Of a stretch of DNA of 36,591 bases, positions 1-36,591 are shown in pieces; within the stretch, counting starts at the first letter, position 1; every line of letters begins with the position of its first letter. This DNA is from an uncultured Gammaproteobacteria bacterium (lineage in GTDB: Bacteria > Patescibacteriota > Microgenomatia > UBA1406), in assembly GCA_964358525.1 (NCBI GenBank), contig CAYHPU010000003.1, positions 1 through 36,591 on the forward strand. Direction: 5' to 3'. Position numbers and translations under genes: made by a program. A model generated the notes under the pieces. That model made no database searches. It was not told where the DNA came from and was given only the letters and a program-made list of their open reading frames with translations.

Positions 1-97
1 AAATATCGGCCATGGTGTACGCGTCGAAAACTGTCTCAAGTATACGTTCCGCCCCTCCCCATTTATCTATCCAATCGTAGACAATTGCGAGTTTCAT
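1..97 (-). CDS. GT4-family glycosyltransferase, N-terminal part (runs off window start)
   Basis: Manual translation from ATG 97: MKLAIVYDWIDKWGGAERILETVFDAY..., a typical GT4 N-terminal 'DW...GGAE' motif; same strand as neighbouring GTs. Confidence 0.8.
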   Translation of the reverse strand, partial: MKLAIVYDWIDKWGGAERILETVFDAYTMADI

Positions 98-107
98 AGT
101 ATGCACA

Positions 108-210
108 TGGGTAATGGCTATGGTTAGGCAATTAGTAGGTCATTGGGTTAGGGGCAAGGCTACAAACCTTATAACCTTGCCTTATGCCCTACCAACTGCC
201 TTACCTTTAC
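108..210. repeat. Imperfect inverted repeat of the CCAACTGCCTTACC family
   Basis: CCAACTGCCTTACC at 192-205, 2626-2639 and 35905-35918; G-rich left arm and C-rich right arm. Confidence 0.6.
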
Positions 211-211
211 C

Positions 212-1348
212 TTAACCTTTTTCAACTTCTAATTTTTTATATATTTCTAGTGTTTGCGAGACCATTTTCTCAAACGAAAATTTTTTGAAATAGTCTAACC
301 CCTCCTGGCCTCCCCTATTAGGGGAGGGTTGGGTGGGGTTCTTTTCAATTTCGAATGTCTGCAATTTTTCTATCAATTCCTTCTCGTTTGCATTACTAAA
401 GAAAATTGCACTCTCCGGTGCCACCTCCCTAAAAGCCGGTATGTCTGATAAAAGCAGCGGCGTCCCACAATAAGCCGCCTCAACTACCGGAAGCCCGAAC
501 CCTTCGGCACGAGAAGGAAGTATAAGAGCGACCGTTTTTTGATACAAGTACTTCAGCAAATTGTCTTTAACTTCATGCAAAAACACAATTTTTTTATCCA
601 CACCTTTCTTATACGCATACGCTTTTACTCGTTTTGTAAACAAGTCATCAGGAGTAACACACACCAACTGCGAATTTATTTTACTCTCGGCAAAGGCGTC
701 AATTAAGAATTCTACATTTTTGTGCGGATAACAATTCCCCACATAGAGAAAAAAGGTAGTATCGATAAGTAATGGAAACAGCCCCTCAAATGATTCAGCG
801 GCCATAAATGATTTGTCCACTCCTTCATTCGTAACAACGATTTTGTCAGACGAGAGCGATGGAAATGTTTGTAACACATCGTCTTTCACCGATTGAAGTG
901 GAACAATTATTTTTTGAGATGCATAAATAGCATGATGTAATACTTTCTGATATCCCCATTTTTTTGCTTCATAAAGTAGGGGATTGAGGGTTGTTGCTTT
1001 ACCCGTTTGATGATGAAGAAGCGTGAGATCATGAATGGTCACCACAAATGGTTTGTTATAAAGAACGGGGTGGGAAAAATACGGAAAATGTACTAAATCA
1101 AACCCTCCCTGTTCTAGTTCCTGCCAAAAAACAAACTGTTCAGACAATGAGAGAAATTTTGAATTTTAAACCAGGAATTTTAAATTTACTGCTTGTTTGT
1201 GATTTGTTATTTGTGATTTGTGATTTTGGGTACCAAAGATCGTATACTCTGTCTCTTTATCCAGCAAATTAAGATAAGTTATCAGATTTCTGATATAACG
1301 CCCAACGCCACCTTCACTCCATAACCTACAGTCAATTGCTATTTTCAT
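212..1348 (-). pseudogene. GT4-family glycosyltransferase split by one in-frame TAA (1166-1168)
   Basis: ORFs 1166..1348 (MKIAIDCR...GVGRY) and 212..1147 (VTIHDL, PHKN, EGFGLPVVEA) are in the same frame, separated only by TAA + 6 codons; the break lies in a heptad-repeat-like stretch. Confidence 0.75.
297..340. repeat. REP-like palindrome (CTCCCCTATTAGGGGAG core) inside GT4 CDS
   Basis: Similar to intergenic elements at 3311-3367, 4678-4720 and 36538-36591; encodes NPTQPSPNRGGQEG in frame. Confidence 0.75.
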
Positions 1349-1358
1349 AATGTTCTTG

Positions 1359-1420
1359 TGTCATCCCCACGCCCGCCTGCATTGCCTTGCAAAGCATGGC
1401 TGGCAGGAAGGCGGGGATCT
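1359..1420. repeat. TGTC-tagged REP (TGTCATCCCCRCG...AAGGCGGGGATC) with nested insert
   Basis: Second copy at 23566-23612 with a different inner hairpin. Confidence 0.8.
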
Positions 1421-1440
1421 ATTTTTATAAAATTTGATTA

Positions 1441-1550
1441 TTTATATGCGGCGAGCATGTGTATTTGCGAAGCGTGGTGGATGTCTGAGTAGCAACAAGC
1501 CAGATGTCCGAGTTCACCGCGCGAGCAAATATACTGCAAGCCGTAAATAA
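1441..1550. repeat. ~110-nt long imperfect hairpin between two GT genes
   Basis: TGCGGC/GCCGTA, GTGTATTTGC/GCAAATATAC and TGGTGGA/TTCACCG arms pair. Confidence 0.55.
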
Positions 1551-2492
1551 TTATGCTCTAATCTTACTTAATAATAGTATTCCTAATTTTATAACTCCAT
1601 AAATAAATGGATGATATTTTTCCTTGTAGTGCTTATCGTAAAACAACTGCATTGTGGAAAAAAAGTGTTTCCGCGTCTCTCTTCGTACTTTGTCATCCTT
1701 CGTTGCTAGCCCGCTCTGGTGTTTAATATGGTACGCCGTAAACTTTGGGTAATACCAAATAGAATATCCCATTTCTTTAATCCGATAGCACAAATCTATA
1801 TCTTCTCCATACATAAAATAATCTTCATCAAATCCATCAATAGATTTTAGGATGTCAGTCTTCACCAAAAAGAATGCCGCATTTGGACAATCAATTTCGT
1901 GAACAGAAGTCATATCTTTACTTGTAAGATGGTATCCGCCAAAAAGAGAAGATAGTTTTTCTAGACCGGTAAAATAACAGAATGCATTCCATGGAGTAGG
2001 AAAGCCACGATGGTTTGCCGGATCTCGCGTCCCGTCAGATAATTTGAGTTCTACTGTCAATGCGGCCTTAGGGATCGTCCGTCGACCATTTGTTGATTTA
2101 TCGATGGCTACGATCCCTTGTGCCACATCTTCATCTGAAATAGATGTTATATTATAATTAGATGTGGCCCGTTTCTCGTCTTTTTCAAGAAAAGAAATTA
2201 ATTCCTGGAAATCAATTTTGTCTTTTAGTAGTACGTCAGAGTTTAAAAGCAGCGTATATTTCCCCGTTGCGAGTCTGAGCCCCATATTATTTCCTTTTCC
2301 AAACCCGACGTTTTCTTTCAAATAGATTGTCTTTATAGTATTTTGTGTTTGCAACCACTCAACCGACCCGTCAGTTGAAGCGTTATCTACAACAAGAATC
2401 TCTACGCCCTCTTTAAGTTGCCCCTGAAGTAAGCCTAAACATTCCTTAAGTAATGGAAGCGTATTAAACGACAAAACTATCACCGAAATCAT
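1551..2492 (-). CDS. GT2-family glycosyltransferase (WbbL/rhamnosyltransferase-like) with ~33-aa palindrome-derived insertion
   Basis: ISVIVLSFN, VVDNASTDGS, LLLNSD, GFDEDYFMYGEDIDLC motifs. Confidence 0.9.
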   Translation of the reverse strand: MISVIVLSFNTLPLLKECLGLLQGQLKEGVEILVVDNASTDGSVEWLQTQNTIKTIYLKENVGFGKGNNMGLRLATGKYTLLLNSDVLLKDKIDFQELISFLEKDEKRATSNYNITSISDEDVAQGIVAIDKSTNGRRTIPKAALTVELKLSDGTRDPANHRGFPTPWNAFCYFTGLEKLSSLFGGYHLTSKDMTSVHEIDCPNAAFFLVKTDILKSIDGFDEDYFMYGEDIDLCYRIKEMGYSIWYYPKFTAYHIKHQSGLATKDDKVRRETRKHFFSTMQLFYDKHYKEKYHPFIYGVIKLGILLLSKIRA

Positions 2493-2563
2493 ATACCTAT
2501 TGTATCAAAGGAGAATATGTATCTATTCTAACTACTAACTAGTAACTACTAGCTACTAATCCA

Positions 2564-2592
2564 TTGACAACTGAACGATCGTTCACTATACT
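2564..2592 (+). promoter_or_regulatory. Sigma70 promoter with SOS-box-like operator in the spacer
   Basis: TTGACA(2564-69)-17 nt-TATACT(2587-92); perfect palindrome TGAACGATCGTTCA (GAAC-N4-GTTC) at 2572-2585. Confidence 0.85.
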
Positions 2593-2660
2593 AAAAAAGT
2601 CATTGGGCAAGGGTTAAGCAGTTGGCCAACTGCCTTACCCTAACCCTTACCTGTCTAAAT

Positions 2661-3239
2661 ATGAAACAACCTTTTATCGATAAACTCTCCAGCCTCAAAC
2701 AGTTCTTCCACACCTACAAGCGCCTACCTAGTTACCGCGAACTACAAACCCTTTGGCACGTGAAATCTAAAAACGCGGTGTTTCAGGCAATGCAGCTATT
2801 GGTAAGCGAAGGATATGTGGTGAAAGACTATATGGGCAAATTTTCTCCAACCAATAAATTAACGGCGCTTACTTTGTATGGAAACATCCCCGCTGGCTTT
2901 CCACTCCCAACCCCCCACGACACCGCGGAGACAATGTCACTCGATTCGTACTTAATTGAAAAACCAAATGCAACGTTTTTACTTAAAGTAAGCGGAGATT
3001 CATTAAAAGATGTAGGAATTATGACCGGAGATTTGGCTATTATCGAAAAAACAGAGCGCGCAAACGTAGGACAAATTATCTTGGCGTGTATAGATAATGA
3101 ATGGACGTTAAAAATTCTTGAAAAACAAAACGGCCGCTATATTCTTATGGCGGCAAATTCCGCCTATCCTCCCTTTATTCCAAAAACAGACTTAAAAATT
3201 TATGGAATTTTAAAAGGAGTGATACGAAAATACCAGTAA
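2661..3239 (+). CDS. lexA: LexA-family repressor/S24 peptidase with UmuD-like C-terminal domain
   Basis: N-terminal HTH (LPSYREL...KSKNAV), cleavage site AGFP, catalytic GDS and TLK; ATG 2661 preferred over TTG 2622, which lies in a repeat. Confidence 0.8.
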   Translation: MKQPFIDKLSSLKQFFHTYKRLPSYRELQTLWHVKSKNAVFQAMQLLVSEGYVVKDYMGKFSPTNKLTALTLYGNIPAGFPLPTPHDTAETMSLDSYLIEKPNATFLLKVSGDSLKDVGIMTGDLAIIEKTERANVGQIILACIDNEWTLKILEKQNGRYILMAANSAYPPFIPKTDLKIYGILKGVIRKYQ

Positions 3240-3246
3240 CTTATTT

Positions 3247-3425
3247 AAAAATTCGAAGCACGAAACTCGAATTTCGAAACAAATTAATACAAATTCGAAA
3301 TAATAAATAAACCCCACCTCACCTCCCCTATCCGCCAGCTGGCGGAGGGGAGGATTAAGGAGGGGTAAATTTATGATTTAATGCTTAGGATTTGTTTCGG
3401 ATTTCGATATTCGGATTTCGGATTT
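3247..3425. repeat. Composite intergenic element: heptad-repeat inverted arms enclosing a REP that holds TCCGCCAGCTGGCGGA
   Basis: Left arm AAATTCGAAGCACGAAACTCGAATTTCGAAACAAAT; right arm ATTTGTTTCGGATTTCGATATTCGGATTTCGGATTT; inner palindrome 3331-3346. Confidence 0.8.
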
Positions 3426-3431
3426 ATTATT

Positions 3432-4673
3432 ATGACAATCTATGAAATCGACTGGCCTCGTGCCATCTTACATTTAGACGCCAACGCTTTTTTTGCCTCT
3501 GTTTTTCAGGCAGTAAACCCAAAGCTGAAAGGTAAACCCGTCGTTGTTGGCGCAGAGCGGGGTATTGCAACAGCGATATCTTACGAAGCCCGCAAGTTCG
3601 GTGTAACGCGTGGTATGCGAATGTTTGAAATAAAAAATTTGTGTCCGCAGTGCATTATTATGGAAGGAGACTACGAACTTTTTGCACTGTTTTCTTCCCG
3701 CATGTTTTCTATCCTTCGGCAATACACACCGGTCGTCGATGAATATTCGGTTGACGAATGCTTCGGAGATTTACTCGAGCTGTATAAATTTAAAGATGAA
3801 AATTATCAGCAGATAGGTGCACGTATTCAAAATCAGGTGCAAAATGAACTTGGTATTCCTGTTTCAATTGGCATATCAGTTACTAAAACACTTGCAAAAC
3901 TGGCGTCCGAAAGTAAAAAACCCTCAGGGCTTACGGTTGTTTCTATGGTCGACCGAGATGTTTTTTTAAAAACAATTCCCGTAGAAGACGTGTGGGGAAT
4001 AGGGCCGGCAACAACCACTCTTCTTAAGCGCCACGGCATTAAAACCGCACATAGCCTTGCATCCATCCGTTCGCCAAGTAGCCTACCTAAAGGTAGGCTA
4101 CTTAATAAGAATCACCTAGAAATCATACAAGAACTCAACGGAAATCTCGTCTACCCCCTCAATCCCAACGCAAAAACAGACTATAAATCTATGAGCTCGG
4201 TACGAACATTCCATCCCCCAACGAATGATCGGCAGGAATTGTGGTCCCGCTTGCGAGAAAATATTGAGGATGTTTTTGCCAAGGCACGGAACTACAACTA
4301 TAAAGTTAAGCGAATTTCAATCTTCCTAAAAACTCAAACCATGCAGTATTTTAACATCGATGTGAACTTTACTGAACCTTTAGAATATCCTCTTTCAAAA
4401 ATTGAGGATATTAAAAATGCTTTTTTATCTATTTATAATTCGGAATATGATTACCGTGCAACGGGTGCGACTATTTCAAATCTTGTCGAACCATACAACA
4501 CGCAGGTCTCTCTTTTCGAATCTGAAAGTAAACAAAGGAATAGTAAAGTTGAAAAAGTCTACAACGCACTAAAGGGGAATAAAATCTCTTTCGGCACCTC
4601 GCTTTGGAATAAAAAAGGAAAACAAGAAAAAAGTCTCCCCACCTTCTCCCTCCCGATTTTGAATGTTAAGTGA
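3432..4673 (+). CDS. dinB: Y-family DNA polymerase (DinB/UmuC-like)
   Basis: ILHLDANAFFAS, SYEARKFGV, YSVDECF, SVTKTLAKLAS, DVWGIG motifs; ATG 3432 (upstream extension is repeat-derived). Confidence 0.9.
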   Translation: MTIYEIDWPRAILHLDANAFFASVFQAVNPKLKGKPVVVGAERGIATAISYEARKFGVTRGMRMFEIKNLCPQCIIMEGDYELFALFSSRMFSILRQYTPVVDEYSVDECFGDLLELYKFKDENYQQIGARIQNQVQNELGIPVSIGISVTKTLAKLASESKKPSGLTVVSMVDRDVFLKTIPVEDVWGIGPATTTLLKRHGIKTAHSLASIRSPSSLPKGRLLNKNHLEIIQELNGNLVYPLNPNAKTDYKSMSSVRTFHPPTNDRQELWSRLRENIEDVFAKARNYNYKVKRISIFLKTQTMQYFNIDVNFTEPLEYPLSKIEDIKNAFLSIYNSEYDYRATGATISNLVEPYNTQVSLFESESKQRNSKVEKVYNALKGNKISFGTSLWNKKGKQEKSLPTFSLPILNVK

Positions 4674-4677
4674 ATTT

Positions 4678-4803
4678 AACCCCTCCCAACCTCCCCTCCG
4701 CCAGCTGGCGGATAGGGGAGCCTGCCCGCAACGCTTCGCGTAGCGAGGCGGGCGGGGCGCAGGTGGGGTTTGTTTCGAAATTCGGATTTCGTACTTCGGA
4801 TTT
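4678..4803. repeat. Composite REP cluster with nested palindromes
   Basis: TCCGCCAGCTGGCGGA 4697-4712; CCCGCAACGCTTCGCGTAGCGAGGCGGG ~4725-4752; heptad arm 4768-4803. Confidence 0.8.
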
Positions 4804-4819
4804 GTATATAATACACTCC

Positions 4820-6517
4820 ATGCGCTATTCAAAGCTTTTCGGCAAAACAGTCAAAAATGCACCAGCAGACGTAAGTACTGTTTCACAAAAATTATTGCAC
4901 CAGGCTGGTTATATTCGCGAGTCTACCTCTGGTCGCTATTTCTTTTTGCCACTTGGCATGAAAGTACAACAAAACATAATGAAAATCGTTAAGGAAGAAA
5001 TGGACAAAACGGGCGCGCAAGAAATGGTCTCGCCAATTCTGCATCCTTTAGAACTGTGGAAAGAAACAAACCGAACCAACACGACTGGATTTGAATTAAT
5101 GAAAATCACTGATCGGAGAGATTTTGAATTTGCCCTAGGCGGTACCGCAGAGGAAATGTTTGTAGATGTTATCCGCAAGTTTCAGATTAGTTACAAAGAC
5201 TTACCAATAAATATCTACCAATTCTCAAATAAGTTCAGAGACGAAATGCGTGCACGCGGTGGACTTCTGCGGGTACGCGAATTTATTATGAAAGACGCGT
5301 ATTCGTTCGACACCGATGAGGTGTCGTTTAAAAAAACCTACCAAGAAATGTGGAAGACGTATCAAACTATTTTTGAACGTATTGGTCTTACAACTATTCC
5401 AGTTGAAGCAGATAACGGGTACATTGGGGGAGAGTATTGCCATGAGTTCGATGTGCTGTGTGACATTGGAGAAAGCAGATTTTTGACGACAGGGGACGGT
5501 TCCTATGCTGCGCACGAAGATGTTGCAAAGTTCGGTCGAGGACTTGTAAACAAAGACGAAAAAGAAAGACCAATGAAAATAGTAGAACAACCAACGTGGG
5601 TAAAAACCATGGAGGATAATCTGAAACACTACAAATTACCAAAGTCTCATTTCTTAAAAAATGTTGTATATAAAAACCGAACTAATAAAGAAATAGTTAT
5701 TGCAGTAATTCGAGGAGATCTTGACGTAAATAAAACCAAACTAGAGCATGCACTGAGTGCTGTAGGACAACTAGAAGACGCGAAAGTTTCGGATCTAACT
5801 TCAATCGGAACCAAGCCTGGTTATGTACATTCGTGGGGACATAAAAAAGCTCACTACATTGGTGACATTTCACTCACGACAGTAAAGAATTTTATAGGTG
5901 GGCAAAAAGAAGACAAAACAGACTCTATAGATGTAAATTACGGAAGGGATTTCACTTGTGAAAAACTTGCAGATATTGCCATGGCACAAGACGGGTACAT
6001 AGCAGAAAATGGAAAACCGTTGATTGAGAAAAAAGGAATTGAAGTTGGAAATATTTTCCAACTCGGGTACCACTATACCAATCTCATGAAGAACGCAGTA
6101 TTCACCGACAAAGATGGAATTGAAAAAAAATATTATATGGGGTGCTATGGCATCGGTATTGGCCGTACTATGGCAACGCTCGTTGAGGTTTCGCACGACG
6201 AGAAGGGGATTATTTGGCCTGAAAGTGTTGCGCCATACAAAGTGCATCTTGTAGGAATTGATCTTCAAGACTCTAACGTCTTAAGTCTAACGTCTAGTGT
6301 CTACAAGACGCTAATCAATAACAATATAGAAGTCTTGTACGACGATCGAGAAGATGTTAGGCCAGGTGAAAAGTTTGCTGACGCCGATCTTTTAGGAATG
6401 CCATACCGAGTAGTTGTTTCCAAACGCACAGGAGAAAAGGTAGAGCTTAAAAAGCGTACCGAAAAAGAAACGAAATTAATATCACTAGAAGAACTTGTAG
6501 TAGCAATGTCATCCTGA
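4820..6517 (+). CDS. proS: Proline--tRNA ligase (bacterial type with editing insertion)
   Basis: MRYSKLF start, KFRDEMRARGGLLRVREFIMKDAYSF, GIEVGNIFQLG, MGCYGIGIGR, GEKFADADLLG; TATAAT just upstream of ATG 4820. Confidence 0.97.
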   Translation: MRYSKLFGKTVKNAPADVSTVSQKLLHQAGYIRESTSGRYFFLPLGMKVQQNIMKIVKEEMDKTGAQEMVSPILHPLELWKETNRTNTTGFELMKITDRRDFEFALGGTAEEMFVDVIRKFQISYKDLPINIYQFSNKFRDEMRARGGLLRVREFIMKDAYSFDTDEVSFKKTYQEMWKTYQTIFERIGLTTIPVEADNGYIGGEYCHEFDVLCDIGESRFLTTGDGSYAAHEDVAKFGRGLVNKDEKERPMKIVEQPTWVKTMEDNLKHYKLPKSHFLKNVVYKNRTNKEIVIAVIRGDLDVNKTKLEHALSAVGQLEDAKVSDLTSIGTKPGYVHSWGHKKAHYIGDISLTTVKNFIGGQKEDKTDSIDVNYGRDFTCEKLADIAMAQDGYIAENGKPLIEKKGIEVGNIFQLGYHYTNLMKNAVFTDKDGIEKKYYMGCYGIGIGRTMATLVEVSHDEKGIIWPESVAPYKVHLVGIDLQDSNVLSLTSSVYKTLINNNIEVLYDDREDVRPGEKFADADLLGMPYRVVVSKRTGEKVELKKRTEKETKLISLEELVVAMSS

Positions 6518-6565
6518 GTTCCCTTTGTAATCAAAGCGGACGAAGGATCCTACAATATATGAAAT

Positions 6566-8251
6566 ATGAAATCTAGAATCTTTCACCTAATATTCAGTAT
6601 TTTGTTTACCGTTTCATGTTTCATGTTTACTACCTCTTCTGTTCGCGCCGAAGCCATAAACAATTTCGACTCCAAAATTACCATCAACAAAGATGGCTCC
6701 ATAAAAGTAGAAGAAACAATAACGTATGATTTTGGAGATCTTGAAAAACATGGAATTTACCGCACTATCCCGTATATAAAAACAAATGCAAAAGGAAAAA
6801 AATTCAAACTAGATATTTCACTACTTTCAATAACCGATGAAAATAGGAAAAGTTACAACTACACCACGCTTTATGTAAACAATGGTGTGCAATATAAAAT
6901 CGGAAGTAAATACACGACCCTTTCTGGTATCCACACTTATATTATTTCGTACGAAGTTAAAGGGGCACTAACCTATTTCAAAGATCATGATGAGCTGTAC
7001 TGGAATGCGACGGGTAACGAATGGCCCGTGCCGATTCAAGAATCTATTACCATGCTTACCTTTCCAACCGAAGTTCCTTATGACAGTGTAAAAACAGTCT
7101 GCTATACCGGAGCCGCAGGAAGTTCCGCAAAAAACTGCATTACCGACAAAACCCTTGTCACCCTAACCTCCCCCCTCAATTCCTACGAAGGTATTACGTT
7201 TGCTGCGTCTTTTCCGCCGGGTATTGTTGCAAAACTAGAACCAAAACCATATGTTTCTTTTTGGGATACAGCGCTTGGCCAAGTTCTTATAGTTCTTATT
7301 GCAATAGTTGCTATTTGTGCCGCAATCTTTTGGTACATTATCTATCCTATATGGCTTCCGGTTAAATGGTTTTTGCATGGGAGAGATCCAAATGTGGGAA
7401 ATTCGGCAACCGCATGGTTTGACCCGCCACAGACAAAAACTAAACGCCCCCTTACCCCTGCAGAAACCGGAACGCTTGTTGACGAGAAGGCAGACATCAG
7501 AGATGTCATGGCAACAATTATTGATCTCGCATATCGTGGCTATTTAAAAATAGAGGAACGGAAAAAAGATGATTTCTACATTATTCGTGATCGACGAAAT
7601 AAGAAAAATGAAACCCTGCAACTTTTTGAGATACAAATTCTTCAGGATTTTTTTGAGGACGACCCTTTTGAACTTCGCATAAAAGGAGCAGAGCTATATA
7701 AAACGGTAAAAGAAGTACAAGATTTGTTGTACGAAAGCGTGGTAAGAGAACAGTTCTTTCCCAAAAATCCTCAATCTATTCGTAATTTCTATTTAGTGGT
7801 TATCTCGCTCGCCGTGTTTACACTAAATCCGCAGCTTGTACTTGTCTCCCTGCTTTTTGGGCTTAATATGGCGCGTAAAACTTTGGACGGTGCAAAAGCT
7901 GCAAAAGTAGCGGAAGCACTGAAAAACTTTCTGAAGAGTCAAGATAGGCAGCTTAATTACCAAGGTGAAAAACAATTATTGTTTGAAAAACTATTGCCGT
8001 ATGCGGTTGCGTTTGGAGTAGAAAAGAATTGGGCAGAGCGGTTTAAAGATTTTAAATTAACGAATCCCGAATGGTATTCTTCATACGACAATCACTCTTT
8101 CACCGCAATGTACTTTGCCAGCCGACTTGGTTCGTCGTTTAACTCATTCTCGGGAAGCGCAACCCCACCGTCAAGTTCAGGTTTCTCGTCTGGCTCTTCT
8201 GGTGGCTTCTCCGGCGGCGGGGGAGGTGGCGGGGGAGGTGGAAGTTGGTAA
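6566..8251 (+). CDS. DUF2207-type membrane protein
   Basis: Signal peptide, ELYWNATG, ATIIDLAYRGYL, LPYAVAFG, Gly/Ser-rich tail ending GGGGGSW. Confidence 0.88.
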   Translation: MKSRIFHLIFSILFTVSCFMFTTSSVRAEAINNFDSKITINKDGSIKVEETITYDFGDLEKHGIYRTIPYIKTNAKGKKFKLDISLLSITDENRKSYNYTTLYVNNGVQYKIGSKYTTLSGIHTYIISYEVKGALTYFKDHDELYWNATGNEWPVPIQESITMLTFPTEVPYDSVKTVCYTGAAGSSAKNCITDKTLVTLTSPLNSYEGITFAASFPPGIVAKLEPKPYVSFWDTALGQVLIVLIAIVAICAAIFWYIIYPIWLPVKWFLHGRDPNVGNSATAWFDPPQTKTKRPLTPAETGTLVDEKADIRDVMATIIDLAYRGYLKIEERKKDDFYIIRDRRNKKNETLQLFEIQILQDFFEDDPFELRIKGAELYKTVKEVQDLLYESVVREQFFPKNPQSIRNFYLVVISLAVFTLNPQLVLVSLLFGLNMARKTLDGAKAAKVAEALKNFLKSQDRQLNYQGEKQLLFEKLLPYAVAFGVEKNWAERFKDFKLTNPEWYSSYDNHSFTAMYFASRLGSSFNSFSGSATPPSSSGFSSGSSGGFSGGGGGGGGGGSW

Positions 8252-8260
8252 ACCAGAAAA

Positions 8261-8599
8261 TCAGTTCATCAATCTCTCTATTTCTTTTCTTACCCATTCG
8301 CTGTCGTTAGCGTTTTTGCCAATATAACAATAATCAACTCTTTGTCTACTCTGATCCAGAAAAACCAAATCCAAAATCAAAACCGGCTCAATTGTCCTCC
8401 CTTCTAGTACAAATCTTCGAGACATGCAAGACTCAAAGAGTCCGCGAAATGTATGCCCCGCTGCCTTCGCCTCTGTAACAAGCTCATCTAGAGAATCATA
8501 AACCCCAACCACTACCTTATCATCACCAACGTGTTCTTTTAACTCATCGTCCACTAATAATGTCAAGACCCTAGGATTTATTGTTTCAACCATTTCCAT
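8261..8599 (-). CDS. Hypothetical protein
   Basis: 112-aa ORF filling the gap; TAGAAT next to the start. Confidence 0.55.
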   Translation of the reverse strand: MEMVETINPRVLTLLVDDELKEHVGDDKVVVGVYDSLDELVTEAKAAGHTFRGLFESCMSRRFVLEGRTIEPVLILDLVFLDQSRQRVDYCYIGKNANDSEWVRKEIERLMN

Positions 8600-8649
8600 A
8601 TTCTACCAGGTGGCTCTTGGATAATTGATTCCGGTGTTATACTTTTTCC

Positions 8650-9111
8650 ATGGCAATCTCTTTTGTAGCAATTCCCGATATTCCAAGCCTAAAGAAAATA
8701 AAGCCTTCATTAGATGATCTAACCATTAAAAATAGATTAAAACTTCAAGAAAATGGCACAGCTGTATTCCTTATTTTGCGAGATAAAGACGATCCTATCG
8801 GCTTTGTATTTCTCAAATGGAACGGCAAACCAACACATCCCGAGTATCCAGACATGGAAGACCTGTATATTAGAGAAGACATGAGGGGAAAAGGATATGG
8901 AACAAAGTTGATAGACGAGTGCGAACAGCGAGCAAAAGAAAAGGGTTTTAAAAAAATTGGTCTCGCCGTAAACCCAACAGAAAATTTAATTGCAAAAAAA
9001 CTTTACGAAAAGTTGGGATATATTCATGACGGCAAAAAATCATACGTCGATGGGGTTTATAATGGAGTAGAGGACATCGCCACCGACCTCGAAAAAAGAT
9101 TAAAATTGTAG
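8650..9111 (+). CDS. GNAT-family N-acetyltransferase
   Basis: LYIREDMRGKGYGTKL, AKKLYEKLGY; its TAG stop is supplied by a GTAG-REP. Confidence 0.9.
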   Translation: MAISFVAIPDIPSLKKIKPSLDDLTIKNRLKLQENGTAVFLILRDKDDPIGFVFLKWNGKPTHPEYPDMEDLYIREDMRGKGYGTKLIDECEQRAKEKGFKKIGLAVNPTENLIAKKLYEKLGYIHDGKKSYVDGVYNGVEDIATDLEKRLKL

Positions 9112-9184
9112 GGGCGAGGTTTCCTCGCCCGCACCTTGTCATTGCGAGCGAAGCCAAGTCAGACTTGGCGAAGCGTGGCAATCT
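9108..9184. repeat. GTAG-REP (9108-9130) plus TGTC-REP with nested hairpin (9137-9184)
   Basis: GTAGGGGCGAGGTTTCCTCGCCC; TGTCATTGCGAGCGAAGC[CAAGTCAGACTTG GCGAAGC]GTGGCAATCT. Confidence 0.8.
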
Positions 9185-9788
9185 CATTCTCTAGGTAAGA
9201 AATTACCACATTCGCAATCATTTTATGTCCTGCAGCCTTTGGATGCACACTGTCTAGTAACATGTTTTTATATCCCTTTTTTTCAAGTTCGTCGTACAAT
9301 TCTATCTTTGATACTTTTTGTTCTTCACAAACTTCAGATATGTAGCCATCATATTTCTTTACATCTTTATTGTTAAATAACAAATTCTTAAACAATCTCT
9401 CATCTACGGGTGTGAGTCCAACAATACACACATCACAGGAATAGTTACGTACCGTTCGAATAATTTTTACCACCGCTTCCTTAAATTCACTTTCCGGTGT
9501 TTGTTTTAGCGTCATCCAGTTATTCGTACAGCTATCGTTTATTCCCGCCGCAATAATCACGAGATTCTTTTCATTGGGAAAAATACGCTCAGTGAATTCT
9601 CTTTCAACTCTTTCTGCCATTCTCACCATTACTTCTCCAGGAATTCCCAAATTATAAACCTGCACATTACCTTCTTTCCCAATATTAAATTTTTCATCAA
9701 CATACTTTCGGAGTCGCGCTACCCACCCTCCTTCACTGTCCCACTTCCCATACGCAATCGAATCCCCAAAAACCAAAATTTTATTCAT
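9159..9788 (-). CDS. SGNH/GDSL hydrolase
   Basis: FGDSIAYG, NLGIPG, GIND, DSVHP blocks. Confidence 0.9.
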   Translation of the reverse strand: MNKILVFGDSIAYGKWDSEGGWVARLRKYVDEKFNIGKEGNVQVYNLGIPGEVMVRMAERVEREFTERIFPNEKNLVIIAAGINDSCTNNWMTLKQTPESEFKEAVVKIIRTVRNYSCDVCIVGLTPVDERLFKNLLFNNKDVKKYDGYISEVCEEQKVSKIELYDELEKKGYKNMLLDSVHPKAAGHKMIANVVISYLENEIATLRQV

Positions 9789-9809
9789 ATAGTGATTCTA
9801 TCAGATTTC

Positions 9810-9871
9810 GTAGGGGCGAGGTCTCCCCGACCAAACTCCCGAACCGTAGGGGCGGACCCCCGTGTCCGCCC
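9810..9871. repeat. Two GTAG-tagged REPs
   Basis: GTAGGGGCGAGGTCTCCCCGACC and GTAGGGGCGGACCCCCGTGTCCGCCC. Confidence 0.75.
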
Positions 9872-9900
9872 AAACAACTAAAGAAAATTTGGTCCAATGT

Positions 9901-10278
9901 TTATTTATCTCCTATTACTTGAATTAAATTCTCGTCCAAATCATAAAACGTTGCGAAATATTTATCAAACGTCGGTGCTTTAAATGGAGTTGCCAAAAAT
10001 TTTACTCCTTTTGCCAAGAGCGCTGTATATGTTTCTTCAACAGATGCAACGGTAATATTAAACATATGCCGACTCTTATCTTTATTTTTTCCATGCACCT
10101 CCGAGTGTTGCCCAATCCATAGCCATGCGCCACCCTTTTCAAATTCAAAAAGCACTCCAGTGTCTTGCGGATGGTTCAGCTCTTCAACAACTTTGAGATT
10201 TAGTTTCTCTCTATACCAATCTGCAAGCTTTCTAAAATCTTCCGACCAAATTAAAACAGTAGAAATATTCTCAAACAT
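9901..10278 (-). CDS. VOC/glyoxalase-family protein
   Basis: LADWYREKLNL ... ATFYDLDENLIQV pattern, 125 aa. Confidence 0.85.
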   Translation of the reverse strand: MFENISTVLIWSEDFRKLADWYREKLNLKVVEELNHPQDTGVLFEFEKGGAWLWIGQHSEVHGKNKDKSRHMFNITVASVEETYTALLAKGVKFLATPFKAPTFDKYFATFYDLDENLIQVIGDK

Positions 10279-10284
10279 TGTATT

Positions 10285-11070
10285 TTATAAACTTATAATT
10301 CCTAGGGTCGCTCCCTTTAGGGTGCGACCCTCAATGAAATCCCACAGTATTCTATTAAACTCCTCCGGTTTTTCCATATTACTCATATGTCCCGCTCCTA
10401 TAATAACTTTTTTTTGAGAATTTTTTATACCTTTATGTAATATGTCCGCAATTGTCTGAAAGTAGGGTAGGTCATTCTCACCGGTGATAATTAAGGTTGG
10501 AACTAATATCTCTTGTAAACGACTTAATGCAGGCATTGACAACTTCTCTTTCATGTCATTATTCAGCCAATGCCACCCGGAATAACCCGAAACTATTGTT
10601 TCAAGTTCTTTTAAGACTGTACTATTTTCCCACGTTGTTTTAAAAACCTCATGGTTCATCCAATTTTTCTTTGCTTTATCGATACCTTGTTCTTTGGCAA
10701 AAACTCTCCAGTCAACCGTACTTGCATATCCACCAAGTGACGAATCAGCGATCACGAGTGATAAGACAAATTCCGGATAGGTGAGTGTAAAATCTATCGC
10801 AACTTCTCCTCCAAGTGATAAGCCAACAATATGGGCTTTCTTGATTTTGTTGAATTCGAGTATATCTCGTAAATCGTTGTGGTGACTATATGGTTTGTGC
10901 GGAACAAGAGATTTCCCAAACCCCCGCATGTCATACGACAATGTTTGATAATTTCTTGAGAAGAGTTTAACCTGCTCGTTCCATATTCTGTGGTCTAGGG
11001 TAAATCCATGAATAAATACAATTGCGTCACCCGTTCCCTTAATTTCAGAATAGATACTTCCTGTTTTCAT
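10285..11070 (-). CDS. Alpha/beta hydrolase
   Basis: FIHGF, YDMRGFGKS, GLSLGG nucleophile elbow, GAGHMSNME; C-terminal EGRTLKGATLG is REP-derived. Confidence 0.92.
   Translation of the reverse strand: MKTGSIYSEIKGTGDAIVFIHGFTLDHRIWNEQVKLFSRNYQTLSYDMRGFGKSLVPHKPYSHHNDLRDILEFNKIKKAHIVGLSLGGEVAIDFTLTYPEFVLSLVIADSSLGGYASTVDWRVFAKEQGIDKAKKNWMNHEVFKTTWENSTVLKELETIVSGYSGWHWLNNDMKEKLSMPALSRLQEILVPTLIITGENDLPYFQTIADILHKGIKNSQKKVIIGAGHMSNMEKPEEFNRILWDFIEGRTLKGATLGIISL
10304..10338. repeat. AGGGTYGC...GCRACCCTCAATGAA palindrome family (copies 10304-10338, 14606-14640, 15950-15995)
   Basis: Three near-identical copies in the same orientation at gene 3' ends. Confidence 0.85.
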
Positions 11071-11092
11071 GTGTCTATTTTACCAATTCTAA

Positions 11093-11174
11093 AACCCCTC
11101 CCCATTTGGGGTTTGTGATTTATGATTTGTTTCGTCCGCCAACTGGCGGATTTCGACATTCGGATTTCGGATTT
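11093..11174. repeat. Heptad-repeat arm with nested TCCGCCAACTGGCGGA
   Basis: Matches 3389-3425 apart from a 14-nt insert and a substitution. Confidence 0.75.
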
Positions 11175-12645
11175 AATCTAAAGAAATAGTCCTTCCTATT
11201 CCAATTCTCTCCAAAAAATACCTATCGTGCGAACTTACCAGTAGTGTTCCTCGGTAGTTTCGCAGCGCCTCTTCAATAAGTTCCCGCGTTTGTATTTCAA
11301 TATGATTTGTTGGCTCGTCAAGTAGTAGGAGCTGATAACTTCCCGACAATAATTTTAAAAACTCCACTTTTGTCTGTTGCCCAACGCTCAGCGTATTCAT
11401 TTTTGTATTCATTATTTCGCGCGAGAGTAAAAACTTTTTTGCCTGTCGGTGTACTTCGCTGGTTGATGTACCATCTTTCTGAAGCTCCTCTAAAACGGTC
11501 ATGTCAGACGGATACATCCGCTGTTCTTGTGAAAAATATCCTGTTTTAATTCCCGGACCCAAGTTTACTTCGCCAGAGTCGGCTCGTAGATTTCCGCGAA
11601 TAATATTGAGTAATGTAGACTTTCCACTTCCATTCCTCCCCGAAAACCAAACACGCTCACCTCCGTCTATTATGAATGATAAGTCAGAAAACACTAAATG
11701 TTCTTCAAAACTTTTCGAGATTTTTTTCACTTCTAGAACTGTTTTCCCTTTTATCGCAACACCTGCGAGTTTTGCGTTATATTTCCTTACTTCTTCCGGC
11801 TTCTCAAGATGTTCTTCATTTTCGAGTATCCGCTCTATTCGTGAGCGTTGAGTTACTGCTCGACGAACAATTTTTGCCGCCTGCTTCCGATAGTGAAAAT
11901 GGATTGTTTCCGCTTCTATGCTACGCGCATGAACTGTTAAGTCTTTTATAGATTGCTCAAGCTTCCGTATATTCTTCTCCTGTTCATCGTAGTGCCGCTT
12001 ATATGCCTCCGCCTGTTTCCTTTTTTCTTCAATATATAAAGAATAATTACCACCATACAATGTACATTTCCCATCTTTTAACTCAATTATTTTCTCAACA
12101 ACGCCGTCAAGAAGTGCCCGGTCATGCGAAACAATAAATACCATTCCTTTGAAGTGTTTAACAAAGTGCTCAAGCCACACAATTCCTTCTAGGTCTAAAT
12201 TATTTGTTGGTTCGTCTAGTATAAGCGCGGTAACTTCTGGTGTTTGAAGAAGTAGGGAAGCAAGTGCTACTTTTGTCTTTTGCCCCTCGCTCAAAGAAGA
12301 GCAGGGAACCGTCATTACTCGAGCATCAAGTTTTACTCGGCTAAATATTTTTCGAATAACGTGTTCGTCCTCCATGTTTATTCCAAGCGAAGACAGATAC
12401 ATTTCGACCGTTTCAGTAATTCCCTTCAGTGGCTCTTGAGACAAATAGCCAAATACTTCCTTTTCTTTTGTTACACTCCCATCGTCTTGTTTCTCAAGCC
12501 CCATAACAATGCGGAATAATGTGGTTTTTCCTGCGCCATTGTCTCCCACTAGCGCAACTTTTTCCCCACTATTAATTACCACGCTTACGTTGTCTAAGAC
12601 CTGCTTGCCTTGAAAGTTTTTTGAAATGTTTGTTAGCTTCAACAT
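11173..12645 (-). CDS. ABC-F ATPase (tandem NBDs, no TM), possible ribosomal protection protein
   Basis: GDNGAGKTT/LSEGQ/LDEPTNNLD and GRNGSGKST/LSVGQ/LDEPTNH; helical linker. Confidence 0.9.
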   Translation of the reverse strand: MLKLTNISKNFQGKQVLDNVSVVINSGEKVALVGDNGAGKTTLFRIVMGLEKQDDGSVTKEKEVFGYLSQEPLKGITETVEMYLSSLGINMEDEHVIRKIFSRVKLDARVMTVPCSSLSEGQKTKVALASLLLQTPEVTALILDEPTNNLDLEGIVWLEHFVKHFKGMVFIVSHDRALLDGVVEKIIELKDGKCTLYGGNYSLYIEEKRKQAEAYKRHYDEQEKNIRKLEQSIKDLTVHARSIEAETIHFHYRKQAAKIVRRAVTQRSRIERILENEEHLEKPEEVRKYNAKLAGVAIKGKTVLEVKKISKSFEEHLVFSDLSFIIDGGERVWFSGRNGSGKSTLLNIIRGNLRADSGEVNLGPGIKTGYFSQEQRMYPSDMTVLEELQKDGTSTSEVHRQAKKFLLSREIMNTKMNTLSVGQQTKVEFLKLLSGSYQLLLLDEPTNHIEIQTRELIEEALRNYRGTLLVSSHDRYFLERIGIGRTISLD

Positions 12646-12810
12646 AGGCTTGTATATATTGTACTGATAATAGTGAACACAAACAGAACAGGAACAGAAG
12701 GGTTAAAGAATAATTAGCAATTTTTCATGGGTTCCAATTGATATCTGTATTATACCATAGTTACTTAAGCTCCTTAAGTAACTTAAGTACCTTAGCGTTA
12801 TAATAAACAT

Positions 12811-14592
12811 ATGAAAAACTCCGCAGACCGTTACACCGAGGAATCAAAACAGTTTGGCTGGCATAGCCTTTACAAAGCCATAGTGCTTTTCTCGGGAAAG
12901 CATAAAAACAAATTTATTACTCTCAATGTAATTCTTTTTGCAACACATGCATTTGAAGTTGTCCCTCCTATTTTAATAGGGAAAATTGTGGATACGCTTA
13001 CAAATGCAACATCAAACCCACAATATATTCAAGAATTTTACTCCTACATCTCCTTTATGACCGTTTCCCTTGCAGTTGTTGCAATTACACGACTCACCAT
13101 CAAACGCCACATCGGCGATCTTATTGCAATAATTGTATACGACATCCGGGTAACCGGATTCGAGAAGCTTCTTGAACATAGTATCGCGTGGCAAGGTTCA
13201 GAAAATACCGGAAACAAAGTGCAAAGAATTCAAAATGGAGCAAGTGGTCTTAACCAGTTTATACGTTTTTTAAATAATGAAATATTGTACTCTTTTGCAG
13301 TTATTTTGGGTTTTGTTGTAATTTTCTTTTTTATTAGGCCTGTCTATATTTTGTTTTTCTCTGTATATCTTATAGGTTTCTGTGGCATACTCCGTTTTTT
13401 CTATACAAAGATCAATGCAATAAACAATGCGTATTATAAATCTATGGAACAGTCGAGCGGCTCTTTTATAGAAGGAATTAGTAATGTTCTCACTATTAAA
13501 TCACTCGGCGCCGCAGATTCTTTTAAGTCTGTTGTAGCACACAAAGAACTTATTATAAAGCACCATAACAACACTCTTCGACTACTCGGTACAAACATGT
13601 GGATTTGGTATCAGATATTCAATGGAATTTCTTACGGCATATTTCTCTTATTTGTTGGAAATGATGTACTTGCAAAAACTCTCTCAATTGGTTCCCTGGT
13701 AATTTTCTACGGGTATCTAAATCGGCTCATAAATGTTACTGGTGAGCTTCTTTTTTCATACGATCAAATTCTAGACTCTAAAGCAGCCATTGCCCGCATG
13801 ATGCCCATTTTTGAAGAAAAATCTGCCATTCATTTTGGTATGCAACAATTTCCCAGAGATTGGAATTCTATCTCTCTTAAAAATGTTTCGTTTCAATATA
13901 TAAAAGATAACGAAACCAAAGAGGCGCTACAAGAAATATCACTCACCGTTCCTCGTGGTAACAAAATAGGTATTGTTGGCCAAACCGGGTGTGGAAAATC
14001 CACTCTCGCCAAATTACTCATGGGAGTTTATAACATTGAACAAGGCGATTATAAAATTGGAAATACAAGTTTTTATGATGTTTCCCATGAAGAGATTACC
14101 AATCGTATAGCAATTGTTCTCCAGGAATCAGAAATGTTTAATCTCACCATTTCTGAGAATATAACACTTATGAAAGAAGTCGACGAAGTGCTTCTTACAA
14201 ATGCAATTAAAATAGCCCGTCTTGAAGAAGTTATAGCCCGTTTACCACAGGGGCTTGAAACGCTTATTGGTGAAAAAGGGTATCACCTTTCAGGAGGTGA
14301 GCGTCAACGCGTTGGTATAGCACGCGCCATAGTTAAAAATGCAGACATTCTTATTTTTGACGAGGCAACTTCCTCTCTCGACAGCGAAACAGAATCCGCA
14401 ATTCAGAAACAGATAGATAGCGAACTCGCAGACAAAACAATTATCTCTATCGCGCACCGCGTAACAACACTCAAAAATGTGGATGTTATTTATGTATTTG
14501 AAAAGGGGAAAATAGTGGAGCAAGGAACCTACACGTCTCTTTCTGAAAACAAATCATCTCTATTTTCAACTCTCTACGCCTCGCAAATCTAA
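12811..14592 (+). CDS. ABC exporter (fused permease + ATPase, MsbA/MDR-like)
   Basis: N-terminal TM helices; GQTGCGKST, LSGGERQR, DEATSSLD, AHR. Confidence 0.92.
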   Translation: MKNSADRYTEESKQFGWHSLYKAIVLFSGKHKNKFITLNVILFATHAFEVVPPILIGKIVDTLTNATSNPQYIQEFYSYISFMTVSLAVVAITRLTIKRHIGDLIAIIVYDIRVTGFEKLLEHSIAWQGSENTGNKVQRIQNGASGLNQFIRFLNNEILYSFAVILGFVVIFFFIRPVYILFFSVYLIGFCGILRFFYTKINAINNAYYKSMEQSSGSFIEGISNVLTIKSLGAADSFKSVVAHKELIIKHHNNTLRLLGTNMWIWYQIFNGISYGIFLLFVGNDVLAKTLSIGSLVIFYGYLNRLINVTGELLFSYDQILDSKAAIARMMPIFEEKSAIHFGMQQFPRDWNSISLKNVSFQYIKDNETKEALQEISLTVPRGNKIGIVGQTGCGKSTLAKLLMGVYNIEQGDYKIGNTSFYDVSHEEITNRIAIVLQESEMFNLTISENITLMKEVDEVLLTNAIKIARLEEVIARLPQGLETLIGEKGYHLSGGERQRVGIARAIVKNADILIFDEATSSLDSETESAIQKQIDSELADKTIISIAHRVTTLKNVDVIYVFEKGKIVEQGTYTSLSENKSSLFSTLYASQI

Positions 14593-14618
14593 CAACGCGT
14601 TTCCCAGGGTTGCTCCCT

Positions 14619-15179
14619 TTAAGGTGCAACCCTCAATGAACTTAATAATGTTTTTACAACTTTATATTCCGGCCCCAGTTCTTTTCTCACCTGCTCTAAA
14701 CTTATGGCATCCCACTTTTCTTCTAATTTATTTTTGAGTAGTGTGACTAGATCAGAGAATTCCATCTCACGAAAATATCGTACTGCATACATAAATCCTT
14801 CAACGGACGCAAATCGATAACAATCTGCATTACAACAGATTTCAGATTCAAGGCTGTAGAATTTTTTTGCTCCATGGTGCTCAAGAACGCAGTAACGAAT
14901 ATTTTCTTTGTCTTCCGTGGATAGATTTGACCTCGAGAGTAGCTCGTTTGTCTTTCCAAGACACATTGTTACATGCTCCGCTAGTCTGTTTTCTTTAATT
15001 GCTCTACTAATAACACAGTCCATCAGTAACGTTCCTGCTTCAACGATTTTTTCATTTGCACCTAAAGCCAGAGCTAATTTCTTCCCTTTAGCACATGATA
15101 AGTCAATATGTTTCTGCACGGGACCGTCGATATATGCTATTTTCCGTACCTCTTCTAAAAACGCATCCATAGATTTCAT
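14619..15179 (-). CDS. HD-domain-like hypothetical protein (degenerate)
   Basis: H...LA..LGA....VEAGTLLMD...EHH...NAD resembles the HD fold with MD in place of HD. Confidence 0.6.
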   Translation of the reverse strand: MKSMDAFLEEVRKIAYIDGPVQKHIDLSCAKGKKLALALGANEKIVEAGTLLMDCVISRAIKENRLAEHVTMCLGKTNELLSRSNLSTEDKENIRYCVLEHHGAKKFYSLESEICCNADCYRFASVEGFMYAVRYFREMEFSDLVTLLKNKLEEKWDAISLEQVRKELGPEYKVVKTLLSSLRVAP

Positions 15180-15210
15180 TTTATACTTTTTTCTACTGTC
15201 CCTAAGGTCT

Positions 15211-15933
15211 TTAAGGAGAATTTTTTATAAAAGAAATTCCAACCTCAGTCATCTTCTCTAGTGCTTTTTTCTCTTCCTCATTTTGTGGAAACAAAAGACT
15301 GTGTGCGCCTCCTTTCAGCTCTATATAATTTGTCATTGCGAGCGGAGCGAAGCAATCTCGATACCTTACCTTAACCTCTTCCGGAATAACAGTGTCCTTG
15401 TCTCCATACACAACTAATACTTTCCCTTGATATTTTGAGAGATCATCAAAAACGGTAGAATTCTCCCAACTTCCCGGGGCACGAATAATCCGGGTAAATT
15501 CTTCGTTGAGTGGAATATTTTCTGCTTCTTTTCCATACGCTGCAGCGCATTGGAGAATGACACCGTATGGATTGATAGTATTAAGTAGTTTACACGCAAC
15601 ATGCGCTCCCATACTCGCTCCCCATAAATAAAAATGAGAATTATCTAGTTTTGTTTCTGTAAGAAAATATGAGATTGCGTTGGTTGTATCTATTTCTCTA
15701 TTTACTAAACTGCCGTCAGAAAATATTCCTTCACTTTTCCCACACCCACGAAAATCAAACGCAAAAGACGCTATGTTATTTTTGTAACATTCGCTTTGAA
15801 GATATGCATACCGGATAGAAGTTGATGCACCACCTCCGTGTAAAAACACCACGCCACGATCATATGCGTCAGGAACATACAGCCTCCCAAACAACACATT
15901 TCTCTCGGATTTAAAATATATTTCTTTATTCAT
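15211..15933 (-). CDS. Alpha/beta hydrolase with internal REP-encoded peptide
   Basis: FLHGG, FDFRGCGKSEG, GASMGA, GDKDTVIP, GGAH; RDCFAPLAMT is encoded by the REP at 15331-15358. Confidence 0.9.
   Translation of the reverse strand: MNKEIYFKSERNVLFGRLYVPDAYDRGVVFLHGGGASTSIRYAYLQSECYKNNIASFAFDFRGCGKSEGIFSDGSLVNREIDTTNAISYFLTETKLDNSHFYLWGASMGAHVACKLLNTINPYGVILQCAAAYGKEAENIPLNEEFTRIIRAPGSWENSTVFDDLSKYQGKVLVVYGDKDTVIPEEVKVRYRDCFAPLAMTNYIELKGGAHSLLFPQNEEEKKALEKMTEVGISFIKNSP
15331..15358. repeat. TGTC-REP (TGTCATTGCGAGCGRAGCGNRGCAATCT) inside CDS
   Basis: Family copies at 9137, 17041 and 23483. Confidence 0.85.
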
Positions 15934-15997
15934 TTTGGGTTCTTGTCCCAGGGTCGCTCCACTCCGCAGTAGCGGAGGGTGCGACCCTCAATGAATT

Positions 15998-16255
15998 TTA
16001 TTTTTTACACACCACATAATTCTGAATAAGCGTGCTATACATCAACGCATCTTCTTTATCTATTTCTCTACTAATCTTTGATAATAGAATTCTTATATAG
16101 GGAGCCACCGAGGACATTTTTACCTCTGATTTTCTCAAAATGGCTTCTTCTAAAAACCGCTGCGCCATTGCACTCGATCCACGATGAAGGCCCAGCGCAA
16201 CTCGTTTCAAATCGCTTGCAAGCGACTCAAGTATTATTTTATTTTTCAGATTCAT
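15998..16255 (-). CDS. Small helical hypothetical protein
   Basis: 85-aa ORF, -10-like TATACT upstream, amphipathic helices. Confidence 0.65.
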   Translation of the reverse strand: MNLKNKIILESLASDLKRVALGLHRGSSAMAQRFLEEAILRKSEVKMSSVAPYIRILLSKISREIDKEDALMYSTLIQNYVVCKK

Positions 16256-16293
16256 TTTTTTCAGTATACCAAACTTGCTGTATAATACCCTCC

Positions 16294-17034
16294 ATGCTTC
16301 TTTCCATTATTATTGCAACAACAATAGTAAGCTCTATTTCTCTTACGGGAGTGGTATTACTCGTTTGGAGGAAAATACTTTCCGAGAAGCTCACTCTCTA
16401 TCTCGTTGGGTTCAGCGCTGGCATTATGCTTGCAACTGCATTATTAGATCTCCTTCCAGAGGCAGTCCGCGAAGCAAATGGACAAAATATATTCATACCT
16501 GTTCTACTCGGAGTGGTGACGTTCTTTTTTATGGAACGTTTTATTTGGTGGTTTCACCATCATCATAATGAATCGCATAACATACACCCTACAACATACC
16601 TTATTATCTTTGGAGACAGTTTCCACAATATACTTGACGGCATAGCAATTGCCGCCGCTTTTTTAATAAATCCTGTAGTTGGGATAACAACAACAATCGC
16701 GATTATTGCTCACGAAATTCCACAAGAGATTGCCGACTTTACTATACTGATTCATGAAGGTTTGAGTAAAGGAAGGGCACTTTTTTTTAATTTCTTATCT
16801 TCGCTAACAGCTCTCTTTGGTGCACTTATTGGTTATTATTTTCTTTCTATGATAGAAAAAGTTATTCCACTTTTTGTTGCATTTTCTGCAGGAATGTTTA
16901 TTTATATTTCGTGTTCCGATCTTATTCCTTCGCTTCATGTAGAATTTAAGAAACAACGAAAATGGGAACAAACTATACCGTTTGTTTTAGGAATCGTCCT
17001 TATGTACCTTCTTACGAATTTCCTACATGAGTAA
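16294..17034 (+). CDS. ZIP-family metal (zinc) transporter
   Basis: LLDLLPEA, His-rich loop, GDSFHNILDG, AHEIPQEIADF; ATG 16294 after TATAAT. Confidence 0.92.
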   Translation: MLLSIIIATTIVSSISLTGVVLLVWRKILSEKLTLYLVGFSAGIMLATALLDLLPEAVREANGQNIFIPVLLGVVTFFFMERFIWWFHHHHNESHNIHPTTYLIIFGDSFHNILDGIAIAAAFLINPVVGITTTIAIIAHEIPQEIADFTILIHEGLSKGRALFFNFLSSLTALFGALIGYYFLSMIEKVIPLFVAFSAGMFIYISCSDLIPSLHVEFKKQRKWEQTIPFVLGIVLMYLLTNFLHE

Positions 17035-17040
17035 ACTAAA

Positions 17041-17068
17041 TGTCATTGCGAGCGAAGCGCGGCAATCT
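17041..17068. repeat. TGTC-REP between convergent genes
   Basis: TGTCATTGCGAGCGAAGCGCGGCAATCT. Confidence 0.85.
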
Positions 17069-17069
17069 A

Positions 17070-17669
17070 TTACTTAATACTTTTAAGTATTTCAAAATCC
17101 TTCTTCATCTCGGGTAGTAGCGACCGTTGGTACGTTGCAACGGCTGGGTGATAAAAGGGGATTATCGTCACATTCCCATACCCAGCGGGTGCACTAAACT
17201 TCTTCCCATGAATTCTACTAATTGTCTGCAAATCCTTTTCGAGTCCAAATTTATTCATAATGTACGCCATAGAATACCTTCCAAGTGTCGCGATTATTTT
17301 TGGCTGGATAATATTAATTTGTCGATCTAAAAAGGGCGCGTAAAGCGCTATTTCGTCGAGCGTGGGATCACGATTTTCCGGTGGACGGTCTTTCACGATA
17401 TTTGTCACATATACTGTTTTGCGATCTATTCCTGCATGAGCAAGTAGCTCGTCTAGTATTTTTCCTGCCGCTCCACAAAATGGTCGCCCTTGTTCCGCTT
17501 CATTTCTCCCTGGCGCCTCCCCTACAAATAAAATTGTTGCAAAGTGGTTTCCTTCACCAATAACGGGATGATATTTATTCTCGGTACGATATGTATAAAG
17601 AGGGGATTGTGTTAATGCGAGTACTTCTTCTTTTATCTGTCGCAGTTGTTCATATCGTTCATTTTCCAC
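17070..17669 (-). CDS. Uracil-DNA glycosylase, family 4-like (lacks Fe-S cysteines)
   Basis: FVGEAPG, GRPFCGAAG, TNIVKDRPPENRDP, YHPA. Confidence 0.92.
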   Translation of the reverse strand: MENERYEQLRQIKEEVLALTQSPLYTYRTENKYHPVIGEGNHFATILFVGEAPGRNEAEQGRPFCGAAGKILDELLAHAGIDRKTVYVTNIVKDRPPENRDPTLDEIALYAPFLDRQINIIQPKIIATLGRYSMAYIMNKFGLEKDLQTISRIHGKKFSAPAGYGNVTIIPFYHPAVATYQRSLLPEMKKDFEILKSIK

Positions 17670-17694
17670 GAGAAAATTCTAGCATATTCTTTTT

Positions 17695-19077
17695 GTGCTA
17701 TATTTATTTGTAATCGTGAAAGATATTTTGCGTGCAGCCACAGGAACATTCTTTCTTATAACCCTATTACTTTGTTTATTCCTTGGAGCGGTGCAGACTA
17801 AGCTGTTGCAGGCACAATATTGGACAACCGCAATTGAAAAAAGCGGCGCATACACCGAACTTTTGCTGAAGATAGACAGCCTACAAGAAGAGTCAAATGC
17901 TGTTACCCTTTCGAAAGGACTTGCCCCTATTAAAATAAGCGGCATGCTTACCGAATCTCGAATTCGAGAGCTCGTAAATGAAAATGTAAACCGCGCGCTA
18001 GATTTTCTCCAAGGAAAAACTACCACACTAAAATTCTATACACCATTCAAAGAATGGAATATTCCTATTGAAGCGCCCAAAGAAGTGGGACTGGGTGAAC
18101 TCGCGGTAATGTTAAAAATGACAAGCGCACAGCTGAAACAAACTACCCAATCGCTGACAACTATGCAAAGTGTAGTTAGAGCCATTGTGCTTGTTAATTG
18201 GGGAATAGCAATCTTTACTGGAGTACTTCTTATAATGCACTTCTTACTAGGAAAGCAATTAAAAGATACGGCTGCACTATTATTAACAAGTGGTCTTATA
18301 ACGGCGGGAATTGGTAGTCTTGGAGCACTAATAGGTATGCTGCTATCTCAAGACAAACAACTCCCCTCGTGGGGAAAAGCAATAATGCAACAATTGTTTT
18401 CAGATTTTTTTAGTTTTGGCCGCAATATAGGTTTAGGTCTCATGGTTGTAGGAGTGGTTGGGTTGATCCTAAGCAAATTTGTTCAAAAAAAACTTCCCGC
18501 AACAGGAAATTGGTTCGTAAGTGGAATTAAAAATAGTATTGGTGTTGCACTCGCTTTTGGATTGTTGCTTGGAATACTGTTTGCGACCGTGTATAGCTTG
18601 GGTGGGAAAATCAATCTTAATGTTAAACCAACCACAGACAACGCCTATACCTCAAAACAGGGATGGTCACTGCAAATTCCTAAAGACTGGAAGTCGCAGG
18701 TGAATACGCGCGGAACAACATTTACGAATAATAAAATTTTCATCGGTGTGGAACTGGTAGAACGAATGGCGGTTGTCGACGGAGGAAACTATGCCCAACT
18801 ACTGGTAAAAAACGTGTCGGCAAACCCACAGTTTAAAGGAACCTTCATGACAAAACCCCTTGCAGATGAGTGGCACGGGTGGAAACGATTTGTATTTGTA
18901 TACGATGACGCAAAAACAGACCCGCGTTTACCAATCCGCGCAATGCACTGGGAATTGTATCCACCAACAGGGAACGGCTATGGCATTTATGCTATTACGG
19001 CAATAGCTCACTGGAGTGCTTCGGAAAAAACCATTCTGCAAATCTTCGACACTTTCACCCTCTCTAAGCAACCCTAA
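17695..19077 (+). CDS. Multi-TM membrane protein with C-terminal PsbP-like extracytoplasmic domain
   Basis: Several hydrophobic segments then YTSKQGWSLQIPKDW ... ILQIFDTFTL; start may be GTG 17716. Confidence 0.65.
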   Translation: MLYLFVIVKDILRAATGTFFLITLLLCLFLGAVQTKLLQAQYWTTAIEKSGAYTELLLKIDSLQEESNAVTLSKGLAPIKISGMLTESRIRELVNENVNRALDFLQGKTTTLKFYTPFKEWNIPIEAPKEVGLGELAVMLKMTSAQLKQTTQSLTTMQSVVRAIVLVNWGIAIFTGVLLIMHFLLGKQLKDTAALLLTSGLITAGIGSLGALIGMLLSQDKQLPSWGKAIMQQLFSDFFSFGRNIGLGLMVVGVVGLILSKFVQKKLPATGNWFVSGIKNSIGVALAFGLLLGILFATVYSLGGKINLNVKPTTDNAYTSKQGWSLQIPKDWKSQVNTRGTTFTNNKIFIGVELVERMAVVDGGNYAQLLVKNVSANPQFKGTFMTKPLADEWHGWKRFVFVYDDAKTDPRLPIRAMHWELYPPTGNGYGIYAITAIAHWSASEKTILQIFDTFTLSKQP

Positions 19078-19108
19078 CTCCCCTAAACCACCCTTACTCA
19101 CCCTTAAT

Positions 19109-19774
19109 TTACTCTATAATCAGTGAATACCTTCTATATAACGGAGCCACAGTTGGTCCATCAACATACCTAAATCCCGCCTCAGTAAATAATTTGTCCA
19201 ATAACTTTTCTGTATGAGTAAAGTTTTCCACCTGCAACCACTCTCTGGCAGTTTTTACTTTCATGTTGTCTAGAAATTCGTCAACCTTCCCACGTGAAGC
19301 ACATGCGCGCGTAGTTATAAATCCATTTCTTGAAAGCAACTCTTTCCATACAATCAGAAGTTTTTTAAGTGAGGCTACATGAAAAAATTCAAATACTCCA
19401 TCTGTTTCTATCCAGTCAATACTGTTGGGTTTGATAATACTGGCCAAGTCCAATGCATTTATTTCTTTTATCGTGATATTTACAGATGGATACTTCTTCT
19501 CAATCATGTGCCGAACCGCACTAAGCTGCTCATTTCCTAAATCTATTATCCAAATATGTGGATTCTTGTTTCGCTCTAGTACAAATCTAATAAACTCGTC
19601 CGCAGTAACTTCGTTCCCCACACCACAAAGCAAACAGGTAAATTCTTGTTTGGAAAAATTTGGTACAAAGTTGAGTTTTCGAAAGTCGCTGATGCATGTT
19701 TTATACGCCCACCGTAAATATATCCGCCACAACGGAGTACCAATAACAATTCTGAACTTTTTATAATAGCTCAT
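19109..19774 (-). CDS. Class I SAM-dependent methyltransferase-like protein
   Basis: LLCGVG, IIDL, INAL, LLSRNGFI, LFTEAGF pattern. Confidence 0.6.
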   Translation of the reverse strand: MSYYKKFRIVIGTPLWRIYLRWAYKTCISDFRKLNFVPNFSKQEFTCLLCGVGNEVTADEFIRFVLERNKNPHIWIIDLGNEQLSAVRHMIEKKYPSVNITIKEINALDLASIIKPNSIDWIETDGVFEFFHVASLKKLLIVWKELLSRNGFITTRACASRGKVDEFLDNMKVKTAREWLQVENFTHTEKLLDKLFTEAGFRYVDGPTVAPLYRRYSLIIE

Positions 19775-20040
19775 TTATTTCTCTCTATAAACCATTTTTT
19801 AAACAGTGGTAGCGTCAGTGTAGAAAGCAGAAACCCAAGAGAGGGGATAACGGCATTAAGCCACGGACTCTGGACTCCAATTACCCACATATAAAGCCCA
19901 ATACTCAGATAAGTAAACGCGACCAAAAGGGTTCTCCTAAAATAGCTCATCTCCCACGCTTTATCTATCTCAACGCGTTTATTTCTTTTCTCTATTGCTG
20001 TAATTCGCTTTTCAAGTTCAGTTATTTTCATATCTAGCAA
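19771..20040 (-). CDS. Small two-TM membrane protein
   Basis: RNKRVEIDKAWE followed by two TM segments; overlaps next start (ATGA). Confidence 0.75.
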   Translation of the reverse strand: MLDMKITELEKRITAIEKRNKRVEIDKAWEMSYFRRTLLVAFTYLSIGLYMWVIGVQSPWLNAVIPSLGFLLSTLTLPLFKKWFIERNK

Positions 20041-20070
20041 TTTAACAATTCAACAATATAACAATTGGTT

Positions 20071-20445
20071 CTATTTATCCTCTATATTCTTCACCATTAT
20101 ATGGTCTTCGAGTTTCCATCCAGGTTTTGAATATACGTTTATCCACGTTTCTTTCCCTACACCCGAGTGAACTTCGTGCGGTTTTATTTTTATCTTCTCT
20201 CCCTTTTTAAGTAATACCGTTTCGCCCTTAAGATACACAATAAGTTCACCCTTAATAACTTCATAAATCTCCGTGTTTATCTTATGGTAGTGCGGACGAA
20301 TAAAATCTATCACGCCAATTGCGTGTGTTTGACTAACGGCGTCTAGCTCACAAATAACCTCAAGTGGAAATTCGGGAGAATTTAATACGATATTTTTACC
20401 AGGGTACAGCTTGGTAAGTCGCGCCACAACCTTCTTGGTATTCAT
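20071..20445 (-). CDS. Cupin-domain protein
   Basis: PHYH...EIYEVIKG ... IKPHEVH. Confidence 0.85.
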   Translation of the reverse strand: MNTKKVVARLTKLYPGKNIVLNSPEFPLEVICELDAVSQTHAIGVIDFIRPHYHKINTEIYEVIKGELIVYLKGETVLLKKGEKIKIKPHEVHSGVGKETWINVYSKPGWKLEDHIMVKNIEDK

Positions 20446-20449
20446 CTCA

Positions 20450-20674
20450 CTATTTTATCACAATACTCAAAATGGCAATAATTCCCCACACAACATTAAG
20501 TACTACTGACGGAATATCGTGATTATAGAATGCAGCTATTGTTACACCAATTGCCCCCAGTAAATTCAACCCGTGAAAACGTTTTGAATGCGATGGAAGT
20601 TTTTTCAATGAAAGCAGGAGATAGGAAAGAATATAAATAATCGCCCCCGCCCAACCCAACGCGTTAAATACCAT
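20450..20674 (-). CDS. Small three-TM membrane protein (CBU_0592-like)
   Basis: LGWAGA...SY.L, LNLLGA, PSVVLNVVW. Confidence 0.75.
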   Translation of the reverse strand: MVFNALGWAGAIIYILSYLLLSLKKLPSHSKRFHGLNLLGAIGVTIAAFYNHDIPSVVLNVVWGIIAILSIVIK

Positions 20675-20715
20675 AATGGACTATTATACACCCTCCCCAA
20701 CAACCCTAACAATCC

Positions 20716-21141
20716 CTAGCCTTCCCTTATTTCCTTTAAAATCCCCTTGTTCCATAGATAAATAAACTCCGGATGAAATTTAACACCTGCTTTTAGCATT
20801 TCCTCAATTTGTTCCAATTTGAAAAATCTCACTTCTTCAACTTCGTTCGAGTCGGGAATAAATGGGCCGTTATGTTTGGTTTTGTAGATATACAGTTTGT
20901 CCGTAAAATCATTGTCCTGGTAGAACTCTTCACCTATATAATCTAAGTCTACTTTTATTCCAAGCTCTTCTCGAAGTTCTCTCTTTGCAGCAGTTTTATG
21001 ATTCTCTCCTGGTGTAATCCCACCTGCTGCAGAGAAATCCCAATGAAGTGGAAAGTTGTCGTCTTTAGCAGCACGAAGCTGAAGGACAAGTTCGTTACGG
21101 TCATTAAAGACAAGAACAACTGAACTTAAATCATTTTTCAT
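20716..21141 (-). CDS. NUDIX hydrolase (IDI-like)
   Basis: LQLRA..K..FPLHWD.SAAGG, GENHKTAAKRELREELG; start probably ATG 21141. Confidence 0.9.
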   Translation of the reverse strand: MKNDLSSVVLVFNDRNELVLQLRAAKDDNFPLHWDFSAAGGITPGENHKTAAKRELREELGIKVDLDYIGEEFYQDNDFTDKLYIYKTKHNGPFIPDSNEVEEVRFFKLEQIEEMLKAGVKFHPEFIYLWNKGILKEIREG

Positions 21142-21177
21142 GAAGAAAGTATACACTCCATTAAGGTGGGGTTTCTC

Positions 21178-21777
21178 TTATTTGTCTTTTAGAAACATAA
21201 TCAGTGGTTCTGAGAACAATGTTAAAGCCATTCCAATACTAAAAACATGTTCAGGAGTTGGTACAACCGTATTGTATGCTCCCTGAAGTATGGTTGTCTC
21301 CGATGGTACAAGCTCATCGCCAAATAGTGCCCGTACCGTCATTATTTTTCTTCTGTCGACAGCGCTTAATGTTTCTTCTCTTGCTTCAAACAGTCTAATA
21401 GATTGTGCAAACGCAGGACTTGATGCTGTTTTTGATTTAAAAGACCGGAAGCCAGTAACTGGCCCTGTTCGCAAACGACCACTTACGTTTATTATTTTAT
21501 GGACAACGTTTTTCCGCTCAATGAACGCATTCAGTACTGCGCTGCCACCAGCACTTGTTCCAAGTAAAGAAACCACATTTCCTTTTCCAACTAGTTTATC
21601 AATTAACCCCATTAGTCGTTTTAATTTGGGGAGAAATTCATTTTCGCCGTCCCGCCATCCTACAGAATAAACAATAGGCTCCAGTCCTTGTCCGCGCCAA
21701 AACCGTGTGGCAAACGCCAAGAACCGCGTCTCATCTCCAAGTCCGGGAACTATAATAACCGAATGCTCCTTGCCCAT
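21178..21777 (-). CDS. Alpha/beta hydrolase-fold protein
   Basis: IVPGLG, GTSAGG, DELVP, EH. Confidence 0.75.
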   Translation of the reverse strand: MGKEHSVIIVPGLGDETRFLAFATRFWRGQGLEPIVYSVGWRDGENEFLPKLKRLMGLIDKLVGKGNVVSLLGTSAGGSAVLNAFIERKNVVHKIINVSGRLRTGPVTGFRSFKSKTASSPAFAQSIRLFEAREETLSAVDRRKIMTVRALFGDELVPSETTILQGAYNTVVPTPEHVFSIGMALTLFSEPLIMFLKDK

Positions 21778-21854
21778 GTCTTGAAAGTATATCAGACCTC
21801 AATCTCCTCAAACCACCCCAACTACCCTTACCAACCCTTAATTACCCCTTGTCT

Positions 21855-21877
21855 CGCCGAAGTCTTGACGAAGGCGG
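21855..21877. repeat. CRCCGAAGTCTTGACGAAGGYGG family (21855-21877, 23525-23550, 25312-25337)
   Basis: Three copies with identical core CCGAAGTCTTGACGAAGG, two embedded in C-rich periodic tracts. Confidence 0.85.
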
Positions 21878-21888
21878 ATTAATATCCC

Positions 21889-23454
21889 TTAATCGCCCTT
21901 AATTTCCTTTAACTTCAAGTGTTCTATTTTATAAACGTAATTAAACGGCACATCATCACGAGTAACCGTGTGAATTAGCGTACTCCCTGGTATTTTTTCA
22001 ATCTTATTTTTCAAAACTCCGTCATAACACACTATGTAATCTGCTTTCTTCATTTTATTGTTATAATCTTTCGCTTCTGGTAAGTAATAGCCAAGAGTTG
22101 CGGACTTAGAGCAAGTAGCTATTTTTGGTTTTTGGATGTTGTTCTTTGTTAAGTAATCACTTAACCACGTCAGCGCTTCTTTGTCACTTGCCGCCCAATA
22201 ATCAACTTCAAAATTTCCCGTTGCGCCCTTTACCCCACCAACCAGTTCGTTAAAATAAATATACTCATACGGGTGGTATGAAACATAGAATTTGGTTACA
22301 ACAAAAAAATTGATAGCCACTAAAAACACAACCACGTATTTAAACTTTCTGTTTGCTAATAATTCAATAAAAGATATGGAAGCAAGGAGTACAAGGTGGG
22401 GGATTAAGAATACGTAGTGCCGTATACCGTTATAAATTACCGGACGTAGAACAAGATAGAGAAAGATCTGGAAAAGTAGTGAAATCCATACGAGCATTAT
22501 TATGCTCTTTTTTTCTCCAACCATTTTCTTAAACAGAGTAATTGGAGACAGTACTAAAACAAAAAGCGGAGTCGTTATCAAAATCCAGATAAATAAATAG
22601 GTTTGCGGACGAGTGTAAATAGAATAAGTTTTGCCAAAATGAAGTATATCCCCGAACCACGGATAGTTTTTATTAACGTTAAGTAGCTCAAGCGTATGGT
22701 TAAACGGGTCTGCGCCAACATACGGCATATTGAAAATAAAAATAAGAAAGGCTATTAAAAAGATTAGGAATGACCCCAGTATTGTATTAATGATAAAGTC
22801 GCGCATAATCCTTTTTTCTTGAAGGAAAGACGTCGTCAATTGATATAAAAAATAAACAGGAAGTAGAAAGATTCCCAGGAGTCGAATAGAGGAGGTGAGT
22901 CCAATCAATATTCCAACAATAAGTATTCGCAGCTTCTCGTTCCATGTTTTTGAGAAGAAAATAACAACAAGCGTCGCAAAATATAAAATAGCAAACGGAA
23001 TATCTTTCGGGTTTGCGGGAATGTCTCCAAAAAATCGGGGGGTAAATAGTAAAAACACCGGTCCAACAAGCGCAAGAAACGGCTTCTTATATAAATAAAG
23101 GAGGACTTCATAGAATAAATAAAAGATACTCGCGGCTATCAATAAGTTTAAGAGGTGATACCCCTCGTACGTTTCCCCGTCGTTAACTGCATAAAGAAGA
23201 GCGGGGTAGGAACTATTATTGTAAAGTAGATCCTGGTTTCTTCCTTCGTTTACTACAAACCCCTTTTGTAGAAATTTATCATTGCCGCGAACTTTGGTAT
23301 AAAAATATTTTCCCCGTGCATATACAAAAAACTCATCCATCGTTAAGCCATAATGTCGATAAGTAAGAAACGCAAACCCAATATACAAAGCAATGAAGAT
23401 AAAAATGAGTATTCTGTTTTTAAAAAAGGAGAATATAAAACGTGCCATGCTCAT
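21889..23454 (-). CDS. GT-C (PMT/ArnT-like) membrane glycosyltransferase
   Basis: YGLTMDE after the first TM, PRFFG...NPKDIPFA, many TM helices, DYW. Confidence 0.8.
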   Translation of the reverse strand: MSMARFIFSFFKNRILIFIFIALYIGFAFLTYRHYGLTMDEFFVYARGKYFYTKVRGNDKFLQKGFVVNEGRNQDLLYNNSSYPALLYAVNDGETYEGYHLLNLLIAASIFYLFYEVLLYLYKKPFLALVGPVFLLFTPRFFGDIPANPKDIPFAILYFATLVVIFFSKTWNEKLRILIVGILIGLTSSIRLLGIFLLPVYFLYQLTTSFLQEKRIMRDFIINTILGSFLIFLIAFLIFIFNMPYVGADPFNHTLELLNVNKNYPWFGDILHFGKTYSIYTRPQTYLFIWILITTPLFVLVLSPITLFKKMVGEKKSIIMLVWISLLFQIFLYLVLRPVIYNGIRHYVFLIPHLVLLASISFIELLANRKFKYVVVFLVAINFFVVTKFYVSYHPYEYIYFNELVGGVKGATGNFEVDYWAASDKEALTWLSDYLTKNNIQKPKIATCSKSATLGYYLPEAKDYNNKMKKADYIVCYDGVLKNKIEKIPGSTLIHTVTRDDVPFNYVYKIEHLKLKEIKGD

Positions 23455-23482
23455 TTGAATTATACCTCACGAAATTTTTCAT

Positions 23483-23612
23483 TGTCATTGCGAGCGAAGC
23501 GTGGCAATCTCAGATTATGCTTTGCCCACCGAAGTCTTGACGAAGGTGGGTCATCCCCGCGACCTTGTCATCCCCGCGCCCGCCTTGCCGCGAGGCAGGA
23601 AGGCGGGGATCC
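23483..23612. repeat. Cluster of REPs from three families
   Basis: TGTC-REP 23483-23510; family copy 23525-23550; partial GTCATCCCCGCG 23550-23561; nested REP 23566-23612. Confidence 0.85.
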
Positions 23613-23689
23613 AGTACCTCTTGACTTGCTCAATAGCCTATAGTTTTGTATAATTACCATATATCTTTTCCCCAAAGGAGGTCCAAAAA

Positions 23690-23884
23690 ATGGACTTGGG
23701 ATTAGTGAATTTTCTGGTCGCCATTGTGGTGGCGACCCTCTGGGCAATGGACAAAGATCCGGTGTTGCCCGGAAAAAATGGAAAATTAATTCGTTTTTTT
23801 TTGGGATTAGGCTTCGGCCTAATTCCAATAATTAATATTCTTGTTGTCCTCTTCGAAATCGAAGAGGCAATAAGAAAGCATTGA
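23690..23884 (+). CDS. Small two-TM membrane protein
   Basis: TATAAT 23649-54, strong SD AAGGAGGT 23675-82, downstream terminator. Confidence 0.7.
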   Translation: MDLGLVNFLVAIVVATLWAMDKDPVLPGKNGKLIRFFLGLGFGLIPIINILVVLFEIEEAIRKH

Positions 23885-23901
23885 TAAAAAAACGAAATTC
23901 C

Positions 23902-23935
23902 TGCAGGCTGCCACTACAGCCTGCATTTTCTTTTC
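23902..23935 (+). terminator. Intrinsic terminator
   Basis: TGCAGGCTG-ccacta-CAGCCTGCA followed by TTTTCTTTT. Confidence 0.7.
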
Positions 23936-23949
23936 TATCCTTGTACAAT

Positions 23950-24606
23950 ATGAATACAATGGAAGAGGGTCTTTTATTTGAAAAAAGAGATGAACTAAAT
24001 CACCCTGGAGTAATAGTCCTACGAGTTGCAGACTTAGAAACAATTGACATTCCTCGTTTAGATAACCCATCGCTTCTTGAAGCTTGCAAGTTTGTAGGAA
24101 TTTCTTTGGACGTTTTAAAAGAATTACTCAAGTCAATCCCGAGTTTTAATGGACAAGAACTTGAAAATCCAGAAAAGTTTCCATTTCTTGATAATCAAGG
24201 AAACAAAGAAGAGGATGTAATTTTATGGAAGGTAGTATTACCCGGAATAGGCCTCACTGAAGTATCTGTAAATACGCTCTATCCCCCTGCAGTAAAAGAC
24301 AGAGATAATATTACTTTACACCTTACTACAAATGGAGCGTCTGAAAAGGGTGATTTTGAAATAATATATTGTCGGGAAGGAGGGTTCACTTTGGCTTTTC
24401 CTATGTCTGTTGATCCTCTTGCGTTAGGCGTATACGTGGCTTCTCCAGAAAGAAATGTAATCTCGTTTTCACCAGGAACGCTTGTATTTATTAAAGCACC
24501 GCATCCAAATGGCTGGGAAGCGGTGACAAGGGAGCCGTGTCAATTTACTTATATCTGCAATCCTCTCTGGGACCCACAAATTGCAAAAAGGGCTGTTGAT
24601 GCCTAA
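23950..24606 (+). CDS. Hypothetical protein, C-terminal cupin-like motifs
   Basis: TLHLT..., EIIYCREG, FSPGTLVFIKAPHPNGW, ICNPLW; start ATG 23950 or 23959. Confidence 0.6.
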   Translation: MNTMEEGLLFEKRDELNHPGVIVLRVADLETIDIPRLDNPSLLEACKFVGISLDVLKELLKSIPSFNGQELENPEKFPFLDNQGNKEEDVILWKVVLPGIGLTEVSVNTLYPPAVKDRDNITLHLTTNGASEKGDFEIIYCREGGFTLAFPMSVDPLALGVYVASPERNVISFSPGTLVFIKAPHPNGWEAVTREPCQFTYICNPLWDPQIAKRAVDA

Positions 24607-24622
24607 ATTTGTTGAATAGATA

Positions 24623-24799
24623 TTAATATTCCCCCTTGACTTTAATCGTTTTCATTAGGCCAACCTCCCGCTCTACAAAACCAACCGACTTATAAAGATA
24701 GAGTGCACGAGTATTAAATGCATTTGTATCAACCCACAGCGTGTCATAATTCATGTTTGCAAGATAATCTTCTATCGCTTTCATGAGTTTATTTCCAAG
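24623..24799 (-). pseudogene. C-terminal GNAT fragment
   Basis: Manual translation LGNKLMKAIEDYLANMNYDTLWVDTNAFNTRALYLYKSVGFVERE...; N-terminal half absent. Confidence 0.7.
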
Positions 24800-24831
24800 A
24801 GAATATTTTTTTGAAAGAAAATAAGATGACT

Positions 24832-25245
24832 TTAATTAATTAATCTCGTATATATAACAAAATCTTTATGAAAATAAAAATCAGGAAGGTGTGCCATAAT
24901 GGTGAATCCGAGCTTTTCATAGAAAATCCCGCTTGGCCAACCTACACCAGTGCTAAGCCATGTTCTATGTGCGCCTCGTTTTTTACCAAACTCTTCAGCC
25001 TTGTTAATAAGCATGGTACCAATACCTTTGCCCCGCGTATCCTCTTTTACCATAAGCGCAGCAATGTGCAGAACGCCCGGCTCATATCTTCCCTCAATTG
25101 TTCCTACTATTTTCCCATTCTCCTCAGCCTTAAAGCGATAATGTTTTTCTATCCATCTCGTTCCTGAACCATAATGTTGGTGGGTAAAAGCACGCCATTC
25201 TTCAGTAAGCGCCTCTTTCTGTGTAGCTTTAGATATTTTAACCAT
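24832..25245 (-). CDS. GNAT-family N-acetyltransferase
   Basis: LMVKEDTRGKGIGTML, FYEKLGF. Confidence 0.92.
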   Translation of the reverse strand: MVKISKATQKEALTEEWRAFTHQHYGSGTRWIEKHYRFKAEENGKIVGTIEGRYEPGVLHIAALMVKEDTRGKGIGTMLINKAEEFGKKRGAHRTWLSTGVGWPSGIFYEKLGFTIMAHLPDFYFHKDFVIYTRLIN

Positions 25246-25374
25246 GCAGATTGTTATACCTCAACCCCCCCCTGCACCCGTGCCTCCCCAAACTCCCTAA
25301 CTACCCCCTTGCCCGCCGAAGTCTTGACGAAGGTGGGTAACTTCCTGTATTTTCCTTTAATTTTGTTTGCAAGG

Positions 25375-25871
25375 TTACTTCTTCTGACTATAAAAAAGCG
25401 CTTCAATATGTTGAAGATCTCCCTTTGGTTCTTTGTCAGTAATACTTTCAATTACTTCATTTTCCTCTTTGTCCTCAAATAAAATCGTCCACTTGCTTTT
25501 ATTCTTATTGAATTTACAGAACGGAAAAAGAACATGGTGGTGCCAGAACTTTCCTTGTTCATTTAATTTTTTGCTCTTTCTAAAAGTTTACTTATTTGAA
25601 AAGTCACCGGTATGTCTTTTTTTTCACTCTCCTTCTTGATTACATCGCTGCCATGAAGTAACTGCACTAATTCTTTACCAATATTCATATATGGTTGCGC
25701 TGAATAGCAAACGTGCGCAATGTCATTTTCAACATTCTCAAGGATAAGAGCATACTTATGTTTCTTGTTAAGTTGGCAACTAGGTGTCAAAATATGAAAA
25801 TGCCATTTCTCCCTTTTCGTTGCATACTCTCTAGCTAATCTTTTTATCTCTTCAATGGTAGTTTCAATCAT
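25375..25871 (-). pseudogene. Two-repeat hypothetical protein interrupted by a frameshift at an A6 run (25567-25572)
   Basis: Repeat 1 WHFHILTPSCQLNK..YALILEN; in the -1 frame repeat 2 WHHHVLFPFCKFNK..WTILFED, ending TAA 25375. Confidence 0.75.
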
Positions 25872-25879
25872 GGGATAAT

Positions 25880-26599
25880 TTAATATTCCACCCGAACTTC
25901 GTGAAGCCAAATTTTTGCCGGCCGGGAAAGCATAAATACAATTACATCTGCTAAATCTTCTGGATTGGTAAATTTTTCTACGGGAAAATTTTCACCGGTT
26001 TTACTAAACATTTTGGTGTTTGTACCGCTTTGGTATACTCCCGCAACCCTAACGTTTGTACCCTTTAGGTCAACCTTCAGTACTTCTGTAAAACCCCTAA
26101 CTCCGTATTTGCTGGCAGCATAAACAGATTGGCCAGCTTGAGCAACAATACCAGATTTGGAAGAAACATTGATAATTGCAGCTTCCTTTTGTTTCTTCAA
26201 ATGCGGTAAAAACAACCGCGTTGTATGTATTAGTGCGATCAAGTTTGTTTGAATAACGTCGTCAACTACTGATTCTTCAATTTCTTCAACGGGCATTATT
26301 TTCTGCCAAATCCCTGCAATATTAAGAAGAGCGTCTATTCTCCCAAAATCGATAACAACCTTCTGAACAGTTGCTTTAAGCTCTTGAATATTACGAATGT
26401 CACACGGATAAATTTTCACTTTCTTTGCTCCTCTTTTTTCAGATTCTTTTTGGGTTTCTTTAAGACCCGCCTCATTTCTTGCTGTTAAAGCCAGGTTAGC
26501 GCCATGTTCTGCTAGTTTAAGAGCAACTTGCTTTCCAATACCATCGCTCGCGCCGGTAATAACGACTGTTCTATTTTTTAATATCATTAGTAATTCCAT
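25880..26599 (-). CDS. Short-chain dehydrogenase/reductase
   Basis: TGASDGIG, NIAG, NVSS, YAASK. Confidence 0.93.
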   Translation of the reverse strand: MELLMILKNRTVVITGASDGIGKQVALKLAEHGANLALTARNEAGLKETQKESEKRGAKKVKIYPCDIRNIQELKATVQKVVIDFGRIDALLNIAGIWQKIMPVEEIEESVVDDVIQTNLIALIHTTRLFLPHLKKQKEAAIINVSSKSGIVAQAGQSVYAASKYGVRGFTEVLKVDLKGTNVRVAGVYQSGTNTKMFSKTGENFPVEKFTNPEDLADVIVFMLSRPAKIWLHEVRVEY

Positions 26600-26744
26600 A
26601 TTTTATCAAAAAAATTCTGTCCTATTATTTTCCTCCCCACCCTTACCTCCCCAAACTCCCTAATTACCCTTAACCACCCTAAATTTCCTTTAACCATCCT
26701 TTAACTTCCTATATTTTCCTTTAATTCTATTTATTTATATTGAA

Positions 26745-26900
26745 TTTACCGAGGGCTCCCCGTCTTCCTTCTTGCACAAACTCACTTATTAATTGCTGTC
26801 TTACCGTGCTAAGTTGAAGGTACCGCCGAGAGGACTCTAACCTCTAGCCCTGTGTTGGGATTTCGTTCAGCACCATACCCCTTCAAATTGAATAACAAGT
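26745..26900 (-). ncRNA. Candidate structured RNA with tRNA T-arm-like hairpin
   Basis: GC-richer intergenic tract; nested stems TTGAAGG/CCTTCAA and CACTTGTT/AATAAGTG; AGAGG-TTAGAGT-CCTCT hairpin. Confidence 0.4.
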
Positions 26901-26901
26901 G

Positions 26902-26996
26902 GTATCTGCCCGTCTTACACTGGTTTGCAACCCGTTAGGTTGCCAAAGCAGTTTAGAGGGGTTTATACCCGAGCAAATTAATTTGCGAGTGGTATA
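26902..26996. repeat. ~93-nt double-hairpin element, copy 1
   Basis: Reverse-complement homolog at 31355-31446. Confidence 0.85.
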
Positions 26997-27009
26997 CTTC
27001 ACCCACAGA

Positions 27010-28449
27010 ATGACGATATTTTTTGTTTTTCTTTCATGGCTCATCCCATTTATTTTTACTCTGAAGGTTCTTATTTCTGGAAGTATTCCTTTTTGGTTTG
27101 ATCCGGCAAGAGATTTAATTTTGGCACAAGATAATTTACATAAATTAACTCTTATAGGCCCATCTTCAGGAATTCCCGGTGTTTTTTATGGACCATACTG
27201 GATTTGGCTTTTATCTCTGGGTCGATTTTTTTCAGCTAATCCACGAATAATTGTTTTTATTGCTCTTACCATTCCTTATTTTGTTCTTTTTCCATTTCTT
27301 CTTTTTAAACTTCGAGGTGTCCTCGGGAGAGCGGGGGTTGTTTTGTTATGGCTTCTTTTCATTTTAAATTTTGGTGGATTTGCTACGCAAATTTGGAACC
27401 CACATCTTTCTCCTCTCCTTTTTCTACTTCTTGTTACGGTTCTTGTTGGTAAAGAAAAAAAATACTCACATTTTTTTTCAGGCCTCATTGTTGGGCTCAT
27501 TTTAAATTTTCATATTGCGTTTGGTATCGGAGTTCTCCTTGGAACGTTAGTTTTTCTTTTATTTTCGTCAAAGAGGAAGCTATACACTTTTATCTTTTTC
27601 TGCCTCGGGTGCGGGACAATTTTTCTTCCTTCTTTGTTTTTTGAGGCACGGCATGGATTTAATCAAATACAGGCAGTAATAAATACCTTACTAAGTAAGG
27701 GGGCGGTCGTAAGTCAAACAGGATTATCAAAAACTGAAATATTACTCGGTTTTTTCGTGCGGTTTAACGAGGCAATAGGAATACAATCTTTCGTCCCTGG
27801 CCTACTCGTTTTTATAACGGGGCTTGTGATATTTTCTCTATCTTTAAAACAAAAGGGGATTCATATCAAAGAAGGTGAAAAAAAACTCTTCCAATTTCTT
27901 TTACTATGTCTTCTAAGTATTTTTACTGTCTATATTTCTTCCAAAAATCCTGTGTGGAAATATCACTTTGTGGGGGTTGAGGTAATTCTATTACTGCTTA
28001 CAGGGCTTGTTGTTAAAAGAGTTCCTCTTTTAAAAGTGGTATTGGCTACGTGGGTACTCTTCGTTTTAGGACTCAATAGCGTGGCTTTTATTAAAGGACT
28101 TGCTAACTCGTCCGATAAAAGTGTTTCGTTAGCAAATGATCAATGGGTAGTAGAAACCATAGTGGCAGACGCGGGGAAAAAACCGTATACGGTTTTTATC
28201 TACAATCCCGCCATTTATACGTATGACTATTCATATCTTTTTGGCTGGTTAGGGAAGAAGGATGTTCCGTGGGATCCGGGACGAGTTGTTTTTAATACAG
28301 ATGTTGCGTACCTTATTTTCCCGCCAGGAATGGCTAAAGAGGCTCGAGATGGATATATAAATTATCGAACAAATAACAAGTTCTTTGAAACAAAAAAAAC
28401 ATGGACCGGTAATGACGAAACAGTATTTTTAAAACGGGTTAAGAAATAA
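27010..28449 (+). CDS. GT-C (PMT/ArnT-like) membrane glycosyltransferase
   Basis: FWFDPARD, LIGP...GVFYGPYW, WNP, many TM helices; ATG 27010. Confidence 0.8.
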   Translation: MTIFFVFLSWLIPFIFTLKVLISGSIPFWFDPARDLILAQDNLHKLTLIGPSSGIPGVFYGPYWIWLLSLGRFFSANPRIIVFIALTIPYFVLFPFLLFKLRGVLGRAGVVLLWLLFILNFGGFATQIWNPHLSPLLFLLLVTVLVGKEKKYSHFFSGLIVGLILNFHIAFGIGVLLGTLVFLLFSSKRKLYTFIFFCLGCGTIFLPSLFFEARHGFNQIQAVINTLLSKGAVVSQTGLSKTEILLGFFVRFNEAIGIQSFVPGLLVFITGLVIFSLSLKQKGIHIKEGEKKLFQFLLLCLLSIFTVYISSKNPVWKYHFVGVEVILLLLTGLVVKRVPLLKVVLATWVLFVLGLNSVAFIKGLANSSDKSVSLANDQWVVETIVADAGKKPYTVFIYNPAIYTYDYSYLFGWLGKKDVPWDPGRVVFNTDVAYLIFPPGMAKEARDGYINYRTNNKFFETKKTWTGNDETVFLKRVKK

Positions 28450-28479
28450 TTTTGGATAATAACTCAGCTAAGACCTGGT

Positions 28480-29172
28480 TTATACAGAAATTGTTGCAAG
28501 TATTGGTAAATGATCAGAGCCTCTAGAATTTCCCACTTTAAACGACTTTACCAACAAGTCTTTGCTGGTAAAAATATAGTCTAGGCAAATATCTATCTTT
28601 TGTGGAAGGCACTGGTTACAACCTTCGGGATATGCGCTCCAAGTCGGAGTATTTGTTGGGTTTGTGTCAATAAGTAACTCTTTCATGTTTTTTATTGCTT
28701 GGCTGTCTGGGGTTGCATTAAAATCACCCATCACGATAACTTTATCCCTCGGAAGAACTTTAATCATATTTGTTGCTTGTTCTGCTTGCTCTTCTGATTC
28801 TTTCTGGTGAGTATGAAGAAGGTGTGTGCTAAACACGTGTAAGACTTTATCTTTAATTTGAATTTCAGCTCCTACCATTACGTAATTATTGATTTTAGAT
28901 AACACGTAAGTCCTAGTACTTAGGATCGGATATTTACTAAAAATTGCAGGACCAAATTTATAATCTTCCTCTTTGCGCCACGATTGTTGCGCAGGAGTAA
29001 AGACAAAGTGATAACTTAATTTGCATAAATATTCAATAAAATTTCTTGTTGGGTCATTATTTTTTACTTCTTGTAGACCAATAATGTCAGCATCCGACTT
29101 TTTAAGAAAATCTGAAATTTGATCAAAATATCCATCAACCCAAATATTCCAAGAAAGAACTTTTAAAATCAT
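28480..29172 (-). CDS. Endonuclease/exonuclease/phosphatase (EEP) family protein
   Basis: LSWNI, GLQEV, STHL, MGDFNA, LDYIF, SDHLPI. Confidence 0.93.
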   Translation of the reverse strand: MILKVLSWNIWVDGYFDQISDFLKKSDADIIGLQEVKNNDPTRNFIEYLCKLSYHFVFTPAQQSWRKEEDYKFGPAIFSKYPILSTRTYVLSKINNYVMVGAEIQIKDKVLHVFSTHLLHTHQKESEEQAEQATNMIKVLPRDKVIVMGDFNATPDSQAIKNMKELLIDTNPTNTPTWSAYPEGCNQCLPQKIDICLDYIFTSKDLLVKSFKVGNSRGSDHLPILATISV

Positions 29173-29343
29173 GAGATTATTATATCAGCAGCAATTATTA
29201 GACTAAAAATTTGCCCCCCAGTCCTAGCTTAGCTCGTACCAAACGCTTTTCCAATGTTATCTCAAGGCTTTTCAAAACCCTATATTGGCTGAACAAGCTC
29301 GAAAAAGATTAAAACAAATTAGGTTGCTAACAAAACATGCATG

Positions 29344-30081
29344 TTAGTCTATTTTCGTGTTTGTTTTTGGATCAGTTAGATATTGACCTATTCTAGGAGT
29401 TTTTCTACTTTCCGCAACCTTGGATAATGTATTAATAAGATTAGAAAGATAAGAAATAACTTCCTCGTGATCAGTATTTGCAGGTGTAAAACTCCACTTA
29501 TTAGCACAAAAGCTCCAACATCCCACATCTACGCTACATAAATTATTTATTATTGGCTCTTTATTCCAATTTGAATCTATTCCTTTATATAGATCAAAAA
29601 TGTTTCGAATAGAACTGAACGCGAACAACTCTCTAGTAAAATCAAATAATTTATGATTTACAGGGTTATCATTTTCATCATATTCACCTGCTTCGTATTT
29701 TATTTTTTCTTTAATTAATTTATATTTGTTATAAGTATCTGTTAGTTCACCATTATCTAATCTGCTTTTTACCTCTATACACGATAAGACGCTTTCGGAT
29801 GGATATACCCCAAAATTTTCTGAGAATAATATAGGGGGGATTAGTTCTTTCGAATAAATAACAACATCAATCTCACTGGAAATATTGTCTTTAGCATCGG
29901 TTATTTTCCCCGAGCCAGTACTATATTTGGATGCTAACATTGGCTTAACCAATTGGTCTACGAGGATTTCTTTATATTTACCAATTAAATAGCCGTGCTC
30001 TAATTTAGGCGATATTAGTTTGGCATCTTTTATGGCTTTATCAACCTTGTTTATTAACCCTTGCCTATAAAAAGTATTCAT
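29344..30081 (-). CDS. DUF6602-like PD-(D/E)XK nuclease-fold protein
   Basis: H..LIG..KE, GSGKITD, SSEIDVVIY, PSESVLSCIEVKS. Confidence 0.75.
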   Translation of the reverse strand: MNTFYRQGLINKVDKAIKDAKLISPKLEHGYLIGKYKEILVDQLVKPMLASKYSTGSGKITDAKDNISSEIDVVIYSKELIPPILFSENFGVYPSESVLSCIEVKSRLDNGELTDTYNKYKLIKEKIKYEAGEYDENDNPVNHKLFDFTRELFAFSSIRNIFDLYKGIDSNWNKEPIINNLCSVDVGCWSFCANKWSFTPANTDHEEVISYLSNLINTLSKVAESRKTPRIGQYLTDPKTNTKID

Positions 30082-30089
30082 ATATGAAC

Positions 30090-30893
30090 TTATTTGAATC
30101 TATTGGAATCGATAATATTTAATATTTTTGATAAATGAAGTGTACCTTCCCTAACTAACGTTCTCTCTTCCTCTTTTGAGTATGTTCCGCTCTTAGAGCC
30201 AGATAGCTTATCCCTAATTAAATCATGCTCTGTCTGTAAATTCTGAAGTTCGATGGCGGTAACATGAGAGAAAACAACTTTAGCTCCTAAATCTAAAATC
30301 CAGTTTTTAAGTTTTGATTGTGGTGATTTCTTGTGAATTGCTTGAAGAGTCTTGTGAATAGCTTCGCGTAAGGGTATTAGCGATGAAGTTGATATACCTA
30401 CTCCCTGAATGTGAACTTCCCATGCTGATTCTAGAAGTTTAATAGCATCCTGTCCTTCTTTAACAGAGTCGAGTCCTAATCTTTTAATTCCCACCATAAC
30501 TTGCTCTTTTGTCTTACCCCTATCGATAACTTGATCAAACTGGGAGTAGAAATATGTATATGGGGGATTTGATCGATACGTGTAATTGGTTGATATTCCA
30601 CTAAGCGCTACCATTGCGTTTGCCGTGCCAAAAGCAAGACCAGAAGCGAGTGATGTCATGCTTCCCAAATGTTGATCAACCTTATCTAAATTGCTTAATA
30701 CTGATTGGAAATTATTAATGTAATTACCAGGATGGTCTACTAACGGACTTTGATTAAAATTATCTATACTCATTTCAGCAAATTCTTTAAGAAAGCTACC
30801 AGTTTTTTGTATACCACCAGCTTTGGCAGATACATCCTCGCTTTTAGTTTTTATCTTTTCAAGTATATCCTTAAGGATTGTTTTATCTGACAT
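30090..30893 (-). CDS. Hypothetical helical protein
   Basis: 267-aa ORF ending 8 nt before the DUF6602-like gene; AT-rich. Confidence 0.75.
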   Translation of the reverse strand: MSDKTILKDILEKIKTKSEDVSAKAGGIQKTGSFLKEFAEMSIDNFNQSPLVDHPGNYINNFQSVLSNLDKVDQHLGSMTSLASGLAFGTANAMVALSGISTNYTYRSNPPYTYFYSQFDQVIDRGKTKEQVMVGIKRLGLDSVKEGQDAIKLLESAWEVHIQGVGISTSSLIPLREAIHKTLQAIHKKSPQSKLKNWILDLGAKVVFSHVTAIELQNLQTEHDLIRDKLSGSKSGTYSKEEERTLVREGTLHLSKILNIIDSNRFK

Positions 30894-30944
30894 TTTTATC
30901 CACGAACTAACACTATTATTTTTGGGTCGATTAAGGAAACTCTG

Positions 30945-31017
30945 CTCCCCAGAGAGGACTCGAACCTCTAACCTTGTCGTTAACAGCGACCTGCTCTACC
31001 GATTGAGCTACAGGGGA
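30945..31017 (-). tRNA. tRNA-Asn (GTT)
   Basis: TCCCCTG TAGCTCAATCGGTAGAGC AGGTCG CTGTTAA CGAC AAGGTT AGAGG TTCGAGT CCTCT CTGGGGA G; cloverleaf, CCA not encoded. Confidence 0.95.
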
Positions 31018-31247
31018 ATTGACTTCAAAAATTCTTTTCCACATCCACTTTTTAAATATTTCTCCTTAATCCTTGCTTCTGTTCGGTTTTTAGCCTGCTC
31101 TATATAAATTGATTTCCAGGGTCGATAATTTTTGGTTGAAAAAACATATCCAGTATTATGTTCAATAATTCTTCTTTCGAAATGTGAACTCATTCCAACA
31201 TATATTCTTCCATCTTTTTGACTTTTGATTGCATAAACACAATACAT
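31008..31247 (-). CDS. Small GIY-YIG nuclease (UPF0213/SLX1-like), 79 aa
   Basis: MYCVYAIKS...RIYVG, RIIEHN, TKNYRPW, ARIKEKYLKSG; last 10 nt overlap the tRNA 5' end. Confidence 0.9.
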   Translation of the reverse strand: MYCVYAIKSQKDGRIYVGMSSHFERRIIEHNTGYVFSTKNYRPWKSIYIEQAKNRTEARIKEKYLKSGCGKEFLKSIPL

Positions 31248-31263
31248 AGTCTTTATATTATAT

Positions 31264-31321
31264 GCGACCTGCTCCCTGCCTGCCGGCAGGCAGGTACCGT
31301 CTGCCACACAGCTACAGGGGA
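31264..31321 (-). pseudogene. Disrupted 5' half of tRNA-Asn
   Basis: TCCCCTGTAGCT...CGGTA[CCTGCCTGCCGGCAGGCAGG]GAGCAGGTCGC matches the tRNA 5' half up to the anticodon loop. Confidence 0.85.
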
Positions 31322-31354
31322 AATATAAAATTTAAAAGAGCACCTCAGATTCTC

Positions 31355-31446
31355 ATACCACTCGCAAATGAATTTGCTCGGGTATACGTCTCTCTAAACT
31401 GCTTTGACAATCTCCCAGATTGCAAACCAGTGTAAGAGCGACGTAC
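31355..31446. repeat. ~93-nt double-hairpin element, copy 2 (inverted relative to copy 1)
   Basis: ATACCACTCGCAAATGAATTTGCTCGGGTATA...CTCTAAACTGCTTTG...TTGCAAACCAGTGTAAGA. Confidence 0.85.
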
Positions 31447-31583
31447 ACACTATGATATCAAACCAATGTCTACTTTTAAATGAACAATTGCAAGCGCACT
31501 ATCATATCCTATAATATTTCTACAGTTTTTTTGGTATAATACCAATCTGATAGGCCATTTCTAAAGAAAGGAGGACTTTCCGT

Positions 31584-31718
31584 ATGAAATGGATAAGAAG
31601 GATAAAAAAGCGCGTTTTTACTTTTACCGCGCTTGTTGCAGCTGCAGTAATCTTCTTCCTCATCCTCTACGTCGCCCTGTGGGCGGTCGTAGCCTGTGGG
31701 GCAGTCGGCAGGTGCTAA
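31584..31718 (+). CDS. 44-aa single-TM peptide (not in ORF track)
   Basis: MKWIRRIKKRVFTFTALVAAAVIFFLILYVALWAVVACGAVGRC; TGGTATAAT ~31531-39, SD AAAGGAGG 31567-74, terminator follows. Confidence 0.7.
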   Translation: MKWIRRIKKRVFTFTALVAAAVIFFLILYVALWAVVACGAVGRC

Positions 31719-31721
31719 ACC

Positions 31722-31751
31722 AGCCCCTCTCTATGGAGAGAGGGGCTTTTT
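31722..31751 (+). terminator. Intrinsic terminator
   Basis: AGCCCCTCTCT-atgg-AGAGAGGGGCT followed by a T-tract. Confidence 0.85.
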
Positions 31752-31829
31752 CTTTCTTCGCATAGTCTGAGTAAGCTTTTTTTGATCTCTTCACTGTGAG
31801 GTTATTTATTCAGTTGTTATAATTCATAC

Positions 31830-32579
31830 ATGAGCCTTATCAATACCACCAGTTTTGAATTGGCCATATATTCTAAAGGCAATCCCAATTCTCTAAAACT
31901 TGCATTAGTCTTGCCAGGTAGATTGGATACAAAAGATTACGCCCATATGAAAAGCCACGTCGATTATTTAGCAAGTAAAGGTTTTTTTGCGGTATCTTTT
32001 GACCCTCCTGGCACATGGGAAAGTCCCGGCGATATTTCGTTGTACACCATGTCTAATTATCTCAAGGCTATTAATGAAGTAATTGAGTATTATGGCAATA
32101 AACCAACTTTTGTCATGGGCCACAGTAGGGGAGCAACTATGGCTATGCTCGTTGGTACAAAAAATCCATATGTCACTGCATTTGCTGCCATTTTTTCCTC
32201 TTTCTCTAAAGGTGGATATACCACAAAAGAAAAAGATAAAGAATGGAAAAGGCTCGGCTATTTGTTAGAAACGAGAGATCTACCGCCAGGGGGTGGTCCA
32301 AAAGTAAAAGAAATCAAACTTCCGTATGCTTTTTTTGAAGACCAGTCCCAACATAATATGACGGAAGATTTAAAACAATCACCTAAACCAAAACTTTTTG
32401 TGTACGGTAATACCGATGTACTAGCACCACCAAAAGTGGTGAAGGAAATGTACGAAATTTCTAGTAACCCAAAAGAGTTGCACTCGCTTGATTCAGGTCA
32501 TGATTATCGGTTAAAGCCTCAATCAATAAATGAAGCAAACAAGATTTTAGGTAGGTTTTTGAGTAAACACAATCTATGA
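31830..32579 (+). CDS. Alpha/beta hydrolase
   Basis: FDPPGTWES, GHSRGA, GNTD, GHDY. Confidence 0.85.
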   Translation: MSLINTTSFELAIYSKGNPNSLKLALVLPGRLDTKDYAHMKSHVDYLASKGFFAVSFDPPGTWESPGDISLYTMSNYLKAINEVIEYYGNKPTFVMGHSRGATMAMLVGTKNPYVTAFAAIFSSFSKGGYTTKEKDKEWKRLGYLLETRDLPPGGGPKVKEIKLPYAFFEDQSQHNMTEDLKQSPKPKLFVYGNTDVLAPPKVVKEMYEISSNPKELHSLDSGHDYRLKPQSINEANKILGRFLSKHNL

Positions 32580-32935
32580 GTAGTCAATTCCTCAAAAACA
32601 CTCTTGGCTGGGGGATTGTGCTGTGGTTTGTTGGATACGTTTTGGGAATAATCTTTTTTATGATTATGCCGCCCGCACTCATTGGTTGGGTTATAACGCC
32701 TATTGGCATAGCACTGACACTTTTGGTTTTGTTCAAGAAGATCAGTAATAAACCGATTCAGTATTATCTGCTTCTAGCAATGTCCTGGACACTCATTGCA
32801 ATTGTTCTTGATTACTTTCTGCTTGTTAAAGTTTTCAAACCAGCAGACGGTTATTACAAACTAGACGTGTACCTTTACTACGTTCTAACCTTCATTCTTC
32901 CTCTTGTTATTGGCTGGCGGAAAAGTAAACAATAA
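32576..32935 (+). CDS. Four-TM membrane protein
   Basis: Hydrophobic 119-aa ORF, ATGA overlap with the upstream gene. Confidence 0.8.
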   Translation: MSSQFLKNTLGWGIVLWFVGYVLGIIFFMIMPPALIGWVITPIGIALTLLVLFKKISNKPIQYYLLLAMSWTLIAIVLDYFLLVKVFKPADGYYKLDVYLYYVLTFILPLVIGWRKSKQ

Positions 32936-32941
32936 AACCAC

Positions 32942-32970
32942 TTGACAAGGATGTACATGATCAATACAAT
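32942..32970 (+). promoter_or_regulatory. Sigma70 promoter of the TA operon with possible operator ATGTACAT
   Basis: TTGACA-17 nt-TACAAT, 6 nt before ATG 32977. Confidence 0.8.
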
Positions 32971-32976
32971 AACTGT

Positions 32977-33228
32977 ATGCAAACACAAACTTTTAACATA
33001 GCTCTTCCTAAAGAGTTAGTAGAACAAATAGATATTACTGCCAAAAAGGAATACCGAAACAGAAGCGAACTTATTCGCGAGGCTCTTCGTATATATTTAG
33101 AAGACAAAAAAGAATGGGAATATTTGTTTCAAACAGGAAAACGTGTTGCGGCAAAATTGAATATCAAATCCGAAGCCCAAGTTAATAAACTTGTTTACGA
33201 AGTTCGGCATGCGAATAAGAAACAATAA
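32977..33228 (+). CDS. CopG/ribbon-helix-helix antitoxin
   Basis: TFNIALPKELVEQID...NRSELIREALR. Confidence 0.88.
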   Translation: MQTQTFNIALPKELVEQIDITAKKEYRNRSELIREALRIYLEDKKEWEYLFQTGKRVAAKLNIKSEAQVNKLVYEVRHANKKQ

Positions 33229-33619
33229 GGTAGTGCTCGACACAAACATTATCGTATCTGCACTTTTGTTTGGCGGAAACCCGCGACACATTCTCACGCT
33301 TGTAATTTCGAAACACCTTGTTGCTTTTACTTCCCCTATTCTTCTTGCGGAGTTGTTTGAGACTCTCTCTAAAAAGTTTAGGTTTCCAAAGTCAGACCTA
33401 ACTATTTTGGAAAAACAAATGAATAAGTATTTCGTCGTCGTTCAACCAACAAAAAAAATCACAGTTCTAAAAGACGACCCCGATAATAGACTGCTAGAGC
33501 TTGCTATTGAGTGCAGTTGTCCTGTAATTATAACCGGCGACAAAGAACTACTAAAGTTAAAACAATACAAAGCCACACGTATCTTCTCACCAACCGAGTG
33601 GATAGGAATAATTAAATAA
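33209..33619 (+). CDS. PIN-domain (VapC-like) toxin
   Basis: VVLDTNIIVSAL, DDPDNRLLELA, IITGDKELL; overlaps the antitoxin. Confidence 0.9.
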   Translation: MRIRNNKVVLDTNIIVSALLFGGNPRHILTLVISKHLVAFTSPILLAELFETLSKKFRFPKSDLTILEKQMNKYFVVVQPTKKITVLKDDPDNRLLELAIECSCPVIITGDKELLKLKQYKATRIFSPTEWIGIIK

Positions 33620-33621
33620 GC

Positions 33622-34134
33622 ATGAATAAACTCTACATTCTTTGCGGAATTCCATTCTCAGGAAAATCTACATTGGCTCAGGCTTTGGTAACTAAATTTG
33701 GTTATTCGAAAATCGACCTGGATGACATAAAGTTTGAACTATTTGGTAAAGAAGTTAGAGAAGAAGATATGACTCAAGATAACTGGGATGTAATCTACAA
33801 AGAAATGTATAAAAGAATTGAGATTCTTTTGAGAGAAGGTAAAACCGTTATTCATGATACGGGAAACTTCACGAAACACGAGCGAGCACTCATTAAAGAA
33901 ATCGCTGATAATCTAAAAGTTCCATCAATAACTATTTTTGTGAATACCCCACGAAATATTGCCTATAAAAGATTGTTAGATAACCGAAAGAATCATGTGC
34001 GTTTTAATATAAGTGACGAGAGTTTTGAAAGCGCCGTAAAAGAAATGGAAGTTCCCACCCATGAAGAAGGCGCGCTGTTTTTTTCTTTGAATAATGAAAT
34101 GGATAGTTGGTGTAAGAAAAATCTATTTATGTAA
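33622..34134 (+). CDS. P-loop kinase (AAA_33-like)
   Basis: LCGIPFSGKST, TVIHDTGN...ER. Confidence 0.85.
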   Translation: MNKLYILCGIPFSGKSTLAQALVTKFGYSKIDLDDIKFELFGKEVREEDMTQDNWDVIYKEMYKRIEILLREGKTVIHDTGNFTKHERALIKEIADNLKVPSITIFVNTPRNIAYKRLLDNRKNHVRFNISDESFESAVKEMEVPTHEEGALFFSLNNEMDSWCKKNLFM

Positions 34135-34176
34135 ACACCTCGTTCGTCCGACACAATAGGTATACAATTGATATAT

Positions 34177-34782
34177 ATGTGGAACACACTTCCAAATAAA
34201 CAAACCGTTACAAACGCCGTTACTGCGCTTACCGCAAATGGGTTTCAAGTCTTTACTGTTGAGAATGGGGAGGAAGCAAAGCAAAAAGTTCTCGAGCTTG
34301 TTCCAAAACAAGCAGAAGTTATGACTATGACGTCGGTAACGCTTGACACTCTTGGTATTTCAAAACAGATCAATGAATCGGGAGAATATGTCTCCGTCAA
34401 AAATTCCCTAATGAAACTTGACAGAGCCACGCAGGGAGTGGAAATGAAAAAAATGGGTTCTGCTCCACAATGGTCTATTGGAAGTGTTCATGCGGTAACT
34501 GAAGATGGACATGTCTTAATTGCGTCAGCTTCCGGCAGCCAACTTGCCGGATATGTATATGGCTCCAGCCACGTTGTATGGGTTGTTGGAACGCAAAAGA
34601 TTGTCAAAAACGTTGAGCAAGGCATGAGACGAATTGAAGAATATACACTTCCGCTCGAGTCTGAACGCGCACACAAAGCCTATGGCGTTCCCGGAAGTAG
34701 TATTAATAAACTCCTCATCGTAAACAAAGAAATGCCCGGAAGAATTTCAATCATCTTGGTCAATGAAGTATTGGGATTTTAA
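34177..34782 (+). CDS. LUD-domain (LutC/YkgG-like) protein
   Basis: AL.ANGF, SVHAVTEDG, SASGSQL, VVGTQKIVKN, EVLGF; ATG 34177. Confidence 0.85.
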   Translation: MWNTLPNKQTVTNAVTALTANGFQVFTVENGEEAKQKVLELVPKQAEVMTMTSVTLDTLGISKQINESGEYVSVKNSLMKLDRATQGVEMKKMGSAPQWSIGSVHAVTEDGHVLIASASGSQLAGYVYGSSHVVWVVGTQKIVKNVEQGMRRIEEYTLPLESERAHKAYGVPGSSINKLLIVNKEMPGRISIILVNEVLGF

Positions 34783-34810
34783 ATCGTTTTTTTTCGTTAT
34801 ACTCTTACGT

Positions 34811-35899
34811 ATGAAGCGGCTTGCACACCTCGATGGACTGCGCGGGCTTGCTGCCATTGCAATTGCCTTTCACCATTCGCTCTATATTCTCCGCATAAAT
34901 GAAGTGTGGGGCATGTGGCACCACAAACTTTTTGATGTGCTCACTCCACAAGCAAAGCTAACACAGCTACTTTTACTTATTTTTAACGGGAGGGCTGTCG
35001 TTACCATCTTTTTTGTTTTAAGCGGATATGTTGCATTTCTTTCGCTCGAGAGATCTAACTTCCAATTTAATCAAACGCTCCGCTACTACGCTAAACGACT
35101 GGTGCGACTGTACCCAGTCTATTTCGTAGTAACGCTTCTCACTGTGCTCTATGTTTCTTCTGGCTTTGTACATAGGCGCTTTGATCCTTATTCTGGCGAG
35201 TGGTTTTGGTGGTGGTTTAATCACAAAATCACACCAACAGAAATTGTAAGAAATTTTTTGTTAATGAATGTTTCTTTGAGTGGTGTTGCCTGGTCAATGA
35301 GAGTAGAAGCTTTTTCAACTCTTCTAATGCCTCTTTTTTTCTTTATAGTAAAAAAAACAACCCTTGTTATTGATGTGTGTATTGCGCTCGGCATAGCTCT
35401 TTTTGCATTCCACATCTTAAAATGGTCGGACCTTGCATTTGTTTCTATGTGCTATATGGGTATGACGCTGCCAAAATGGAAAAATATTCTAAATAAGAAG
35501 TGGCTACTTATGCTCGCTCTTTTTCTTCTCACTGTTCCCCGAATGACTATGCCCGATGTGTATAAAATAATAGGAGAAACAACGGGTGCACTTATTTTAG
35601 TCAGCTGTCTTTTATATCAAGAATTACCTCGTTTAAAACGTTTCCTTCAGTCGCGAGTTCTGCAATTTTATGGTTCTATTTCGTATGCATTTTTTCTTCT
35701 TCACTTTCTCGTGCTCTACATTTCTTCCGTAATTATGTTCAATACTGTTCCTCATTATTTTCTAAAAACATACCCACTTCCTTTAATGATTGCGCTTGCG
35801 ATTATATCCATTTTAATCGCAACGCCACTTTCCTGGCTTATCCACACCTACGTTGAAAAACCAATTTCAAAATTATCTTTACAAACGACTTTACCTTAA
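34811..35899 (+). CDS. Acyltransferase family 3 (OafA-like)
   Basis: LDGLRGLAA, FFVLSGY, RLVRLYP, WSMRVE, GSISYAFFLLH, VEKP. Confidence 0.92.
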   Translation: MKRLAHLDGLRGLAAIAIAFHHSLYILRINEVWGMWHHKLFDVLTPQAKLTQLLLLIFNGRAVVTIFFVLSGYVAFLSLERSNFQFNQTLRYYAKRLVRLYPVYFVVTLLTVLYVSSGFVHRRFDPYSGEWFWWWFNHKITPTEIVRNFLLMNVSLSGVAWSMRVEAFSTLLMPLFFFIVKKTTLVIDVCIALGIALFAFHILKWSDLAFVSMCYMGMTLPKWKNILNKKWLLMLALFLLTVPRMTMPDVYKIIGETTGALILVSCLLYQELPRLKRFLQSRVLQFYGSISYAFFLLHFLVLYISSVIMFNTVPHYFLKTYPLPLMIALAIISILIATPLSWLIHTYVEKPISKLSLQTTLP

Positions 35900-35946
35900 C
35901 CCTTCCAACTGCCTTACCCTTACCTTTGCCTTTGTTATAATGTGGC

Positions 35947-36537
35947 ATGCGTATCGGTGTAGACATAGATGCAGTACTTGCTAATCTTCTTGCCCCTCTG
36001 GACAAATTTCATAACAAAAAATATGGTACGAAAGTTACGATGCGCCATCACACAACCTACGACCTCGGAAAGGTGTGGGGTTGTAGTTGGGATGAGTCAA
36101 TAAACCACATGTATGAATTTTATTTTTCAGATGAGTTTCATGAAATAAAACATATCGCCGGTTCAAAAAGAGGAATTAGAACACTTGCCGCACACCATGA
36201 TCTTTTTGTTATAACCTCCCGCCCTTATGAAATAGAGGACCGTAGCAATAAGTGGATACATAAACATTTTGCAAATAAATTCAAGCAGACTTTTCACACA
36301 AATCAAATGACAAAAAATAAAGAGCAGTCTTCAAAGAAAAAATCTGATATATGTTTGGAACAGAACATAACTATTCTTATTGAAGACTATATGGGACATG
36401 CAAACGACTGTGCAGAGAAGGGGATAAAAGTAATTTTACTAACTACCCCGTGGAATAGAAATGAGAAGAGTTTGCATCCAAATATCGTCCGTGTAAATTC
36501 CTGGAAACAAATCCCTGGTTTGTTGTCTTCTTTTTAA
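35947..36537 (+). CDS. HAD-superfamily 5'(3')-nucleotidase (NT5C-like)
   Basis: IGVDIDAVLA, ITSR, K, LIED, PWN, RVNSW. Confidence 0.85.
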   Translation: MRIGVDIDAVLANLLAPLDKFHNKKYGTKVTMRHHTTYDLGKVWGCSWDESINHMYEFYFSDEFHEIKHIAGSKRGIRTLAAHHDLFVITSRPYEIEDRSNKWIHKHFANKFKQTFHTNQMTKNKEQSSKKKSDICLEQNITILIEDYMGHANDCAEKGIKVILLTTPWNRNEKSLHPNIVRVNSWKQIPGLLSSF

Positions 36538-36591
36538 ACCACTCCCCACATCCCCTCCGCCAGCTGGCGGATAGGGGAGGATTAAGGTGGG
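36538..36591. repeat. REP with nested TCCGCCAGCTGGCGGA (36556-36571), truncated by window end
   Basis: Same family as 3311-3367 and 4678-4720. Confidence 0.85.

Follow-up and report, generated by a model that had tools for sequence, protein, structure and literature searches.

Nested GC-rich palindromes of 13 to 20 bp in a groundwater Patescibacteria genome and their possible links to small GIY-YIG cassettes and HUH Y1 genes

Rickettsia palindromic elements (RPE) are about 100–150 bp long and confined to Rickettsia. Free-standing GIY-YIG homing endonuclease genes are known as the seg genes of phage T4 and as fungal mitochondrial ORFs that lie at gene ends together with a duplicated gene end; as part of the target is duplicated, the target gene stays whole. 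The small dispersed repeats (SDR) of heterocyst-forming cyanobacteria are reportedly mobile units of 21–27 nt, and we know of no enzyme assigned to them. SDR are restricted to the Nostocaceae (PMC5861425). Yeast mitochondrial GC clusters and green-algal organelle palindromic repeats are characterized (PMC4478555; PMC2670323) as GC-rich hairpins of AT-rich small genomes with putative short target duplications and units that merge, an encoded endonuclease being suspected as helper. Another close system is formed by REP/REPIN elements, where REPs are 20–40 bp long, together with RAYT/TIRYT genes (Nunvar 2010; Bertels & Rainey 2011, PMC3116915; Di Nocera 2013, PMC3733652; Quentin 2018, PMC6006769). 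RAYT-type REPs are reported to lie within other palindromes and also, in frame, within ORFs (PMC3733652), and for subclass 2.1 it is stated that no REP-like sequence turned up near the gene, the TIR motif GGGGWSAS being the only one known (Quentin 2018, PMC6006769).

We analyzed a window of 36,591 nt, meaning the whole stretch of DNA under study, from a small groundwater bacterium of the Patescibacteria (CPR) with a genome of 1.21 Mb (assembly 93% complete, 169 contigs). Its intergenic DNA holds several families of tiny GC-rich perfect palindromes of 13, 16 and 20 bp, for which insertion, nesting, phylum-wide identity and a junction position could all be shown. The main inner palindrome is the 16-mer TCCGCCAGCTGGCGGA, here labelled F2. 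Like SDR, the palindromes are very short, putatively mobile and frequently placed within one another or within hairpins, but they are shorter, perfectly palindromic, identical across a phylum and apparently tied to GIY-YIG cassettes. The GC clusters and algal repeats differ in being organellar, 30–50 nt or more in length and fast-evolving, and for them neither an invariant unit common to distant lineages nor a fixed junction position in a nuclease cassette is known. A sequence-only reading had set out six paired examples of empty and filled palindromes, and every sequence cited in them was recovered at its position; its remark that the inner palindromes are smaller than typical REP or MITE units was also judged correct.

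One host in the window is the element F1, whose empty form at 297..340 has an outer stem AACCCCNCC/GGNGGGGTT, an inner stem CCTCCCC/GGGGAGG and the loop TATTA; the sequence CTCCCCTATTAGGGGAG within it (310–326) is the hairpin that elsewhere holds F2. Filled F1 loops are present at 3331..3346 (F1 element about 3311–3367), at 4697..4712, where the right bulge of the same element carries a further palindrome of the CCTGCC..GGCGGG type (4721–4756), and at the window end (36556..36571). The F2 variant TCCGCCAACTGGCGGA with one mismatch (11135..11150) sits in a TTTCG-type simple repeat with TTTCG on both sides. Its proposed empty form at about 3389 is correctly placed, but the two do not make a clean pair, the 16-mer standing where GA was.

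In the whole 1.21-Mb genome F2 has 54 copies, of which 41 are exact and 13 near, and they fall into at least six unrelated host classes: 21 in F1 loops plus one chimera, 14 in TGTCAT-type hairpin loops, 12 in simple repeats and six others, two triple nestings among them. With 42 copies, no hairpin is more frequent in the genome than the F1 core CCTCCCCTAATAGGGGAGG, and F2 occupies its loop in either asymmetric register and across many F1 subtypes. Of 42 16-mers, 26 are surrounded by an outer stem of 6 bp or more. Exact empty counterparts of filled sites exist elsewhere in the genome, and in non-hairpin hosts they come with duplications of 3–4 bp. Where copies have flanking duplications, these are 3–5 nt long; direct repeats of 3 nt or more border 17/54 copies immediately, versus 538/19,966 random gaps (2.7%). 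In the F1 loop (TAATA to 16-mer plus TA) and in a GAAG loop three loop bases are replaced. Nine of ten one-mismatch copies are altered in the 4-nt centre and one in the stem, and no fixed placement relative to genes was seen in this genome.

Of 40 relatives, 15 have exact F2, and a wider sample of the phylum has it in 75 of 401 genomes of 66 genera, with 1–41 copies per genome; 326 genomes lack it, and the reversed control sequence occurred in one of the 401. Among the relatives, F2 is found within coding genes, within fragments of tRNAs and in hairpin hosts that are also used here. As with RPE, F2 can be read in frame: all seven copies in G021 lie in frame inside ORFs of 169–664 aa, and the Pth gene of this genome has four extra residues at F2 that are absent from 24/24 orthologues. 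Unlike RPE, the unit is only 16 bp and adds 4–6 residues. Two genomes (G269, G407) carry TCCGGC..GCCGGA copies without canonical F2 and G445 combines a TCCGCC stem with other loops; in all three the cassette-specific stems equal the dispersed stems of the same genome. Presence or absence at bridged sites did not differ among contigs from three studies, a weak test at depth 2–8.

The sequence-only reading had inferred that such hairpins move independently and target other hairpins or repeats. For the 16-mer, with its at least six host classes, exact empty sites and short duplications, this held. It was not borne out for the inner palindromes of two other pairs, each of which has one host type. 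The hairpin TGTCATTGCGAG..GGCAATCT (9137..9184, forward strand) holds GCCAAGTCAGACTTGGC (9153–9169) between a duplicated GCGAAGC; its empty form TGTCATTGCGAGCGAAGCGTGGCAATCT lies at 23483..23510 on the same strand, with the exact empty site at 23486 and a third, also empty copy at 17041–17068. The inverted doublet AGGGTCGCTCC..GGGTGCGACCCT is empty at 10304..10331 (forward; further copy at 14606) and filled at 15950..15988 (forward) by the 6-4-6 palindrome CTCCGCAGTAGCGGAG (15962–15977) in its centre. Both inner palindromes have two genome copies each; those of the former share their flanks, and the latter recurs only at C145:779, again within that type of host, so that a duplicated composite explains them equally well. 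The hairpin TGTCATCCCC..GGGGATC occurs twice on the forward strand with different contents, at 1359..1419 with a CCTGCC..GGCAGG-type palindrome itself holding GCATTGCCTTGCAAAGCATGGC, making three levels, and at 23566..23611 with CCCGCCTTGCCGCGAGGCAGG.

A census of hairpins with a stem of at least 6 bp found an exact 10+10-nt empty site elsewhere for 54 of 3281, whereas shifted versions of these segments gave 8; tandem repeats account for a few of the 54. Nesting within hairpins likewise exceeded chance: among GC-rich short hairpins, 40/836 had an outer stem of 7 bp or longer no more than 6 nt away, versus 11/2422 shifted controls.

The palindrome of the sixth example, noted in the D-arm of a tRNA half, did not insert independently into an isolated fragment: the half is the 5' end of tRNA-Asn duplicated by a GIY-YIG cassette, and such cassettes regularly have a palindrome at this place. 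This cassette lies on the reverse strand and consists of a decayed tRNA-Asn copy (nt 1 to about 35; 31262..31330), an ORF for a small predicted GIY-YIG nuclease of 79 aa (31008..31247; PF01541, 50.9 bits) and an intact tRNA-Asn(GTT) (30944..31017), with the final codons and stop (TAG) of the ORF within the tRNA 5' end. The decayed copy has GTGTGGCAGAC in place of the D-loop CAATC, the 20-mer CCTGCCTGCCGGCAGGCAGG (31275–31294) lying between GGTA and GAGC. An identical 20-mer occupies the same position in the single cassette detected in G364, a genome with 22 F2 copies. The layout, in which tRNA nt 1–13 are followed by a palindrome replacing three D-loop bases, 7–16 nt of tRNA, the ORF and the intact tRNA, recurs in G014, G021 and G370 and as two tandem units in G081; the D-loop bases exchanged there are AGC, ATC or AAT.

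A search for one subfamily of small GIY-YIG genes gave 25 matches from 24 of the 401 genomes (E 1e-18 or below), and a downstream tRNA was called at 18 of them. Their upstream 80 nt contain exact F2 in six cases, a one-mismatch copy in one, two-mismatch compensatory or loop variants in three, other GC-rich perfect palindromes in ten and no obvious palindrome in five. Exact F2 is found in 14/24 subfamily-positive versus 61/377 other genomes (odds ratio 7.3, p 9e-6, relatedness ignored), and GIY-YIG hits average 7.75 in 16 F2-positive versus 4.48 in 25 F2-negative relatives (p 0.003, relatedness ignored). Several observations speak against the link: a match at this threshold is absent from 61/75 F2-positive genomes, the 93% complete assembly of our genome, which has the most F2 copies, yielded no member of the subfamily, and all 41 copies in it are more than 1 kb away from any GIY-YIG ORF; some F2-free genomes have many small GIY-YIG genes (nine in G061, seven in G062). 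Like GIY-YIG homing genes, the ORFs lie in or beside a conserved gene that stays whole as part of it is duplicated, and they are patchy among relatives, with tandem re-invasion in G081. They differ in comprising about 80–90 aa, the catalytic domain alone with a predicted nuclease role, in having the tRNA D-arm as target of a putative homing, and in the perfect palindrome that marks the left junction at most matches.

The genome also encodes six Y1_Tnp proteins with conserved HUH and Y motifs, and cognate flanking palindromes could be established for five of the six genes. The GTAG-headed REP GTAGGGGCGGACCCCCGTGTCCGCCC, present in the window at 9846..9871 (forward; related copies at 9108–9135 and 9810–9840), stands on both sides of the RAYT gene of contig C11. 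A 28-bp palindrome AAGTAGCCTACC-TAAA-GGTAGGCTACTT (4076..4103, forward) within a DinB ORF (3381–4673) belongs to the same family as the palindrome flanking the RAYT-like gene of contig C8; it encodes PSSLPKGRLL in a variable linker, about three residues more than in 10/14 orthologues. At related HUH loci (80 fetched) the flanks share a 10-mer or longer in 49 of 57 examined, mostly the gene's own type of palindrome. As in RAYT/TIRYT systems, these are diverged single-copy HUH Y1 genes with a Y---NP motif and their own flanking palindromes, the dispersed copies of which are mostly inverted doublets. Four paralogues of about 231 aa carry the signatures NHFH, FQ and YIHLNP of subclass 2.1, an assignment by signature and not by tree; unlike the published subclass they are flanked by palindromes, which as 13-mers are far shorter than REPs. 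Searching for flanking enzyme genes revealed RAYT-like and GIY-YIG links and no link between F2 and Y1 genes, and the enzyme that the sequence-only reading had left unnamed can be narrowed to RAYT/TIRYT-like HUH genes for the 13-mers and the GTAG REP and to small GIY-YIG genes for the 16- and 20-mers.

Could HUH Y1 (RAYT/IS200-like) transposases nevertheless move all small palindromes, the 16-mer included, as REP-like single-stranded hairpins? Y1 transposases act on single-stranded DNA, and therefore the elements would land in extruded hairpin loops, where palindromes are indeed enriched. Six Y1 genes in 1.2 Mb, the cognate palindromes at five of them and at 49/57 related loci, the conserved stem and free loop of the 16-mer and the REPs already described inside palindromes and ORFs, in the passages cited (PMC3733652), all agree with this. 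However, the 16-mer lacks the GTAG head, flanks no Y1 gene here and adjoins none in five relatives; G021, G023 and G035 have 7, 5 and 2 exact copies with no Y1_Tnp hit, and Y1 hits are similarly frequent in F2-positive (13/16) and F2-negative relatives (18/25; p 0.61, relatedness ignored). Moreover, IS200/IS605-type insertion leaves no target duplication, yet 17/54 copies have one, and we regard this explanation as rather unlikely. An improbable one is that the palindromes arise in situ when replication switches template at quasi-palindromes, through fold-back copying and correction, with stems taken from host sequence and not imported. It fits the 6-AGTA-6 class, where the loop is constant and the differing stems are perfectly compensated, CCA/TGG of the F1 bulge is reused in 12/17 GC-rich members and one 16-mer is private to this genome (0/40 relatives), and also the inserts of 19–21 nt with a TCCG-NTT-CGGA core that duplicate 5–8 host bases, but it cannot explain why one and the same 16-mer recurs in dozens of contexts and genomes that are unrelated, or why G000 and G364 share a 20-mer.

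Selection for a protein-binding site of the parS, matS or uptake type, without any dedicated insertion enzyme, would suit a perfect 16-bp palindrome that is identical in 75 of the 401 genomes of 66 genera, rarely changed in its stem, present in 1–41 copies and located both within and between genes. We consider it quite improbable, as the copies are gained DNA and not mutated resident sequence, 326/401 genomes do without it, its position relative to genes is not fixed and the compensated TCCGGC..GCCGGA stems of related genomes are more readily explained by a hairpin than by an invariable sequence contacted by a protein. Highly improbable is a descent of all forms from a few composites that were duplicated, lost internal parts and underwent gene conversion between copies. 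The two inner palindromes with two copies each, one in the same host type both times, the 21/54 16-mers at one identical F1-loop position without target duplication and the chimera C4:27652, a recombination between copies in different hosts, speak for it. Against it stand the 16-mer's unrelated hosts, to which relatives add genes, tRNA fragments and other hairpins, its occurrence in both F1 registers and many subtypes, the duplications at non-hairpin sites and the Pth insertion missing from all orthologues. Given the many unrelated hosts, the empty sites and the contexts in relatives, the 16-mer therefore has neither a single host context nor an origin by deletion from one composite repeat, and composite descent is refuted for it.

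In summary, our preferred explanation, to which we give as a whole a probability of about 0.5, is that the small palindromes are inserted modules and not decayed pieces of one composite repeat, which land mainly in loops of other hairpin-forming repeats and thereby create two- and three-level nesting. The 13-mers AGGnnnNnnnCCT and the GTAG-headed REP would then belong, as cognate repeats, to RAYT/TIRYT-like HUH Y1 genes, a set of four diverged paralogues plus one, each with its own flanking palindrome, and F2, its stem-compensated variants and the 20-mer of the window would be the left-junction module of small GIY-YIG cassettes in tRNA genes. The junction position could also arise if decayed tRNA copies were the only tolerated D-loop targets. 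As cutter we infer the GIY-YIG nuclease, which may break a hairpin-prone target at the stem–loop junction, with a copy of the cassette serving as template for the repair. The whole cassette would be copied where the repair tract is long; where it is short, or where other hairpin loops undergo illegitimate repair, the palindrome alone would be copied, which would replace three bases in loops (net +13) and leave a 3–4-bp duplication in duplex simple repeats.

The draft genome to which the window belongs as contig C3 comprises 1.21 Mb in 169 contigs (39.5% G+C, 93% complete), and the named kin of the window's proteins belong to the Microgenomates group of the Patescibacteria/CPR (Levy-, Davies-, Curtiss- and Beckwithbacteria). 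The sequencing runs containing window sequence are groundwater metagenomes. The genes of the window are ordinary and closely packed, and the intergenic DNA is crowded with short GC-rich hairpins. The sequence-only reading had described six examples, most of them palindromes with and without another palindrome inside; every sequence it cited was found in its place, and the observation of nested empty and filled palindromes is confirmed. Among the 3281 hairpins of the genome whose perfect stem has 6 bp or more, 54 had an exact empty site of 10+10 nt elsewhere, some few of these being tandem repeats; shifting the same segments gave 8. Of 836 short GC-rich hairpins, 40 were enclosed by another perfect stem of 7 bp or more, compared with 11 of 2422 shifted controls. 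Metagenome contigs covering window positions 1-20000 at depth 2-8 run without indels across three filled sites (9137, 11135 and 15950) and one empty site (10304); no presence/absence polymorphism was seen in these contigs, where most repeats are contig ends. The proposal that the inner palindromes move independently was borne out in part; the two pairs filled at 9137 and 15950 have one host type each and show no such movement.

The main inner palindrome is a 16-mer, TCCGCCAGCTGGCGGA, which we call F2 and which is present in the window genome in 41 exact, 10 one-mismatch and 3 two-mismatch copies. The loops of F1, the commonest host hairpin of this genome (AACCCCNCC..CCTCCCC-loop-GGGGAGG..GGNGGGGTT), hold 21 of the 54 copies plus one chimera, the loops of TGTCAT-headed hairpins hold 14 and simple repeats of the TTTCG, CAAATCA or GGAAATT type hold 12. 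The remaining six have other hosts; among them, one copy lies in a doublet of the 13-mers described below, and two lie within a different small palindrome which in turn occupies an F1 bulge, so that nesting reaches three levels. Around F2 in non-hairpin hosts 3-4 nt are duplicated, and exact empty sites are known (TTG, ACA, TTCG); in total 17 of the 54 copies abut a direct repeat of at least 3 nt, compared with 2.7% of 19,966 random gaps. In hairpin loops the duplication is absent and three loop bases are replaced with a net gain of 13, as in TAATA, which becomes the 16-mer plus TA, or GAAG, which becomes G plus the 16-mer. The central four bases are altered in nine of the ten one-mismatch variants, and the stem of F2 is under constraint. 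Variants with an AACT or AGCC centre occur in several hosts apiece, showing that F2 copies derive from copies.

Exact F2 was found in 15 of 40 relatives, from three families. In a phylum-wide sample of 401 genomes it is present in 75 (66 of 320 genera), and copy numbers outside the window genome reach 33; the reversed sequence, used as a control, occurred once in the phylum sample. A different 16-mer of the window genome, CCAGTCAGTAGACTGG, is missing from all 40 relatives, so F2 is special in this respect. All seven copies in one relative (G021) lie in frame within ORFs of 169-664 aa, where they read NPPAGG, SASWR or VRQLAD, and the Pth gene of this genome has four extra residues at the 16-mer that are missing from 24 of 24 orthologues. 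In a second relative (G081) the host seen in the window, the GTCATTGCGA-type hairpin, contains 16 of the 25 copies inspected. Because of these in-frame copies, the extra residues in Pth and the shared hairpin hosts, F2 is inserted DNA, and its sequence is kept across very distant genomes. In viral contigs the 16-mer was found in 55 stretches, mostly high-GC coding DNA in which it reads IRQLA, consistent with chance, and about 15 low-GC stretches have it in hairpin contexts; none of the 55 gave a clue to an enzyme. The searched literature contained no paper with the 16-mer core CCGCCAGCTGGCGG, and the other strings matched unrelated primers only.

One of the six examples had been a palindrome in the D-arm of a tRNA half. 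Both are present, the palindrome being a 20-mer at 31275-31294, and the half turned out to be the duplicated 5' end of a tRNA-Asn beside a small GIY-YIG ORF. This ORF (31008-31247, minus strand, 79 aa, PF01541 50.9 bits) lies between the duplicated 5' end and the intact tRNA, and its stop is the TAG of the tRNA's GTAGCTC. PF01541 has 11 matches in the window genome, eight of them small paralogues, and six small ORFs lie beside tRNA genes, with a second cassette of the same build at tRNA-His (C163/C122). A distinct subfamily of the same build, with the motif SYTxRFDGEW..LKSxQGR, carries F2 at its left junction in four further genomes, namely G014, G021, G370 and G081, the last of which has a tandem pair. 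Here F2 follows GTAGCTC and replaces the D-loop bases AGC, ATC or AAT, again with a net gain of 13. A profile of this subfamily gave 25 matches in 24 of the 401 genomes, with a tRNA called downstream in 18 of 25. The 80 nt upstream contain exact F2 in six cases, a one-mismatch copy in one, a two-mismatch copy in three, the stems of two being compensated (TCCGTC..GACGGA and TCCGGC..GCCGGA), a different GC-rich perfect palindrome at the junction in ten and nothing obvious in five. In G364, one of the ten, the junction palindrome is the window's own 20-mer, and in G269 and G407, where canonical F2 is missing, the variant stem of the cassette is also that of the dispersed copies. The D-loop palindrome recurs regularly in the cassettes as a structurally conserved component, and the junction palindromes are the same ones as the dispersed, nested palindromes. 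Exact F2 is present in 14 of the 24 subfamily-positive genomes and in 61 of the 377 others (odds ratio 7.3, kinship ignored), and GIY-YIG counts are greater in F2-positive relatives, likewise with kinship ignored. Of the genes that the sequence-only reading had suggested looking for beside each palindrome family, small GIY-YIG genes accompany the 16-mer and the 20-mer, which lie at cassette junctions. The cassettes keep their target whole, with the tRNA 5' end duplicated and an intact tRNA after the ORF, and their presence among relatives is patchy.

Several loci show related arrangements. At G081:C1:342200-343200 two tandem GIY-YIG cassettes precede one tRNA-Asn, the first of which lost its TAG stop to the 16-mer, so that its ORF continues into the second; further upstream is what remains of a third ORF end. 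The 3' ends of protein genes likewise have small GIY-YIG ORFs inserted (C51:5100-5750, between inverted TGTCAT-headed hairpins, and C114:2300-2800), where the terminal 30-57 nt of the protein gene are directly duplicated, resembling an insertion with a long target duplication. In the window, tRNA is the only match of an Rfam scan; a tRNA-like 3' portion on the minus strand at 26800-26880, GGTTAGAGTCCTCTC, resembles the T-arm of tRNA-Asn, received no call from ARAGORN or Rfam and may be another tRNA fragment.

We infer that break repair around a structure-seeking nuclease is the simplest account of how the palindromes spread, and propose the following mechanism from these sequence arrangements. 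With a cassette donor of the layout A-palindrome-B-ORF-A-loop-B-C, a break at A|loop followed by long-tract repair would copy the whole cassette, and short-tract repair would copy the palindrome alone in place of loop bases, which is also the outcome in F1 and TGTCAT loops. Any suitable hairpin would be cut by the nuclease where stem and loop meet, and a copy of the palindrome would fill the break, so that F2 could colonise repeat loops, pseudo-tRNAs and, in frame, coding genes. F2 would then be the smallest mobile DNA known to have an enzyme of its own, the junction module of new mini (~85 aa) GIY-YIG homing cassettes targeting the tRNA D-arm, a tentative reading to which we give a probability of about 0.3. 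Two findings speak against the break-repair account: tblastn found no F2-linked subfamily member in the window genome despite its having the most F2 copies, and a strong subfamily match is missing from most F2-positive genomes. The junction position may instead arise if decayed tRNA copies are the sole D-loop targets that are tolerated.

Other known kinds of element explain F2 less well. The target duplication at part of the copies would suit a MITE, but 16 bp are far below MITE size; no multi-copy DDE transposase family is present in the window genome, and no longer element bounded by F2 half-sites was found there, solo halves being at chance level apart from variants. An insertion of the IS200/IS605 type is contradicted by varying left flanks and by the duplications at part of the copies; the one IS200-like gene lies at a contig end and its end hairpins are unrelated. 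A parS-like protein-binding site could account for a conserved palindrome, but the copies are insertions and 326 of the 401 genomes lack the exact site. RAYT-like (Y1 HUH) genes, likewise suggested as something to look for beside the palindrome families, lie beside the 13-mers and a GTAG-headed REP and not beside the 16-mer: no Y1 gene flanked by F2 was found in the window genome or the relatives inspected, three F2-positive relatives have no Y1 match, and Y1 counts among relatives do not differ with F2 status.

The window genome has six Y1_Tnp genes, all six above the cut-off of PF01797, and neither a TnpB gene nor a PF07282 match. Four are paralogues of ~231 aa with 47-58% identity in which NHFH and YIHLNP are invariant, and the RAYT model of NCBIfam (REP_Tyr_transpos) gave 40.7 and 57.2 bits, under its 80-bit cut-off. 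Each is flanked by its own kind of 13-mer palindrome (AGGGTGWCACCCT, AAGGTCWGACCTT, GAGGTGSCACCTC, or AAGTAGSCTACTT with a nested unit), dispersed copies of which are mostly inverted doublets. The fifth gene, on C11, has the REP GTAGGGGCGGACCCCCGTGTCCGCCC on both sides, which is also found in the window at 9846-9871. The four paralogues have 542 relatives; of the 80 loci retrieved from these, 57 were examined, and in 49 of the 57 the flanks share a sequence of at least 10 nt, nearly always a locus-specific AGG..CCT palindrome. Upstream of the four RAYT-like genes AATGCGGTGTATAAACCGTTG is conserved (C24:9560-9640, C8:12400-12620, C110:1440-1540, C59:3620-3700), with a fifth, orphan copy on C8 that has its own 13-mer doublet; the motif may act as a promoter or belong to the end of the element. 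Three four-helix-bundle paralogues, which we take to be of the '23S rRNA intervening sequence protein' kind, are encoded at C11:19287-19616, C25:9516-9884 and C101:84-422, one of them 1 kb from the C11 RAYT gene. Judged by their signatures, the four Y1 paralogues appear to fit subclass 2.1 of Quentin et al. 2018 (PMC6006769), for which that paper describes no REP-like sequence; Di Nocera et al. 2013 (PMC3733652) offer for this subclass only the TIR motif GGGGWSAS.

Two other classes of palindrome differ from F2 in their pattern. In 6-AGTA-6 palindromes the loop is constant and the stems are varied, compensated and reuse host bases, and at TCCG-NTT-CGGA inserts 5-8 host bases are duplicated; fold-back copying may account for both classes. 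In the window an SOS-type pair consists of a LexA-like gene (2622-3239) and a DinB/Pol IV gene (3381-4673), the latter with an in-frame 28-bp palindrome at 4076-4103 and enclosed by two inverted composite repeats of F1+F2 plus TTTCG repeats with a common 31-mer. As the sole F2-flanked gene of the genome DinB was considered and set aside, its place between the two composite repeats probably being incidental. In four groundwater runs contig depth is 280-700 at window positions 3336-4002 and 14675-16008 compared with 3-8 elsewhere, and the 'opposite strands' joint 3390/4770 has a depth of 52-650 in groundwater contigs; TTTCG-type simple repeats and some palindromes are evidently common to many organisms of these groundwater communities. 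Word-like low-complexity runs (such as CCTTACC, CCCTAA and AACTACTA) lie on one strand of intergenic DNA beside palindromes (121-211, 2530-2570, 19078-19108, 21800-21850, 26640-26720 and 35900-35946), and the three window copies of CCGAAGTCTTGACGAAGG[CT]GG (21857-21877, 23529-23549 and 25316-25336) are each within a CCC(A/G)CC..GG(T/C)GGG stem.

Nesting of small palindromes is a feature of cyanobacterial SDRs, and RPEs enter genes in frame, as does F2. Such nesting has already been described for REPs (PMC3733652) and algal organelle repeats (PMC2670323), and yeast mitochondrial GC clusters share with F2 a short target duplication and suspected endonuclease help (PMC4478555). The Y1 genes have in common with REP/RAYT systems the HUH motif, the catalytic Tyr (Y---NP) and a flanking repeat that is also dispersed (13-mers and GTAG REP); in contrast, the GT[AG]G head is present only in the REP flanking the C11 gene and missing from the 13-mers, the 16-mer and the 20-mer. 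Free-standing GIY-YIG homing cassettes are matched, as far as sequence can tell, in the GIY-YIG domain, the target kept whole and the patchy presence. New here are the palindrome size of 13-20 bp and one unit identical across a phylum, as well as 13-mers beside subclass 2.1 genes and a constant position at a mini GIY-YIG/tRNA cassette.

Patescibacteria genomes are tiny, yet nested mini-palindromes take much of the intergenic space here. As F2 enters conserved genes in frame and palindromes mark decayed tRNA copies, gene and tRNA annotation can be misled, and its identity in a fifth of the sampled genomes makes F2 a ready marker for insertion events in metagenomic time series. The 13-mers beside subclass 2.1 RAYT/TIRYT genes fill a stated gap, since no REP was known for this subclass. 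If break repair at small GIY-YIG genes does spread the palindromes, repeats would have a way to proliferate that differs from RAYT/REP and MITEs, and the many small GIY-YIG nuclease ORFs of Patescibacteria and other bacteria would gain a function open to testing.

What the first reader, a model, noticed from the sequence alone, without database searches (positions are those of the whole stretch)
30945..31321. Minimal GIY-YIG element bounded by a duplicated tRNA-Asn 5' half
Seen: on the minus strand the order is [tRNA 5' half, 31321-31264, ending exactly at the anticodon loop (..GGTCGC)] - [79-aa GIY-YIG gene with its own TATAAT] - [intact tRNA-Asn]. The two tRNA 5' ends are direct repeats 304 bp apart. 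The nuclease's last codons and TAG stop (ATT CCC CTG TAG) are read from the tRNA's first nucleotides. The orphan half has decayed and picked up a 20-bp palindrome. No integrase or transposase is present. Known: integrative elements commonly duplicate part of the tRNA they target, and GIY-YIG domains act as homing endonucleases. Inference: this is a ~300-bp selfish unit that inserts at the tRNA anticodon loop and rebuilds the tRNA with the 5' half it carries. RNase P maturation of the tRNA would also cut off the nuclease mRNA's stop codon, a built-in way to limit expression.
Basis: partly seen in the sequence, partly recalled or inferred. Interest (0 to 1): 0.85.

Follow-up and report, generated by a model that had tools for sequence, protein, structure and literature searches.

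The report
tRNA-embedded mini GIY-YIG selfish cassette
A tiny nuclease gene sits fused to the front of a tRNA-Asn gene, behind a dead half-copy of that tRNA split by a 20-base palindrome, and the same three-part layout recurs at many tRNA genes in several bacterial phyla, which points to an apparently undescribed kind of selfish DNA.

Summary
On the minus strand lie a tRNA-Asn 5' fragment (nt 1-12 and 22-32) split by a perfect 20-bp palindrome, a TATAAT box, a 79-aa GIY-YIG ORF whose TAG stop is tRNA nt 8-10, and an intact tRNA-Asn.

It is not a one-off. The same genome has a second case at tRNA-His. Three relatives carry a GIY-YIG gene in front of tRNA-Asn and a fourth carries only the remnant.

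In 55 loci fetched by protein similarity alone (record titles name Patescibacteria, Bacteroidota, Ignavibacteria and others), 43 have a same-strand tRNA within 150 nt. The other 12 show tRNA pieces by eye. In 36 of 55 loci the same palindrome (CCTGCCTGCCGGCAGGCAGG, at most 3 mismatches) lies beside the gene, usually in the D- or T-loop of a dead tRNA copy.

The protein is a minimal Slx1/UPF0213-like nuclease with no DNA-binding domain. Its distribution is patchy (1 of 61 species sampled in one cultured genus). Six of 46 ORFs carry stops or frameshifts.

Best reading: a homing-type selfish cassette that spreads by break-induced recombination, with tRNA-derived repeats as homology arms. The palindrome is a hallmark, not random decay. 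The mechanism is inferred. My searches found no description of it.

The parts
30944..31017 (-). Intact tRNA-Asn(GTT). It has no promoter-like box of its own between it and the ORF.
   Evidence: ARAGORN; Rfam RF00005 at 64 bits.
31008..31247 (-). 79-aa minimal GIY-YIG (Slx1/UPF0213-like) ORF including the TAG stop. The last 10 nt are tRNA nt 1-10.
   Evidence: AF2 model with pLDDT 96.1. Foldseek top hits are 1zg2 (UPF0213), At-HIGLE and Slx1. The catalytic residues Y5, Y16, G18, R26, H30 and E62 are invariant in 43 sequences.
31257..31262 (-). TATAAT (-10-like) hexamer 9 nt before the ATG. It is the likely promoter of the GIY-YIG gene and the tRNA together.
   Evidence: The equivalent (G)TATAAT stands at the same place in L012 and L016 and in L063 and L088. 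No -35 box was found. Function is not shown.
31264..31274 (-). Remnant segment identical to tRNA nt 22-32 (D-stem 3' strand plus anticodon-stem 5' strand).
31275..31294 (.). PAL, the perfect 20-bp palindrome CCTGCCTGCCGGCAGGCAGG, inserted at the D-loop/D-stem junction of the remnant. It is the only copy in this genome.
   Evidence: The same 20-mer lies beside the homologous genes in 26 (exact) or 36 (at most 3 mismatches) of 55 loci.
31295..31309 (-). Altered D-loop of the remnant. It ends in GGTA; the bases before that are unlike the intact tRNA.
   Evidence: Six mismatches in 16 nt against the intact copy.
31310..31321 (-). Remnant segment identical to tRNA nt 1-12 (acceptor 5' strand and start of the D-stem).

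Best explanation
The locus holds a free-standing, homing-type selfish cassette of about 250-300 bp. It consists of a -10 box and a 79-aa Slx1-like GIY-YIG nuclease gene that often has no stop codon of its own, fused to the 5' end of a tRNA gene.

Shown:
- The cassette always lies between a truncated or disrupted copy and an intact copy of the same tRNA.
- It occurs at many tRNA species and in several phyla.
- Its distribution is patchy, and some copies are degenerating.

Inferred:
- The nuclease, or another source of breaks, breaks a naive tRNA gene in the anticodon stem-loop.
- The break is repaired from an element-bearing donor. The remnant (tRNA nt 1 to about 32) serves as the left homology arm and the intact tRNA as the right arm.
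- The resident 5' half is thereby left behind as the orphan, and the tRNA stays functional.
- The tRNA then depends on the cassette's promoter, which makes the cassette hard to lose.
- The 20-bp palindrome PAL is the cognate DNA motif of this nuclease clade. It is inserted at loop/stem junctions of the dead copy. There it may destroy a target site or break up the direct repeat that could otherwise delete the cassette.
For: Same genome:
- 6 of 9 distinct GIY-YIG genes lie 93 nt or less from a same-strand tRNA.
- A second case with a remnant exists at tRNA-His, across the C163/C122 contig joint.

Relatives at tRNA-Asn (20 loci examined):
- 3 have the gene upstream (G022, G021, G004), 3 have a GIY-YIG downstream, 1 has the remnant only (G023), and 13 have neither.
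- 5 of the 20 carry a group I intron at nt 35/36.

The 55 loci fetched by protein patterns alone:
- 43 have a tRNA within 150 nt, and all 43 are on the same strand.
- The other 12 show tRNA pieces, intron-bearing tRNAs or tRNAs cut by a contig end, judged by eye.
- 39 locus-tRNA pairs have partial tRNA copies of at least 10 nt, against 6 hits with reversed tRNAs as a control.
- Remnant ends cluster at nt 30-45, and PAL insertions at nt 20-23 or in the T-loop.

Link to introns:
- In L052 and L067 the intact tRNA-Asn behind the gene carries a group I intron (56 and 66.8 bits). The same holds in G004. This is the pattern expected if the anticodon loop is the target.

Mobility:
- Only 1 of 61 sampled species of one cultured genus has the tRNA-Leu-linked gene at E<=1e-20.
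- 6 of 46 ORFs carry stops or frameshifts.
- One clade of 20 rows (SH-aLRT 93) holds all Leu-linked rows and includes Patescibacteria, Bacteroidota, Ignavibacteria and Omnitrophota.
- The remnant and the intact copy are different alleles in L088 and L012.

Fold:
- The model is closest to UPF0213, At-HIGLE and Slx1, which are structure-selective nucleases.
Against: - No nuclease activity, target site or transfer event has been observed.
- The 79-aa protein has no DNA-binding domain, so site-specific recognition of a tRNA gene is hard to explain.
- The intact tRNA-Asn in the window has no intron and no PAL, so under this model it should stay cleavable.
- Classical homing creates no target duplication. 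The origin of the first duplication at each new tRNA species needs a rare illegitimate event.
- PAL also occurs at many non-tRNA sites. It also occurs in 10 of 39 PAL-positive Patescibacteria genomes that have no hit at E<=1e-8 with this query.
- Four GIY-YIG genes downstream of tRNAs in this genome show no detectable tRNA remnant.
- The tree is poorly resolved: 81 columns, and 32 of 51 inner branches under 80.
Confidence: 0.55

Rival explanations
1. A palindrome-centred system. The GIY-YIG protein is a structure-selective nuclease whose real business is to mobilise PAL-type palindromes into hairpin loops, comparable to REP elements and their RAYT transposase. tRNA arms are hairpins, so redundant tRNA copies collect PAL. 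The gene's place among tRNA fragments would then be a by-product of the breaks and repairs it causes there, not of its own homing.
For: - PAL is a dispersed repeat. It has 6-22 copies in five relatives. It is present in 39 of 151 sampled Patescibacteria genomes, with no hits for the reversed control.
- 14 of 15 fetched PAL loci have no tRNA.
- PAL sits at loop/stem junctions of D-, T- and anticodon arms, in different tRNAs and on either side of the gene. It must therefore have been inserted many times independently.
- 6 of the 7 other genomes whose best hit is E<=1e-17 hold PAL, against 38 of 150 overall. PAL lies 27-43 nt from the gene in G116, G182, G138 and G091.
- PAL-positive genomes have a hit in 29 of 39 cases, against 42 of 112 PAL-negative ones (hand-tallied; Fisher p=8e-5). 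Kin are not independent, so this overstates.
- Divergent proteins come with different palindromes (L016, L033 and L095).
- The fold is closest to Holliday-junction and branched-DNA nucleases.
Against: - No mechanism is known by which a GIY-YIG nuclease would insert DNA.
- 10 of 39 PAL-positive genomes lack a hit with this query.
- G000 has the gene but only one PAL.
- This reading does not by itself explain why the ORF is fused precisely to tRNA nt 1 in so many loci.
Confidence: 0.25
2. A vertically inherited housekeeping gene co-transcribed with tRNAs, for example a nuclease acting in tRNA or RNA processing or repair. On this reading the tRNA fragments are unrelated local duplications.
For: - The ORF and the tRNA share strand and probably a promoter.
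- Dunin-Horkawicz et al. 2006 (PMC1564403; passages read) regarded prokaryotic Slx1-like proteins as largely vertical. They noted a fusion to a TrmH-like tRNA methyltransferase.
- The catalytic residues are conserved.
Against: - The distribution is patchy: 13 of 20 relatives' tRNA-Asn loci have neither the gene nor a remnant, and 1 of 61 species in a cultured genus has the gene.
- Several paralogs per genome sit at different tRNAs.
- Some copies are pseudogenes.
- Tandem arrays of dead tRNA copies flank the gene.
- The same tRNA type is kept across phyla.
Confidence: 0.07
3. A remnant of an integrase-type integrative element or prophage that once duplicated part of the tRNA, with an unrelated GIY-YIG gene left behind.
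For: Integrative elements commonly target tRNA genes and duplicate part of them (established knowledge).
Against: - There is no integrase or recombinase in 14 ORFs around the site.
- The duplicated part is the 5' half, and the whole unit is about 300 bp.
- The same compact layout recurs in dozens of genomes.
- Only 2 weak relatives were found in viral contigs.
Confidence: 0.03

Closest known systems
Free-standing GIY-YIG homing endonuclease genes, such as phage T4 SegB in the tRNA gene cluster (PMC2330249, abstract seen), and 'collaborative homing' of a free-standing nuclease with an ORF-less group I intron (recalled from the phage literature, not read here)
   Same: A GIY-YIG nuclease gene lies next to a conserved tRNA gene. 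The distribution is sporadic and copies degenerate. In three loci (L052, L067, G004) it co-occurs with a group I intron at the presumed target.
   Different: SegB-type enzymes are about 200 aa or more and have DNA-binding domains. This protein is the bare 79-aa catalytic domain of the Slx1 lineage. Homing endonuclease genes do not leave a duplicated target half, and none is known to come with a conserved palindrome.
Slx1, At-HIGLE and bacterial UPF0213 minimal GIY-YIG proteins (PDB 1zg2, 1ywl, 7wme, 6seh)
   Same: These are the best fold and sequence matches. The prokaryotic members are standalone minimal domains (PMC1564403).
   Different: Slx1 and HIGLE are cellular repair nucleases for branched DNA. 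No link to tRNA genes, palindromes or mobility is described in the passages and abstract I saw.
tRNA-targeting integrative elements (tyrosine integrase, attL/attR)
   Same: The target is a tRNA gene. Part of the tRNA is duplicated and the tRNA is kept intact.
   Different: There is no integrase. The 5' part rather than the usual 3' part is duplicated, and the unit is about 300 bp instead of kilobases.
REP elements with RAYT, and the IS200/IS605 family (hairpin-dependent single-strand transposition; recalled)
   Same: A short dispersed palindrome is associated with a small nuclease gene, and insertions occur at hairpins.
   Different: The enzyme here is GIY-YIG, not an HUH or Y1 transposase. 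The gene is embedded in tRNA fragments.
Group I introns in tRNA anticodon loops
   Same: The insertion zone is the same. Relatives' tRNA-Asn carries an intron between nt 35 and 36, and one intron region has an HNH-like ORF (L034).
   Different: No ribozyme is present in the window. The tRNA is kept functional by duplication, not by splicing.

Membership tests
GIY-YIG nuclease superfamily (Pfam PF01541) | Profile match above the curated cut-off, with the GIY / YIG / Arg / His / Glu catalytic residues | tested here: met
   52 bits against a cut-off of 22.6. Y5, Y16, G18, R26, H30 and E62 are invariant in 43 sequences.
GIY-YIG nuclease superfamily (Pfam PF01541) | GIY-YIG alpha/beta fold | tested here: met
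   AF2 pLDDT 96.1. Foldseek probability 1.0 to 1zg2, 7wme and the Slx1 chains. I-TevI and UvrC domains rank lower.
Slx1 / UPF0213 minimal lineage | Standalone minimal domain that is closer to Slx1 and UPF0213 than to UvrC and I-TevI | tested here: met
   phmmer against PDB finds 1ywl at E=0.002. Foldseek ranks 1-12 are UPF0213, HIGLE and Slx1. The definition is taken from PMC1564403.
Homing endonuclease gene (free-standing) | Sporadic distribution beside or inside a conserved host gene | tested here: met
Homing endonuclease gene (free-standing) | Site-specific cleavage of the allele that lacks the gene, and nuclease-dependent conversion | not testable with these tools
   This needs biochemistry and genetics.
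Homing endonuclease gene (free-standing) | A DNA-binding module that reads a long target | tested here: not met
   All 79 aa are the catalytic domain. The match to NCBIfam group I intron endonuclease is 18.5 bits against a cut-off of 56.
Integrase-type tRNA integrative element | Tyrosine or serine recombinase gene | tested here: not met
   None was found in 14 ORFs between 23.9 and 36.5 kb.
Intron-encoded endonuclease (group I intron) | Ribozyme core around the ORF | tested here: not met
   There is no RF00028 match in window 30000-32500 at E<=1. Introns are present in relatives only.
Transposon / IS | Transposase and terminal inverted repeats | tested here: not met
   There is no transposase. 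No conserved end repeats were seen when 41 cassette ends were lined up (inspection only).
REP/RAYT-like system | HUH/Y1 transposase with flanking REP palindromes | tested here: not met
   The enzyme is GIY-YIG. Only the palindrome association resembles this system.

The most novel reading that the evidence does not exclude
PAL and the mini GIY-YIG nuclease form a two-part mobile system of a new kind. A structure-selective Slx1-like nuclease cuts DNA hairpins or cruciforms at loop/stem junctions, and this drives insertion of its cognate 20-bp palindrome. tRNA genes are the richest conserved source of such hairpins. They are therefore repeatedly hit, duplicated and 'killed', and the nuclease gene rides fused to the surviving copy. 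This would be the first DNA mobility mechanism based on a GIY-YIG enzyme and a palindrome. It would also give a function to the very widespread bacterial UPF0213/Slx1-like proteins.
Probability: 0.25. Interest if true: 0.92.

Novelty: new variant of a known kind. Interest (0 to 1): 0.8.

Why it matters
Minimal Slx1-like GIY-YIG proteins (UPF0213) are common in bacteria and have no known function. This work gives them a sharp and testable genomic context. They are fused to tRNA genes, flanked by dead tRNA copies, and marked by a 20-bp palindrome that is conserved across phyla.

If the cassette homes, it shows a route by which a selfish gene can invade an essential RNA gene without an intron, namely by duplicating part of its target. 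It would also capture the tRNA's transcription.

If the nuclease mobilises the palindrome, that would be a new transposition chemistry. It could also explain the origin of the GC-rich palindromes that riddle small Patescibacteria genomes.

There is a practical side. tRNA scanners miss or miscall the disrupted copies, and assemblies break at these sites.

Cultured carriers exist according to their record titles (Flavobacterium cheonanense JCM 17069, Algoriphagus limi CAU 1643, Gelidibacter algens ACAM 536), so experiments are feasible.

Tried and rejected
- Assembly artefact: rejected, because the layout recurs in many independent assemblies and the contig pieces fit. No single public contig bridges the whole unit, and parts of 31210-31320 have little cover.
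- Expression: no RNA holder was listed, so nothing can be said.
- Homodimer (which would suit a palindromic site): the complex-prediction job gave 'no answer' with a score of 0.00. This is not evidence either way.
- Phage vehicle: only 2 weak relatives (30-47% identity) were found in viral contigs with this pattern search.
- Syntenic empty site: the neighbouring hydrolase gene has relatives in G003, G012, G036 and G016. In G003, the one I fetched and scanned, no tRNA-Asn lies nearby. No allele-for-allele comparison was therefore possible.
- Terminal inverted repeats of the cassette: none were seen by eye.
- Pre-PAL versus post-PAL divergence of remnants: the count was too noisy to use (52 of 320 against 34 of 240 mismatches, dominated by atypical loci). 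Only the L012 and L088 allele differences are cited.
- The TATAAT box is not called a promoter by the consensus scan, because there is no -35.
- Folding of the remnant as single-stranded DNA is not exceptional (z = -1.6).
- Literature: nothing was found on this architecture in searches. Subscription journals and supplementary files were not searched, so prior description cannot be excluded.
Full report
**1. What is in the window.**
On the minus strand ARAGORN and Rfam find one tRNA, tRNA-Asn(GTT), at 30944-31017. An ORF at 31008-31247 encodes 79 aa and matches Pfam GIY-YIG (E=9e-14). Its last codons and its TAG stop are tRNA nt 1-10.

Upstream, tRNA nt 1-12 recur at 31321-31310 and nt 22-32 at 31274-31264. 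They are colinear with the tRNA, and the 5' ends are 304 bp apart. Between them lie an altered D-loop and a perfect 20-bp palindrome at 31275-31294, CCTGCCTGCCGGCAGGCAGG, called PAL below. It has no match in 100 shuffles of the window. A TATAAT hexamer follows the remnant and stands 9 nt before the ATG. It has no -35 partner.

No integrase or transposase family was found in 14 ORFs scanned between 23.9 and 36.5 kb.

**2. The same genome repeats the pattern.**
The window is contig C3 of a 1.21-Mb, 169-contig genome with 39.5% G+C and 38 tRNAs. A six-frame search finds 10 matches, which are 9 distinct genes. Six of the nine lie 93 nt or less from a same-strand tRNA: Asn, His, Asp, Ser, Trp and Gly.

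Contigs C163 and C122 overlap by 16 nt, and the joint runs through one of these genes. In that locus the order is:
- tRNA-His nt 1-11;
- a GC-rich hairpin insert;
- tRNA nt 12-18;
- a TATAAT-type box;
- the GIY-YIG ORF, whose stop lies in the tRNA-His D-loop;
- the intact tRNA-His.

At the four loci where the tRNA precedes the gene I found no tRNA remnant.

**3. Relatives at tRNA-Asn.**
I examined the tRNA-Asn locus of 20 relatives from the same order.
- Three have a GIY-YIG gene directly upstream.
  - G022 carries the same PAL at the same D-loop site.
  - G021 and G004 carry a different 16-nt palindrome.
- G023 has only the remnant with its palindrome, 12 nt before the tRNA.
- Three have a GIY-YIG of another clade just downstream.
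- Thirteen have neither.
- Five carry a group I intron (RF00028, 76-105 bits) between nt 35 and 36 of the anticodon. G004 combines the intron with the upstream gene.

The remnant follows each genome's own tRNA variant. For example, TCCCTGG is present in both copies of G023. The post-PAL piece of G022's remnant, however, resembles another allele.

**4. Across phyla.**
I fetched 55 loci from one-genome-per-species contigs by peptide patterns of the window's protein only. By their record titles they come from Patescibacteria, Bacteroidota (including isolates), Ignavibacteria, Omnitrophota and MAGs labelled otherwise.
- 43 of 55 have an ARAGORN tRNA within 150 nt, and all 43 are on the gene's strand.
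- The 12 others show tRNA remnants, tRNAs cut by a contig end, or intron-bearing tRNAs on inspection. In L052 and L067 the tRNA-Asn behind the gene has a group I intron.
- Partial tRNA copies of at least 10 nt were found for 39 locus-tRNA pairs, against 6 hits with reversed tRNAs.

The usual layout is: host tRNA nt 1 to about 21, PAL (one or two copies), tRNA nt 22 to about 30-45, a short spacer, the ORF, and the intact tRNA. It occurs at Asn, Arg (three anticodons), Lys, Phe, Ala, Gly, Leu and Ile.

A mirror form also exists, with the intact tRNA, then the ORF, then a 3' remnant that has PAL in its T-loop. So do full-length tRNA copies split by PAL and tandem arrays of dead copies.

PAL lies within 200 nt upstream or 250 nt downstream of the gene in 26 (exact) or 36 (at most 3 mismatches) of 55 loci. 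Only 10 hits occur in the 92.6 kb of distal flanks. In 20-21 of 41 loci the ORF runs into a tRNA copy and often uses the tRNA's conserved TAG at nt 8-10 as its stop.

**5. PAL is also a dispersed repeat.**
- It is single-copy in this genome. It has 6-22 copies in five relatives.
- It occurs in 39 of 151 sampled genomes of the phylum, with no hits for the reversed control.
- 14 of 15 fetched PAL loci contain no tRNA.
- Of the 7 other genomes whose best protein hit is E<=1e-17, 6 hold PAL. In several, PAL lies 27-43 nt from the gene.
- PAL-positive genomes have a hit at E<=1e-8 in 29 of 39 cases, against 42 of 112 PAL-negative ones (my tally; Fisher p=8e-5). Related genomes are not independent, so this overstates the association.
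- Divergent proteins go with other palindromes (L016, L033 and L095).

A 20-mer kept next to one gene family in different phyla, yet at different places in different tRNAs, is best read as the cognate DNA motif of that family. It must have been inserted repeatedly.

**6. The protein.**
Y5, Y16, G18, R26, H30 and E62 are invariant in 43 sequences. The AF2 model is confident (pLDDT 96.1). Its best PDB matches are UPF0213 BH0048, At-HIGLE and Slx1, and these rank ahead of I-TevI and UvrC. Sequence search also finds 1ywl (UPF0213) at E=0.002.

Slx1 and HIGLE cut branched DNA and Holliday junctions (entry titles; abstract of PMC9071465). Prokaryotic Slx1-like proteins are described as minimal standalone domains of presumed vertical descent (PMC1564403, passages read). 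There is no DNA-binding domain.

**7. Signs of mobility.**
- The distribution among relatives is patchy (paragraph 3).
- Only 1 of 61 sampled species of the genus of a cultured carrier has the tRNA-Leu-linked gene at E<=1e-20, although search for related loci had found it in several members.
- 6 of 46 ORFs carry stops or a frameshift. I did not check the genetic codes of those hosts.
- In five relatives, 12 of the 16 hits with E<=1e-7 sit 155 nt or less from a same-strand tRNA, each at a different tRNA. Of the 10 weaker hits, 2 do.
- In a quick tree (81 columns, mostly unresolved), all Leu-linked rows fall in one clade (SH-aLRT 93) that includes four phylum labels. The tRNA type changes 10 times and the phylum label 15 times.
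- In L088 the remnant and the intact tRNA differ in the acceptor stem, and the intact copy is self-consistent. Some tRNA sequence has therefore moved with the cassette.

**8. Mechanism.**
The best-supported reading is a homing-type selfish cassette. A break in the anticodon stem-loop of a plain tRNA gene is repaired from a donor that carries remnant-PAL-cassette-tRNA. The remnant and the intact tRNA act as homology arms. This reproduces the half-tRNA duplication and keeps the tRNA alive.

The co-occurrence with a group I intron at nt 35/36 fits target protection. The tRNA's dependence on the cassette's promoter would hinder loss of the cassette.

The weak points are these:
- the absence of a DNA-binding domain;
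- the unprotected intact tRNA in the window;
- the need for rare illegitimate events to reach new tRNA species.

The main rival puts PAL at the centre. On that reading a structure-selective nuclease cuts hairpin junctions and spreads its palindrome, and tRNA fragments are collateral. The two readings are not exclusive. A housekeeping role and an integrase remnant are unlikely (see the rival explanations).

**9. Limits.**
- The 55 loci were picked by similarity to this one protein, so they describe its clade and not all small GIY-YIG genes.
- Many loci are MAG contigs, and their taxon labels are as deposited.
- Remnants in 12 loci were judged by eye.
- No RNA data, activity data or population data were available.
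- Literature searches found no description of this layout. They cover open-access papers and preprints only, and supplements were closed.

Noticed in passing
window 31355-31437 (-); also window 26913-26995 (+): An 83-nt repeat with about 9-10 copies in this genome, and copies in relatives G031, G022 and G027. It has two hairpins whose stems covary between copies, inside conserved flanks. No Rfam family matched at E<=1 for the copy at 31355-31437; the other copy was not searched. It looks like an undescribed structured RNA or a miniature mobile element. One copy lies just upstream of the tRNA remnant.
   Followed up: partly
window 3331-3346, 4697-4712, 11135-11150, 36556-36571, and about 50 more sites genome-wide: The 16-bp GC-rich palindrome TCCGCCAGCTGGCGGA is dispersed at about 55 copies in the 1.2-Mb genome. 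It usually sits at the apex of longer imperfect palindromes, giving nested hairpins. A near-identical palindrome fills the D-loop of the tRNA-Asn remnant in G021, G023 and G004.
   Followed up: partly
G000 contigs C2, C21, C34, C56, C74, C84, C94, C95, C118, C162: 10 of the 38 tRNAs lie 1-106 bp upstream of a contig end. Four of them (Gln, Pro, Lys, Thr) are followed by the same 54-nt sequence at 98% identity or more. Something repeated or variable just downstream of tRNAs breaks the assembly.
   Followed up: partly
L031-L035 (G006, G002, G004, G008, G016): The tRNA-Asn genes of five relatives carry a group I intron between anticodon nt 35 and 36 (RF00028, 76-105 bits). ARAGORN calls no tRNA in these loci. 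In G008 the region before the ribozyme core encodes an HNH-like motif.
   Followed up: partly
G000 C15 (tRNA-Asp), C42 (tRNA-Ser), C44 (tRNA-Glu), C18 (tRNA-Arg CCG): An AT-rich two-hairpin motif of about 75 nt directly follows these tRNAs. The outer stem of the first hairpin pairs with the last bases of each tRNA and covaries with them. At Asp and Ser a GIY-YIG gene of another clade follows the motif; at Glu and Arg none does.
   Followed up: no
window 29344-30893 (-): Directly downstream of tRNA-Asn lie a 267-aa ORF with no Pfam match and a DUF6602 protein (E=2e-19). No DNA match to this part of the query was listed among the 40 relatives searched. It may be accessory cargo at the tRNA.
   Followed up: no
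G191 contig C26, 58327-59037 (genome of L085): Two tandem copies of the tRNA-Leu-linked GIY-YIG gene lie about 220 nt apart. They match the L085 query at 100% and 89% identity. L092 likewise shows a tandem remnant-gene-remnant-gene array.
   Followed up: no
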